64,000 nucleotides of DNA from an uncultured Nitrososphaerales archaeon (GCA_963713605.1 CAVQMO010000010.1:512001-576000); one strand, 5' to 3'. Shown: positions 1 to 64,000, numbered from the stretch's first letter. Notes: generated by a model not told the origin, from the letters alone. Made by a program: numbers and translations.

Positions 1-350
1 TGAGTACGGTTCACCTGAATTCAGTCAAGATAGTTTACGAGGCTAATCGTTCGAAATAAGTGGGAGTATGGGTGTAATCAGAACAATTACAGGGCTACTA
101 TTCTATATTGATTAATTTCTTCAAATACCATTACTACGTCAAACCAGTTTACCTTTAGAAATTTATGTGGCAGCCGCTAAATTTCCATTGGATCGTAAAA
201 CAAAACTTTTCAGCTCTGATTACATGTTCAAAATTAAGTTCATTGCTAATCCTCAATCTTCTAAGTTATTGATTCGGTCAATCATCAGATTCAATTAACA
301 GGTTGATTAGATCACTATGGATCAATCAACTGATAGCATAGTTGAACGCG

Positions 351-974
351 CTAAGATGAAGAATATTTGAACTTGCAGTAAAAGCCGTTCTTTCCTGAAT
401 TATTCCATTGGTATCCAAAGTCATTGTAGGCGTTTCTAGTTGAGCGTGCGATTACCAAATCACTTTCGGGGACAGCAGAAAATGCCGGATTGGTGATGAG
501 AGCCTCTTTATTCTGGTCTGCTCCGTGAATCATTGATTCGCAACCATCTGCGCCTTCCTTCGATTCTGAACTCAATCGCAGACTGTTTGATACCTAATAT
601 TTCCCCGAATAGATCTTCGCTGCTCCAAAGAATCCGCCAGATTGTCCGGAGTAAATTTTAGTAATGGCATCCGACTGTTCTGCTGTTGCACGCTGGTCAA
701 TATACATCGCAACTTTCCACTTCGGTCCAGTCAGCATGTTCCCAGGGGCATGAAAGAAAGCTACCACATTCAGATTATCTAAATCAATATTACCAAAGTT
801 ACCTCCATTGATATGCCATGCAGGTATTACATCACAAAAGCCCTTATCTGGATCAGCCATAAATATGCACGGACAAATTATATCACAATTACAGCTTTCA
901 AAATAATCACCTTCAATCTTCCAGGAAGGTGACGATAAGCTGGGATCAGATTGATAAGTGGCTGCAGAAGACAT
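351..974 (-). CDS. DUF1326 family protein, split by one frameshift near 590-610
   Basis: W-x-I-x-G-D-Y-F-E-S-C-N-C-D-x-x-C-P-C N-terminus. The C-terminal part (AYNDFGYQWNNSGKNGFYCKFKYS) continues in another frame (351..575). Confidence 0.8.
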
Positions 975-2054
975 AGTAGATCTGTAATACTACCCAGAAT
1001 ATAAGATTTTATCTACATTATTAATTGTTTAACAAAGAGATTGTAACCAATATCATGACGATGCATTCTACTACATTTCAACCATATCGAACACTGTTCC
1101 ATAGTGGAACCAAAAAGCTTTTAGAATCATGCAGATGGATTTACAATTAATATAACCCATAATGCCAACTTCGAAATCGAAGTTCGCTACAGATGAACAT
1201 CAATTAGTAGAAATCGATCTTGGTCCCAAATTCATAATACCATATGTGATACCAAGAGGCGTTTCGTTTCTAAATAATCATATAAGCGCGCGTTACTAAG
1301 AGATGATATAACTCAATACCGCTTCTCAAATGCATTTTTTTTAATACCCTATTCTAGTGCTAATTGAAAAGATCATTTCAGCTATATTATGTGCATTAAA
1401 AATTCATAGCTATATTCTATTACCAATGACCTGGAGTTGGGTGGCTAAATAATATTATGTTTAATCGCACAGTATTTGTGGTAGTAATGCCTAGGACGTC
1501 CGCTACTTACAATAGCATGATTGTTTGTGATGCGCCCTCCGCAAGAAATACAAAGTCCATTCTGCTTAGTTTCGATTATTCTGAGAATACGACTTATTTT
1601 TTCGTTGGGATTAATGATTAGTGGAAGTATCAGATCAGTGAGTACCAGAGTAGAAGCTAATGAGACTTTTTATATATTAAAGTAGATTGAATACGCAATA
1701 TATTTTGAGTAACATGACTGAAGCTAATTTTAAGTGATTATTACAATATTCGATATGCGAGGAACGGTTAAGTCTGCTTTAACATTTACGACTAGATTTA
1801 GAATCAGATTTAACCTGTTGAATCGTCGGTAGGCTCTGCACTACCTGATAATTAATTTGCGCAATTAAAGAATCGAATATCAAGACTCGACTGTGGAAGG
1901 AAGATGATGTGCCTCTCAACATTTATTTTACCAAGCCATTCTTGAAAATAGCCCGTTTGTAAGGGAACCATAACGTCAACCATGTGTGTTGACTCATGAA
2001 CTACATAAAACTATTATCCAGTCAAGTCCGTTTAGGATCTAGCGAGAGAAATTC

Positions 2055-2700
2055 AATATTACTCCGGATGTTCTGGGAGTTATACATCTTGGCAGGGCCC
2101 ATTTTATCCTAAAGATATTGAAAATTCCAAGTGGTTAAAATATCATTCCAAGATCTTCAATTATGTTGTTACACACGACAAGAGACTAAGGAATTTCGAT
2201 GAAGATCAATTGGATTACTTCTTTATCAATCTCTGAACTAATCCAGTTGCCACCAACCATACAGATTGTAGAAGGTCTGGAGGCCTTAAAGAATATCCTT
2301 CCACACCTTGACAGAAGTTTCAGATATGCCGTAGAAAGACATAGATCCTGGTTTCAAGATCTTGCGTACAATCTCTTCGCAAACAATAAGATGTGTTTCG
2401 TATGGAGTCAATATGCAGATATACATACTCCTCCAATAGTCACTTCGGATTTTGTATTTGTAAGATTCATTAGTGACAGAACCATACAAGAAAAAAATTT
2501 CGGGCAAATTCAGATTGATAGGATAAAAGAAATGAAGAAGGTCGCGCGAAACTTCAAGGATAATATTAATGAAGGAAATTTATCAAATGTAAGGTGCTAT
2601 CATTGCACCAAACAATCATTACGCCGGCTTTGGCCCAGGTACAGTAAATATCTTCAGACAATTGTTGGGTCTAGAAGAAGCAAAATGGGGAAATGAGTAT
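2055..2700 (+). pseudogene. DUF72 family protein remnant
   Basis: GC(S)-x-Y-x-SWQGP-FYP-like start near 2065, then IQLPP, FRYAVE.RH.SW and FVFVRFI.DR. Frameshifts and an internal deletion. Confidence 0.75.
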
Positions 2701-3001
2701 GATTCAAAGGATGATCTTGGCGAGAGCTATAATGGGAACAAGAATAATCGCTCGTCTGTCCTACTTTTTCAAAGAAGAATTGAGTAAAGTCTGAATTGGT
2801 CGATATTCTCACTATAAGCCATATCATTTTTTTCTATAAGACGGAGTTCGACGTATCGCCGATACCTTCTAATTCAGATTTGAAGGCACAAACACACATT
2901 AATAACGATTGATTTTCAATGATGTTGGGAGATGTCAAGTCTCCCGATGCGTCATTCCGTCAAATACAATAAAATTAGATTTCGAATAAGCCTTATCACA
3001 A

Positions 3002-3316
3002 TTGAAAATATCTGAACTATGTAAAATGATTGAATATTCGATTCAATCTGGAAGATATCCTCTAGATCAGGAAACTGAAAGACAATTGTCGGGTCTCGTG
3101 CAAGTAATCAACAGATCTTCGTCTGATGACCTCAAAGAGAGTGACATCAAAATAGAAGTAAGATTACAAGATCTTTACGTATTGAACAACTACATTCAAA
3201 GTATCCAACATCTACCAGGAGTCATTGAAATCGATGCATTAGATTCCTTTAAGATGCTGAGTAGGCGTACTGGAAGAAAAGAGAAACCTAATATTTCATT
3301 TCATTCACCGAACTAG
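3002..3316 (+). CDS. hypothetical protein
   Basis: Clean 104-aa ORF with plausible globular composition. Confidence 0.6.
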   Translation: MKISELCKMIEYSIQSGRYPLDQETERQLSGLVQVINRSSSDDLKESDIKIEVRLQDLYVLNNYIQSIQHLPGVIEIDALDSFKMLSRRTGRKEKPNISFHSPN

Positions 3317-3703
3317 GACATCATTATTTCAAAAATTTGGTATTTAGAAGGGATAAATACCATTATACAATCCCTTTGAGGCTATTCTGTCAATGGCAAT
3401 CGAACCTTTAGTGTACTAATTCTATTCAAAAATCCGATTTCATTTTCAAATAAAACTTAATATTCGGTAGGTATTACCATGGAGAGCTTGAAAGCTTATT
3501 CAGATTTTAGACTTAGGTTTTTCAAGATCACTAAGGTTTGAGTTGTCGTCATAACCAGTTGATTGACACTATCATAGCCAATCTTGGAGAGCCATTGGCT
3601 CAGATTCAAATGTTTATATAAAACTAAGAAAATGTAGCGTTACTGTAGAAAAATAGATGGAATGGATGGACGGATGGAATCCTATACTGTTAAAGCATGA
3701 AAG

Positions 3704-4843
3704 TTATCCACCTATTGTATGCATCAAATTCAAAGAAGATTTTAATGCGTTTGCCTTAATGATCTTGATTATCCCTTCGGGCTTTTTCACCACATTTTCT
3801 GCAATCTTCTTCTTAATATAATAATTTGGCTTGCCGCTTCTCAGCATATTCCTAAGATCATATCCTGGGTTTTCATAAAGACATGTCAACAATCTGCCAT
3901 CTGAAGTTAGTCGCATTCTATCGCAGCTGGCGCAGAAAGGCTCAGTCATTGATGGGATAAATCCAATTATCCCCCTTCCATCACAAAATGAGAAAAGTGT
4001 AGCAGGATCGGATTTATGGTTTTGGTTGTAATATTTATTTGGATTATTCATGTGGTTTATACTATTGGTATCATTGGGGTCGCAATTTGAAGTATTATTT
4101 AAAGGCATCACTTCTCCCAGGTTTCTAGTTATCAGATCGATCATTTCTCTTTTACTATAAACCAAATTTGATTGCCAAATTCCGCTCCCATCTAATGGCA
4201 TAAATTCTATAAAGCGTACTATGTGTCCAGTATCTCGTGCAAAATTAGCAAAATCAACAATTTCATCGTCGTTCCACCCTCTTATTACCACGGTGTTAAT
4301 TTTTACATTTAAGCCGGCACTTTCAGCAGCACTAATGGCTTCAATTACTTTGTTGAAGCTATTTATGCCGGTTATCTCTTTGAATCTTGATGGTCTAAAG
4401 GTATCGAGACTTATATTAACGCCTTCAAGTCCAGCTGCTTTCAACACTCTGGCTTTTTCTCCAAATAACATGCCATTCGTTGTCATGCTAATTGATTTAA
4501 TACCCTCTATCCTGGTCAATGTAACTATGAGGTTCTCTATATTTGGTCTTAGGAGAGGTTCTCCTCCTGTCAGTCTTATTCGCTCTATGCCAAGATCCGC
4601 CAGAATAGAAACAAGCCTTGAGATCTCACGATAATCTAATATATTATGCTCATTAAACCATCTAACCTTTCCTCTTGGCATGCAATACATGCAACGCATA
4701 TTGCATCTGTCTGTAACTGAGATCCTAAGTTTTTTTGCAATTCTACCAAAGTTATCAACGAGTACCTTCTTGCCCTCACGATCATCATGTTCATCTATTT
4801 GATGCTGTCTCCTTTCCACCTCCCTTATTTCCTCCCCGTCCAC
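3704..4843 (-). CDS. moaA: GTP 3',8-cyclase (molybdenum cofactor biosynthesis, radical SAM)
   Basis: LRISVTDRCNMRCMYCMP (CxxxCxxC), TGGEPLLR, RFIEFMP, FCASCDRMRLTSDG..TCL, C-terminal IGG. Confidence 0.96.
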   Translation of the reverse strand: MDGEEIREVERRQHQIDEHDDREGKKVLVDNFGRIAKKLRISVTDRCNMRCMYCMPRGKVRWFNEHNILDYREISRLVSILADLGIERIRLTGGEPLLRPNIENLIVTLTRIEGIKSISMTTNGMLFGEKARVLKAAGLEGVNISLDTFRPSRFKEITGINSFNKVIEAISAAESAGLNVKINTVVIRGWNDDEIVDFANFARDTGHIVRFIEFMPLDGSGIWQSNLVYSKREMIDLITRNLGEVMPLNNTSNCDPNDTNSINHMNNPNKYYNQNHKSDPATLFSFCDGRGIIGFIPSMTEPFCASCDRMRLTSDGRLLTCLYENPGYDLRNMLRSGKPNYYIKKKIAENVVKKPEGIIKIIKANALKSSLNLMHTIGG

Positions 4844-4909
4844 CTTACAGTATCATACAATTCGATAACCACAATTTTAGCCTTTAATCCATCCTCGCTA
4901 TCTTGTAAA

Positions 4910-5564
4910 TCATTTTTCTAATCGTTTGATTTGTTCCAGAAAATAGTGCTTCCATCCTATAGGTAAAGCATCAACTTTTACTGCACGTCGCATCGTTTGG
5001 AAATCCTCCCTTTCAATTGAGTATAGTCGCGCTATGTCACTAATAGTAATTCGATTTGGATCTTTTGTAATTTGCTCAATCGAATCACCTGTTGCGACTT
5101 CACCTTCCTTTGATACCTTAAAGTATATTCCAGAACGGCCGCTAGCCAGAAACTTTTTGATGATATCCATACGTCCGAATTTAACCCCAAGTTTGTAACA
5201 AGGCATCCGTGGCTGTGTTGCTATTAACAGTGGCAGATCCTATTCTAAAAGTATCACCTACGTTAATCTCGCTCTCGATCAGTCCTTCTACGGTAAGGTT
5301 TTCTCCAAACATTCCGCTTGGCATCGCTAAATCGGGAAAAACGCTGTGCCAATATGCGTAATGCTTCACAGAAGATGCATAAACTGCTTTATCAGGCCCA
5401 CCATGCACAGTTAAATCTGCTTGTCTGTCACCGTCAAGATTAAACGTTTTCAACCTTATACGTCCCTTAACTGGCTCTTTGAAAATACCTGTTGTTAATT
5501 TCTGCCCCTCAAAATCAATCTCTTTTGGAAGGGATACATTGACAGAAAGTATTCTAGCCGTCAT
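4910..5564 (-). CDS. MOSC domain (YiiM-like) protein with 3-alpha domain, one frameshift near 5225
   Basis: GDRQADLTVHGGPDKAV, FGENLTV, then QPRMPCYKLG..SGRSG.YFKV in the second frame. Confidence 0.88.
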
Positions 5565-5785
5565 TCGTGTGCCTCCGATTGAAGGATATTTTCAACACAC
5601 GTATATTATGTCACAGATATTTAAGTATCTGGGAGCACAGATTAGCAGATATATTTGCGCAGGTATATGTAACTGGCCCTTGCGATGAGGAAGCAACTAA
5701 TATCATCATCATCTAATGTGAATCCAACTTTAAACACAAGCAGCACAACAGCAACGCCTGTTCATGAAGGAAAGCGACCACCACA

Positions 5786-5917
5786 GTAACAGAAGGCTTG
5801 CGGTCCAGATAAACTCAGATAATAGTCAAATAATCACAGATCAACAAGATGCTATATTCGGCCAGCTGTTTCAAGGGAAGAAGAATATAGACCAAAACAA
5901 AGCAAATGACTTTGACT
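5786..5917 (+). pseudogene. orphan fragment paralogous to the C-terminus of 39449..41134
   Basis: SNRRLAVQINSDNSQIITDQQDAIFGQLFQGKKNIDQNKANDFD nearly matches 40949-41080. Confidence 0.85.
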
Positions 5918-6109
5918 TCTGTCTGTACATTCGTTATTTAGTGTGCTATGCTATGTCTATTCTGTTTTATCGCCTTTGTTAGATGCAGCTGACGGGACTA
6001 ATCACCTCCAGGTGTTTATGAATTGGAGCTGGATGCATGATTACAGATGTAAAGAGCAGACGAATAGGGATTGCAGGAAGAAATAAGGAATAAGAAACGA
6101 AAAAAGAGA

Positions 6110-6946
6110 TCAGTCGCTTATTGAGACAAAGTTGCTGCCAAAGTTGGTGCAGCTACTTCCATCTACACATCCATCAATGCTTTGCACATTGCTTTGTTCC
6201 ACTGTATTCCCTATAGAGGACTCAAACAGAGCTGTGTTCTCAGCAGCACTAAAACATACAGAACCTTGAGCACATCCAAGGTTTGTTTGCAAGTTTTGCT
6301 GGGTCAATATATTGCCCCTACCTATGCCTTGTTGTGACGCATAATTAATTGCATAATTCTGGCATAAGGAACCGTCTAGACACTGACCATTCATCTGAAT
6401 GTTAGAATGAAAAATGGTATCGGCTACAGAGAAACCTTGTGATGCTAGATTGAATGCTTGATTGAAGCATCCAGATCCGACGCAATCAATGTTAAACTGA
6501 TCATTAGATTGGTAAATGTCACTAAACTGCGTAGCAAACTGTAACGCTTGATTAAGGCCTTCATTACCAGCAGCAGCTCCAGGACCCATTATCCCCAAGT
6601 TTTGTTGGTTGTTGTTTTGCAGTACAATATTTGGAAAGCTAGACTGCAGAAAAGCATAGTTTGTTGATAAGTTGATACAACTAGCATCGGAGCATATTGC
6701 ATTTAACTGGAATGCGTTTTGGTTAACGAATGCATCACGGAAAGAAACGTCAGCAAAATTGGTATATGGAAAGAGGGGAGATAGTGGTCCATTGAAGCAG
6801 CTTGCAGCACTCATACAATCTATATTGTACTGCTGCTCATTTTGAATTATCTGGTTACCGAATGCATAGGCTTCCTGTGCCCCCAGTATAGACGATAAGT
6901 TTCCTGCTGTAGAAGCAGTCATGGCTACTGCAGCCGTCGTCGACAT
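6110..6946 (-). CDS. secreted Gln/Asn/Cys-rich repeat protein (seven ~35-aa repeats)
   Basis: AQEAYA signal-cleavage-like motif followed by repeats of Q-x-N-x-Q-x-N-x-x-C-x(4-5)-C-x-N-x-A-x-N-x-A. Confidence 0.75.
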   Translation of the reverse strand: MSTTAAVAMTASTAGNLSSILGAQEAYAFGNQIIQNEQQYNIDCMSAASCFNGPLSPLFPYTNFADVSFRDAFVNQNAFQLNAICSDASCINLSTNYAFLQSSFPNIVLQNNNQQNLGIMGPGAAAGNEGLNQALQFATQFSDIYQSNDQFNIDCVGSGCFNQAFNLASQGFSVADTIFHSNIQMNGQCLDGSLCQNYAINYASQQGIGRGNILTQQNLQTNLGCAQGSVCFSAAENTALFESSIGNTVEQSNVQSIDGCVDGSSCTNFGSNFVSISD

Positions 6947-7329
6947 CGCTGTGCCGGAAAGTTTACAGCCGTAGATACGCCTTCTTTCAAGTCATATCGC
7001 GATATTGGTCCATTAGCGCCACTTATTCTTATATATGACAATATTCAGTAATATTCTTACTTTTTATTCTTATATAAGTAATCTGAACGATTTTGCTGTA
7101 AAAGTGATACTTTGCCGATTTTGAGGTAATCTTCTTTCGTAAGGCTAGTGGCTATGGCTCTCCTCTTGTCTGATAGCAATCCATTCCCAGATAGGTTAGC
7201 AGTCACAGTGTCTGCAACTTTGCTCACAAACCATCTGGCTTGTTGGCTCAGGCAGCAACAAAAGCAACAATCGCGCTAGCAGCACGGTTTGAATGAACGA
7301 TTGAATGAATTTCATCGCTGTTTAACGAG

Positions 7330-7524
7330 ATGAAGCAAATGCTTGTCAACCTTGAAAAAGGAACCCGGAAGAAGTTGGTTAAAGAGTTCCACCAGAGGAC
7401 TGGTAACGAACTCCAAGATGAGTGGTATGAATCTGAGGATTATGAAGACTGGATGAGGTCACTACATCCTGACTATGATGAGGTTGTTAGTCGTCGCGAA
7501 CAAATAAGTAAAGTAAACCGTTAG
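7330..7524 (+). CDS. small acidic hypothetical protein
   Basis: 64-aa ORF with coding-like composition. Confidence 0.45.
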   Translation: MKQMLVNLEKGTRKKLVKEFHQRTGNELQDEWYESEDYEDWMRSLHPDYDEVVSRREQISKVNR

Positions 7525-7837
7525 TTACCTTGGGTTCCCGCGTTTGCAGAGCCTCAGAGACTCATCCAGATATTACTGCCATCATTTAATCATCGCACGA
7601 CCAATTTTCTGCCTGGTTTCAAGAGTCCACTTCTTACCACGATCGATTTAATATCTGCAGAACGTTAGCATATAGTTCATCACCAGATGTTAACAAGAAC
7701 TTGAAGACACCACTTCCAACATTGGTGTTATCAGAAGGTGGGGTACCTACTACACATATACTAGTAGTTAAGATTACACGTACTAATATTTTTAAAGCAA
7801 AGGAAGACTAAGGATAAGTTGAGTTGATTTCAAAATA

Positions 7838-8020
7838 ATGCCACTGGCAGCAATGTTGAAGCCTTCAACTCGGCCAGTTGTCGAGGTGACATGTCCAGAT
7901 GCTAACTGCGGATATGTTACGACAACGGTACGAGTCAATAGTCAGTTCATTAATTGCAGCAAGTGTCACAAGGCAATAAAAATATCCTTTAACAGAAAAA
8001 AGGCGGAAGGAGGGAATTGA
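7838..8020 (+). CDS. small Zn-ribbon protein
   Basis: CPDANC...CSKC. TATA-like TTTTAAA about 40 nt upstream. Confidence 0.65.
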   Translation: MPLAAMLKPSTRPVVEVTCPDANCGYVTTTVRVNSQFINCSKCHKAIKISFNRKKAEGGN

Positions 8021-8163
8021 CTTGGTACCTCAATCTTCTTTCCGCTTTGATTGCCGTTGTGATACACAGCCCTTCATGCAGAGGTACGAAGACCGATTCG
8101 TTCGAGCGATAGATCATTCTACTGAATTTAGCGCTAGACGATTGGATTCTCTTCGCTTAGGGA

Positions 8164-8415
8164 GTGGTACGCTTGACTAACATACAGCAATCTGGAATAA
8201 ATAATTTCGCGATCCAAAACGCCTGCACTGAGTACCTTTGGGATCAAGTTACTTCTCTATTTTGCAATCGCGGCCATCCATTGCCTGTTCATTCTCGCAA
8301 CAACGATCCTAGGCATAGTCATTGTGTAATCCGCGGATGCCCCTGTAGTTATTGCACACCGTACAAGTCATGCGTCCAAAGAAACGGCCACTCGCGGAGG
8401 GTTCATGGTAGATGA
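8164..8415 (+). CDS. small Cys/His-rich hypothetical protein
   Basis: C-x-R-G-H...H...C-x-x-x-G-C-x-C-x-Y-C. Its stop overlaps the next start (ATGA). Confidence 0.45.
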   Translation: MVRLTNIQQSGINNFAIQNACTEYLWDQVTSLFCNRGHPLPVHSRNNDPRHSHCVIRGCPCSYCTPYKSCVQRNGHSRRVHGR

Positions 8416-8699
8416 CGAGAACTACGAAGGACACTTTGTTCACAGAGAAGCCCATCAAACATTATGAAGATATTGGACTAAGACCTGTGGGGATATTTCT
8501 TCCCAGTAATGCCGCCGGGTTAGAATGGAAAAAGGCATATCCAGATCCCGAATTTCGATGGTCTACTACTACACTACCGATTAAGCAAGATCGGTATGCG
8601 TTCGAAAATGGTGCTACGATGCTCGGACGCACGCACATTAAAGACCCAGAAACAGGGCAATATTATAATCTAAATGTATTAGATACCGTCATCAATTAA
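8412..8699 (+). CDS. hypothetical protein
   Basis: 95-aa ORF translationally coupled to the upstream ORF. Confidence 0.55.
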   Translation: MTRTTKDTLFTEKPIKHYEDIGLRPVGIFLPSNAAGLEWKKAYPDPEFRWSTTTLPIKQDRYAFENGATMLGRTHIKDPETGQYYNLNVLDTVIN

Positions 8700-9470
8700 T
8701 AGATGCATCCTCTTGGGACTGGGTAACGGACAGGTTACGAGATCTAGTTAAGGAGTTCCTATTAAGTGTCGGAGTAGTAAACGGTGATTACAGCCAGAGT
8801 CTACTTGATGTCTTCAAGAAATCCACGTTTGTCACAAAGACTCGGAAGGCGTATGGTCATCGCAACTTTTGGCTGTCAAGACAGCAGAGGAAGGCAATTG
8901 GAACCGCTGATTGCAGAAAGGGACGCGAGTTTGAAATCAAGACTGATAACTCTCTTGGTTTATGCACATTTTTTCCATATAAAGTTTTTAAGATTAGGAA
9001 GGCCCTATGTAGGAGTAAATATGGCTAAGGTTCCAAAGGTTCCATATGGTATCCGAGTGTTCTCAGAAATAATGCACTTGAATCTTGAGCTGTGATTTGT
9101 GGTTGACTTATTTTCTTTCCCGCAGTATTGGTCATACGCGATTATACTCATTGTATAAACACAATCCAGCCAGTTAAATGCTCCTTGAATCCCATTTCTC
9201 CGAAACTATTCTTCCAAAGTAATTTGCACTAATCTATCTGGTTCGGTCGGATACAATACACTATATCATCTAATTCTATTCTAACATTTTTATCATCCAG
9301 ATCTGGAAATACAATATCAATGATCTTTTTCATAACATCATTTTGATCAATGGCAACTTATATACTCAGATGTATTATGCCGGTTAATTTCAATCTTAGG
9401 AAGACTATTACTCATTGATACTCAATCTATGCTAGTATAATGTATTTACGTCACGTACCATGTACCACTC

Positions 9471-9662
9471 TTACTGCCGTCCCCTCTCGAGATCTTGCAT
9501 TCTAGCTGTCAAAGCCATTAATTGATCAGAAAGGTGTGCTATGGCATCATCCTTCATCTTATCCCTTTCTCTAAATGACTGGTTTAGCTCTTCTAGTTCC
9601 TCTGTTTTGCTTTGAATATCTGCACCTTGTCTTTCGAGTTGATGCACATTCAGAAACGTAAG
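9471..9662 (-). pseudogene. C-terminal coiled-coil fragment, probably of a thaumarchaeal tyrosine integrase
   Basis: Hand translation: LTFLNVHQLERQGADIQSKTEELEELNQSFRERDKMKDDAIAHLSDQLMALTARMQDLERGRQ*, no start codon. The family call is from recalled similarity, not a search. Confidence 0.55.
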
Positions 9663-9803
9663 AACTAAAGCGTAGGATAGGTGAGTTCGAAAATATTTAG
9701 GAGTATTACACTGAAGAACAGATTTGGCAGATGAGATATGGAGACAACATGCAGATCATACCTGTAACATCCATCATTCAGAACCTGATAGTATCGCTAA
9801 GAC
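9661..9803 (+). pseudogene. terminase-like fragment, sub-family B
   Basis: ELKRRIGEFENI*EYYTEEQIWQMRYGDNMQIIPV / HPS..QNLIVSLR matches the segment at 29185-29380. Confidence 0.8.
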
Positions 9804-9818
9804 CAAAACGTAGAATTA

Positions 9819-10068
9819 AAGATAAGGTTAGAATTCTCAAATATTGTAAACCCACAAGATCCAAGTTCTAGTTATCAAGTTATAGTTAGAACCAGAAATG
9901 CAGCGAATGTTGTGATGGATGGCCCTACTCTTTCTGTAGCATATAACATAAAGCAGATAGGCACTGATGATTTAGAAAACGGTGCAATTACAACCGACAA
10001 GATACTCCAGGGGCGGTAACCGGAAACAAGTTAGAAGGGACGACAAAACTAGAATTTGGTACGTGTAC
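9819..10068 (+). pseudogene. fragment of a surface/fibre-like beta-rich protein
   Basis: KIRLEFSNIVNPQDPSSSYQVIVRTRNAANVVMDGPTLSVAYNIKQIGTDDLENGAITTDKI, no start codon. Paralogous fragment at 10607-10760. Confidence 0.6.
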
Positions 10069-10606
10069 GAGGTTCCTGCCTTCGATTCCTCCATTACAAT
10101 TCAGGGACATAATTTGCCCTACCCCACAAGGGGTACAACCTGGTGATCAGATTGTTGTAGAACATAGTAGCCTTACGATTTGTTGCCCTGAACCGGTACA
10201 TACCAATTCGGTCATCTCCACCAGCGGTCTTGCATTTGGATTCATAAATCCGAGTGAATTCTATTTTACTTATAGCGTACCCGTAACAATAAGTTATATT
10301 ATTTTTAGAACTCAATAACACAAGAACGAAATATGTGTTATAGCCCTCTTGTGCATCTGTTACCCATATTTTTATCAGATTTGGGATATAACTAAACAGA
10401 TTATTCTATCAGAACTCGCTTTATGCGTCTTTGAACCTCCGAAGAATCTCTGATTAACAGATGAACTTGAGGCTTATGTACTAGTCGATACAATTACTAC
10501 GACCATAGCATTGTAAGAACAATGACAGGTATTTTATAACCTTCAATCGAACTCTCGAATCTCATATAAAAGTTCCAATATAAAATGGGTATTCCAAAAT
10601 AACCTA

Positions 10607-10760
10607 GGTACGGTAAGTAAGTATGGACAAACGTTAACCTATACAGTAACCAATGCTGTCAACGTACCAGCAGGTACAAAGATAAGATTAGAGTTTGCGA
10701 ATAACAATAACCCACTAACTCCCAGTGCTAATTATCAGGTTATAGTTATGACAAGAGGTG
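10607..10760 (+). pseudogene. second fragment of the same surface-protein family
   Basis: GTVSKYGQTLTYTVTNAVNVPAGTKIRLEFANNNNPLTPSANYQVIVMTR. Confidence 0.6.
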
Positions 10761-12340
10761 ACATGACTTTTAACTTATCGCAGGAGGCAATTAAGAAGTG
10801 GGTGATGAATTCGAAATGAGAAGTCTAATCAGAAATAACTTGATTCGTTGTTTCCAGTTCCTTCTTACAACATGCACATAGGTATACCCAACTACCTGCC
10901 AGTTGAACCTGGTAGCCCCTTCACTATTTCTACAAAATGTCCATGTTACGCTTTTTCTTGCAAAACTGCCCTCCTCAACCGTTTTCATCCATTTTTGTCT
11001 TCCTATCATCATTGAAAACTATCTCTAAATCGAAAAACTGTGTATATACAAAATATATTCACGGGATTAGCCAGGCCAAGGTCGATATCGCAATATGGTA
11101 ACCAGGCTATTGCCTTGCCCTATCCACTGTATGATAGTGTGCGATTGAGGTAAAAGATTAAAAGAGCTTTCCGGAACTTGGTTACCCTTATGCCTCCATA
11201 GAACCGAATAAACCTTGTCAGCAACTCACTACCCTAAGGTGTCAAGTCAAGAGAAATTTTGACATGTTCATTGAGACATAGTCGAGCTATTGGTTAAGCT
11301 ATAACGTTATCTAGAAGAATAACAACCTATATTTGTCGTATGTGAAAAAATTTATAGTGCCGACCGAACCTCTAGTTCAACTTGCAGACCGGCCAATCAT
11401 ATCATCTAGCAGTGATATTGATACATCTGGCCTGGAACCATTGGAGATACAGTTGATTGCTAAATTGATGAAGTTGTATATATACATTGAATTTTTATCT
11501 TTAGAAATCCATATTTATGCATTTAACTTTGCCAATTGAGAATGTTATCTAATATCATGTCTCGATTCATACCGCAACTATCATGTCACGATAAAACTAG
11601 TATGTCGTGAAAGTGTTACTATGGAACAGTGATGTCAACTCCAACTACCAAAACTAGCTTGATGGTTTTAGACACTCTGTGAGTGATCATCACGAATGCA
11701 GAAGCCATAGCTTTTACTGTATTGGTATTTCACCGTACTTTACCAACTGTCCCGTTCTGCTGGAACTGAGCTCCTATAGGTCGGGAATCAAATCAATTTT
11801 GTTTCTGCTATAGGAAGACCCGTTGATGATCGTTGGGTTTTCCATGAAATAATATTATTCAATAATACGCAAAGCGAATCATTGTCTTTACTAAATAATA
11901 GTATCGGTTTATCCAAGGATACTGTTGGCAATGAGCCAGATTATATCTGACTATAATCTAACTAATTTGGTAAGTCTTCTCAGATGAATTCTATGTTACG
12001 AGATCCTGAAAGTCATCACTTCACTTTTTTTTAATTATAATCCATATTTTATTTATGTTCAGGCTGCTTTATCCAAGATTTGGGTTTTTGCAGACTTGGA
12101 TTATAATGACATTTTACACAGTTTATCTGCATATTAAAACACTGCTTAAACTTTCAGATTCTGAACATTCATGGTGCCATAAACATTTCACTAATTGTTA
12201 AGTATTGTCCTTACATCTACCAAAGGACTACAGATCCTGTGATAATAGAAATGATTCGATAATACAACGAGTAAAACTCTAATTCGCTAAGGCGTCCCGG
12301 ACTTTTGATGATAGGTTAGAAGAAGACACGAACTATGACG

Positions 12341-12439
12341 ACGACCGTCGAGAATGGCGAAGGTGCTTTCGACAAGGAAGCAACTAGTCATGATGACTTA
12401 TTTGATGCATTCCGTTTATCTCTGCAGTTCTGGCATTAG
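12341..12439 (+). pseudogene. terminase-like 3' tail, sub-family A
   Basis: TTVENGEGAFDKEATSHDDLFDAFRLSLQFWH*. Confidence 0.85.
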
Positions 12440-12579
12440 CCTTCGGTCAGCAGACGCCAAGCGTGATACTCTACTACTGCTTCTCGATTGCTGTTTTTGT
12501 CGTTGTCGCTCTGCTTTATGAACTCTGCAAAGTTTGTACAATCCATTATACTGTTACAGTAAATGCAAATCCATCTCAT
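12436..12579 (-). CDS. 47-aa CxxC micro-protein, copy 1
   Basis: MRWICIYCNSIMDCTNFAEFIKQSDNDKNSNREAVVEYHAWRLLTEG*. TATA box (TATATAAA) upstream; paralogue at 37641-37766. Confidence 0.7.
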   Translation of the reverse strand: MRWICIYCNSIMDCTNFAEFIKQSDNDKNSNREAVVEYHAWRLLTEG

Positions 12580-12696
12580 CTTATCTCACTGTAAAGTACT
12601 CATAACGCAGACATTGTTTATATAACATTCTTATATAGTTCTGAAACAATGAGATGACGACGGTGGTTCTGCATTCTTCACTCTCTTTTTGTCCTT

Positions 12697-12935
12697 TCAC
12701 AGATCATTGTATTCTCTCGACCCACCGAGATGCCACTCAGGTGGTTCAAAAGGATCTGCATAGTAATGCGTTTCATGTGCGATCTTACCATTTCTGAACT
12801 CCATGATACCTACCGCATTAATTGGACGCCTATCATTATAGGTGATAGCTAATTCAGTTATCCAGAGATTTTCTTCTCTACGAACTCGCAGGGTTTTAAA
12901 AGTGACTTTAGCGGGGTAATGTGACCTGAGTTCGT
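12697..12935 (-). pseudogene. SnoaL/NTF2-like C-terminal fragment
   Basis: LWITELAITYND..GIMEFRNGKIAHETHYYADPFEPPEW. The N-terminus is missing. Confidence 0.7.
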
Positions 12936-12984
12936 ATCTGTCGTGCTTACCGTTCGCCGGACTGTACATTATGGCAGCTATTTG

Positions 12985-13105
12985 TTTTGTTCTATCATAG
13001 CTTCCGTAATGAACAAGATTGCTCAACTCTATTCTTTCAAATCTTTCTGGCTTTTCTGCTAGATATCCTAATGCAATTATGCCTATGGGCTTAATTGTTG
13101 ATGCT
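12985..13105 (-). pseudogene. nitroreductase C-terminal fragment
   Basis: IKPIGIIALGYLAEKPERFERIELSNLVHYGSY. Confidence 0.65.
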
Positions 13106-13128
13106 TCTCAAAATAATAAAAGTTTCTT

Positions 13129-13281
13129 CTAGATTGCACCTCTCCTCTCTCCAGACGTAGGAGCAGGAGGAGTAGATTTCCGCTCTTCCGACTTTCTTTT
13201 TGCTCTTGAGCTAAACAATATCCCTGTTAGTACTGCAAAGGCACCCACCACAATTCCATACATGAATACTTGATCTGCCAT
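13129..13281 (-). CDS. 50-aa single-TM micro-protein
   Basis: MADQVFMYGIVVGAFAVLTGILFSSRAKRKSEERKSTPPAPTSGERRGAI*: a TM helix followed by a basic patch. Confidence 0.55.
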   Translation of the reverse strand: MADQVFMYGIVVGAFAVLTGILFSSRAKRKSEERKSTPPAPTSGERRGAI

Positions 13282-13950
13282 AACTACTAATGCAGAGAGT
13301 AAAAGATAAAGTTATACATACAACCACGCAACTAGACGACCCCATATTCACTTGAGGCAGACATATTTACTTATTAGATGCAAAATAAACAGGTTAGCTC
13401 CGATGATGAATTTTGCGTAATTTTATTGGTTATTCTTGAAATAATCTATTTATTAATCTAGCTGTGGAAGTGACTGGATTCCCGAAGTCAAGCAATGACA
13501 TCCATAATCAGTTACGGAGGCAGGCAGCAGAAAAACTAACTACTATTCGATTTAAAATATTATAATTAATCACTACAGTATGAAGAATTTCTGAAATTGA
13601 TATAGTAATATCTCTTTAGATTACCTGCTAAACTACTAATTTCTTTTATATCATTAAATTCATTTCTTCTATGTACTGCTATTCCCAAGGAACGCAATTC
13701 ATTCAACCACTACTCATATTTTCCAGAGCATTCATGCAGGATGACCAATACAGCCCTTATATTTTTCCCGTTATTATTAGGTGCGAATACATGCTTCAAA
13801 AGGTACATCACATCATATTAGGTACGTCTAGTAAACTTGAATACTTACTACACTTTTTATGGTAGATGGCAGGCGTAGGGGGTTCACCTACGGCTTGTTA
13901 ATAAATATAAATAAATACGATTACCACTAATTACTAGTAATGAAGGTGAG

Positions 13951-14222
13951 ATGGTCAAGAAATGTCTTACCAACAACAACAACAACAACAAGCGGAACAA
14001 CAAGTTCCGGTTAAAAGAAGGTACAAGAGAAACTAAGAAAAAAGATGCACAATCGAACAATATTTCAGCTGCTAGAACAATTGCTGAGATTCTGAAATCT
14101 GGCCTAGGACCTAGAGGAATGGACAAGATGCTTGTGAATTCACTTGAGGACGTAACAATTACAAATGATGGTGCAACGATTCTCAAAGAGAATTGATGTG
14201 CAACATCTTGCTGCAAAGATGA
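13951..14222 (+). pseudogene. thermosome (group II chaperonin) N-terminal fragment
   Basis: [35 protein letters not shown], then truncated. Confidence 0.9.
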
Positions 14223-14258
14223 CATGTATCTATTCAAAGGGATTTAAATCTCTGTGAT

Positions 14259-15254
14259 GTGTATTTATCTATAATAAGGTGTATTCGGTTTGTGCTTAAA
14301 AACTGTAACATAAGCGATATTTGTAGAAGAAAGCATTCCCATATTCATATTCTGACTGACCCAACAAATGGAGAAGTTATCTGTATCGATTGTGGAGCAG
14401 TCATTGCTGAAACTGGTCCTGAGTGGAGTGCTTTTGCTTACGTTGAACTCAATTTAAAAGGTAGGGCGGGAATGCCAGTGTCTTTAGCCATACATGATCA
14501 AGGACTTTCTACAGTGATTGGAAGAAATAAAAGAGATTTTTCTGGCAAAATAATTGATGATTCAACTATGCGGTCACTAATCGAGAGAGTAAGGATCTGG
14601 GATTATCGTACGCAAACCAAGGATTCAAAAGGGTGGAGCCGGAAATATGCATTTCGCCAGCTCGATAATTTAAAGGAAAAACTGTCATTACCTTATCCTG
14701 TGGTGGAGAAGGCGGCTTATATTTACAGAAAAGCTCAACGAAATGACATAGTAAGAGGTAGAACTATAACTGGGGCGATGGCAGCGTGTGTATACATTGC
14801 ATGTAGAGAAGCTGGAATACCAAGAACATTTGACGAAGTGGCGAGAACCACTAATATTACACGTAAAGGGGTCTCAAATGCGTATATTGCAATAGTGTTA
14901 GGACTAGAGCTTAAGATACCATTGATAGATCCTATTATGTATTTAGTTAAACTGGCCAATAAGACACATGTTGACGAAAAGATAAAAAGATATGCCTTAG
15001 GCTATTTGAAGCAGATCATAGATAGCAATATATCAGCTGGCAAAGATCCAATGAGTATTGCAGCAACAGTTCTCTACCTTGCATGCTTGAAGTATGGTGA
15101 TGAGAGTAAAACTCAAAGGTACTTCGCTGAAGCAGCTGGCATATCAGATGTCACAATAAGGAATAGACGCCAAGAACTACAAAACAAGATCCCCTCTATG
15201 ACTTCAAAAAATAGTAAATCAAGGCGAGAGACTGATCAGGATCACGAACTCTAG
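14259..15254 (+). CDS. tfb: transcription initiation factor IIB paralogue
   Basis: GEVICIDCGAV Zn-ribbon half, GPEWSAF, HDQGLST, AAYIYRKA..GR, GKDP..AA..LY, SDVTIRNR. The true start may lie downstream. Confidence 0.92.
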   Translation: MYLSIIRCIRFVLKNCNISDICRRKHSHIHILTDPTNGEVICIDCGAVIAETGPEWSAFAYVELNLKGRAGMPVSLAIHDQGLSTVIGRNKRDFSGKIIDDSTMRSLIERVRIWDYRTQTKDSKGWSRKYAFRQLDNLKEKLSLPYPVVEKAAYIYRKAQRNDIVRGRTITGAMAACVYIACREAGIPRTFDEVARTTNITRKGVSNAYIAIVLGLELKIPLIDPIMYLVKLANKTHVDEKIKRYALGYLKQIIDSNISAGKDPMSIAATVLYLACLKYGDESKTQRYFAEAAGISDVTIRNRRQELQNKIPSMTSKNSKSRRETDQDHEL

Positions 15255-15897
15255 ATCATCATATTCATATTACATACTACCTCATGTATAGATAATTTAG
15301 ATCTGCAAGTACTCTTGTCCTATATGTGCACAGGTTTTTAATTATTGGAGCATCATGTGTTAGTATAATTCTTCTTATTTTTTCCCATTTAATTTAATAT
15401 TTACAATATTTCATTTAATGATGATCTATGATTTATTTTTTTTATCACAGCAGATGCTACTGCCGTGGAATAGTGAGAAGCTGTGTTATTAATGCGGCCA
15501 AGATAATCGAGTTCTTACATGAAGAAAGGATAAGAAGAGTTCACTCCTAACTTGAGTTGCAGGTATCTGAGTATGCCTTATTCATAACTTAGGCTTTGAC
15601 ATGAAAGATTGGTTATAAGCCCTTTGGCTTGGGATTTGAGGCACTGATTGGTTAACTAATATAACCTCAGCTCGTCCAAGGCAATCTTGTCTTTTATTCT
15701 CATGAAGTAATCTGCTATGTGGTCAGCATCCTGGCCAGCAGAAATTTCTCAAATATTCAGTGCTCTTAAGCGTGTAGCTTGCTGTAATATCTTCACGAAA
15801 GTATCTCTGTCTGTTAGAGCATGAAGTAGATCGTGATTATCTCTTATCTGGATCTTTGGATTTTCCTTTCTCATGATCTGCAGGTATACTCAAAACC

Positions 15898-16200
15898 TCA
15901 AAGACCTGTTACAAACTCCTTATTCCACACAGATTCCAGGTACTGCAACTTTCTTGAACAGATGAGGAGATGCCACTGTACTGGCATCTTGAAATGTTCG
16001 ACAGATTCCCAAACTACGTAGTTAATGAAGGTACCGCTTCCACCTATACCTTTGTGTAGTTGTGTCGAGATGAATCCTGGCTGCTCCTTAAATTTCCCAG
16101 CTTCAGTTGCCCATCCTTTTAGAAACTGATCGAATTCCTCAGGGTCTATACTGAATTTGTTCATCAATATAACTGGACCAACATCTTCTTCCATCTGCGT
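15898..16200 (-). pseudogene. antibiotic biosynthesis monooxygenase (ABM) family, 5'-truncated and frameshifted
   Basis: PVILMNKF..QPGFISTQLHKGIGGSGTFINYVVWES. Confidence 0.75.
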
Positions 16201-16414
16201 ATGAAGTAGAGAAATCAGAAGTCCAAGAATAAATCAAGCCAATACGAAAGAAGATGAAAGCGTGACAGAGATCCATATGCTAACTAATTATGCAAACCAC
16301 AAATAATGTGTTTATGCTGGATGCTTTCTCCTCTAATTCTCATACACTATATGATGTTAATTGTTGTTATATATTGGCAAAATGGATTAGATGTATATGT
16401 TAGTTGAATGAAGG

Positions 16415-16825
16415 CTAACCTGTAACTTTTCTTAGTTCCTCAAGTAGCATTATTAGCTCGTCTTCATTTCCAACTACATGATCTGAAAAGTTCACCGGCC
16501 ATGGAGTGGGAACAGGGTCATTTGCCAGTAGAATCACTTTCTTATTTGAGTTCTTTGCTATATACATTTCAATCCCAGTACCATAACTTGGTCTATCTGC
16601 TACTACAACAATAACGTCTGCCTTTTCCATGAACTGTAAATCATGGCTCACGATCTGTTGTGATAGCTCTTTCTTATCCCTGAAATCTCGAATATCTGAA
16701 TAATCCATTCCTTTATGTACTAGGTGATCAACTATATCAATTCCTTTTTGATGAAGAGCAGCATACATTCGTCTTATTTTATCAACACCGCCATAACCTA
16801 TCGATCCACATACCATTACTCTCAA
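16415..16825 (-). CDS. nucleoside 2-deoxyribosyltransferase-like protein
   Basis: VCGS..DLQFMEKADVIVV..PSYGTGIEMYIA. Confidence 0.8.
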   Translation of the reverse strand: MRVMVCGSIGYGGVDKIRRMYAALHQKGIDIVDHLVHKGMDYSDIRDFRDKKELSQQIVSHDLQFMEKADVIVVVADRPSYGTGIEMYIAKNSNKKVILLANDPVPTPWPVNFSDHVVGNEDELIMLLEELRKVTG

Positions 16826-17326
16826 ATGATCTCATTTTATAGCTAATGTTATAATGTATATTTCGGTCTGTATGTCCACGACCTATCTATTTAGCTATGA
16901 CATACATCGAATATGCTTAAGCATTGTTCACAAAAGTATTTTTCACGTGAAGTACGAATAACTTTGACATCTCTATTCGTTCGGAAGCAGCTGTTACATC
17001 TTAGGATGAAATCATTAGTATCAGGATCCCATTCTTCCATAGATGATTTCTAATCTTTGAAGGTATTTAATAGTGTGTTGTAAGCCGTAGGTATGCGAAA
17101 AGTAATGTCTGCAGTATTTGATACGGCCAATGGATATTCTAATATTATTTATTACGCTTGATACAATCTAACTTCTGTTCTAAGACCCCTTTGAGAACAT
17201 AGGGCAATAAAGCACCACTTAAAAGTGGATTCTCTCAAGAAGTATGACAAAAATAATTAGTGTGATAGGAATCAATAAAAGCGTAGATAACTGAATGTAA
17301 ATAGATACAATAACTGCAATCATTTT

Positions 17327-17632
17327 ATGTCTGGACCTGTACTACACGACAAAATACAAATAAAAGAAAGAAGAGAGAGTGTTTTGGTTCTTCTTACTAA
17401 GGGGATGAAAGGCTATGAAATAGCCAAAGAATTAGACGTTGATGCATCGACTGTGAGTAGAGATATCCAATATTTAACCTCCCAATCACATAACTAACTA
17501 AATTCATTGGCTAGGGAAGCCCTTCCATTTATTTATCAAACCTCAATAGAGGGAATAAGAAATATACTCAAAGAATGTTGGAAAATTTATGGTGCTGAGA
17601 GTAACAATAATGATTCTAAGAACAAATATTAG
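17327..17632 (+). pseudogene. HTH protein (possible small-terminase-like), internal stop at 17495 and 3'-truncated
   Basis: MSGPVLHDKIQIKERRESVLVLLTKGMKGYEIAKELDVDASTVSRDIQYL..*LNSLAREALPFIYQTSIEGIRNILKECWKIY. The HTH signature EIAKEL..STVSRD is clear. Confidence 0.7.
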
Positions 17633-17973
17633 CATTTTGCGAGATTGAATTTCAAGTAAAGAGATTGTTTAGATTTAGATTCATATCCTTTCTAAAATTA
17701 AAGTGACACCTGAACAAGACCATGACCTACACCCTTTGGATCACTTATTACCACCACTACTAATCAACCATAACATAATAGATATTGCCAACATAACCAA
17801 AGCAAAACCAAATGTAATCTTAACTACTATATTGTCCAGACCTAATATCTCTCTAAAGTCGATCATACTTTTAACTATCTTTAGCAGTAACCTCTGTTAA
17901 CGCCCTTAACGCATATTTCAGTATTATTCTTGTTAATGAGGTAGAATAAATTTGTGACCTAAGCTATTACTTG

Positions 17974-18147
17974 TTAACCTCCTTCTATCCACCCTTTAGT
18001 ATCCAAGAATTTTACATTAACTGTCACCGATACGTCTATCATATCTTCGAATTTGTTTTGTTCATTGTCTGGAATTTCAATGACGATTTTATCATGTTGT
18101 TTATTAACGCGGCTTAGAAATTCAACTTCCCTAAATATGTCTATCAT
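17974..18147 (-). CDS. 57-aa protein, possibly AbrB/swapped-hairpin-like
   Basis: MIDIFREVEFLSRVNKQHDKIVIEIPDNEQNKFEDMIDVSVTVNVKFL..., with AGGAGG directly upstream. Confidence 0.5.
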   Translation of the reverse strand: MIDIFREVEFLSRVNKQHDKIVIEIPDNEQNKFEDMIDVSVTVNVKFLDTKGWIEGG

Positions 18148-18576
18148 GACCTCCTATCCCCACTTAACGCATTAAACCTATAAAATTTTCAATAGGTATG
18201 ATGCTATGTCCATCTTTTTTTAATAAATTGTTAGCTTATCTTATCCGCATTAATGCTAATTTGAGAACTTATTGTATAGGATGATATCATTGGTACTGTT
18301 GCGGGCATATTAGTATGATGATCATTCATATCTCAGCTAATGAAGGTTTGAATGATGCTCTTTTAGGTGTGATAATAGTATGCAAATAGCAGGTTAAAAA
18401 TTCAAATCTATTACCATAATATTGAATGAGAAAAGGTGGGCTGGGCGGCTTAATCTGTTTGGGAGAGTGCACCGAGAAGTCCTACCATCATGCCTACGTT
18501 GATGCAGTCAAGAATTTCTTTCCGTGTGGCGGTACTTAATATTGCGGAATACTAAGAACAATCCATTTGTCTACGT

Positions 18577-18792
18577 TTATGTTAGTTCAAGTTTCAATAC
18601 TTCTACTGCGGGAACATTCAGGAGAACTTCGCTTCCATTAAATCCTTCTACAAATGACTTAGGTATCTTAAAGACATGCCTTCCCGTCATTAAAAAAAGT
18701 GAATCCTTATCGATTGCAATAATATTTCCCCTGTCATCATTGTCACTGGAACGCACTCCTTTTAATACCAGTCTATCCCAATTTTGGATCAT
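18577..18792 (-). CDS. PRC-barrel-like small protein
   Basis: KGVRSSD..GNIIAI..FKIPKSFVEGFNGSEVLL. Confidence 0.65.
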   Translation of the reverse strand: MIQNWDRLVLKGVRSSDNDDRGNIIAIDKDSLFLMTGRHVFKIPKSFVEGFNGSEVLLNVPAVEVLKLELT

Positions 18793-18853
18793 TTCTGGTA
18801 TATTACTTATCCATAACTAATTATATAAAATGATCTAAAATCAGAAATCTTCA

Positions 18854-19207
18854 TCATGTAAGCATGGGCAGAATGTCTCTTATTATCTTGTTGTGATCTG
18901 CATCTACCTCGGTTGTAACCAAGAGCAAATGGTTTTCTTCTAACGGAAATGTTATCCTTTTGATTTTCTCATATTCTGACATCGCATATTTTCCTTTACC
19001 GACTTTAGATGCGAGGGAGTTCCTTAAAGCCCATCTGGCTAGGGCTTGCAAATTTGATCTTTTAGTTTCCTCGGGAGATAGGAGATTTGTTATTCCTTCA
19101 CGCTGACCACCATATTTTATCGCACCGGAATCATCACACACACCAGCGAATCTTATCTTGGATTCCAGACCAAGGATGTTTTTGCATAGTCTATCAAAAT
19201 CCATAGT
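18854..19207 (-). CDS. roadblock/profilin-like thaumarchaeal protein (DUF6659-like)
   Basis: KIRFAGV..GGQREGI..LL..GKGKYAMSEYEKIKRITFP. Confidence 0.75.
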   Translation of the reverse strand, partial: TMDFDRLCKNILGLESKIRFAGVCDDSGAIKYGGQREGITNLLSPEETKRSNLQALARWALRNSLASKVGKGKYAMSEYEKIKRITFPLEENHLLLVTTEVDADHNKIIRDILPMLT

Positions 19208-19655
19208 CATAAGGTAATAAATGAACAAATCTAATAAATATTCTGTTAAATAAATTGGGTAGTATTCTGGGCGAACTGAATTTAATGGAGACTTGTGATT
19301 GTAAGCATCGAAAGTGAAAAGACCCTGTTGATAAGTAGGCCTAGTATGTTGGCAATCGATAAGTAAAATATGACTCCTTCATCACTCTTTACCAGCACCC
19401 TCTAGCACTACCATTTGCCCCCCTCCATAATTACATGATACCAAGCCCCCCGAACCAGGAGAAAACATTTCTGCGGAGGAGGACAAAAACAGTCCACCAG
19501 GTAATTGACCTACTTCAGAAGAAGAATAAGAATTCTTTACATACGTTTGGTCTTCTAACATTACCAAGGATCAAAGCGTAATGAACTCGTATCTGCTTTC
19601 TGTGTATTGCAATTGAAATCGTTATTAATTACACTTACTAATACTCTTTTACAAA

Positions 19656-20288
19656 ATGTCAGCCAGGTTCAACGAGAACGATAGTGGTAGCGGTGCATCA
19701 GCGAATGTTATTGCAATTGCAGGATTAAATCTTGCTTTATCATATGAAAATGCAGCTGTTGATAGACTGGAAAAGAGGTTATCCGAAGGTATAGTGCCAG
19801 AAGTTAAGGATAGGTTGAGACATCATCTTGAGCAGACTAAAGAGCAACAAGAAAGGATAAGAGAAAGGATCAAAGCGTTGGGAGGAAGAGAGCTAGGAAT
19901 GGAGCCTACATATGAAAAAGGTAAATTACCTATACCAGAACCTCCGAAACAACTAAAGATGATGATTGAAAGCACCGGTTCAGAGAAAGAAAGAGAAGTT
20001 TGGGAATCGCTAAATGATTTGATTATAGAAAGAGCAGAAGCTATTATGTATAAAGGAGGAATTCAAGCACTAGAGCTCCTTAAAGCAGATAAAAAAACTG
20101 TTAAGGCCTTAGAGAAGAATTTGAAAGAGGAAGAATCATTTGGAAATTGGTTAGAGAAGAATAACCCAAGGATAGCTAAAAGATTAATGACAATGCAGAT
20201 TGAGGAAAAGAAAAAGTATGGAAAGAAGAAGAAAGTAATAAAGGATGAGAAAGAGGCCGTATCAGCAACAGTAACAGCATCTACATAG
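19656..20288 (+). CDS. ferritin-like DUF892/YciE family protein
   Basis: ALSYENAA..HHLEQTKEQ..L..NLKEEE. Confidence 0.75.
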   Translation: MSARFNENDSGSGASANVIAIAGLNLALSYENAAVDRLEKRLSEGIVPEVKDRLRHHLEQTKEQQERIRERIKALGGRELGMEPTYEKGKLPIPEPPKQLKMMIESTGSEKEREVWESLNDLIIERAEAIMYKGGIQALELLKADKKTVKALEKNLKEEESFGNWLEKNNPRIAKRLMTMQIEEKKKYGKKKKVIKDEKEAVSATVTAST

Positions 20289-20904
20289 GAGATCAACTCT
20301 TTCGTTCTATTGAGAGACTTCTTCAGTCATTCAATAGCTGAGTACGGTTTCATCCTTAAAGATAATTTCTAATTCTCGTTCTGATTGGAGATAAAATACA
20401 ATTGGCAGATGGAACCTCCAAAGAACATTATACTCTTATTATAACAGTTCTTATGATATTTTCATAACCTCATAGCGACGAAGAAGGGCACCTTTGAAAA
20501 TGGGATATGACAAGTATAATTCTAACTGGAGCGCCTGGTGTAGTGAGCAGATGGATGTTGCTCAGAAACTAAAGGATAGTGATGGATGCTAATATCGGGT
20601 TAACTGCAGTAAAGTGAGTGTGTGTTTACAGTGTACATTTCTATATACAACTAAAACAAAAGAACCAGTCAGGTTCAAATGAAGTCAAATTACAATATCA
20701 AGATGGGCTAATTGAAAATGATAGATTCCGTATCTGTGTAAAATCACTTAATTTTGACAAATCATCATGTGATAGTACAGGCGAAGAAAAAAGGACAGAA
20801 CATGTATTCATAAACCTATTCTGAGAAATTCGCCAAATATTCAAGAACAAGAAGGTGAAAGCCAGTCACAAAGTCAAAGCCCACTCTCAGAACAAAGCCC
20901 AGAC

Positions 20905-21115
20905 CACAACCATCATATACCTACCGTTTGGCCCAACGGTCATGGAATACCCATATACAAATGGGTCATATTCTCGCACTTTTGTTCCTTCTGGCGTTTC
21001 ATATTCCCTAACTAAATCTTTAGGAGTGTTTGATTTAAATTGCTTAAATCCTTCTTCGAACTCCCTTTCCATACGATTTCGCATCTCATCAAAGCTCTTA
21101 AATACATTGTCAAAA
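20905..21115 (-). pseudogene. archaeal Hsp20 N-terminal fragment
   Basis: PKDLVREYETPEGTKVREYDPFVYGYSMTVGPNG. The alpha-crystallin domain is absent. Confidence 0.8.
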
Positions 21116-21625
21116 GTCTTTACTGCTAGAGACTTTATAATCAATAGTACAACTCCTTGTAATCCTTCTGTGTATTGAATACAATGCAAGAATTAAGATC
21201 GCTATTGATACTACTCTCAATGGAACTTGATATATTGCAAGAAAATTAGAAGCAATGACACCTATTGTGCCAAATGTGGATATCAGAAGAAAGCCTATCG
21301 ACGAACAACTGCTACATACTCCAGATATGACGCCTAACGCAGATCCTGAAAACAAAGACGCTCTACTAATTCTTATCCTTGAATGTTTGATGACATACAC
21401 ATTCATACTAACCAGTATTCCTAATAGAATAGAAACTATGATAGTCAGGATAAACCCTACAATCGCATCTTCAGGAAGGTAAAAGATCCATATAGGTTCG
21501 AAGAATAGTAATTGATCAAACATATTAAACAGAATCCAGAGGGGGATAGCTACGACAGCAGTTAGAGCTATATAGGATGGGATTGAAAAAACATGCCTAA
21601 CTGATAATGGAAGTAATGATATCAT
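21110..21625 (-). CDS. 4-TM membrane protein with CxxC
   Basis: Hydrophobic helices and CSSC motif. Lies directly downstream of the DsbA-like gene. Confidence 0.75.
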   Translation of the reverse strand: MISLLPLSVRHVFSIPSYIALTAVVAIPLWILFNMFDQLLFFEPIWIFYLPEDAIVGFILTIIVSILLGILVSMNVYVIKHSRIRISRASLFSGSALGVISGVCSSCSSIGFLLISTFGTIGVIASNFLAIYQVPLRVVSIAILILALYSIHRRITRSCTIDYKVSSSKDF

Positions 21626-21656
21626 TCGTCTTTCTTACAATCCTCTCTTTTACCTT

Positions 21657-22400
21657 CTATTGTCCGGAGTCATCTAACTTTTTGTCTATCACTGATTGAA
21701 ATGCAGGAAAAGGTTGTGCTCCTCTTATCACCTCTGGATCTGAACCGTCGATGCTCTGTACTATGATAAAATTAGGTGTATCAAAAAATCCTTTTGAATT
21801 CGCAAGTTCCACATCTTTATCGATAAATTCCTTATATTTTTGAGTATCAAAACAAGAGTTGAACTGCTCTATATTCAATCCTGGTATTTGAGACGCGAAC
21901 TTCCTCAGGTTCTCTTCATTAACCCATCCTGTATCAATCCCTTGTTGATTTTCATATAACAAATTGTGAAACTGCCAGAACTTTCCTTGATCGTTTGTAC
22001 ATTGAGCAGCTAGATGAGCACCCATGGAATCGAATCCTCTGTTTGGTAAGTGTTTAAATACTAAAGCTACCCGTCCTGTCTGAATATATGTTTCATTTAT
22101 TAGGGGTTCAGTATTTTTTACAAATCTTGCACACAAATGACATTGAAAGTCACTAAAATCAATTATAGTAATAGGAGATGAAGGATCCCCAAGATATGGC
22201 GAACCTTGTTGAATTAATTGTGAAAGAGAGTATTTAGTAGTAGATGGTATTGCAGTCACAAAGGCTGAATCAAAAAACGAATTATGGGAGATCGGTGTAG
22301 AGATGATGACAATCATGATGGGTAACAACAAGATTATCATAATCTTGGAGTTCATAATTTTTTTATTCAATAGTAATACTATTCTTTTTATTATAGACAA
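21657..22400 (-). CDS. DsbA-family thioredoxin-fold protein
   Basis: FSDFQCHLC, QGKFWQFH, TP, GAQPF; N-terminal TM anchor. Confidence 0.92.
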   Translation of the reverse strand: MSIIKRIVLLLNKKIMNSKIMIILLLPIMIVIISTPISHNSFFDSAFVTAIPSTTKYSLSQLIQQGSPYLGDPSSPITIIDFSDFQCHLCARFVKNTEPLINETYIQTGRVALVFKHLPNRGFDSMGAHLAAQCTNDQGKFWQFHNLLYENQQGIDTGWVNEENLRKFASQIPGLNIEQFNSCFDTQKYKEFIDKDVELANSKGFFDTPNFIIVQSIDGSDPEVIRGAQPFPAFQSVIDKKLDDSGQ

Positions 22401-22875
22401 TGTATAAAGTCATTTTGTCCTATATCTAATAGTTCGAAGTTAAATTCAATGGTGTACGCCCAACTATGTACACAGATAGTATGTCCAACTATGTACACGC
22501 AGCAATTGCTACCCTGCGTTAGCAATTGGCCAGGTGTACAGCTTACTGTGGTCTCTACTTCTCCTTCTTCTGGATCAGGCATTTCAACTGGACAGTCAAA
22601 TGGTGGAGATTTTCAGGTGAATCGTCTGTTGCTAATGGTGTAAATTCTTGCGCTCTCCTCCGGTTAATATTCCGGTCCATGTGAGCTCATCATCTCGCAT
22701 TCATAATATTTATTGTGACTAGTAGCTAATGTTTTTAAAACAAGAGCTTCAGTATCAATTCATTGTCTGTAGTTTTACTACCATCTTGATATACGTTTAA
22801 TCCGATTTAGGATAAGCAAATTTATGCAAAAACATATCAGAAAATCTTAAATTTTACAAAGTGTGTATGATATAC

Positions 22876-23473
22876 ATGATGTATATATTTGCGATCGGAA
22901 TCCTGGCCACAGTACCTTGGGGCATCATTATTTCTAACAAGCAACCAATTTTCATTGCCAGACCAGCAAGCGATAGCTCAAGGTCAACAACAGGAAACTG
23001 CAGTCGGCCAAAAAATTGTACAACAAGGTACAGTTAGTTCAGATGTGGACCCTTTGAAGGGACATGAAGGTCACCAAGCAGCAGTAATTCTTCCCCCAAG
23101 GAATGACAGCGCAGTATATTCTGGCACGCTAACATTTACGGCCAGTAAGCCAGTACAGGTAGCAGTAATAAACTTGTACAATTTAGATAATGCAACGACT
23201 GCACGAATACCTGAGAAATTTGGAACTCTTCTTACAGCAGATGCACCATGGAACACCAGCGCTACTGTTACTCCTTTGATGATGAATGTAGAGTATTTAG
23301 ACTCACCCACTATGTCCAAATCTGTACCTTTTGTTGGAAATTTGGTTGCACTTCATACGATGGACGGAGAGCCATTTATTGCAAATTATGTGGTAGCAGC
23401 TAACGTACTTAAACCTCAAATAGTCAATAACCTTGATAGTGCAATGGCCACCACTACAAATTCGACTGGTTAA
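22876..23473 (+). CDS. secreted hypothetical protein, frameshift in signal-peptide region
   Basis: MMYIFAIGILATV (from 22876) joins LGASLFL.. after a 1-nt shift. Contains a DPLKGHEGHQAAVILPPR motif. Confidence 0.7.
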
Positions 23474-23638
23474 TGCTACTGTTCTAGATAATGCCATTAG
23501 AAGTGGAGACTTACATAGTGCATGCGCAATAGACAGAGCAAAGTACCTTATCCATTTTCTTCGTGCTATCCACGAATTGATTCGATTCTCTATATCTGCA
23601 ATGAGAATGCATAATAATATCCGATATTATATTCATTT

Positions 23639-23917
23639 ATGGCTGCAACCACATTTCTGGTCTTTTATAGATTCAAGAGTATGAACAGTGATGAAGCGGC
23701 TAAAGCTAAATCTGAGTGGAATGATCTAAGGAACAATTTACCATCAGGAATAGAACTCGCTGGTGAATATAATCACGCTTGGGGAACTGAATATAATGGA
23801 TTCTTACTATTTGAATCAGAAAGTAGTGATGCATTCCTTGATTGGTGGTCAAAGTTTAAAGACAATATAAGATGGTATATAGAACAAACACATACGATAG
23901 CTGCTAGAAGACGTTAG
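23639..23917 (+). CDS. small ferredoxin-like-fold hypothetical protein
   Basis: Clean 92-aa ORF containing HAWGTEYNGFLLFE. Confidence 0.7.
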   Translation: MAATTFLVFYRFKSMNSDEAAKAKSEWNDLRNNLPSGIELAGEYNHAWGTEYNGFLLFESESSDAFLDWWSKFKDNIRWYIEQTHTIAARRR

Positions 23918-24145
23918 TTAGCAACTACTTGGCGACCGGCCTCAGCATTGTCGCAATTACATAGATAGACCAATCAAGTCAAGTTATGCCTCTACCCAAT
24001 TAATCCGAATCAAATTGGTTTTGTAAGGCATTACAGGGAAAGTTCGTTTTGTCAGAGTTTCCATAAGTTAAAAAATATTAGGTTAATTTTTAATCATATT
24101 CAATTTCGCTGCATTCTTTTCTTCCTTCTTATTCAAAGTTATTTC

Positions 24146-24478
24146 CTAGTGCTTTTTATTCCAATGATCTACAAAATCATCGATTATTGGCTGAAGACAG
24201 CTTTTACATAATTCATTATGCCGTTTTGCAGTTTTTCCAATATTGTTACCATAATTAATGCAATGCCAGCATCCTATAAACGGAGTCAGATAAACTACTC
24301 TATATCCTAAATATCTTGAGGTATATCCCCATGCTTCCCCCACTATGCACATCTCTGGCTTGCAAATAAGCAAATGTAAATCATCCCTATCGAGATCGCT
24401 TTTAATCAAACGTAACTGACACACAATGGACCATAAAACAATAAAAATGGAGCTAACGAAGTTAAGACCCCTTACCAA
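24146..24478 (-). CDS. Cys-containing hypothetical protein, paralogue of 45152..45574 (5' end uncertain)
   Basis: CIVGEAWGYT..GCWHC..FVDHWNKKH. Confidence 0.65.
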   Translation of the reverse strand: MVRGLNFVSSIFIVLWSIVCQLRLIKSDLDRDDLHLLICKPEMCIVGEAWGYTSRYLGYRVVYLTPFIGCWHCINYGNNIGKTAKRHNELCKSCLQPIIDDFVDHWNKKH

Positions 24479-24929
24479 TTTTGGTTTTGGACTTGATGTA
24501 TAAGAAAAGAGACAACCAGCAGTGGAGAAATCTATTTAAAAGAAGGAAAAAGACTAGTGTACTTCCATCCTTCTAAAGTAGGAGTTCATCTCTATCTCTA
24601 GCCAATCACTTAGCGCTTTATTCATATTTTTAGTAAAACGATCTTTGTGAGTATACCATTTTATTTGACTTGTACTGACAAATTGTATATAGTTGCCTTT
24701 ATCCAAAAAAATAGGATCGCCACACCTGCACAATTTCTTATCGGATAGACTTCCTTTTCAGGCAGTTAATTTTGATCTTCCCATTTATCCTTAATTTATT
24801 TTTCTTCAATCGTTTCGCTGTAGGCATCACAAGTTAATACCATCTTGCATTTGACACAGAATTTCTGATTTGTATCCGACCCTAATTGACAAAACATCAG
24901 CAAGACAATGGCAATGCGAATGAAAAGGC

Positions 24930-25050
24930 AGACTCCTTTCCCATCGGGGTTATTTTCAGCCCAAATTTTACCTCCGTGAGCTTCAATAATGCTTTTTGAT
25001 ATAAATAGACCAAGCCCGGTTCCTATAAAGGACTTGGAAGCAAACTTTGA
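24930..25050 (-). pseudogene. histidine kinase HATPase_c C-terminal fragment
   Basis: SKFASKSFIGTGLGLFISKSIIEAHGGKIWAENNPDGKG. Confidence 0.85.
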
Positions 25051-25053
25051 GAT

Positions 25054-25176
25054 CATCTCTCTATGTCTCTTCTGAATGTTGACAGGTATTATCTGCATGT
25101 CTCCCGTCCGCATCAGCCAGAGCTGCCCCTCTGTGTAGTAGTGATAGTTCTCGAATTCACCATTCCTTCTTTTCAG
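25054..25176 (-). pseudogene. terminase-like internal fragment, sub-family B
   Basis: LKRRNGEFENYHYYTEGQLWLMRTGDMQIIPVNIQKRHREM matches 29190-29303. Confidence 0.85.
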
Positions 25177-25405
25177 TCGGTCAGAACAGGAGATGCAAAT
25201 AAGAGAGATCATTAAAGAAAATATGGATCATATCAAATCATTTCAGGAGATTAAGTCACAGGATTTATCGAGAGACGAAATTGATGAAGTGGTTAATTTG
25301 GTAAAAAAAGAAATATCGGGGTGCGAAAACTCTGAAAGATGATAGGACATAATTATTTAACTCTAAATCACCAACCTAAGGGAGTCATAAATCTTTTATC
25401 CTAGA

Positions 25406-25924
25406 GTGGTTACCCTTGAGTATAAACAACGCGAGAAGAATGTGAACAATGATAGAAACGATAATTCAGAGCTAAAGAAGGGGGCTGTACATGATGGAAA
25501 GTTAAAGCCAGCTCACATAAAATCTACATCATCACCATTAACTTCTCAGCCCCAACAGCAGAAGAGGATTCTAGTGATTGACGATAACCCGGATATTGTG
25601 TTTACCTTACGTGTTGGACTAGAAAGTGATCCAACTATGCAGGTTTTTGGTTATGATAATCCAGTTACTGCTCTAGTAGAATTTAAACCTAATTTTTACG
25701 ATTTATTACTAATTGATGTAAACATGCCTTTGATGGACGGATTTCAATTAGTCCAGAATTTAGTACGTCGGGACCTCAATATCAGGGTTTGCTTTATGAC
25801 CTCCGGTGAAATAAATATGAATGCAGCAAGAGAAGTGCATCCACTCAAGAGTATTGGATGTTTTATCAAGAAGCCAATCACTGCAAAAGAGCTGTTAAAG
25901 CGCATTAGAGCAGAGTTTGAATAG
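25406..25924 (+). CDS. response regulator receiver protein
   Basis: ILVIDDNPD, DLLLIDVNMP.MDG, FMT, FIKKP. Confidence 0.92.
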   Translation: MVTLEYKQREKNVNNDRNDNSELKKGAVHDGKLKPAHIKSTSSPLTSQPQQQKRILVIDDNPDIVFTLRVGLESDPTMQVFGYDNPVTALVEFKPNFYDLLLIDVNMPLMDGFQLVQNLVRRDLNIRVCFMTSGEINMNAAREVHPLKSIGCFIKKPITAKELLKRIRAEFE

Positions 25925-27207
25925 AATCAGAATTAGAGAAACAATTATTCCACCTAGAGCATAATCTTTCGAGTACACGCCATCGGTGATGTTGGTGTCT
26001 CTCCGCACTTACTCTGCGGGTTTTCTGTACACTTGGCTGGCCAACGACCTATTAAGTCGATGTATAAAGACCTGGACGACCTATTAAGTGGGGTGGTTGA
26101 GGATTAGATGACAACTATGAAAAGCACACAGATCCCATAGGTGACTAGGTTACCTTGCCGGACAAATTAAAAATATTGGATAAATAGGAAAAGATCTTTT
26201 CTTTATAGAGGACTAAACTATCAGATAAGGTGTTTCATGTAAAGACTTTCTTAAGATCTGACGTTGCCATATGAAATAACCTATTTCGCAATTATATTGT
26301 CTTTCACGTCCATTGCGAAAGCTGGTTCTGGACCAGGGTGAATTAAGAAAATATCTAGACGTTGTAATAAAGGAAGTAAAAAAAGGAGAAAGATCTTCAT
26401 CACCTAGCTAGTAGTACAAAAGGGGTTAAACTGATACCCTAAAGTTATCCGCGGTAGCTCAAATGATTAAACTAGTATTATTCGTTTGTGTAGTCAGTAT
26501 TATACATCGTCGATCTAGAAATCAGTGGGCTTCGCACATATCAAAATCACTGAAAATAGTGGTTCCTTAATAAGTTGAGTATTTTAGAACTAAATGTGAA
26601 TCAGTGCGACATCGAGACGGCGGTACAAGGTGTGTTTTTCTAAAGTCTTAATGTTAATATAGGTTAGTTCTCAGTGCTTTCCTCTTCTTATTACTGTCGC
26701 TTCCGAAGAATCATACTGGCATTGAATAATGCATGAATAAATATCCACCTTTATGGAAACTACGGGTTAAAAACTGCTAGTATCAAGATTGTACTTTGGA
26801 AGTTCATAGTTCATAAGTACAAGCCTCAACGAATCTAATAGATTGTCATGCGAGGTCAGTTGCTTATCGAGTTTCCACTCATCTGAATCAAACAAAGCGC
26901 GAGTATGCAAATATCAAGCAGGATTTGACTCAGGAGTTTTTGAAATTCATAAAGATAAGTGAAGAATGTGAGATTTTTGACTTAAATTTTGGGTTCAGAG
27001 TGTTAACAGCCGATTATCATTATATCTTTTATCTACAATTCACGTACGTGTGAAGATCAAAGTATCTACTGTTCCCTTTAATGTTCACAAATCATTTTAT
27101 GATGTCTCTAGAGGCATAATAAACTCCTATCCTTGGAATGTAGTGCAATATCGCAAGCGACATCATTCGTGAAAATTTGGAACTTCCTTACTAGTAATAT
27201 CCTTACT

Positions 27208-27432
27208 CTACTTCCATAAGTCTAAATAAGCGGCTATTGACTCCGCCAATCTTCTATGAAACCACGCCATATCGGAATCGCCTAGGCTTGCAAATCGCTT
27301 ACTTAAAGCCACTTCATTCTTAAAAATCTCAACTAAACGAGCCTTTTCTCTGGCTTTATCCCTATCTAAATACTTGTCTGTCACCTTTAAAAGTTCGTCT
27401 AACTCTGATTGCCTTTCTTCTGGACTTGACAT
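27208..27432 (-). CDS. small helical protein, paralogue of 43695..43919
   Basis: MS.PEER..ELD.L.KV....LDR..AR..A..H..LA.SIA.YLD shared with the paralogue. Confidence 0.75.
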   Translation of the reverse strand: MSSPEERQSELDELLKVTDKYLDRDKAREKARLVEIFKNEVALSKRFASLGDSDMAWFHRRLAESIAAYLDLWK

Positions 27433-27594
27433 AAGTTGACTTGATGCTTCTAAGTTTTAAGGGTTAGTTAGTCGTATATTAAATCACATTGGGATATATG
27501 GAATTAATGGCAAGAACCCAGAACATAGAAATCATAGGTAATCTGATTGATAGTTTTGTTCATGCCGAACTCTACTGCAATGATATGATGGCTC

Positions 27595-27984
27595 CTATTT
27601 TATCCATCCGATTATCAATTCAAGATCTCTTAAAGTATTGTGTATTGCATGAGCCATTGCTCTATGCTGTGATGCTACAGTAAGATCATTTTGTCCAACA
27701 AATACCGACGCCAGAGCAATCTCTCTCTCAAAGTCACGCACCAAGATATCTCTTAATCTGTTCCCTGCCGTTCTGAAATCATCATCTAATCCGTGACCTA
27801 GTTTTCTGCTAAGACTGAGCAATATCATTTCTCTCTCACTCGAACTGGATACTTGGTTACGATTCGCTTGGATAACGGGCCAGCAACAACACTCAGATTG
27901 GGAACAGTGTGGACAGGATGTTGGTGACGGGCTCTCGACACACTCTTGAAGACTGCAGCCACAATCGACGCAAGTCATTTTCAT
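27595..27984 (-). CDS. Cys-rich N-terminus plus helical domain related to 27208..27432
   Basis: CVDCGC..CPHC..ECCCW, then F..EIAL...G....A..HR.MA..I...L. Confidence 0.65.
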   Translation of the reverse strand: MKMTCVDCGCSLQECVESPSPTSCPHCSQSECCCWPVIQANRNQVSSSSEREMILLSLSRKLGHGLDDDFRTAGNRLRDILVRDFEREIALASVFVGQNDLTVASQHRAMAHAIHNTLRDLELIIGWIK

Positions 27985-28148
27985 ATAGTTTGATAATACT
28001 GGGCTTCTTATAATATTAATGCCAGAACAACAGAGACATCCTGAGTGTCATCTTTCAAGTTCGCAGTGTTTTTAAGCGAAATCAGCCAGGTACAACTGAA
28101 AAATGGATGTTGAGGAAGCCAAGGCATTGTTGAAGGGGAGAGGCAGTT

Positions 28149-28346
28149 ATGAATAGGCATCATTGCTATATGGTAACAGTATCCAAAAGAGAAGGCAGTC
28201 CGGTACGCCGTATCGATATGGATGGAACGGATGCGATTCTAGCATTAGGCATGATTAGACTGCTTGCAGTTGAGGACACGGTTGGAGACATACTTATCGA
28301 AGTTCATCAAATACCTAATCCCTTCACAGATAAACGATCTTTATAA
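28149..28346 (+). CDS. hypothetical protein
   Basis: Short ORF upstream of the terminase remnant. Confidence 0.35.
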   Translation: MNRHHCYMVTVSKREGSPVRRIDMDGTDAILALGMIRLLAVEDTVGDILIEVHQIPNPFTDKRSL

Positions 28347-28609
28347 ACAAGGTAAAGTAAAAGTGCAGATTACTGTGACAGTTAAAGACGGAAGGATAGT
28401 AAGACACCTCGCCTAACCGCAAATCACTCACAGAAACTTATGAGCAGATCATCTAGCAGCAAAGCAGAGATTAGGTGTTGGTCAGATTGATGATAAACAT
28501 GCAATGTTCCTAAGGTTAAAGAACACGAATCCCTAAAGTAAGAAGGGTTTTACTAGCCAATACCCGACCAGCAAAGAGATAAGATACCAAGCCAAGTCAA
28601 GGCAGGTCT

Positions 28610-28632
28610 AACTAACTAACTAACTAACTAAC
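28610..28632 (+). repeat. (AACT)n microsatellite
   Basis: aactaactaactaactaactaac. Confidence 0.9.
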
Positions 28633-28715
28633 CCTTCGATCGTTTGTTCTTTATTCTTTGCTGCAATTCTAGGGTTTACTGTACGTTTGTGCGTTGGATT
28701 TCTTGTTTTGCTAAA

Positions 28716-29517
28716 GTCCTGTTTGAGAAGATAGAAAGAGAGCCAGAGAATACCTGTTTATACAAACGGTTATTTCTAGACTATACATATGGCATAGACA
28801 AGATATACAGTAGGGAAGGTATAGCACTAGCACAGAAATCTCCTTCATTTGAGAGTGAATACAACCTCAAATATCTGGGTAAGGTCGGCAACGTATTTCA
28901 TACTCTGGACATTGAAGCAGCTATAGTAACGGAGCAGCAAGGTCAGGAAATGCTGGACTGGTCGACAAGTACGATGATAGGCATGGGTATTGATGTTGCT
29001 TGGGGAGATACATCAAAGTTTGCTATCGTCATTACTCAACACAGAAACAACAAAGTGGAAGTGTTCTATGCGGAGAGCTTCGACAAACCACAGATGAATC
29101 AGATAATAAATCACAATCTACAACTGAAACAAAGACATCATATAACGAAGTTGTACGTGGATGGTGCGAATCCAGAAGTCATTAGGGAATTGAAGAGGAG
29201 GATAGGTGAGTACGAGAACTACCACTACTATACTCTCTGGCTGATGTGGACTGGCGACATGCAGATCATCCCAGTCAACTTCCAGAAGAGATACAGAGAG
29301 ATGCTGCAATGGACATATACACTGATGTTCAAGAGGTTTATCAAGATACATCCTTCGCTGCAGAAACTCATAGTATCTCTTCACACTGCAGTTGTGATAG
29401 ATGAATGGAAAGCTAGACAAACTACAAACATCACATAATGATATTCTTGATTCTTTCAGACTGGCGCTTTGCAACTATGAGCCTCCAAAAAATCTGTATT
29501 CGTTATTGGTAAGGTAG
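28716..29517 (+). pseudogene. terminase large subunit-like gene, C-terminal half (RNase H-like nuclease domain), sub-family B
   Basis: FESEYNLKYLG..GNVF, GMGIDVAWG..S, LYVDGANPEVI and, after a frameshift near 29410, TSHNDILDSFRLAL. These match the G-x-D, D-x-A-x-P and H-D-D-x-x-D acidic motifs of TerL nuclease domains. The ATPase half is absent. Confidence 0.75.
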
Positions 29518-29660
29518 AAGTTTTTCAGTACGAGAAAGGTATAGGTTTATCATCAAAAATTGTCAGCAAATTTTTTTCTTACAAGCAAAGCAACAATTGA
29601 TGTTCCAATAAATGTAGCACTCCAATATAACCATAGATTATCCAAAATCCCTCAATATCT

Positions 29661-30212
29661 CTATCTTAGAGATGAGGGTGTAGAAGTCTCTTTATATCTT
29701 ACATAAGGACTCGATTGATGAAAATAAGCTATGTATCCAACTATCAATGATAGAAATACGATAAGGTCGTAGATGAAATATGACGGGCTCAAATATATAT
29801 CACTGTCGAGCTTATCGAGACATGAAATACAGCCAGTCACTACATAGAGATATTGTTCCATTCCTGCAGAATCAGCAACTATGAAATTCCAAGATTGACT
29901 AATTAGCGCAACAACAATAAATGACTTAACCAATCGCATATCCTTAAAAAATGAATTTCTAAACAGAAACCATGTCAAAGTAATTAGCAAACCTAGAATC
30001 ATCACATTGTACAAGTAATGAAATAGTTCTTTAGCAACCTCCGAGTCGTGGTGATCGCGTGTTAATTGAGAACCTACCATAAACTCTTGGATCGTATGTG
30101 CCAAATTTCCCCAGATAGAAAGCCCACTTATAATTAGAGTTATTGATAATATAATGAATCCTTTCATCACTAATTTCTTTTCATCGCATCGTGATTTTAT
30201 GGATAATGTCAT
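29661..30212 (-). CDS. 4-TM membrane protein
   Basis: Four hydrophobic segments, with His residues and a CISC motif. Confidence 0.7.
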   Translation of the reverse strand: MTLSIKSRCDEKKLVMKGFIILSITLIISGLSIWGNLAHTIQEFMVGSQLTRDHHDSEVAKELFHYLYNVMILGLLITLTWFLFRNSFFKDMRLVKSFIVVALISQSWNFIVADSAGMEQYLYVVTGCISCLDKLDSDIYLSPSYFIYDLIVFLSLIVGYIAYFHQSSPYVRYKETSTPSSLR

Positions 30213-30483
30213 CTAATTCGAATCACCACCTGCACTTCAAACACGGCAAGTCTTGTCGCATCTATGACAGCACATCTGTTTGTTAGAGACGGTGATTTGA
30301 TACTCACGTTTAATTATGACAAGAAGTTACTTAACTCTTCTTGTATTATAAGTTGGTTAGTAATATCGTCGAAGCATTGAACACAGAACCATATGCAAGT
30401 TAGTAATAATGATGCTACAAAGTTCAGGTTCCAATGTTACAATAATTTAATCTATAGGCTGTCTAATTAATCTCATTCTATAT

Positions 30484-30684
30484 TTGATTATTGTGGCATT
30501 AATAGAACTGATTGTAGGTCTAGCATACCTGGTAATTGGATTCATACTGACGTATTTATCTTTGGAAATAACCTGGCATTTCACTGCATGCAGGATCACA
30601 GAGGGTGACGCAAAAATGATAAAACCGTGTCTGTTCAAACAGGCTAAACTATTACTTGCAACAGTACCTAATATGAGTACTTAG
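30484..30684 (+). CDS. small membrane protein
   Basis: Single long hydrophobic helix ending LEITWHF. Confidence 0.55.
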   Translation: MIIVALIELIVGLAYLVIGFILTYLSLEITWHFTACRITEGDAKMIKPCLFKQAKLLLATVPNMST

Positions 30685-31092
30685 AGCCAACGACTAGGAT
30701 ATAAATGATCCAAATCTATTATTTTTTACTGAATTATGGCAAGACTTTAAAGTGCTTTAAAAGATTTACGAGGAGGAGATCTGTTCAATGCGACTTGAAC
30801 TCACAAGCACAGTATGAGTGGTCTCCAATTTTAGAAATTATCAATAAGCGCACGGCTTATATATTATAGATATCTTGAAGCTACCCAGTGTTATTATTAT
30901 GGTAACATCTGTCAAAGGATAGATAAGCTACGGGAAGATGAAGAACTGGTTTATGCGGCCACTTTGTTAAGTCCTTGCAAGGTTATTATGCTAATACCCC
31001 CGACAGAAACTAAATGATTTCCTTTAATGTTTGTCACGTTTCAAATAAAAGTTTAGGCCGCATATTTTAAATAGTTAACGCAATAGAACTTC

Positions 31093-31575
31093 TTACAACG
31101 GCAAATCTGGTGATCGGATTTGTTGTGCCCTATGCGTAACTAACCTAAAGATCGCTCTTTTCTTGTTAAGAATAATTGTTAGAGTCGTAAGTATATATGT
31201 TGTCTGCATTACTTCGGTTAACAAAGCTATGGGATTCTTATCTTGCAACTCTATGCCTGTTATTTCATTTGGAATCCTTGTCAATGCTATCAGTGAGGTT
31301 AGTGCAATAGTTCCTATTAGACCTGCATAAAACCAGCGTGTATTCCAGTTTAATGCCATTGGTATCGCCCAGAAGATTTGTGCTATTCCAGATATAAGGA
31401 ATAAGCCATCAGTATATGGAAGTAATTCCATGGGAAAATTGAGAGGCTTCATTGAAGGCCCGATCATTATTAGGTGTAGAATCCCTGCAATCATAGTAGT
31501 TGCTGCTGCTATGTAGAATAGAACATGATTTTCGAACAAAACAGTTTTCACGCCAAACCGTATGACACTTGACAA
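31093..31575 (-). CDS. 4-TM membrane protein
   Basis: AGILH..F...GIAQIFWA.P..W...G..GT..L.....R.P. Confidence 0.75.
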   Translation of the reverse strand: MSSVIRFGVKTVLFENHVLFYIAAATTMIAGILHLIMIGPSMKPLNFPMELLPYTDGLFLISGIAQIFWAIPMALNWNTRWFYAGLIGTIALTSLIALTRIPNEITGIELQDKNPIALLTEVMQTTYILTTLTIILNKKRAIFRLVTHRAQQIRSPDLPL

Positions 31576-32171
31576 TTACCACAAACCTCCAACTACGTCA
31601 TTCTTAATTGATTCATAGTCCATACCATATAATGGCTTCAGTTTCTTATGTAGTATCATTATAATCCTTTATCACGTATGTTGATGAATTATGATTAAAC
31701 ATACTACTTGGTAATCAGTAACGAACAATCTTGGCAAATCAAAGATAATATTTAGGAGCGTTAATCCCTGTAGGGTGCCCATTGTAACCAATTTATCGAA
31801 ATAATAGAATTTGTTAGTTGGGTGGCCTTAGGTTTCACCAATGTCCCGGCTTACGATAGTGCAGTCCGTTCAACACATGTTTGTATTGCACTAGAAATAT
31901 AATCCACACCGATACGTTATGGAACGACTCTAGTTCTGCAGGAATTGTGTTCGTGATCATGAACTCACGTATTGTGAGTAATGGTGAGGTACAACCTAAT
32001 TTACAATTAGGAAACTTTTTTCCGGCAACTTTTGTATGTATCTATTAGTCATTTTGATATGAATGATGAGGTATTATAAATCATAATCTTTTGTTCAAAG
32101 AAGGAGGATTCTCTATTAATCATACCCGGAATATACAAAACTTATTGAGCATCGCTCCTATATTAGAGATT

Positions 32172-32462
32172 ATGAGTAAACTGATGTATGTAAAAAAACT
32201 AGAAGTAAAGAAGGAACAAATACCTACAGATAAACACTTAACGACCAACCATAAGACATTGATGCACACGATCGTAGCCGTTGTAGGATTGTCAATACTG
32301 ATAGGAGTCGGGTTCGCATTTATGGGATACACCTCAGGTCACTTTTCAGAGGCATATGTGTTATGTAAGAACGACGTGTTATCACAAGAAAGGATAGGTG
32401 TATTCCAATCTGCAAACGAAATTACTGCGGCGCTACAATCATGTAATGGAGTAACCAATTAG
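32172..32462 (+). CDS. single-TM hypothetical protein
   Basis: TM helix plus two Cys. Start codon uncertain. Confidence 0.55.
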   Translation: MSKLMYVKKLEVKKEQIPTDKHLTTNHKTLMHTIVAVVGLSILIGVGFAFMGYTSGHFSEAYVLCKNDVLSQERIGVFQSANEITAALQSCNGVTN

Positions 32463-32714
32463 AGAAGTAGATTTTACGTCAAAGCATAAAGGCTGGATTG
32501 GCTCGTCACAAACACGCATGGTAGGACGGCCAATTCACTTCTACATAGTCCTCGAGTCGGCCAGATGATCTGAATATCGCAATAATCTATCTTCCACCAG
32601 TTTATTCACGTATCTGTTAAGAAATGGTCTGTCCATTTCTACTTTAGATGCCTCTATGAAGTATACTTTAGATGCCTATATGACATAGTTCAATAACAGT
32701 GGACACAACTCGCC

Positions 32715-32845
32715 CAGAAACTCATAGTATCTCTTCACACTGCAGTTGTGATAGATGAATGGAAGCTGACAAACAACAAACGTCCCATGATGATATATTT
32801 GATTCATTTAGGCTTGCTTTATGCAACTATGAGCCAGCGGACTGA
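32715..32845 (+). pseudogene. terminase-like 3' tail, sub-family B
   Basis: QKLIVSLHTAVVIDEWK(L)DKQQTSHDDIFDSFRLALCNYEPAD*, with a 1-nt deletion. Confidence 0.88.
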
Positions 32846-33316
32846 TCTTCCAAAAGATATATCTTTCAAGTTTACCCTAATGCTTTAAAGCTCAAATTTG
32901 GTTGGATGCCTTTATTGCATTCAAGGGAAACAAAGAGAACATAAAAAGGACAAGTCAGTTAAGCTGCTGCATGTACTCTTAGACTCACGACATTTCTCAT
33001 ATTATTACTCGTACCTATGATGTTTACTGCTGACTTTTTCTAGGAATAACTAATCACACAAAAAGTAGGAACAAATTAATAATCACATCTTACTGAGCTC
33101 GGACACGCCGAGCTATAATAGATAATGATGTGGTATACATAGATAATCCGGAGAGGCAGCCCAACAACAATAATGGAATGACAGGGCTAGTACACCAACT
33201 CCCATGATTGGAAGATAGATGCGGATGTACTAGCCCTAGGTATTACCGGATTCTACATCCAATACGAGACCAAAGTATTTAAGCTCTGATGAAGCCGTAG
33301 GATCTAATTACCTTCC

Positions 33317-33502
33317 CCTCACTATAAAGGCGTACGTGGAAAGGGAAGCGTAAAGGTACATAGTGAGATCCATCTTAGATATTTGGGAAACCTAGAAAAT
33401 CCAATGGCACAGGAACTTATCGATGCAATTAAGAAAGGTCAATCAGTTGTTCTAGAGATTACTCCAAAGTATTACTCAACTTGGGATTACAGTAAACAGT
33501 GA
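33317..33502 (+). pseudogene. PPOX/F420-binding family C-terminal fragment
   Basis: PHYKGVRGKG..RYLGNLENPMAQELI..VVLEITPKYYSTWDYSKQ*; paralogue of 41142..41618. Confidence 0.8.
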
Positions 33503-33775
33503 TCATATTTTTCGCGCAATATGAACAGAAAATCTATTACTAAGTTGAGTTCTTGAAAAATGTCGCGGATCATGCGATACAAGAACATGGTGTGCACGCC
33601 GATGAAATCTACTTGAACGATCTTCCGGTCAATCTTTTGTATCATTCCTTTTAACGAATGTGAGGACATTCTGCAATTATTACTGCCTATTAGGAATTAG
33701 TAGAATTGCTTGGATAGTTAAATAGGAATAGTCGAAATATTTGTGTGCAACTTCGATTAGAAAGAGTCTTAAATC

Positions 33776-34213
33776 ATGCAAAACCATCATAATTATATGA
33801 AAAAAACATGTCTAAAATTTGTCTTAGGCGCAGGACTAGGGTTATTTATATTAAGTACTATTCAGGTGTCGGCTCAACCTCTAACAAAGGACACTTTAAC
33901 TGGAAATGTAACAGAAGTAGACATTTCAATAGATCCTGCAGAACCCCTGCCGCCAAACGGGACGGTAACTATCAGTACAGAAGGTGCAACAGATACAGAC
34001 ATGAATGCATTTCCACCTGAAGGAGTTAACGTCATTATCTCAAGTGATACCGTTACAGTAACGAATCAAACCGTAGATCTCGGAACGGCTGAGGGACAGG
34101 AAGATGGATCTGGATCCGGTGATGGAGGTTCTGATGAGGGATCTGGATCCGGTGATGGAGGTTCTGATGAGGGATCTGGATCCGGTGATGGTGGTTTCGA
34201 TGATGAGGAGTGA
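33776..34213 (+). CDS. secreted acidic protein with GSGSGDGGSDE repeats
   Basis: Signal peptide (VSA|Q) and a 33-bp unit repeated about 3 times at 34105-34200. Confidence 0.75.
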   Translation: MQNHHNYMKKTCLKFVLGAGLGLFILSTIQVSAQPLTKDTLTGNVTEVDISIDPAEPLPPNGTVTISTEGATDTDMNAFPPEGVNVIISSDTVTVTNQTVDLGTAEGQEDGSGSGDGGSDEGSGSGDGGSDEGSGSGDGGFDDEE

Positions 34214-34744
34214 GTAGAGGAGTGAAGAATGCGATGACTATTGTCTGAGTATCCTCTTTATTTTCTGCGCGCAAATTTACATCATCCTGAATTGAAATTT
34301 GAATCGAAAAGGCAGGGCCATGGTAGATTGGATGCCGATAGAGTCGCCCGCCTTTATGGTGTGTGTTGCGATTAAGGGCCAACTATCTTCCTGATCGAAA
34401 ATTGACTTTTAGTGTGCAAGTTTCGTATTCCAATTTGTTTGTTGATTGAAATTAGAAAGGTTATCGATGAATCTCATCTAGGGTATACTCTGATATGAGC
34501 CTAGAGGAACCAATACTAACTGTGAGAAACCTTCAAAACTTTTTTAGCGTCAACTGAATCAATTTCTGTCAATGATGATGAGCCCCTTTACCTACGGGAA
34601 TCTAACCGTACAGGGGTAGAGAGAGCATCTTTCCGTAAGATGAGTATTTCGGAAAAGACAACGGATCTAGTCCAATTCAACCATGGTATGTCATCTCATG
34701 CTTGCATACAACATCTTTTAAAGTAGTGAGTCACTCAAGTCATC

Positions 34745-35467
34745 ATGCAAAATGCTTCCGGAGTAACTTTCATCGTGAAAGAGATGGTAAAGCACCTTGG
34801 TAACTTGCTATTTGTCAATGCTCTATTCATATTCCTTCGCAAAAGAACAAAATCAGGAGCAGAGTACAATATCAAGTTAATTGGACAGCCGACTAACTAC
34901 TTTAAAATTAGCGCCGCCGTTATCGGCATATCGTCTTCGGTTATTTCAATTTTGATTGTAATTGTATTCGATCAAAACATAATGATAGTAATTGCTGCCG
35001 TATTCATTTCTCTTGGGACGGGGCGACAGATCTTTGCCTCGGCACTGGATGTCGTAAATACGAACCTGAACGCCTTCTTGTCATCTTGGGCATCAACTCT
35101 TCTATTGCTTGCAAAGAATAGGCTGATGGTGACGACGACAGATTGGCGTTCCATAGAACGTCGAGTCGAGCTGATACTCATGAGCAGGGGGCTTGGGTAT
35201 AATTTGCCAGTTAAACTCGATGGGGTAAAACCAGAATCTCAGCAAATATTATTAGAGTATTTGGATGAGCATAAATTGGAGTTAGAGTATCAACAGGCTA
35301 TTACAGATGATGATTCTAGCTGCCTTGCTTTTGTCCAATACGCAACTAAACAGATGAAAGAAAAGTTTCAGATATATGATGAACTGGAAGAACTACAGGA
35401 AAGAAGTGGAGGCGTTAACGCAGTAATCCTGATAGCATTGGGAACGTTGATTTGGTTAATTTCATAG
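34745..35467 (+). CDS. membrane hypothetical protein
   Basis: 240-aa ORF with TM segments and a TATA-like TTTTAAA upstream. Confidence 0.65.
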   Translation: MQNASGVTFIVKEMVKHLGNLLFVNALFIFLRKRTKSGAEYNIKLIGQPTNYFKISAAVIGISSSVISILIVIVFDQNIMIVIAAVFISLGTGRQIFASALDVVNTNLNAFLSSWASTLLLLAKNRLMVTTTDWRSIERRVELILMSRGLGYNLPVKLDGVKPESQQILLEYLDEHKLELEYQQAITDDDSSCLAFVQYATKQMKEKFQIYDELEELQERSGGVNAVILIALGTLIWLIS

Positions 35468-35484
35468 TTTGGCAGTTCTTACAG

Positions 35485-35719
35485 CAGAATATGTTTGTCA
35501 TTTCAGTACCATTTAGCAAGGAACAAGAACATGTTATTCCATGTCAAAGAACTCATGGAGTATCAAACTGGATATGTGGCTATTCATCCAAGCCATAACA
35601 AACTAATAACATCCCTAAAAACTGCTGTAGAAAATGGAGAGGGCATGCTAGACAAGGAAGCCACTTCACATGATGACCTGTTTGATTCTTTCAGATTATC
35701 CCTTCAGTTCTGGCATTAG
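35485..35719 (+). pseudogene. terminase-like 3' tail, sub-family A (longest A copy)
   Basis: QNMFVISVPFSKE/KNMLFHVKELMEYQTGYVAIHPSHNKLITSLKTAVENGEGMLDKEATSHDDLFDSFRLSLQFWH*. Confidence 0.88.
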
Positions 35720-35895
35720 TCTAGTCTGGCAAGACAAGGGAGATGGAATCTTGATATACATTTAGATCGGGGCACCCTGTGCTTTGTTGTCTGCAAGTCT
35801 GATTGAGCATGAACTGTAAGAGCTGCACCACAAAATAAGAAGGATATAGAATAAATGGAAAGGACCAACGCTAATATTTTCTGCGACAACACCAT
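35716..35895 (-). pseudogene. N-terminal signal-peptide fragment of a secreted protein
   Basis: MVLSQKILALVLSIYSISFLFCGAALTVHA|QSDLQT, then degenerates. Confidence 0.5.
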
Positions 35896-35949
35896 GCCAA
35901 ACTTTGAAGGCAATATTTAATGATGTTTACCTATGATCGCCTTCAAGGA

Positions 35950-36075
35950 TTCAGTAAACTCATAACAGCATTAAGGACAGCAGTACAGAAAGGGGACGGT
36001 ACGCTGGATAAGGAAGCAACTTCACATGATGACTGCCTGGATGCTTTCAGGTTGTCTTTTCAGTTTTGGCATTAA
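35950..36075 (+). pseudogene. terminase-like 3' tail, sub-family A
   Basis: FSKLITALRTAVQKGDGTLDKEATSHDDCLDAFRLSFQFWH*. Confidence 0.88.
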
Positions 36076-36330
36076 CATGGTTAGAACTTGATTTAGGATT
36101 CGCCGCTTTTGTAGGCTTGTCAATCCTGTCCAATGCCCCAATACCTCCTTCTTTTTCTTTATGCAATTCATGGCCTTTGTCTGCGTCATGGTAACCTAAC
36201 CAATAACAAAGGTTTAAAGTCATACTCAGTAACCTCGTTGGGGGTGCCTCGGGATATTTCTGATTCTTCCTCGCAATGGGTTTACCTTCAGGATCTTGAA
36301 ACAATACGTCATAAGATTCTCCTGTCATTA
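36047..36330 (-). CDS. hypothetical protein convergent on a terminase tail
   Basis: MTGESYDVLFQDPEGKPIARK... part of ORF 36047..36490. Start uncertain. Confidence 0.4.
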
Positions 36331-36468
36331 TTTGTAACTCCTCGAAAGATTTCACAGGAACTATGACTAAGGGACGTAGATAAGAAAGCAACAAGCCACG
36401 ATGACCTCTTTGATCTTCCAATAAATATATCTTACAAGTCTGCCTTAACGCTTTAAAGCGTAGTTTGG

Positions 36469-37222
36469 ATGGATACGTTATTGCATTCACAAGGACAAGG
36501 AGAACTTAGAAAGAAAACGTCCGTGAGCGCTGCCGTCCGTGCTCTTAGATTCGCGTTATGTCTCATTTTACTAATTATACCTGTGATGTCAACTGCTTTC
36601 TCTGATAACGCGATAGGACAGACAGTACACCCACAAAGAGTGGAGATTACAAGAGTAATAGATGGAAACGGGGCCAACCCTTGTCCACCTTTTCAGGGCC
36701 CTGGACTTCCCCCCGCCGGAGAGTGTGATCAAGCAACAGTATCAAAAAAGATTACTATATCATTTAGAGCTGTAGCCGGTGTGCCCAATGTAGCTATGTA
36801 GTATAGATGGAAAGGCTTTTGCAAGCTGTACCAGTCCCATTACCTTCAATAATCTTGCTTTAGGTATTCACACTTTCATAGTAAAAGATAAATCAGCGGC
36901 GCCTCAAAACCCAGATTCTTACACTTGGACCGTACTAACGCCAGCTCAAGGAGTACAAAAACTGATCGATACTATAAGTACGATGAATATCAATCCCGTA
37001 TTCAAAAATAGTTTGATATCTCAGCTAAAAAGCGTCAAGACAATAATTACCGATGGCAGTCCTAGCAACGACGTCACAGCATGCGTTCATTTAGATTCAT
37101 TCTTGATACAAGTAAGGATCCAAAGTCAGCTGGGGATACTAACTACTTCTCAAGCTAACCAAATAATATACACTCTGCCGTTTTCAGCGCAGGCAATAAA
37201 GACGTCATTGGGATGTGCATAA
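36469..37222 (+). pseudogene. secreted Ig-like-domain protein, split near 36800
   Basis: Signal peptide, ITISFRAV, then SIDGKAFASCTSPITFNNLALGIHTFIVK..YTWTVLTP continuing into 36983..37222. Confidence 0.65.
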
Positions 37223-37640
37223 AATACGAGCTAACGGTCTATAGACGCGACCAAACTTTCATTCAGTTATTAGCGTTACCCTAAAGCATTCATAGTTTCT
37301 GAAAGAATCTTACCATTGCAGTTGTGGCATTAGTTGGCGGGGAGACTACCCTTAACACCGAATGGTGCAAATTGCCTAGACTTAAGTAGGATTAGCCACC
37401 GTTGCCGGCAGCGCCACTTTCGTTAACTATGCGGTTTGGGAATCTGTGGAAGTTTACAGAAATGCTGTCAACAAAGTTGGCGTTCGGCGGTCTAGACTAG
37501 CCACTTATCCTGACAGCACAGTCGTATCGCCACATTTGTTCGAGGGTTGCGGTTCCTGAGATCTCCCAAGATTGAATTTGTTTGGCATATCTCCGTAATT
37601 CTGGCACTAGCAGTCTAGTCTAGTCTTATGGCAGTAGTCG

Positions 37641-37766
37641 TCAAGTGTGGTACTTTACTCTCGCCTCTTGAATGCTGTTTTTGTCGTTGTCGCTTTGCTT
37701 AATGAAGTCTGTGAAGTGCGTCCTATCCATTATGCTGTTACAGTGAATACATTCGAATCTCATCAT
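37641..37766 (-). CDS. CxxC micro-protein, copy 2 (Trp codon changed to TGA)
   Basis: MMRFECIHCNSIMDRTHFTDFIKQSDNDKNSIQEARVKYHT*RLLP. The upstream region is also conserved with copy 1. Confidence 0.7.
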   Translation of the reverse strand: MMRFECIHCNSIMDRTHFTDFIKQSDNDKNSIQEARVKYHT

Positions 37767-37863
37767 CTCGTTTTACTGTAAAGTCAACTCATAACGTCAA
37801 CATTGTTTATATACATTCTAGTATAGCTCTGCTAGAATCTTTCACTGTCACGGTCATGCTGGG

Positions 37864-37889
37864 TTCAGATTGTCACTGCAGTTCTGGCA
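37864..37889 (+). pseudogene. minimal terminase-like tail remnant, sub-family A
   Basis: TTC AGA TTG TCA CTG CAG TTC TGG CA = FRLSLQFW. Confidence 0.65.
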
Positions 37890-38105
37890 ACCTGATTTTA
37901 AACTGTATGCGTTAGTAGTCATGGACTCCACGTCTTTCCAGAAATCATCCCATATGATGTAGGACTTATCCCTTAGTTGCTTTCTACAAATATTACGGAG
38001 TCCTGAATCTAGGAAACCGTGAAGGATGAACTTTGAGCCCACAAATTGACCGACCTAAAAGAAGGCTAAAAGATAATAGTTGGTATCGTTAGTAATAGTA
38101 GTAGT

Positions 38106-38375
38106 ATGGTTACGCCGTGCTTCCAATCTTTTGTTGCAATAATCCTTGTTGCAACCGCTATTGTATTGCCAGTGTCAGTGTCGTTCGCAACGGAGCGAGC
38201 TATTCTACCTGAACCAGTACCTGAACCAGTACCTGAACCAGTACCTGAACCAGTACCTGAACCAGTACCTGAACCAGTACCTGAACCAGTACCTGAACCA
38301 GTACCTGAGTCAATACCTGAATTTTCCATATCGCCTTTCCCCTTCCCTTTTCCACCGAGTAGTAGTACCGGTTAA
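38106..38375 (+). CDS. secreted Pro/Glu-rich protein (PEPV x8), possibly continuing into 38397..38639
   Basis: Signal peptide followed by the tandem repeat. Confidence 0.6.
   Translation: MVTPCFQSFVAIILVATAIVLPVSVSFATERAILPEPVPEPVPEPVPEPVPEPVPEPVPEPVPEPVPESIPEFSISPFPFPFPPSSSTG
38208..38320 (+). repeat. 12-bp tandem repeat CCTGAACCAGTA x8 plus degenerate units
   Basis: Read directly from the sequence. Confidence 0.97.
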
Positions 38376-38686
38376 ATCGAACCCACAATCATCCCAATGT
38401 GCATAAACAGTGTGTCTGGATTCATACCTTTGCAATCGTTTGGTGCTACAACATGTCCAGCCCAATATTTGGAGGTAATCTTGATAACTAATCCTTCAAA
38501 TACAGCAGTTACGTTTAGTGGTAGTACTAGTAGTAATGTAAATAATTTACCTCCCGGCAATAACTTGTGCACGTACGGTGTATCATACGTAGGTTACCCT
38601 AGACTGATTTTATATGAATGCCTTCGATTGCCTGCATGAAAATGGTCGTGGGCGGAAATAATAGGAGATAAAAGAGACTGACTTCA

Positions 38687-38804
38687 ATGTCAAAGAGGTT
38701 TATCAAGATCCATCCTTCGTTGCAGAAATTGATAGTATCTCTGCAGACGGCTGTTGTGATAGATGATTCGAAGCTGGACAAACAGCAGACATCACACCAT
38801 GATA
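38687..38804 (+). pseudogene. terminase-like 3' tail, sub-family B
   Basis: MSKRFIKIHPSLQKLIVSLQTAVVIDDSKLDKQQTSHHD. Confidence 0.88.
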
Positions 38805-38844
38805 CCACATCTTAGCGAAATAAATAATAAACAAATATGAGTAT

Positions 38845-39048
38845 CTAACGACGATTGCTACTGCTATCATTAGTATTACTTGTTTCAGCAGTGTCGCTGC
38901 TATTTAATGGGATTTGAGTTGGATTATCCTTATGTTGTTTAAACTTCATTATGGCGCTGGCATAGGCACTACTGGACGTCCCCATGAGTACCGAACTAGC
39001 TATTAGTGCTGAAGCAATCGCTGCTATAGCTATTGCCAGAATATTCAT
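38845..39048 (-). CDS. small secreted protein
   Basis: MNILAIAIAAIASALIASSVLMGTSSSAYA signal peptide; TATA-like element upstream. Confidence 0.6.
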   Translation of the reverse strand: MNILAIAIAAIASALIASSVLMGTSSSAYASAIMKFKQHKDNPTQIPLNSSDTAETSNTNDSSSNRR

Positions 39049-39137
39049 CTTCACTTCAGTTCTGGGTAACAGTATAGAGCGCAAATATATATACTGATTT
39101 TTCTGAAAATTTGTGAGCACTGGGATAGGCAGTGAGT

Positions 39138-39284
39138 CTTGCTCCTTGTAAACATATACTGGGGTACAACAACGGCAACGTAGCGATTCATCCCAAGTTT
39201 AAAAACTATCACAGTGCCGTAGAAAAAGGAGAAGGGACTTTGGATAAGGAAGCAACTAGCCATGACGACGTTATTGACGCACTC
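39138..39284 (+). pseudogene. terminase-like 3' tail, sub-family A
   Basis: LAPCKHILGYNNGNVAIHPKF / AVEKGEGTLDKEATSHDDVIDAL. A detached QFWH* lies at 39398-39412. Confidence 0.85.
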
Positions 39285-39612
39285 ACTAATCATGATGCAA
39301 TGCATTAATCTGATGTACGACGGTCAATGTAACGGTTTACATAGCGTCAATGTAGTTGCCACCTTTGGAATCGATAAGATAAGATAAGACGAGCCCCCAG
39401 TTTTGGCATTAATGCCATGTCTTTTACAGGAACTCACTTCTGACGGGCGTGTTTAGGGTGTCTCCTCAGTTTTTAGCACTGAAGTTCGTGACTGGGGTGA
39501 TGGATCTACCTACTCCACATCCTAAGGCTGTAAATACAGAAAATATATCTACAATGCTATTCTTGAAAACTCAAGTAGTACTTTTCGCCATATGGACCTT
39601 GGATCGTAATGT

Positions 39613-41134
39613 GATGAGAGGGGCCAATATCATGACAATATCATTATTGTTACTAGTTTCTAGTTTGGCTATGCTCCTAGGAGAAGAAGCATTTGCTACA
39701 ATAGGGATAACGAATATGACTCAAACAGAACCCCCGTCAGGTTTTGCTCCTATTCAAAATGTTTCCTCGACCATGCCTATGCCTCTAGAACGCCTCACAA
39801 TGAGCGCACAATTTGCGCCAGATGGAAGATATCCTCCTGGTTCCGGATATTACCGAATGACAGCTTTAAGTCTCAGTCCAAACAGCAACCTATGCCCTGA
39901 TAATAATTGTCAATATGAATTTGAAGATGGGGAGCTTAGTCCTAATACATCTACAGGCGGATACCTTCTCGGTGGGATACTCCATGTCTCAACACAACAG
40001 AACAGAGGCAATGACACCAATCTATATAACGTAGAAGGAGAGCTTGATAGGGTCCAAGCTTTAGAGCAGCAGGATAACGTGACTGATTTCTTGACCGGTG
40101 AACTTAGAGTAGGAGCCGGAACAGGTAGTTTTGTAGATGACTTTGTTTACAGAATTCTGAATGGTTCGTTGACCCTTCTACCCGGAGGAGCCGTTCTTAC
40201 GCTACAAGGAGAGAGAAACCTTACTTCAGGCGTGCAACAACAGTCGTCCTCTCCTAATCTGACAACACTACAACAGCCCGCTAATCTGACAACACTACAA
40301 CAGCCCGCTAATCTGACAACACTACAACAGCCCGCTAATCTGACAACACTACAACAGCCCGCTAATCTGACAACACTACAACAGCGGCTGGAGCCGCCTA
40401 TGATTGAACAGACACCATCACAAACACCACTATCGCCACTACAACAATTAACCACCGCACCGCCTACAGCAGCACCGCCAACGACATCGTCTTCTGACCC
40501 ATTTAGTCAGACATCGGAAGTATTAGGTACTCAACAACAACAACAACAACAACTCTTCCCGTCTTCACCCTTAACATCTACACCTGGTGCAATACCATCA
40601 CAATCCTCGTACTACCCTCCTTCAAGTACAACATTTCCCCCAACTATTTATCCACCTTCGGGTACAACATACCCCTCAACCGGTTATCCACCTGTAGGCA
40701 CCTATCCAGGCACTGGTTATCCAATGGCTGCTGCCGGTGGCATAGGCGGCGTCTCTACATCCTCCCAAATTATAGCTCCATGGTTTCCGTCCCTTCCCGC
40801 CACTAATTGCGGTGGAACATTTGTCATGACAGTAGAAGGAATCCCAATAGGTGGTAATGGTAACGATAATGATAAGATTACTCCTTCTGATGAGAATGAC
40901 GATAATGGTGACAATGGTGATAATGACGACAAGCAGTACAGTGGCAAGAGCAATAGAAGGCTTGCAGTACAGATAAACTCTGATAACGGTCAAATAATCA
41001 CAGGACAACAGGATGCTATATTTGGTCAGCTATTTCAAGGACAGAAGAATATAGACCAGAACAAAGCTAATGACTTTGATATTAGATCAATATTCAACGA
41101 CTGCCAGGTCTCGATGTATAGTAAGCTAGATTGA
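39613..41134 (+). CDS. large secreted low-complexity (P/T/Q/S) surface protein
   Basis: Signal peptide (EEAFA), N-glycosylation sequons, ANLTTLQQP repeats, YPP repeats and an acidic stretch. The ORF is open from 39449. Confidence 0.8.
40253..40384 (+). repeat. 27-bp tandem repeat (about 5 units) encoding ANLTTLQQP
   Basis: Unit ctaatctgacaacactacaacagcccg, read directly. Confidence 0.97.
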
Positions 41135-41141
41135 AAAGAGT

Positions 41142-41618
41142 TTGAAAATCATTAACGCTAATTCTGAAATTCCCGGTATGAATGGCAGAGAAGAGGTCGA
41201 GAGTCTCTTAGGGAGCAGATTGAACTTGCAGCTAGCGACCATTGATGATACGGGTTATCCTAATATCCAGCCTGTGTGGTTCATATATGACAACGACAAA
41301 ACTAGACTCTATATACTAACTAGCGATACCTCAAAGAAGACTCTCAACATTCGCAACAACTATAAGGTCTATTTTTCCGTTGATGACTGCAACATTCCAT
41401 ACAAAGGTGTCAAAGGCAGAGGAAATGCAACTATCCTTAGCGATCCGGCAATTGTCATATCAACAGCAAATAAGTTAAGTATGAAGTACTACGGCTCACT
41501 TGATAGTCCGGCCGCAAAATCGTTGATAGACCGTTCAAAGCAGCAGGATGCGGTAGCGATCGAAATAAATCCCAAGTTCTTCTCCACATGGGATTTTGGT
41601 AAAATGCAATCAACATAG
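41142..41618 (+). CDS. pyridoxamine 5'-phosphate oxidase-like (PPOX/F420) protein
   Basis: LQLATID..GYPNIQPVWF..KK..NI..VYFSVD..YKGVKG.G..STWDF. Confidence 0.88.
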   Translation: MKIINANSEIPGMNGREEVESLLGSRLNLQLATIDDTGYPNIQPVWFIYDNDKTRLYILTSDTSKKTLNIRNNYKVYFSVDDCNIPYKGVKGRGNATILSDPAIVISTANKLSMKYYGSLDSPAAKSLIDRSKQQDAVAIEINPKFFSTWDFGKMQST

Positions 41619-41675
41619 ACAAACAGCCCAGACGTCTTTTTTTACTTATTCTAGTTTATTGTTGCTAGGAGTACT

Positions 41676-41719
41676 TAACTTTGTAAAGTGAGGAAGATAA
41701 TCAATCTACATATACAATA
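41676..41719 (+). promoter_or_regulatory. conserved upstream element, copy 1
   Basis: The 34 nt at 41686-41719 are identical to 42887-42920. Both precede paralogous genes. Confidence 0.65.
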
Positions 41720-41739
41720 GCTCAACTACTGTGTTTAAG

Positions 41740-41937
41740 ATGAGGACGGCCGCTATCACATATTTAGATATTCTTCACCCCAGGTGTGATTCAATTGACT
41801 GTACACAAGATGCCAAGTGCGAGAGGGAAATAAAAGTCAGCGATAGATTAGGTCATTCCTTTATGTTTACAGCATTTTTCTGTGAAAAGCACAAAGGTGA
41901 GGCAAAGATGCCATGGGACGATAGACTAATCCAATAG
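41740..41937 (+). CDS. small C-x4-C...C-x2-H Zn-finger protein, copy 1
   Basis: CDSIDC..A...FFCEKH. Confidence 0.7.
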   Translation: MRTAAITYLDILHPRCDSIDCTQDAKCEREIKVSDRLGHSFMFTAFFCEKHKGEAKMPWDDRLIQ

Positions 41938-42149
41938 CAGACACTAGTCAGGGCCGTCTTATTCACTCACTCTATGATATCATAAGGAAAAATCTAAGAT
42001 AGTGTAAGATAGTGTAAAAAGTTGACTTCTTTACGTCCCACACGATTTCTAGATGATCAGGCTCAGTATGAGGCTTTCCCAACTACACCTTTTATTTCTT
42101 TATTGAGATAACCTGCCCTAATTCGTGCCTTACCCCACCTCACACTTTA

Positions 42150-42644
42150 GGCATAGAAATAGAGTTAAGACATAGATAAAATATGCAAGCAAAATAACTG
42201 AGTCTGTTGACACCATTCTCCTGGGACGGAAAATGACTGATGTCTTCATCTCTTCCTGGTTAGATGCGATGAACAAACCTGATGACCCCTGATATGCGTT
42301 CTCTAAAAAGATGATAGAAACCCCAAAAGTTGTGTTCACTAAAACACTGAACAAATCTAGGTGGATAAATACAGATATTGCAACAGGTGATCTCATAGAA
42401 GAAGTTAGCAAGATAAAGAGCCAAAACGGGTGACATTATCGTTTATGGTGGTGCCTCATTTGATTCTTCCTTGATTAAAGAAAAACTAATTGACGAATTT
42501 TATTTGTTTATTAATCCTGTGGCAATCGGAAACGGTATGACCATATTTAAGGACTTGAACGAGATTCAAAAATACTCTCTGATTGAATCAAAAGTGTTTA
42601 AAAGCGGTAAAGTATTGCTCCGTTATGAGCCAAAGAAATCTTGA
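42150..42644 (+). pseudogene. dihydrofolate reductase / RibD C-terminal family, 5'-truncated and frameshifted
   Basis: VDTILLGRKM, PKVVFTKTL, DIIVYGGASFDSSLIKEKLIDEFYLFINPVAIGNG. Confidence 0.85.
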
Positions 42645-42876
42645 CAACAATAATAACGACAACGGCAAGAACTAGACCTTATTTAGACAGTGATCGATAG
42701 ACCTAAAAACTTGTTATACCCCAAGGACTAGTAATGACTTCGTTCGTGAGAACGCATGTCTTGGATTCGCCGACAGAAATCACGCCGCTGACAAATGGGT
42801 TCTGATACTGGGATGACAGGCGGACTTGGTATTTTAGCTGCATTAAGGAGTCTAGTCTATCGTTGCTAGGATTAGT

Positions 42877-42920
42877 TAACCTTGTCAAGTGAGGAAGATA
42901 ATCAATCTACATATACAATA
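42877..42920 (+). promoter_or_regulatory. conserved upstream element, copy 2
   Basis: Matches 41676-41719 with two mismatches. Confidence 0.65.
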
Positions 42921-42948
42921 ACACACTTAATGTGTGTAAGAATGTATT

Positions 42949-43140
42949 GTGTCGCCCTCAAATATAGATATTTTTAATCCTAGCTGTGATGCCATTGAAT
43001 GTGAAGAAGATGCCAAGTACGAGAGAGATATAAAAGTTCGCGATAGGCTAGGTCAACCTTTTATATTTACCGCCTTTTTCTGTGAAAGGCACAAAAACGA
43101 AGCTCAGACCCCATGGGATGATCATATGTGGGTTGAGTAG
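42949..43140 (+). CDS. small Zn-finger protein, copy 2
   Basis: CDAIEC..A...FFCERH...PWDD. Confidence 0.7.
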   Translation: MSPSNIDIFNPSCDAIECEEDAKYERDIKVRDRLGQPFIFTAFFCERHKNEAQTPWDDHMWVE

Positions 43141-43694
43141 GCGAGGCGCCTTAATGATAAGTAGCACTGATGGGATGGAAACCGTAAAAACACAGCCCCA
43201 TCGAGGTATCTAGATGGACGCAAATTATATGAAGAATGATTGCATAAGGTAGTGGGCCGTTAGGTCATGATCGCCATCCCTATTTCATCGTAGCAGAATT
43301 ACACCTGACTTGTTCCTAAAGCCTTGTTCTTTTCATATGCCTGAATAAATTCCTCGTCTTTGTAACCGAGACATCTGAATCTAACTTTCCTGCCATTTGT
43401 TCCAAGTCTTCAATCGATATGAAAACAATGGTATTATCAGTTGAGGGATTTGTAAACCCAGAGTCCTTAGGATATGACCTTACTGTCTCTTTCTGTAACT
43501 TGTCTGCAGTTTCAAGGGAGATCTCGTCTAATGCTGGAGTAGTGTTGCGTTGTCGATAGACATCGAGTTGGATAAATCTTAATTCAGTGTTAAATCTTTA
43601 GTAGCATTCTGGCACTAAGTTAGGTTTTCCTAGTCACGCGTCGACTGAAAACCCCGAAGTAATCTTTAAAAGAGTAATTGTTGCTCATCCACAA

Positions 43695-43919
43695 ATGTCA
43701 AATCCAGAAGAAAGGCGAAAAGAATTAGACGCTCTCTACAAAGTGGTTAACGACTCTCTAGATCGGAATAATGCTAGACTAAAGTATAATTTAATTCTGC
43801 AATTTAGAAATGAATTGGATTTGAGTAGGCTATGTGTAAATCAAGGCGATGCGGAAGGGGCATGGCTTCATAGTACGTTGGCTCAATCAATAGCTCAATA
43901 CCTGGACACAATGAAATGA
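43695..43919 (+). CDS. small helical protein, paralogue of 27208..27432
   Basis: MSNPEERRKELDALYKV; TTTAAA TATA box about 25 nt upstream. Confidence 0.75.
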   Translation: MSNPEERRKELDALYKVVNDSLDRNNARLKYNLILQFRNELDLSRLCVNQGDAEGAWLHSTLAQSIAQYLDTMK

Positions 43920-44207
43920 CGTAAAAAGTTGTTCTGTAACCCGGCCTTCTCGTCTTTTTGGTCTGACACTCCGGTGGTCTGAATCCATATTTTAGTTAGC
44001 GCTGTTACTAGTTGGGAGTATCATTTCCTACCTCGTGATATCGTAAACGGACTATTTACTGTGAACTACAACAAAACTGGATGATGGTACCATTGTTGAG
44101 AGCTACAAAAATGGAGGTACACACGATTCAGCCAGATGGCACTTCAATTTTCATAAACAAAGTAGAGATTAAATGGGATAACCCAGCCAGATGGGCTGAC
44201 TAGGTCC

Positions 44208-44552
44208 TCATTGATTGTCACCATTTTCATTGTCGTTTGAACTGTCTTCTCCATTCCCATTACCGCTAGCATCACCATTTCCGTCCCCATTAGTCTCCCC
44301 ATTCGAATCGGTTCCTGGAGGCCCTTGTGATGGTGGACATCTCTCGATTCCTTCAGCATCAGCAGGACACCCTGATCTTCCAAGGAAATCAGGGTTGGTA
44401 TCGAGTGGGTCGACGAAACTTATTTTGCCGGTCATGTTTCCGCCGGTCATGTTTCCGCCGGTCATATTCTGTGCCATAACAGGTGTAGCAATCATCACTG
44501 TGCTAAGTCCTGCAACTATTGCTAGTATCATGAAGATTTGTTTTGAATTCAT
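44208..44552 (-). CDS. secreted protein with NMTGG repeats and G/N/D-rich tail
   Basis: Signal peptide (VMA|Q) and NMTG x3. Confidence 0.75.
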   Translation of the reverse strand: MNSKQIFMILAIVAGLSTVMIATPVMAQNMTGGNMTGGNMTGKISFVDPLDTNPDFLGRSGCPADAEGIERCPPSQGPPGTDSNGETNGDGNGDASGNGNGEDSSNDNENGDNQ

Positions 44553-45151
44553 TGCCTACATTAACTGGGTATATTATATAAGGATGCCAACTGACTAAAT
44601 GGCAAGTGACAAGACAATACTCTTCAGCGATTGCAAAATTTGTCTTGCCTTGTCTCCATCTTCAGGCTCTTCATTAGGTTCAGATTCTTCCTCTTCTGAA
44701 TCCTTGTCTTCTGGTTCTTCTTCATCGGTTTAAGCAGATGAATGAATTCACTTTTGAAATAAACTATTGACGGGGGCGGATGCATTATGCATATTATAAT
44801 TGGATAAACCCTCAGCCCAAAAAAAAGAGAATTCCTACAGATATTTAGATGACGGTATTCGATACTGCTCTGCTGAAGGTTAACTAACTTTGTCATCGTT
44901 ACTAGTGAGTGAGTATCGTTTTTTCACGAATGAAATCACAAGCGATATATCACAGACGTAGGTATAAAATATTGTATCTGTTACTCAGATAGGCTAGATA
45001 TTTAAGTACCTTTTAGTCGTCCCTGTCCTCGTGTTTGCGTTTTCATCATTGTGATCTCCTACAATCAGCCTAGAGTTTTTGGCCTCCTTTTGAGAATTAA
45101 CGAATCCCAACAAAGAGAAGGGATAAATGATTCTTCTCCCAGTATACTCTG

Positions 45152-45574
45152 ATGAACGGTGACGAGACAAATAAGAAACAAGAAATATCTTTGACATTGC
45201 CTCGAAGGTTAGACTTTAAAGATATCTGTCCTGTTTGGTCATTAAAACTTAGGTCCGGATTTGATGCACAAGACGTGAAGACTCTCGTTCATGATTCAAA
45301 ATATTGTATTGTCGGTGAAGCGTGGGGATACACTGGAAAACATGCAGGATATTATATAGCTCCTTTAATTCCATTTGTAGGGTGCTGGGAATGTATAAAA
45401 TTAGGAAGAAAAATGGGCAAGATTGCTAAAGAATTTGGCCCCTTGGCTGCCCCAGACTATCTTCGACCAACAATTTACTACTTTGTTAAGCATTGGAATT
45501 TGAAGCATTCAACAATATCTGGGAAGTCAAGACGTCTAGAGATTAGGAAAAACTTGAAGTTCATTGCTACATGA
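45152..45574 (+). CDS. Cys-containing hypothetical protein, paralogue of 24146..24478
   Basis: ICPVW..CIVGEAWGYT..GCWEC..FVKHWNLKH. Confidence 0.75.
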   Translation: MNGDETNKKQEISLTLPRRLDFKDICPVWSLKLRSGFDAQDVKTLVHDSKYCIVGEAWGYTGKHAGYYIAPLIPFVGCWECIKLGRKMGKIAKEFGPLAAPDYLRPTIYYFVKHWNLKHSTISGKSRRLEIRKNLKFIAT

Positions 45575-45627
45575 ATCTCCGTCATACATTGCAAATGAAT
45601 AATTATTGATGAGGCAGATCTCTAGCT

Positions 45628-46405
45628 GTGGTCAATATTGGCCTTATCCAATTGCAACAATATGATAAACTCGGCGCTGCTCCGAGAACTCGGCTGATAC
45701 TAGAGCACTTTAAAAGGCTCTTTCGTAAGGCATCTGATATATACGGCTCTAACATAGACCTCGTCTGCCTACCCGAGCTTTGGTACACTAGTATAGTAAG
45801 AGATTTTGAAAAGGAGTTTAAGGTCATTATCGAGGTAGCTAGGGAATATGACATCACGGTAATACCGGGGGCATTTAAAGAAAAAATTTGTGACAATATT
45901 TACGTGTCATGTCCTGTTGTTACGCCAAATGGAAGCGTATTAGGAAGGCAATTCAAAATTCATTTATTTGGGCATCAAAGGAAGACGCTAAAACCAGGCT
46001 CAAAAATAGAGGTCTTTGATATTGGTAAACTTAAGTTTAGTGTGCCTATTTGCTACGATTTAGTGTTTCCAGAGATAGCAAGAATCAGCTGTAAGTCAGG
46101 GTGCAGAGTTACTCTTCTTTCCATCAAAGATTCCCACTCCAGGTATTAATCCATGGCATTTGTATTTGCAGGTACGGGCCCTAGAAAATAGAATCCCTGT
46201 TGTCGCTTCGAATGTGTGCGGGGGCTTATTTGGTGGAAGGAGTATCATAGTGGACCTCAAGTATGATAGAGGCACAGATATTGCAACCCCCAAAATTAAG
46301 ACTGGAGCAGCTGTTAGAGAGCAAATAATAATTGTAGATATCGATCTAAAGAGATCTAGACAAATGCGTCAAAGGAGGTTTGCTGATTCGTTAATTACTA
46401 GCTAA
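45628..46405 (+). CDS. carbon-nitrogen hydrolase (nitrilase family), one frameshift near 46090
   Basis: CLPEL, KIHLF and ICYDLVFPE (E-K-C triad), then RALEN. Confidence 0.9.
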
Positions 46406-46842
46406 ATGGTGAAACATTTACATACATATCGTTAGGTGGGATTGTTTGCTTACATTGATTTATGCTTCACTATTTCATTTAGCAGTCTGAGTCTTACTTT
46501 CACCAGTGGAAATCACATTCAGCATGAAGAATAATAATTAATTGCAATCATGATCATCCATTGATGCGTCTCATCCTTTCCTTGAGTGGGGTAGCTCATA
46601 ATTCCCGACTTTTTTCCCTACCTCCGCTGCAACGTCATTCTTCTATCAGCCTCATACTAATCTTCATTAAGCTTAAATCCGATTATGTGCTAAAACTGTG
46701 GTGTATTGATTGCAATGGTGATTGAACTTCCATATTGTAGATCAATTCGTAATTCTTCTTTATTTGATTGGCAATTTAATACGTCACATTTTGGCTCTCA
46801 TAATGGAGTTAGTTCATAGGATATCCGAGGACGGTCAGGAGC

Positions 46843-47334
46843 ATGATAGGCCTGAAGAACCAACAAAATCTAAAAATGCAAGGGTCAGACGGCGATTCGA
46901 TCCCTAAATATCGTGTAATGGTTGTAGATGACAATAAGGACATACTCCGAACACTAAAGTTGGGGCTAGAGGATGGTGGATTTTTAATAGAAGCATACTC
47001 TGAACCCCTTACTGTTCTTTCAATCTTTAAGACCATTTATGGTAACAGGGATGAATCACCTAATCACATGCCCTATGACCTGTTACTGATCGATGTAAAG
47101 ATGCCCGAACTCAACGGGGTGGAATTAACAAAAGAAATCAGGAAACTAGCAACTGATGCAAATGCAATCCCCCCACCTATTTGTTTCATTACCGCCTTCG
47201 ATGAGTACTATGAGATCCTAAAGGATTTGTTTCCAAAGAATAAACATGACACTGATATCTGTCTGATCCATAAACCAATTGAAATTGAGAATCTAACGAC
47301 AAGATTAAAACATGAGATCGCATTGCACAAGTAA
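46843..47334 (+). CDS. response regulator receiver protein
   Basis: VMVVDD, DLLLIDVKMPELNG, FITA, KP. Confidence 0.9.
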   Translation: MIGLKNQQNLKMQGSDGDSIPKYRVMVVDDNKDILRTLKLGLEDGGFLIEAYSEPLTVLSIFKTIYGNRDESPNHMPYDLLLIDVKMPELNGVELTKEIRKLATDANAIPPPICFITAFDEYYEILKDLFPKNKHDTDICLIHKPIEIENLTTRLKHEIALHK

Positions 47335-47755
47335 TTGGAAATGTCCCCGATTGATCGTTTCCTGTGAGATTCAGAGCAATTCTTCCTGACCGGTCTTCAT
47401 CATAAATTTGCGAATAACATGCAATATACATTGCTAAAGTGCTAGGTATTGTCACTTTTCATTTTGTTGAATACATAAGAGCAAACTAAGATCGGCAGAT
47501 GCACTCGAACCAGATTCACGATTCGGACAGCTTTGCTCGGCTGGGGTGTCTGCAAGTGAAATCTTTAAAGGAAAAATGATGATCTGATTTGTGTTGTATT
47601 GTTGCATTATCGTAAATGCATGACCGTTTCAGATGTATGCTATAGAGTGTCGCTTCTCTCAGTTCATTCGTTGATTATGCATGTATCTCAGCACTACCAA
47701 AGGACTAAAATATAGCTGATTTCAAATTTCTCTTGAACTTTCTAGAAGATAAAAT

Positions 47756-48089
47756 TCATAACGGGCCAGGCCCGGTGGGCACGATGAGTCCGACTATTCC
47801 AGAAATAATCCAAATAATTAGAGCTATTATGAATGCCCTTATCCAACCGAAACTAAATAGAGCTTTCAGCGCGAGTAGCCATACAATACCCCCTGATACT
47901 GCAGCCAAGAAGCCGTGGCCAAAAATGAAGTAGACTACACCATAAACAGCCGAACCAATAAGAGCAGGCAGCAAATGCATGCTTTATTCCTTCTTTTTCT
48001 CCAAAGAGTTTAGTTACAATGTAAATAATGACTGTCGAAATTACCAGTCCTATGACAAAGAGAACCATGCTCCATAAAGTATCTGCCAT
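47756..48089 (-). CDS. small 4-TM membrane protein, one frameshift near 47970
   Basis: Two overlapping hydrophobic ORFs join into one protein ending PTGPGPL. Confidence 0.7.
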
Positions 48090-48723
48090 ATTAAGAGGTC
48101 AGATCCGGTTATTTTTATATCAATCGTAGATCTCTTCCAGTTGCTGCAGTCTATTGTATTCTGTTAAAATTCTTTGTACCTAGCAGAGATTACTTTGAGC
48201 ATTATTTTGATATTACAACAACAAATAAGACTAGACAAGTATGCACGAAAATCGAAGTAGTATTGCGAATCCGGGGAAAAGTAGGATGAACTTAATATTC
48301 AAAAGATATTTGAATATGCTTCACAACGCTTAGGGTAAACCTTCTGAGATATGGCCACGTAACATTGAAAGAATAACCAAAATCAGATACCCGATCCGGA
48401 TCCCGTCATCGTTATCCGTGTCGCCTGAAATGTCAACTACTCTTGTCTTTGCTCTGCGAATAATGTAATAGACGAATATTACTGAAGAGAAAATGCATTA
48501 ATAGATTATGAGATAAATCTCAAGAAAGCCCTTCTGAGGCACTTGTAAAGAGCGAAACAGAGAATTCGCTCTGAAATCACCTTACCTTGAAGCCGAAAGA
48601 GATAGCCTACCCACTTTGATACAACAGATAAGGGAGCGGGATAGAGGATGTTCCGTGATATGTCCAATCTTGATTTGCGAGCGGCTTTCATTAAGTTAAA
48701 AAGTTAGTCAGTACCTGAATTTC

Positions 48724-48978
48724 ATGACGTCACGGTTTAATGACCATCTGCATTATGACCAGGCACGAGCTAGGATCTTAATGCTTAATTTGAAGCTTGC
48801 GCAATATAGATTGTCTCATTACTTGACACAAAGAAACTGTGCTAGGTGCAATGTAGAATCCGGTGTTACTTACAATTGCGAGCACACCGGCCTAAGAGAT
48901 ATGTGCTCTGAATGCTATCAGTTCATTCACTGGATTGGCACTACCGATATGGTGAAGAATGAGGAACAAATGAAATAA
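48724..48978 (+). CDS. small C4 Zn-finger protein
   Basis: CARC...CSEC. Confidence 0.6.
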   Translation: MTSRFNDHLHYDQARARILMLNLKLAQYRLSHYLTQRNCARCNVESGVTYNCEHTGLRDMCSECYQFIHWIGTTDMVKNEEQMK

Positions 48979-49091
48979 ATGAATCCTTCTCCGAATTGTC
49001 AGTAACCTCACTCAGGAATTCATTGATACCAAAAAGGAGGACATAATTCTCGCTTGAATTTGAGTAATAACTAAAGTTTACACCATTTGTT

Positions 49092-49655
49092 TTATCTTTT
49101 GCTTATTAATCGGGTTTTTTCTCCTTTAATTCCCGCGTAAATTATCTCCGCTCCTTGAATGACCAGTGCCACAACCATCACTACCACCACCACAAATATG
49201 CCAAATTGTTGATTAGTGAGTACGAACCCAGCCAATACAATACATATCGCTCCAGTTGCTATACGAAACATTCGCTGGGATTGACGCGGAAAAGACTTTC
49301 TGACACCGTCTATTACTCGTATGACACCATTGAAGAGCAATGCTAACCCCACAATTAGAACAAGGAATTTTATACTATTTTGAGGGAAGGCAATAGTGAT
49401 AATTGCGAAGAACAATACCACAGAGCCAATCCCAATATTTATCATCCTTGACCTTCTTGAAAGATATTCTGTTCCAATTCCGCTTGCGATCCTCTCTACT
49501 CCAACAGTAAACAGAACTATTGCAAAAATAATCATTGCTGTCACAGGAGCAAGAGTCGGTACTGCAATCACTGATATTGACAAGATAATGGCTGTTGATC
49601 CTATTGCAATCTGAAGAATTCTAAGCCATAGAGACGGGGCTGATGCCTCTTTCAT
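49092..49655 (-). CDS. HdeD/DUF308 family membrane protein (1)
   Basis: 6 TM, APxWLRxxQIxxG start, G.ERIxxG, internal two-fold repeat. Confidence 0.85.
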   Translation of the reverse strand: MKEASAPSLWLRILQIAIGSTAIILSISVIAVPTLAPVTAMIIFAIVLFTVGVERIASGIGTEYLSRRSRMINIGIGSVVLFFAIITIAFPQNSIKFLVLIVGLALLFNGVIRVIDGVRKSFPRQSQRMFRIATGAICIVLAGFVLTNQQFGIFVVVVVMVVALVIQGAEIIYAGIKGEKTRLISKR

Positions 49656-50003
49656 CGATTTTATAAAGGCACTGCGTCGCCATTAATAATCGTATTCCTA
49701 TTTACAATTGGCATTTCGCACTGAACTAACTTCTCTACTACTACTATTTTTATTATTACTATTGAAAGAACATGATGAAATAAGAACAAGCGCTTAGTAA
49801 ACGAATATTTTTGGAAGATATTTGAAGGTGAACTTAAGAAATAATCATTATGTTTGAGTTTATGTCAGAAATAATAGGATGACGAATCGAATTCTTCTAC
49901 TTGATTGTATCTCCTTTTACTTGGAATCGGTTGGCCACTTCGTACTTTGCCTTGCTCTCGAAGAGTCAACTCAACTGATTTTATTTAGAGCTTGATCAAT
50001 AGT

Positions 50004-50567
50004 TCATCTTTTGAAGCCCGTAGTAGGTACCAGGCTTGTTTCCCTCCCAGAGAAACCTGAAACGATCATCTGGATACCAATTATGATCAACGCTAATCCT
50101 ATGAAGAAACCAGCAAGAACCACACCAAAGAATGGAGACACTAATATCATCACCGAAATGACCACCGCGAGAATGCCTACACCAATACTAAATCCTCTGG
50201 ACCATCCTCTAAGCTGTTTGTCCGCGAATCCGTGAATAATCCGTGCGAAGCCGTCGAACATCAATGCGAAGGCCATAAGAAATATCAGGAATAACGTTGC
50301 ACCGAGAGGGAAAGCCAAGGCAATCGAAGCAAGAATTATTACTATAACTCCTAAACCAACTGTTGCCCATTTAGACTTGTGCTGGATAAAAATGCCGCTA
50401 ATGATTTTTTCAATTCCTACGAAAATTAGCACCACAGCAAGTAGAATAACAAGTGAGATTACGGTTAGACCTGGGAAAAACAATGCTGCTCCTGAGACAA
50501 TTATTGCAAGAATACCCAACCCAATTTGTACTGCTCTTTTCCAACCCGGTGCCTTTACTGAACTCAT
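50004..50567 (-). CDS. HdeD/DUF308 family membrane protein (2)
   Basis: KAPGWKRAVQIGLG; DGFARIIHG. Confidence 0.88.
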   Translation of the reverse strand: MSSVKAPGWKRAVQIGLGILAIIVSGAALFFPGLTVISLVILLAVVLIFVGIEKIISGIFIQHKSKWATVGLGVIVIILASIALAFPLGATLFLIFLMAFALMFDGFARIIHGFADKQLRGWSRGFSIGVGILAVVISVMILVSPFFGVVLAGFFIGLALIIIGIQMIVSGFSGRETSLVPTTGFKR

Positions 50568-51121
50568 CTTTTGATTTACGTTGCTTATGCATTCAGGACC
50601 TATTTAAGTAAATAGACAAAACAATATGATAGAATTGTCTAGATCTATTTCTCCAGTTGGTACCAATTCTAAATCATGGAGCTTAAGCTGTAGTTTAATG
50701 ATTCTTCAGAATCCTGAAACAATAATTAAGCTGCTGACTTTCACCACAGACATACCGATCTGATAGAAAATGGGACTATCAGCTGTCAAATTAAATATGA
50801 AATAATCCCCATTGTCGTACTCTATCTCCCCTTGAATTATTTCTCATTTTTCGTATCGTTCATGACCAAAGAAATATTTATGAAGCTTGGTGAAATTTGA
50901 AATTAGTAGTTGCCGGTGACTCAATTATCTTTGTTCCATCGCATTCAATCATTGATCAGATTGGGAACAAAAGCTAGGACGAGAGGAGAATCTACCTTTA
51001 AAGAAATTTTGAGATTTAACCAACAGCATATCTAGCAATCTACCAGATGATAAATAGATAATTAATACTGTATTCAATTTATCAAAAGCAATTTATACTG
51101 CCTCGATCCCTCATGTAAGTA

Positions 51122-51676
51122 ATGAGTGATTTAAAGGCTCCAGGATGGGTTCGTGCGGCTCAAATAGGTTTGGGAGCGATAGCCATAATCTTATCTATAA
51201 CGCTTCTTGTTATTCCAGGAGCCGTTTTGACTTCAATTATCTTTATTATAGGAATCCTTTTGCTAATACTAGGTATTGAGAGTGTTATCAGTGGGCTCTT
51301 TGTAAAGAGCAAATCTCGTATGGGAGGTGTCGGTTTAGGAATCTTAGTTATCATACTCTCACTAATAGTAATAGCATTTCCAGCGGCAGTAGGCGTGTTT
51401 GTGTTAATACTTATCGGAATTGTACTCCTTATAGATGGTATCTCAAGACTTGTGCATGGATTTGGAGACAAAGAGCGCCGGGGCTGGTCAAGAGGATTCC
51501 GTATTGGTGTGGGAGCATTGGAAATTGTCCTAGGCATCTTGATAATGGTTTCACCTGGATTTGGAGCTGCATTCGTAGGCCTCATAATTGCAATAGCCGT
51601 ACTGATAGTCGGAATAGAAATGGTTATAGCTGGATTTAAAGGAAGAAGAATGAGGCTGCCGACCTCTGGACGGTAA
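51122..51676 (+). CDS. HdeD/DUF308 family membrane protein (3)
   Basis: KAPGWVRAAQIGLG; DGISRLVHG. Confidence 0.88.
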   Translation: MSDLKAPGWVRAAQIGLGAIAIILSITLLVIPGAVLTSIIFIIGILLLILGIESVISGLFVKSKSRMGGVGLGILVIILSLIVIAFPAAVGVFVLILIGIVLLIDGISRLVHGFGDKERRGWSRGFRIGVGALEIVLGILIMVSPGFGAAFVGLIIAIAVLIVGIEMVIAGFKGRRMRLPTSGR

Positions 51677-51989
51677 CTATATTAAAATCTATTGACTCTC
51701 TAGATTCGTTATGAGGTCGTGAAGCTAACGATACAAGTCGACGTTGATGCAAGATGACTGTATTATTACGGTGAAGGTCACTCTACTCATTTTTGAATTC
51801 AATCAATAGGTTTGTTGTTGAGGCCGATGCCGACTAATCCAGAATTTAGCATATACTGTAAAGGACTAATTCTTGTCTATTGTATGATTGGTAAATGTTT
51901 CTACTCGACTTGTTAGGATTCAATTCTCTCCCGATTAACCATACCCAACATTGACGACGTAGACTTTTAAATGATCCAAGCGTGCCAAT

Positions 51990-52730
51990 TCATTCAGTTT
52001 TCTCCCGGATGTCCAGTAAATTGAACTCTTTCAAGAAATCGGTCATGACATCCTGCGAAATATCTTCAACCCTAACCTCTCCAGCCATAACTTTTTTCAA
52101 GCTATTTACTATCCGAAAGAATCGTTCTACCGTCATGACCAACCCATAGTAATCACGAACCCTTTCCAGTGTTGTTTCATAATGTTTACTAATACCTGAT
52201 GCTGTTGCGTCTGAGATAAGAATTACATCATATCCGATATTAAAGGCGTCTCGTAATGATGTTTCTACACATATCGAAGTATCGACTCCGCAGATAATTA
52301 GAGTATTTATTCCCTCGCTCTGTAACCAGACCCTTAGTTCGGTGTCTTGAAATGCAGAATCCCTTCTTTTGATAACGACATGATCAGAGTCCTCAGGTCT
52401 GATTTCATCAATAGTTTTCGCGTCCCATGTTCCCCTTACGCATATGGGTACTTTCAATCGTTCTTCCCGCGTTACTGGAAGCAGTCTGTGAACTCGAGTT
52501 AAGAGATCTATTCCACTGGGTTCTCTAATAGCTTCGGTATAAAAAACAGGAATTAGATTTGCCCTACAAAAATCTATCAGCTCCTTGGTTTTGGGTATAA
52601 TTTTCCTATACTCTTCGGTATTCATACCCAGCAGATCATAGGATCCTCCTTCACTAACGAATCCGTTTTGCATATCGACTACCAATAGTCCGAAATTAAA
52701 TGCATATTTACCAAGCTGAACTTCGAACAT
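51990..52730 (-). CDS. isochorismatase-like cysteine hydrolase (RutB-like)
   Basis: LLVVDMQNGF, KRRDSAF, GVDTSICVETSLRDA. Confidence 0.92.
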   Translation of the reverse strand: MFEVQLGKYAFNFGLLVVDMQNGFVSEGGSYDLLGMNTEEYRKIIPKTKELIDFCRANLIPVFYTEAIREPSGIDLLTRVHRLLPVTREERLKVPICVRGTWDAKTIDEIRPEDSDHVVIKRRDSAFQDTELRVWLQSEGINTLIICGVDTSICVETSLRDAFNIGYDVILISDATASGISKHYETTLERVRDYYGLVMTVERFFRIVNSLKKVMAGEVRVEDISQDVMTDFLKEFNLLDIREKTE

Positions 52731-52976
52731 TTGAAGAAAATTCTCTAGAGGTGTTTATAAGGATACTGTAGCGCAGTCGGACAGATCCAGTTTATGTAAA
52801 GAACCTGATCGGTTTTAGCATATAACATCTAGTCAGGAATGGCAGCACAAATAGTAGTAGAACAAAAACTAGTCCTTCATAAAGCACTATGAATATTCGA
52901 GTTTTGATCTTCGTGTGCACATTCATTATTCAAAGTGAACATTTAGAACCCTTCCCACGAGCTCACAGCTAGATCT

Positions 52977-54536
52977 CTAGATCTGTTTCATTTCAGCAGT
53001 ATTCAATGCCTTTACTGCAGGCCCGCGCATAAGCACTACAAGTATCGTAGCTACAACTGCTAAGACAAGACCCACAATGAAGACAATATTAAATGCAGTA
53101 GGACTTGGGTACTGGCCAGTAGTACCGTCCACCTCAATTGGTATTAGAATGGATGATATGATTACGATTGCTATTACCGGGCCTATAGCTCCACCGATTA
53201 TTCTCATGTCACTGGTTGCAGCAGAGGATATGCCAGTTAAATCTCTTGGAGTTAGAGCTATGATAATATTGATCAGTGTGACAGGTAAAAGCGCAGCTCC
53301 TACCCCAAAGAGGAAGAGTGACGCTGTGACGTCTGCCGAAGTGTCATGGAATATTGTAACGAGCAAAAAAGATACTGACATGATCACCATACTCGGAATG
53401 AGCAGTTTCGTATTGAGTTTACGTTTCTTCGCCAACAATACTCCAAAGACTGGACCAAATATCAACACTGCCAATGATAGAGGCAGCTGTAACAACCCTA
53501 CTAGGTCTGGATCAAGTCCAAGACCAGACCCCTGCGGCGCAGCACCTAATTGTGGTATCGCCGTTATGATGATATATTGTATTATGCCAAACATCAGCAT
53601 TGCTATATTTCCTGCAAATATGGCTGGCTGAAGTAGCAGCTTCAGCGGCACTAAGGGAGATTTCGTCCTTTTCTCTACTATAATGAACAGTACAAGTGAG
53701 ATAGCTCCTATTACTAACGGAACTGCGAACCCTAATGGATTTTCTGAGGCAGAGCCACTATTGGTTATTGCAATTAGAAAAGATACTAGTGAGACAGACA
53801 TAGTAACTATTCCTTTAATATCCAAACTTATCTTGGTCTTCTCCCTCATTTCTGCTCCATTTTTGTCTACACCTTCCTTCCTACCAGCATCAGTATCACT
53901 CGGACTTTGCGTACCATGCACCAGTATCTTGGCAGATTCATCGACTGGCAGTACCCGCCAACACATAAAGAGTAAAATGGCCGCAATTGGGGCACACATA
54001 AAGAAAATCGACTGCCAGCCAATGGTGGCTACTATAATCGGTCCTAATACTACCCCTATAGCCATTCCTCCTGAATATGCAGAAGTTACGATACCCTGAC
54101 CAATTGAGAACTTTCCCTTAGGAAACTGATCTCTTATGATTTTCAAAGCGATTGGCGTGTTCGCAATAGCGATTCCCTGAATTGCTCTTATGGTCAATAA
54201 AGTGGAAATGTCCTGAGAGAATCCTGCAACAGCAGTAGCAGCAGTATATATCACCATCATTAGTACCAACATTTTTTTTGCTCCAAAAATGTCACTGAAT
54301 CTCCCGATGAGTATAGTCATAACTGCTCCAGTTATCATGTAAATAGACATAACCCATGATGCTAGGGCTTGATCCACCTTGAAATCGTCAGCAATAGCTG
54401 GAATAGCAGGTGATAGAGATGTATGCATGAAGAGGATGAGTAATGTAGTCCCAGTTAGTATTATGGCTGATTTCCATGCCGCGAAAGAGATCTCCTCAGA
54501 TTTAATTGCACTACTGCTATCGTGTGCTGTTGATAT
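52977..54536 (-). CDS. MFS transporter (14-TM DHA2-like)
   Basis: GRFSDIFG motif A, RAIQG, LDIKG. The frame is open upstream of the first ATG (54428) through TM1. Confidence 0.9.
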   Translation of the reverse strand: MSTAHDSSSAIKSEEISFAAWKSAIILTGTTLLILFMHTSLSPAIPAIADDFKVDQALASWVMSIYMITGAVMTILIGRFSDIFGAKKMLVLMMVIYTAATAVAGFSQDISTLLTIRAIQGIAIANTPIALKIIRDQFPKGKFSIGQGIVTSAYSGGMAIGVVLGPIIVATIGWQSIFFMCAPIAAILLFMCWRVLPVDESAKILVHGTQSPSDTDAGRKEGVDKNGAEMREKTKISLDIKGIVTMSVSLVSFLIAITNSGSASENPLGFAVPLVIGAISLVLFIIVEKRTKSPLVPLKLLLQPAIFAGNIAMLMFGIIQYIIITAIPQLGAAPQGSGLGLDPDLVGLLQLPLSLAVLIFGPVFGVLLAKKRKLNTKLLIPSMVIMSVSFLLVTIFHDTSADVTASLFLFGVGAALLPVTLINIIIALTPRDLTGISSAATSDMRIIGGAIGPVIAIVIISSILIPIEVDGTTGQYPSPTAFNIVFIVGLVLAVVATILVVLMRGPAVKALNTAEMKQI

Positions 54537-54643
54537 GTCGCCGGTTAAGAACGTATAATATATTAATCTTGTGTCAAAGTTGCGGGCTGGTGAGATACTT
54601 ATATAGGACCGCCTGATGCTGTGGTAATAGAAGAATAAAAATA

Positions 54644-55286
54644 ATGCAAATTTTGAGGACCCCTCCGTGGTTGCGAATGCTCCAGATTGTTCTGGGTTCG
54701 ATTTCTGTTTTGTTAGCTGCGATTATCTTGTTTGTTCCAGGCTCCTCTATTTCAACAACTGTTCTTATTTTATCCATCACTTTACTACTCATAGGAATCG
54801 AAAGAATTTGCTTCGGAGTGGTTAGAACAACAGCAGCATCTATGACAACTACCTCAACTACGACAACTATAACAGCTGGCAGCAGCAGCAGCTACAACGA
54901 AGCCATCAAAGTACAACTCTTCAAGAATCGCGAATATTGCGCTAGGACTTTTGATCATCGCCCTATCAATTGTGCTTATGGAGTTTCCAGTATTTAGTGC
55001 AGCTTTATTAATAGTTTTAGCCGCAATAGCCCTTCTAGTTATTGGAGTTGCTCGCATTATTCATGCGTTTAGGGAAGAAGATATTCATCGGGCCACCAGG
55101 AAATACCTCAGCGTGGGCGTCGGAATTCTTTGTATCGTGGTGGCTATTCTGATAATTGCCAATCCAACCACCTTCGGTTTGATGCTTCTCGTTTTCATGC
55201 TTTCTATCACGCTCATAATAGTAGGGATCAGCATGATAGTGAGGGGAGTTAAAGGCGAAGGTTACCTTGCGAAGAAAATTTTCTGA
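54644..55286 (+). CDS. HdeD/DUF308 family membrane protein (4), Thr/Ser loop insertion and one frameshift near 54885
   Basis: TPPWLRMLQIVLG, GIERI, then GVARIIHA in the second frame. Confidence 0.8.
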
Positions 55287-55650
55287 GAATTTTCTGTTCC
55301 TATTCTTCCTGTCAACCCAATAAAATTATCAAGTATGTTCATAGGGGGCGAACTATAATTCCCCATCCACGTATAGTTACTAGCGCAAGGAACAAATAGC
55401 CTTAGCTAATGCTCGCTGCATGCGCTCATAATACATATACATAACGTCGGGTATTGAGATGAATCACCTGGAGATTAAATCACTGAATATACAAGTATGA
55501 GAGGGTATCGATCTCGCAGAGCAGAGGTTGTGATAGGACGATTACTAGACCAGTATACTATGTGTATCTTAATGTATGAAAACTGAACAAAAATTAACAT
55601 GTACACAAACTCACTTTGAAATCTAACTCCACCAGCATTACTGATCCTTT

Positions 55651-57417
55651 TTATTCAAATCCTCCAAAAGGAGTCAAAGTTGAGAAGATCCCGCTAACTT
55701 CTTTGGGAAGCTTACTGACTTGGACGTCGTCCCTTTCTGATATGACTAGAGTGTTATTGTCCAGCTCCTTGGACGGCTTCCAGTACAAAAGTTGGTCATC
55801 AGCAGCCCATTCTACAGACTCTTTAGTAGTTGAAGTTGACCACACGTAGAATCCCTTCTGATAGTGTGTATTTTTAGGTACAAATATCACAGTAGGTTCG
55901 TCCATTACCGTACCTTCAAGGATCACTGAGAAGTATTTGTTTTTGGTATCAAAGGAGAGAAATGCTGGTTTGGCAGAACTCAGTAAAGGATAGGGTCTGG
56001 TAGCAAGATCTAAGTGTCTTGGTTTTCTTTGAGGACCTAGTAGAGAAAAATTCTCGAGATTCCAATTATCCTTCCCATCCTTGGTATTATAAAGGTCATA
56101 ATTCCAGTAAGTAGAATTCAACAGCTGAGATTCAACTTGAATGTATTGCAAATTAATGTATGGTCTAATTTGTTCCGACTCTTGGGTTCCGCCGAACTCT
56201 GTTAGAAATGGAATTAGATCTCTTTCATACCCTGCTGATACAATCCGTTCAAATACATCAGGCCAATCCTGCTTGTATTTTGATATATTGTCGGGGATCA
56301 TGCCAAAGGATGACATTATAGCCCGAGTATCGTAATAATGGAACGAAAATACTCCTCTTTCCAGAAATTCAGCCGGCCAATCAGTTCTCCCAGGAAGATA
56401 CGTATTTATCTCCTTGGGAGGATCCATGAGTCCTTTCTTTGTATATGTGCCTTCATCTAGAGGCGAGCGTACCATTTCCATATCACCAATGCGCAGAAAT
56501 CTTCTCAAATCAAATTTCTTAGCCTTATCCCAGCCGGTCAATTTCTTGTTCATCTCTTCTGAAGAAAATGCAGTCCAATCAACCCGCGGCTCAATGAACA
56601 CAAAAATCTTGTCATCGTATTTTCTTATTTCATGGAAAGCATTTAGATAGTACTCCTTTAGCAGCTTTGATTCAAATTCAAGTTTGTCGATCCCTGCAGG
56701 ATGAGGCTCGTTAAAAAGGTCAATACCTAAAATGGCAGGGTGACCTTCACCACCTTTTGCATTCTTGAAGAATTTTATAGTCTGTCCTATGGTTTTTTCA
56801 AGGTGAGTCCTTATTGGATAGTGAGAGAGCTTCATTTCGTCATTGGTTAAATCGTTACGATAAAATGAATAGAGCGTGTTTTTGACGAGTTTATTCATTT
56901 GGTATGACATAGCCCACAGTTTATTGTTTTTCACTGGCTTTTCTGGCCTCTTGACATCCTTATTCAATGCCAGAGCCCAATCAGGAAATCCGTCTCCGCC
57001 ACATACTTCGTGAGCGATATCCTGATGGAAATCAAGCAAAACCAGGAGATTACGTGAGTAAAGCTCGTCAATGATCTGCAGCACGAGTCTCAGATATTCT
57101 TCTCCCTCTGGCAGAATCCGATCCAGGTCTGGATTAGGCGTAGGTTCTATGGCTTTCCAAGAGAGAACCAATCTAATTACATTAAATCCCGATTCTTGTA
57201 AGAGGTCAAGTTCTTTAGCTACAGACTCAATTTCACTTGTAAGCTCTTGAGTAGATATCTTCTTAGCATTAAGCGGAGAAATGGGTAGGTAAGGAGGAAG
57301 CTTGCTCCTTGATCCAAAATTTACGCCTCTGAACATGACATATCTTCCGAAAGGATCCCGAAACCAGTTGTCCTTCTTATAAAGGAGCCTAGAATCGAGC
57401 ATATTTTTCTTATTCAT
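55651..57417 (-). CDS. GH5 glycoside hydrolase, endoglycoceramidase-like
   Basis: RGVN, GFNVIRL..W.AIEP, DFHQD, GDGFPDW, NEP (acid/base), FHYY, TEFG (nucleophile), C-terminal beta domain. Confidence 0.9.
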   Translation of the reverse strand: MNKKNMLDSRLLYKKDNWFRDPFGRYVMFRGVNFGSRSKLPPYLPISPLNAKKISTQELTSEIESVAKELDLLQESGFNVIRLVLSWKAIEPTPNPDLDRILPEGEEYLRLVLQIIDELYSRNLLVLLDFHQDIAHEVCGGDGFPDWALALNKDVKRPEKPVKNNKLWAMSYQMNKLVKNTLYSFYRNDLTNDEMKLSHYPIRTHLEKTIGQTIKFFKNAKGGEGHPAILGIDLFNEPHPAGIDKLEFESKLLKEYYLNAFHEIRKYDDKIFVFIEPRVDWTAFSSEEMNKKLTGWDKAKKFDLRRFLRIGDMEMVRSPLDEGTYTKKGLMDPPKEINTYLPGRTDWPAEFLERGVFSFHYYDTRAIMSSFGMIPDNISKYKQDWPDVFERIVSAGYERDLIPFLTEFGGTQESEQIRPYINLQYIQVESQLLNSTYWNYDLYNTKDGKDNWNLENFSLLGPQRKPRHLDLATRPYPLLSSAKPAFLSFDTKNKYFSVILEGTVMDEPTVIFVPKNTHYQKGFYVWSTSTTKESVEWAADDQLLYWKPSKELDNNTLVISERDDVQVSKLPKEVSGIFSTLTPFGGFE

Positions 57418-57875
57418 GCGGCTACCTAACAGTAAATTGCAGGCGGTAATATAAATTTCGATCAGAGTGATGTTGTCAGCCTGACTTTCAATTCCCCCAT
57501 TATGTCGAAAAGAGACAAGTTAGATGTCAAAAGTGCAAGCAATAAGTTTTTTTACCTAGCATCTGTAAATGAAATGAAGTCTAAGCGGATAAGAAAGCCT
57601 GAAGCATCACATGAAAGTTCAGCTTACAAATGAAAGAAATACAACTTTAAATTGGAAGGATAGTGGCAACTCCCGATATAGACGTCGAAATTGCATTATG
57701 ATCATCATTATAGTCATTATAGATGTTACGATGCTTGGGCTTGTTCTTGTTTTTATCAATATTCTACGCTCTTTACGTTATTCCCTGATTATTTCATGGA
57801 ACGTGTCCTTTGTAATTACCGATGAACAGGAACAAAAACGACCAGATGATAGGATAAGGGTTTGTGTGCGTGTAC

Positions 57876-59261
57876 ATGAGTAATGGTATAGGGATCCCAG
57901 ATTCTACTCAAATCAATGAGTTTGCGAATAGTAGTAACCCAGGACCGAGCAGTGACATCAGTCAGTCAGGTTCATGGAATACCAAGAGGATTGTAATCCA
58001 TGTTGATCTAAATTCATTTTATCCCTCGTGTGAAGAGTTACGTTTGCCGCTGTTAGTGGGTAAACCACATGCGGTAATTATGACACATGAAGAGCAAGGC
58101 CGAATCACAAAAGGAGTGGTAGCCTCATGCTCGTACGAAGCAAAGAAACTGGGAGTAAAATCTGCTATGCCCCTACCCTCAGCGTTAAAAGCCTGTCCCG
58201 ACCTTGTCCTTAATCGGGTAGATATTCCGTACTACGCAACGATCTCTGAGAAGGTAATGAACGTATTGCAGGATTACTCTGATATTTTGGAACAGACCAG
58301 CATCGATGAAGCCTACTTAGACTGTTCTGACAAGATCCATGCTCTAGCCATACTTAAGGATCAAGGGAATGATCCTGGTGATTCGACCCTAGCATCTCGG
58401 CCAACAAAGCGAGAAAGTGAGTCAATATCCAATTTGAGCGATTCACATCTAATCGAGGACTTTGCGAGATTGATCAAAAATAAGATAAAGATAGAATGTG
58501 GTCTTCTAACTTCAGTTGGGGTAGCTCCTACTAAATCAATTGCTAAGATTGCTTCCGACTTTAGAAAACCAGACGGACTCACGATAGTTCCTCCAACAGC
58601 GGTTCCTAATTTCCTTGAAAACCTCGAAGTAGAGAGAATTTCAGGTGTCGGGACCATAACTAAAAAATCATTGAAACGGATGGGTATCGAAACGATCGGA
58701 CAACTTGCAAGAGCTGATGTCCAAACCCTTGTGCAGGGATTCGGTAATAAGTATGGGATACGTATGTGGAAGATTGCCAAAGGCCTAGACGAGGATCCGG
58801 TTCGATCTAGAGGTGAACGTATTTCTTTGAGTACCGAATACACATTACCTGATTTTACAAGAGATCAACAAAGGTTACTTGTTTATTTTAATGCATTAAC
58901 AGATGAGCTGTTTAGGAGGATACAAAGAAAAGGGTATCAATTTCGTACGGTAGGTATTAAACTGGTACATGCAGATTTTGTAGTTGAAACAAGAGAGAGA
59001 TCATATTTACGCCATCAGGAGACCAAACAAAGTATTAGCAACGCTATACCAGGACTTCTACAGAGGTTCTATTCCACAGTCGCAGAAAGACAAGAAGGGC
59101 AAGTTGCCAATAACATCATGGAGAACGGGCCCTCAAATAGTGGTACTGAGCTTTTCATTAACGTTCCTATTAGAAAGATCGGCATAAAGATATCAAACCT
59201 GATACCAAAGAGAGGATCAGGCCTGGAAGAAGGCCAATCAAGTATACTTGATTATCTTTAA
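57876..59261 (+). CDS. dinB: Y-family DNA polymerase IV (DinB/Dpo4)
   Basis: HVDLNSFY, SYEAKKLGVKSAM, SIDEAYLD, AKIASD..KPDG. Confidence 0.95.
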   Translation: MSNGIGIPDSTQINEFANSSNPGPSSDISQSGSWNTKRIVIHVDLNSFYPSCEELRLPLLVGKPHAVIMTHEEQGRITKGVVASCSYEAKKLGVKSAMPLPSALKACPDLVLNRVDIPYYATISEKVMNVLQDYSDILEQTSIDEAYLDCSDKIHALAILKDQGNDPGDSTLASRPTKRESESISNLSDSHLIEDFARLIKNKIKIECGLLTSVGVAPTKSIAKIASDFRKPDGLTIVPPTAVPNFLENLEVERISGVGTITKKSLKRMGIETIGQLARADVQTLVQGFGNKYGIRMWKIAKGLDEDPVRSRGERISLSTEYTLPDFTRDQQRLLVYFNALTDELFRRIQRKGYQFRTVGIKLVHADFVVETRERSYLRHQETKQSISNAIPGLLQRFYSTVAERQEGQVANNIMENGPSNSGTELFINVPIRKIGIKISNLIPKRGSGLEEGQSSILDYL

Positions 59262-59321
59262 ATTCTGCAAACGTGATCTAGATACCAAAACCAGTAATAA
59301 TTTTTGGGAAAACTCTTCATG

Positions 59322-59642
59322 TCACATACCTGTTATCTCAGGCTTCTTCAGCTCAATCAAAACTTTATCACCTACCTTTAGGCCAAGATCTTCATACTCT
59401 CTCATACTCAGCTTGAATGTTGGTGCATCAGCTACCCCTATACCACTGCCCAGAACGTTTGACATAGCTTTAGGTAGGTTTTTCATTAACTCTTCTGGAG
59501 AGGAAAAGGTCATTGCCTTAACTCCAAAAGGGTTCATTGACTGTTGCCTGTCCCCTGGCGCCTGGTCCACGAAGCTAACGTGTACGTAGGGCTTCCCATC
59601 GTGAGACGCTTCTATTCTTGATACGATAAATTCTTTAATCAT
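59322..59642 (-). CDS. conserved small beta-barrel protein (arcadin-1-like layout)
   Basis: PYVHVSF...EYEDLGLKVGDKVLIEL; TATA element upstream. Confidence 0.7.
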   Translation of the reverse strand: MIKEFIVSRIEASHDGKPYVHVSFVDQAPGDRQQSMNPFGVKAMTFSSPEELMKNLPKAMSNVLGSGIGVADAPTFKLSMREYEDLGLKVGDKVLIELKKPEITGM

Positions 59643-60092
59643 TTAACTACACTACAAGAAGAGAGAATAACTTATAAGCCTTGACTATTGCGGAAAATGT
59701 ATTTAATTGTTATCTATAAATTTATATTTCAGATGGATTTTCCAATGGGGGATAAATTGAGTTGGTCGAGCATCAATTCTTTGGAAGACAACGGAGGTAC
59801 TTACTTTGAATTTTACAATGTCTTTTCATTCCTTTAATATCGGCACTAATAGCATTCCTCAATTATTACGATAACGTCAATGGTGTTTCCTTTTTTGTTG
59901 GACATTCACTATTTTTTGTTATTTGATCCTAATTGCTTTCTATGACTGCCAGGTCAAACCAGAATTTCAGCAATTATGAGTATATGTTCGCTCTTATTGT
60001 CACTGAAAAGATATTATAGTAAATATTTATTCACATTCCATATTGAAGGGAGTGAATACATTATTCATGAACTTGCAATTAGGCTATAGGTA

Positions 60093-60620
60093 GTGATAAC
60101 TACCATATTAGCAGCTGGGACTTGGCAGCGATGTCCTCAATTTGTTCGGCCTACTTTTGCTAGCAATTTCGAGATATCTGAAGTATTTCGCACCTCCCTT
60201 ACTAGCGATGTAGATATTACTAGGGTAAATACAGATGCGACCGGGGAATCTCAATTCGAGTCGAATGCACAAGCAGCTGCATTGGGAGAATTAGCTACAG
60301 CTACAGCTGTCAAGCAGTGACAATTCAAATGAAATAACGTCCAAAATATCGAAGGAGGTTACTGCCATTCGTATCCATGAGGGGCGGAGCAATGAAAATG
60401 GTCCAGTAATTGCGTCGTTATTTGAACCTCAAACACCACCTGGGAATATAAGCGGAGGACTGGGGAGAGGAACGGTAAGTGCTGACATTCTAGAAGGCCC
60501 CCTGGTAGACAAGTAAATTTCAGATCTACTCAATCCTTTCGACGGCGACGAGGCCTATGCCAACATTCACACAGCTGCTAATCTGGACGGTGAAATCAGG
60601 GAAACAATTCAGCAAGGTTA
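60093..60620 (+). pseudogene. CHRD domain protein, multiply disrupted
   Basis: TDATGE, NIEG.TAI.IH, NENGPVIASLF, LEGPL.DK*, AYANIHTAANLDGEIR. Confidence 0.8.
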
Positions 60621-60809
60621 GCTAGCGTGTAATACATCTAATATCTGTAGCTCTCGATTAATAGTGGCTAATTTGATAAGTAGTATTGTAGTATATCGCC
60701 CTCTCGAGCAGGCTAGAAAATTATATATGTTATTGAATCACGCCAAATAAATACGTCATCGAAATAAACACTTTTAAGTTGATTACTTGAGCAGCAGAGG
60801 TGTCGTAAT

Positions 60810-61631
60810 ATGATTGAAGCACGGTTTGAATTAATTTATCCCAACTCTTCATTGCCTGACTCTAAATTCCCCAACCTTATTTGCGGCTTCCCCGGGAGTG
60901 GTTATGTAGGCAAACTTGCAGTAGATCATCTAATAGATGAATTGAGCGCAAAACACTTAGTAGATATTTACTCAAATACATTTCCACCGCAAGTTCTGAT
61001 TAAGCCAGATGGGACTGTGGATCTTATCAGAAACGCGATATTCTATTATGAATCACCAATCTCACCGTCTTTGAACATGATGTTCTTGACTGGAGACTCA
61101 CAACCTTCTAATCCTGATGCGGGATACCTCTTGGCCGAGACAATTCTCGGAATTGCATCTAAATTTTCTGTTCTACACGTATATACGTTGGCAGCATATA
61201 TCACTGGAGTATTTGTCCAGAAGCCTCGAGTATTTTGTACGGCTTCCGACATGGAAAGTCTTAGAGATATCAATACTGCTGATATTGCCGTTATGGATAG
61301 TGGGGCAGTAACAGGCATGAACGGACTGGTAGTGGGATTGGCCAAATTGAAAGGGATGCGAGGTACATGTCTACTGGGCGAGACCTCCGGCTATGTTGTT
61401 GATGCAAAAGCATCAAGGTCATTGTTGGAAGTCTTGACGACGAGACTTGGTGTTGAGATTAGTATGGACGCCCTAGATGCGAGAGCGAAAGACACAGAAA
61501 CGTTGATAAAAACAATTGAACAGCAGATGGGGGAGGCTTCAGGCGTAAGACATGAAGGGGGAGAGCAAACCTCACAAACTAATCCTCGTAACACGGGGTA
61601 TATCAGACTGAAGGCGATTAGTTGCAGGTAA
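60810..61631 (+). CDS. proteasome assembly chaperone (PAC2) family protein
   Basis: GFPGSGYVGKLAVDHL, FPPQV, GDSQP, GMNG, CLLGETSGY..D.KA. Confidence 0.9.
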   Translation: MIEARFELIYPNSSLPDSKFPNLICGFPGSGYVGKLAVDHLIDELSAKHLVDIYSNTFPPQVLIKPDGTVDLIRNAIFYYESPISPSLNMMFLTGDSQPSNPDAGYLLAETILGIASKFSVLHVYTLAAYITGVFVQKPRVFCTASDMESLRDINTADIAVMDSGAVTGMNGLVVGLAKLKGMRGTCLLGETSGYVVDAKASRSLLEVLTTRLGVEISMDALDARAKDTETLIKTIEQQMGEASGVRHEGGEQTSQTNPRNTGYIRLKAISCR

Positions 61632-61683
61632 TATTGGGCTCCAATATTGAATGCTCCATTATGGCGTCGAGATGCGTAAATTG

Positions 61684-61971
61684 CTATACCTTCTTAAGCT
61701 TTCCATATCGACCTATGTTCAGGCTGTTATCTCCCCTGAAAGCTTGAGTATATCCATTCTCAATAACGACAGTATCACCCTCTTGGACCATATCTATTTG
61801 GTCATCCCAAAGTGACAGCTTTATACTTCCACTATCATCTGTTATAACAGCATCTGCTACTCGTGCAGTGCCTCCCGCTCTTAAGTTTACGGTTCTTGGC
61901 TCTGCTATGCTTTCTATCTTTCCTTCTACACTTACACCCCTAATGCCAGGCGTTAGTTCAGTTATCTTCAT
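61684..61971 (-). CDS. ssb: single-stranded DNA-binding protein (single OB fold)
   Basis: DDSGSIKLSLWD, IENGY..F.G..LNIGRYG. Confidence 0.9.
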   Translation of the reverse strand: MKITELTPGIRGVSVEGKIESIAEPRTVNLRAGGTARVADAVITDDSGSIKLSLWDDQIDMVQEGDTVVIENGYTQAFRGDNSLNIGRYGKLKKV

Positions 61972-62119
61972 TTCTTTAATTAGCTATTGGTCATCCAAAA
62001 TAAATATTACGTCCCCAAATCTATGCCATTTATACCAAATTTGAATTCGATTAAATTTTTATCAAGGGACCTTCTCAGTATAATGGAAACAAAACCTGAT
62101 GCTTCAAATCACGCATTGA

Positions 62120-62225
62120 GGAGGGGTAGCGAAGCCTGGTCAACCGCGCAGGACTCAAGATTAGACGATTCAGATGGGTGATCCCGTCCCTAAGGGGTTC
62201 GTGGGTTCGAATCCCACCCCCTCCA
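62120..62225 (+). tRNA. tRNA-Leu(CAA) with 21-nt intron at 37/38 (62160-62180)
   Basis: Acceptor GGAGGGG/CCCCTCC+A, anticodon loop CT-CAA-G, long variable arm, GTGGG-TTCGAAT-CCCAC T-arm. Confidence 0.93.
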
Positions 62226-62440
62226 ATCCTTAAAAAGGCAATTGATTCGCTGCAGATCAATTCTAGCTCACGAATTCTTTCTCTTATGCGCCTTAATTAT
62301 CAGATGGGAGCGGTCTAAGTGCTAGGCTGAGACAAGGTTATCTTATTGAGATGAATGATAGTAGATCTTTACCGATTCCAAAATATACCACCTGCCGACA
62401 TAGACTTTCCCTGTCAGTTAGAAGCGGCCGCAGTAGCCAC

Positions 62441-63853
62441 TCACTTCTCTATAACGTAGAAATCGTAAATCGGTGTCCCCTCATTTCGGTTGTTTCTGAA
62501 CGTATATTCTATAATTGAATAAAAAGCTGGAAATGTCTCTACAAGACCTATAATTGGGCATAAAAATAGAGTTTGAAAGTGAAAGAGAATTTTTTTCGAT
62601 AACGAAATCTCACTAAAGCGAAGATTCTGGAATAATCCGAATTGATATGAGAACAACCATGTAACCGACGAGAACAGAAGGAGTAACCCTGTAGCGAACT
62701 CGATTGGTCCTGCGGTAGTCCAATTATGTAATGCAGAATTGGAATAGAATTGCTGGAATGCTAGGTTAAGATTATCTATAAAAGAATTTAAGATACTCTC
62801 ACTCGCAAGGCCATCACCAGTATGAGTACCGGCAAAAGTAAAAAATGATATTATGATTGGTAGATTTACATAAAGGGAGATAATTGTTGATAGGAGCCCA
62901 GCAGCAAATCCTAAGAAATACGTCAGGAGCTTGTATGATAGCTTGACTCTGTGAATAATTGAAAATTTATCAACATTTTGAAGGCTTCCTAGAACCCACC
63001 TTCTACGCTGCATAAAATGATCCTTAATATTAAGGGGAGGTTGCTCCAGTAAGACTCCACCATGCCAGCCCAAAGAATTTGAACCATACTTCTCATATAC
63101 TAAGTAGCCAAACAACTGATCTTCAGCCAGCGTGGGACCAAAATTCCACCCGATGTTGTCCTCCACATCAGATCGTACCAGGAGATTGCTACCATGCATA
63201 TGTAATGGTGGAGTCTTGATCACAACTTTGTTTGTCATTTGAGAGACACAATCATAACATGTGAACGGTCGAATCGATTCTGCCAACGCAGTTAAAACAT
63301 TGGCATTTTCAAATTTGAGAGGGTAAAAGATGGGTCCCTCGGAGGCTACTCCCTTTCCATCTCGTATAAACTTCAAGAGGGACAAAATTGTTTGAGAGGT
63401 AACAAAGCTCTCATCATCCATATGATAAATCCAGATTTGTTTCTTGTTTTCGTCCCGGGATTTTCTATATAGAAGCGCATACTGAAGCGCTCTTCCTTTC
63501 TTAATAGCAGACGTTCTGAACGATTTCGGAACGACCACCACCTCACAACCGAATTCTTCAAGTTCTAAATTATCGGCAGGGTCATCAGTAATTACTGATA
63601 TCTTAAATTTATCATACTCTATCTCCCTGCATGATTCAATTATTGATTGTATTCCTCTCTTGACTACCGGGGTTTTTGTCGCAGACCTCGTAGTAATTTG
63701 AAATATAATCTTAGGGTCATTCCTGATCCTCCTAAGATCAGAGGTTATAAACACGCTTCTGTTTGTAATAAATCTTAAGACGGCAAGAACTGCAATTGGG
63801 ATATTGACTAACCATAAAAAGGTTAACAATCCAGCTAAAAGAGTCTCTTGCAA
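62441..63853 (-). CDS. GT2 glycosyltransferase, egghead/BRE-3-like, membrane-bound
   Basis: KKGRALQY, HMDDES, HGSNLLV, AED, QRRRW; C-terminal TM helices. Confidence 0.88.
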   Translation of the reverse strand: MQETLLAGLLTFLWLVNIPIAVLAVLRFITNRSVFITSDLRRIRNDPKIIFQITTRSATKTPVVKRGIQSIIESCREIEYDKFKISVITDDPADNLELEEFGCEVVVVPKSFRTSAIKKGRALQYALLYRKSRDENKKQIWIYHMDDESFVTSQTILSLLKFIRDGKGVASEGPIFYPLKFENANVLTALAESIRPFTCYDCVSQMTNKVVIKTPPLHMHGSNLLVRSDVEDNIGWNFGPTLAEDQLFGYLVYEKYGSNSLGWHGGVLLEQPPLNIKDHFMQRRRWVLGSLQNVDKFSIIHRVKLSYKLLTYFLGFAAGLLSTIISLYVNLPIIISFFTFAGTHTGDGLASESILNSFIDNLNLAFQQFYSNSALHNWTTAGPIEFATGLLLLFSSVTWLFSYQFGLFQNLRFSEISLSKKILFHFQTLFLCPIIGLVETFPAFYSIIEYTFRNNRNEGTPIYDFYVIEK

Positions 63854-64000
63854 GTCTGCATCTCATTTAATCTATAAGCAATAAGAGTACATCTTTTCTA
63901 GAACCGAGTTGCGTGAGTTTCCTAAAATGCGTATCGCACAAGAATTAGTTTGAATACCTAAGTATAATCCATTTCGGATAAGAAGAACAATAGTAAAATG

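Follow-up and report, generated by a model that had tools for sequence, protein, structure and literature searches.

Co-oriented terminase gene tails in a soil ammonia-oxidising archaeon resemble deletion scars of mobile elements, not a new gene-capture machine

Introduction

A soil ammonia-oxidising archaeon carries dozens of co-oriented end-pieces of a terminase large subunit (TerL) gene within islands of imported DNA, raising the question of why the 3´ end of this gene recurs beside one block of cargo after another. In the 64,000-nucleotide stretch of DNA analysed here (the window), a reading made from the sequence alone had taken these ends to be recombination anchors through which cargo is captured, in an integron-like array without att repeats. 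Our analysis of the window, the whole genome and its relatives indicates instead that the tails look like deletion scars of mobile elements.

Results

One TerL family accounts for 13 or more pieces in the window; none is intact, and 11 lie on the + strand. Their matches to the family reach E-values as low as 9e-32 (tblastn, HMM), so the pattern is not due to chance. The sequence-only reading had listed about ten such pieces, none full length, and each of them translates to the family. Its view that all but one lie on the + strand stands as regards co-orientation, but there is a second minus-strand tail (26806-26901); likewise, most of its pieces are gene tails as supposed, but 9661-9803 and 25054-25176 come from the interior to late interior of the gene and are not true tails. 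The pieces are:

9661..9803, + strand: TerL fragment from the late interior (sub-family B), internally deleted, reading ELKRRIGEFENI, stop, EYYTEEQIWQMRYGDNMQIIPV and, further on, QNLIVSLR
12341..12439, + strand: sub-family A tail, 32 codons plus stop (HMM; translation TTVENGEGAFDKEATSHDDLFDAFRLSLQFWH, stop)
25051..25176, - strand: sub-family B interior fragment, inverted (79% identity over 42 aa, E 2.9e-16)
26806..26901, - strand: sub-family B tail, inverted, absent from the earlier list (HMM 468-499; translation)
28716..29517, + strand: sub-family B gene, 5´-truncated, with a frameshift near its end (profile 229-499)
32715..32845, + strand: sub-family B tail with a frameshift (HMM/tblastn match; translation)
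35473..35719, + strand: sub-family A tail, ~78 codons, ending FWH-stop (frame 2 from 35485; E 8.9e-32; translation)
35950..36075, + strand: sub-family A tail, 41 codons, ending FWH-stop (E 9e-17; translation)
36376..36414: weak TerL piece, missed by the earlier reading (E 0.07)
37319..37333: TerL end motif, also missed (translation)
37596..37610, + strand: minimal sub-family A tail end, a bare FWH-stop (motif with 3 mismatches plus translation; weak alone)
37864..37889, + strand: short sub-family A tail remnant, GFRLSLQFW (translation)
38672..38806, + strand: sub-family B tail without its last codons (HMM 444-488; translation)
39138..39287, + strand: sub-family A tail without its last codons (HMM 440-493; translation)
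39398..39412, + strand: bare sub-family A tail end, PQFWH-stop (translation), possibly the displaced terminus of 39138-39287

That the gene encodes a TerL, as had been proposed, is confirmed by profile and by fold. A 375-aa piece of sub-family A matches phrog_2 (E 1.9e-17, profile search); a sub-family B piece on its own gives a weak TerL profile match (E 0.0028), but it aligns with A at 42.5% identity over 228 aa (E 7e-51). Many of the 120 homologues listed carry a precomputed PF17289 annotation. The protein P0018 gave no TerL match in Pfam or in a PDB sequence profile search, and the best Foldseek matches of its AlphaFold model (mean pLDDT 66.7; ~85-94 in the nuclease half) were T4 gp17 (3cpe, E 1.8e-13), HK97 TerL (6z6d, 1.9e-11) and Sf6 gp2 (4ife, 2.0e-10). 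Foldseek returned 68 matches with E <=0.001; differences in domain placement keep the TM-scores low (0.24-0.36). The predicted structure has the two-domain TerL fold of an ATPase and an RNase H-like nuclease. Across 20 sequences D186, E187 and D189 (LDEADFF), S218, T219, P220, D315, D375 and D481 are invariant or nearly so, and they would correspond to Walker B, the C-motif and the catalytic Asp residues; the P-loop sequence, KKATGLGVT, differs from the classical GKT. The gene is thus a TerL by fold and family, yet its genomic context is not viral. No structural gene lies downstream of TerL in 79 cellular loci, a portal and a major head protein stand beside TerL relatives (33-52% identity) in 2 of the 55 IMG/VR contigs checked, and window ORFs of at least 100 aa include no capsid or portal family, as the earlier reading had noted.

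Genome-wide there are 111 TerL pieces and no intact gene. The C-terminus (profile position >=485 of 500) is present in 84 of these and the N-terminus (start <=30) in 7, and 50 of the 84 start at profile position >=460. The 5´ ends fall anywhere from the whole gene to a bare FWH-stop, and coverage of the 500-position profile climbs 5, 15, 30, 86 towards the 3´ end. Neighbouring pieces <=12 kb apart share their orientation in 48 of 57 pairs; for 80 of the 111 the nearest piece is no more than 12 kb away, where uniform scatter would give 48%. The over-retention of 3´ ends and the co-orientation noticed in the window hold for the genome. The family is found in all 14 genomes of the genus (3 to 113 matches per genome, a tally that includes the unpublished G013), a copy number that behaves as for selfish DNA. 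Tandem copies of intact TerL that lack the upstream genes are seen as well (L001; G008:C315).

The truncation of the integrase mirrors that of TerL, even though its catalytic C-terminal half is the better conserved: among 43 pieces, 15 are N-terminal only and 2 are C-terminal only. The signature R..HxxR..H..Y is found in 14 aligned integrases. Fusions to TerL remnants, across gaps of 4-61 bp, are seen for three integrase fragments. Of 69 solo tails, at least 55 lie more than 3 kb from any integrase or TerS remnant.

Every TerL piece of the window lies in a single strain-specific island, whose terminal direct repeats match at 16 of 17 nt:

5614..5630, + strand: left att-type direct repeat, near-palindromic, CAGATATTTAAGTATCT
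44995..45011, + strand: right att-type direct repeat, TAGATATTTAAGTACCT, 1 mismatch to the left-copy pattern
5631..44994, no strand: 39.4-kb island, missing in two relatives

In these relatives (G003:C4 and G010:C60) the site is empty, and in alignments to them window position 5630 is joined straight to 44997, the two flanks overlapping by 15 nt. The terminal repeats and the empty sites are what a site-specific integrated island would show. The entire array hence lies between att-type repeats, contrary to the earlier proposal, and the sole strain indel examined terminates at these repeats and not, as that proposal had anticipated, inside the tails. A different island occupies the same site in a third relative (G008). 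It has its first 65 bp in common with the island of the present genome (G000), opens with a full tyrosine integrase (E 1.5e-107) 56 bp from the shared left arm and has 4 co-oriented tails near its right junction. The G000 island has kept the 65-bp left arm, but the integrase at that end is gone, and only a C-terminal fragment on the opposite strand is found (9516-9665). The island has no internal att copy with <=2 mismatches, and this att therefore gives no direct sign of serial integration. Other genes and modules of the window are:

8669..9028, + strand: fragment of the large cluster-14 protein found elsewhere upstream of TerS/TerL (blastp 40% identity, 80 aa, to L054:3426-8804)
9516..9665, - strand: tyrosine integrase C-terminal fragment, cluster 2 family (HMM positions 322-369, E 8e-06)
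12697..13026, - strand: SnoaL-like "x" cassette gene, truncated copy (x homology 12713-12951; 82% identity to x positions 4-240)
17291..17497, + strand: TerS-like HTH fragment, cluster 1 (blastp 48% over 46 aa; 8 cluster members matched)
34662..35474, + strand: multi-copy module with a 240-aa ORF, with copies elsewhere, stopping where the next tail starts

At the 79 loci the core order is int, rep, TerS, TerL, with TerL last. No ORF cluster recurs downstream of TerL at these loci, bearing out the expectation that this DNA is hypervariable; ORF clusters 3, 5 and 9 are antisense ORFs within TerL. The convergent gene reported after several tails proved to be no general rule, as, of the ORFs of >=70 aa within 900 bp past a tail, the longest is convergent in 36 of 84 cases and co-directional in 37, no such ORF being present in 11. 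Extra tails are co-oriented with and downstream of an intact TerL at 15 loci, upstream at 3 and inverted at 2. At the 15 loci the next co-oriented tail follows at 52 bp to 3.6 kb, with no core-gene remnant in the gap.

Tail starts in 96 DNA-level matches spread over profile nt 150-237 (~90 nt), with at most 4 per position, and cluster near -135 nt and from -105 to -85 nt instead of decaying smoothly; part of this clustering arises because families share one junction (e.g. that of the x cassette). Tail lengths range from 15 nt to >300 nt. Solo tails differ from each other mostly in synonymous positions, with dN 0.27, dS 1.39 and dN/dS 0.195 (91 usable pairs from 22 unique solo tails), and thus derive from many different working TerL genes, that is, from independent origins. 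With dS at 1.39, the last 20 codons are saturated at synonymous sites, so that no conserved core sequence is visible and nothing but the coding content of the tails is conserved in their DNA. An integron site of defined structure at each cassette boundary finds no support, given the range of lengths, the spread of starts and this saturation. Tail and downstream DNA are inherited as one unit: the L011 TerL tail plus 900 bp and the L046 solo tail plus 900 bp are 92% identical, against 77% for the TerL bodies, and C10:222723 and C1:671400 have 906 bp after the tail in common.

Two units have sharper ends. The SnoaL-like x unit (425 bp; a full copy matches SnoaL_2 with E 2.8e-11) is found in 10 of 14 genomes as ~24 copies with two constant ends. 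A co-oriented tail begins -1 to +34 bp past x in 20 of 24 copies; in 16 or more of the 24, a tail ends 6-70 nt ahead of x. The two closest copies (96% identity) have x alone in common and not the flanks, high identity stopping at +1 and -18 nt. The stretch upstream of the x start is conserved and the gene, which points against the array, looks to have its own promoter. Two x-tail junction groups differ by a single 27-nt deletion, and neither an empty/occupied pair nor a circle was found for x. The ORF240 module (34662-35474) has 4 more copies in G000 at 89-92% and occurs in 5 relatives, with identical ends throughout; its 240-aa ORF has no Pfam or PHROG match. The position of x, in every case between tails, may reflect a cassette-exchange mechanism.

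Discussion

We see roughly an even chance that the tails are scars left by capsid-less elements of the int-rep-TerS-TerL type after deletion removed their cores but spared the outermost gene ends and the post-TerL cargo. Nitrososphaeraceae would host an abundant family of integrative capsid-less elements, with a core of tyrosine integrase, a large replication-type protein, a TerS-like HTH protein and TerL, and with variable cargo past the TerL stop codon. Such elements would enter orientation-specific att sites and accumulate in islands, as shown for the 5631-44994 island. Internal deletions would then strip the core genes, the survivors being the integrase 5´ end, the TerL 3´ end and cargo from beyond TerL, so that each tail would head or abut a cargo block from a different element. 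Co-orientation would be inherited from site-specific integration. Younger elements would later copy tails and cargo blocks along with themselves, and recombination would shuffle them.

Speaking for core deletion are the gradient of TerL coverage with no step, the lack of a fixed crossover, the mirrored integrase bias, the TerL-last core order, the island with att repeats (and, in a relative, an integrase at the same site), the diverse tail origins, the co-inheritance of tail and downstream DNA, and the copy number. We infer that deletion, and not active cut-and-paste at the tail, produced the tails. However, the tails (84, detectable at 20 aa) far outnumber the integrase heads (15, plus 5 full genes), an excess arguably due to detection length (~30 tails are >=50 aa). 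The tail-start modes, the lack of an internal att copy, the scarcity of integrase or TerS near solo tails (none at >=55 of 69) and the need for many separate 8-10 kb deletions also speak against it, and the sharp ends of x suit active cassette exchange better than passive decay.

Other readings assign the tail an active role. tRNA genes are chromosomal targets of other integrating elements; here, integrase-borne elements might target the TerL 3´ end, bring a replacement tail and push the old tail downstream. This is unlikely in our view, although the intact TerL gene remains intact, extra tails are found downstream far more than upstream or inverted (15 against 3 and 2), and 6 loci have cluster-2 integrases on the other strand, 2-5 kb downstream of TerL. 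Moreover, the account of thaumarchaeal integrated elements in Krupovic et al. 2019 (PMC6563490) places 14 of 68 in the 3´-distal part of protein genes and describes arrays built by tyrosine-recombinase elements through site re-use. Yet 0 of the 15 inserts between intact TerL and the first solo tail carry an integrase, some are just 52-57 bp, the two tails flanking an insert have no long identical core in common and tail boundaries vary; the downstream excess is expected regardless, because the 10 kb upstream of TerL are occupied by the element's own core. We rate no higher an integron-like process, in which the TerL tail is a recombination site and an element enzyme inserts and excises circular cassettes of cargo plus tail, forming arrays behind TerL. 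The constant ends of x in ~24 copies, the tails after x (20 of 24) and before it (at least 16 of 24), the most similar x pairs with only x in common, the ORF240 module that stops exactly at the tail start in many copies, and the 15 intact TerL genes trailed by tails without a core-gene remnant between them all fit such a process. But no boundary is fixed (starts cover ~90 nt), saturation in the last 20 codons leaves no conserved core sequence visible, the single indel seen stops at att repeats outside the tails, x has an apparent promoter of its own and points against the array, unlike integron cassettes, and descent from one event can account for the conserved x-tail junction.

Less probable again is that similar tails serve host homologous recombination as anchors between which cargo blocks are swapped. 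While x is always tail-flanked, the flanking tails are unrelated between its closest copies, and C1:556021 and C3:8426 share 359 bp until 36-42 nt before the tail end and then diverge, which suggests a breakpoint within a tail. Tails of 60-135 nt that are only ~75-85% alike are poor recombination substrates, however, and in the closest x pair high identity breaks off with x itself (+1, -18 nt), short of the tails. Least credible of all, and very improbable, is that the terminase cuts a pac-type site in its own 3´ region, the tails being left ends of packaged DNA in recipients, as in lateral transduction. P22-type phages have a similarly imprecise pac cleavage series, so the scatter of starts over ~90 nt would fit, as would the joint movement of tail and downstream DNA; but cargo blocks of 0.05-4 kb are far under any headful, nothing points to a source of capsids, and the integrase 5´ bias is not accounted for.

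Core deletion in capsid-less elements can be set beside several known systems. Integrons combine IntI, attI and attC cassettes with a fixed-length structured site. The rows of small single-gene units with recurring sequence between them, behind a platform encoding a tyrosine recombinase, are similar here, whereas the boundaries vary, no such fixed-length site is present and x, which is oriented against the array, seems to carry a promoter of its own. Phage satellites (PICI, cf-PICI) likewise have an integrase, a replication gene and their own terminase genes and no capsid set; the present host is archaeal, most copies are dead, and we know of no helper for the archaeal TerL elements. LINE copies are 5´-truncated, with coverage growing towards the 3´ end of the element gene, as for TerL; this is a pattern analogy only, as there is no reverse transcriptase here and the integrase bias is opposite, which retrotransposition would not yield. 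Arrays formed by att re-use leave tRNA-gene or integrase-gene fragments as relics. They have in common with our locus co-oriented remnants, direct-repeat islands, empty sites in relatives and, in G008, an integrase beside att (partly after PMC6563490), but the relic at our locus is a piece of an element gene (the TerL 3´ end) and not the target gene, and the island lacks internal att copies. NitKor-E1, a cryptic integrated element of Ca. Nitrosopumilus koreensis AR1 described in Krupovic et al. 2019 (PMC6563490), is likewise thaumarchaeal and has a TerS gene immediately ahead of TerL. It also carries a tyrosine integrase but no further gene of head-tail viruses. NitKor-E1 is one element from a marine genus, whereas this soil family has 3 to 113 pieces per genome, mostly TerL 3´ remnants in arrays.

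Should the TerL tail, improbable as we consider this, be a working recombination site of an archaeal cassette system, with single-gene units such as x and ORF240 cut out and re-inserted between tails behind TerL, capsid-less elements would own an integron-like exchangeable store of cargo whose site is a piece of coding sequence.

TerL pieces in the window

Long open reading frames (ORFs) are scarce between 9.6 and 39.4 kb of the window, where many pieces of one gene family are found. The longest of these, ORF 28644-29438, retrieves five other window pieces when used as a tblastn query. Every stretch that the sequence-only reading had assigned to the family translates to the sequence claimed for it, and its statement that none of the pieces is a full-length copy was borne out. 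The predominance of the + strand also stood, with 11 solid pieces in that orientation, but two pieces, rather than the single one claimed, are inverted.

Selected remnants of the gene for the terminase large subunit (TerL) in the window; A is one of two sub-families, and the last three were added to the earlier list
12341-12439, + strand, sub-family A tail (retained 3' end), translates as TTVENGEGAFDKEATSHDDLFDAFRLSLQFWH followed by a stop
35485-35719, + strand, sub-family A tail of 78 codons, identified by translation
26806-26901, - strand, second inverted tail, identified by HMM search and translation
36376-36414, weak remnant
37319-37333, weak remnant, identified by translation

Directly past the last tail lies a 561-aa ORF (39449-41134) in which PANLTTLQQ is repeated five times in tandem, alongside long stretches rich in Q, P, S and T; it probably encodes a secreted or surface protein.

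The family is a true terminase large subunit

Better-preserved copies elsewhere in the genome combine an ATPase-like half (LDEADFF, MVSTPN) with a nuclease-like half ending in SHDDLFDAFRLSLQFWH, and a 375-aa open piece matched PHROG 2, terminase large subunit (E 1.9e-17). Of 6886 candidates from a public protein search, 3909 were relatives at E ≤ 0.001; among the best 120 of these, most are 480-525 aa long, many carry PF17289 (terminase RNase H-like domain) and several are named Nitrososphaeraceae. Sub-families A and B share 42.5% identity over 228 aa. A structure model of one intact relative, built from a 20-sequence alignment (mean pLDDT 66.7, about 85-94 in the nuclease half), gave T4 gp17, HK97 TerL, Sf6 gp2 and D6E TerL as its best fold matches (E 1.8e-13 to 1e-9). 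Searches with the family returned no match in the PDB by sequence profile and only sub-threshold DEAD matches in Pfam. Distant relatives (33-52% identity) occur on IMG/VR contigs, and in both of the two contigs checked portal and major head protein genes lie downstream. The PHROG, PF17289 and fold matches thus uphold the earlier identification of a terminase and, together with the viral relatives beside portal and head genes, indicate that the family is a true TerL.

TerL remnants across the genome retain the 3' end

An HMM derived from 20 intact relatives, searched against all six reading frames of the complete 4.08-Mb genome with relaxed filters (E ≤ 0.01), yielded 148 domains that merged into 111 TerL pieces. 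None is an intact gene, the two longest containing frameshifts, stops or an internal deletion. The earlier view that the fragments are sampled and oriented non-randomly was confirmed: 84 of the 111 reach profile position 485 or beyond, 7 start at or before position 30, and orientation agrees in 48 of 57 adjacent pairs. Among the 84 pieces that reach the C-terminus, 66 start at or after position 420 and 50 at or after 460, and coverage rises along the profile, from about 5 up to position 220 through about 15 mid-gene to 86 at positions 481-490. A detection artefact was ruled out as the source of this excess because positions 186-290, where invariant residues are most concentrated, rank among the least covered, with 5-15 pieces versus the 86 at the tail. 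Homology among the tails ends at the stop codon. The pieces are clustered, with a neighbor within 12 kb for 80 of 111 versus 48% expected. All 14 genomes of the genus contain TerL matches, 3 to 113 each (a tally that includes one unpublished genome), and intact TerL genes were found in several.

The window pieces lie in one island bounded by direct repeats

All window TerL pieces are located within one 39.4-kb insertion, since its flanks are joined in two relatives and direct repeats stand at both ends. In flank alignments, window position 5630 joins 44997 directly in G003:C4 and G010:C60, with a 15-nt overlap. The claim that the array lacks att repeats was therefore set aside.

Direct repeats (att) at the ends of the island
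5614-5630, left att repeat, CAGATATTTAAGTATCT
44995-45011, right att repeat, TAGATATTTAAGTACCT, a recurrence of the left copy

The att core, AGATATTTAAGTATCT (AGATATTTAAGTA-type), is nearly palindromic and A+T-rich. No additional copy with two or fewer mismatches, internal ones included, was found; the pattern search gave four matches where 0.81 were expected, two of the four being both strands of the left copy. The site is intergenic, beside a MOSC-domain gene, and the window contains no tRNA gene that could serve as an integration target. In G008, a third relative, a different island occupies the same att site. Its first 65 bp match the island studied here, and after a further 56 bp comes a complete integrase gene (E 1.5e-107). 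In its right part are four co-oriented tails, together with a SnoaL-like cassette some 1.3 kb from the junction. The window island has kept the left arm and lost the integrase. What the relatives searched have in common with its interior is limited to dispersed modules of 0.2-1.5 kb whose flanks are unrelated; none has a syntenic counterpart. Part of the stretch was present in 20 of 23 public sequencing runs among the matches listed, from 10 studies, with a best share of words of 0.49.

Host-type ORFs flanking the island (594-974, 2199-2696 and 45628-46149) match only parts of Pfam models (DUF1326, 1-92 of 177; DUF72, 86-182 of 217; CN_hydrolase, 2-170 of 256), which suggests that broken genes are numerous across this genome, beyond the island.

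The element that carries TerL

We fetched 79 loci around TerL relatives from other Nitrososphaeraceae genomes. All recurrent neighbors are upstream of TerL and on the same strand: an HTH protein of roughly 170 aa immediately 5' of TerL in 38 loci, with a weak match to the small terminase subunit (TerS) PHROG 2538 (E 2.9e-4); upstream of it, large proteins in three clusters, one with DUF4326; and, farther upstream, a 330-470-aa protein matching the PHROG 1 integrase (E 3.7e-6), whose 14-member alignment contains the R..HxxR..H..Y pattern. No gene recurs 3' of TerL in the 79 loci, in keeping with the earlier expectation that the DNA directly downstream of intact homologs is variable; three small ORF clusters that seemed to be downstream cargo families proved to be antisense ORFs inside TerL. 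Direct repeats around int-to-TerL units did not exceed 13 nt in any of nine loci. Were attP in the tail, a solo tail would be expected upstream of the integrase, and there was none in the informative loci L010, L042, L069 and L071. This arrangement is close to one published single case, NitKor-E1, which the available sections of Krupovic et al. (2019, PMC6563490) present as encoding TerS, TerL and a tyrosine integrase with no other virion gene.

Remnants of the upstream genes are also present in the window genome. The TerS-like HTH family has 40 pieces there, 19 N-terminal-only versus 2 C-terminal-only, a bias that may in part be a detection effect of the conserved HTH, and only 10 of the 40 are followed within 1.5 kb by a TerL piece in the same orientation. 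The 43 integrase pieces include 15 that are N-terminal-only, 2 that are C-terminal-only and 5 that are full, several being fused to TerL remnants 4-61 bp apart. Few solo tails (tails without their own gene body) have an integrase or TerS remnant nearby: within 3 kb of 69 such tails lie 18, 17 of them co-oriented with the tail.

Tandem intact TerL genes about 2.2 kb apart were observed in locus L001 (6320-7789 and 10001-11482), where a TerS-like gene precedes the first copy only, and in G008:C315 (2252-3733 and 5945-7414).

Tails start at many positions and travel with downstream DNA

A nucleotide profile built from the final 300 nt of 33 intact genes gave 96 tail matches across the genome. Between profile nt 150 and 237 their starts form a continuous spread that peaks near 162-170 and 189-215; there is no fixed start site, as no position has more than 4 of the 96 starts. 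Pairwise comparison of 22 unique solo A tails over their final 20 codons, with 91 of the 231 pairs usable, gave dN 0.27 and dS 1.39, a ratio of 0.195; these tails diverged under protein selection and therefore derive from many different working genes. No DNA-level constraint beyond coding is visible in the 22 tails.

Two loci, L011 and L046, are 92% identical over the tail plus 900 bp versus 77% over their TerL bodies, and 906 bp past the tail are common to C10:222723 and C1:671400; tail and downstream DNA travel together. Recent duplicates, which were looked at to define element ends, number just 21 pairs with an identity of at least 85%, and their extents are mixed. In genome TH526, an intact B-type TerL is followed after 52-57 bp by an A-type tail of about 70 codons in three loci (L018, L052 and L057); because the same composite is present in three copies, tails have been copied as passengers of active elements. 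In the 79 loci, 15 cases of an extra tail lie downstream and share the orientation of the intact gene, 3 lie upstream with that same orientation, and 2 are inverted. The flanks compared were of equal length (418.6 vs 408.5 kb), and the downstream excess does not discriminate between models because the element's own core fills the upstream flank. Nor is a convergent gene after the tail, noted earlier for several pieces, a rule, gene orientation there being random: the longest ORF after 84 tails is co-directional in 37, convergent in 36 and absent in 11.

Multi-copy modules between tails

The SnoaL-like cassette, x, is a 425-bp unit sited between tails at several places in the window genome. On the opposite strand it encodes a roughly 140-aa SnoaL-like protein (SnoaL_2, E 2.8e-11). 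It occurs in 10 of the 14 genomes, and about 24 full copies have both ends in common. A co-oriented tail begins -1 to +34 bp after x in 20 of 24 copies, and a tail ends 6-70 nt before it in at least 16 of 24. The x-tail junction probably arose once, since its two groups differ by one 27-nt deletion, and the closest x pairs (96% and 92% identity) have nothing but x in common. The window itself holds one truncated copy.

12713-12951, truncated copy of x

An 813-bp module (34662-35474), whose 240-aa ORF belongs to no Pfam or PHROG family, behaves similarly: the genome has four more copies at 89-92% identity and five relatives have copies too, with identical ends throughout, and its right end is the exact start of the next TerL tail.

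Other modules were noted. Window 29658-30367, with a 183-aa ORF of no known family (29661-30212, - strand), has a 97% identical copy at C14:11664-12372 of the same genome. A 1.5-kb module (31070-32573) that contains two ORFs without a known family (31093-31575, - strand; 32091-32462, + strand) is 82-92% identical to single copies with unrelated flanks in three relatives (G001, G002 and G003).

Origin of the tails

The reading we favor, about evenly balanced in our judgment, is that the tails are scars of int-rep-TerS-TerL-cargo elements that lost their cores by internal deletion. Integrative elements of this gene order would enter islands in one orientation, internal deletion would remove the cores, and the outer ends of the terminal genes, with the cargo, would remain. 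This reading draws on the truncation gradient, the lack of any fixed start site, the mirrored truncation bias seen in integrase pieces, the island with att repeats at its ends, and the integrase that a relative carries at that site.

The x and 240-aa ORF units are the best argument for something more active than decay, and it is mainly these cassette data that keep other explanations in play. An integron-like cassette system working at the TerL tail is unlikely beside the scattered tail starts. Elements for which the TerL 3' end is the target, and which restore it, are similarly improbable. We consider homology-anchored exchange between tails somewhat less probable still, and packaging-derived ends very improbable.

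Relic arrays of integrated elements are a known kind of thing, and their TerL 3'-remnant form is apparently new, insofar as no description appears in the titles and abstract openings among the papers listed or in the available sections of PMC6563490 and PMC11849493. Should the minority cassette reading be true, archaea would have a cassette system of a new kind. For annotators, such fragments are to be expected and not called proviruses. The region just past TerL is the cargo site of an abundant, almost undescribed element family, with regulators, redox proteins and SnoaL-like proteins among the cargo. The tails, of which this genome has 84 (one relative has up to about 113 pieces), form a readable layer record. 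Every tail stands for a separate terminase-carrying element that once arrived, so that past invasions can be counted and ordered in the accessory islands of soil ammonia oxidizers.
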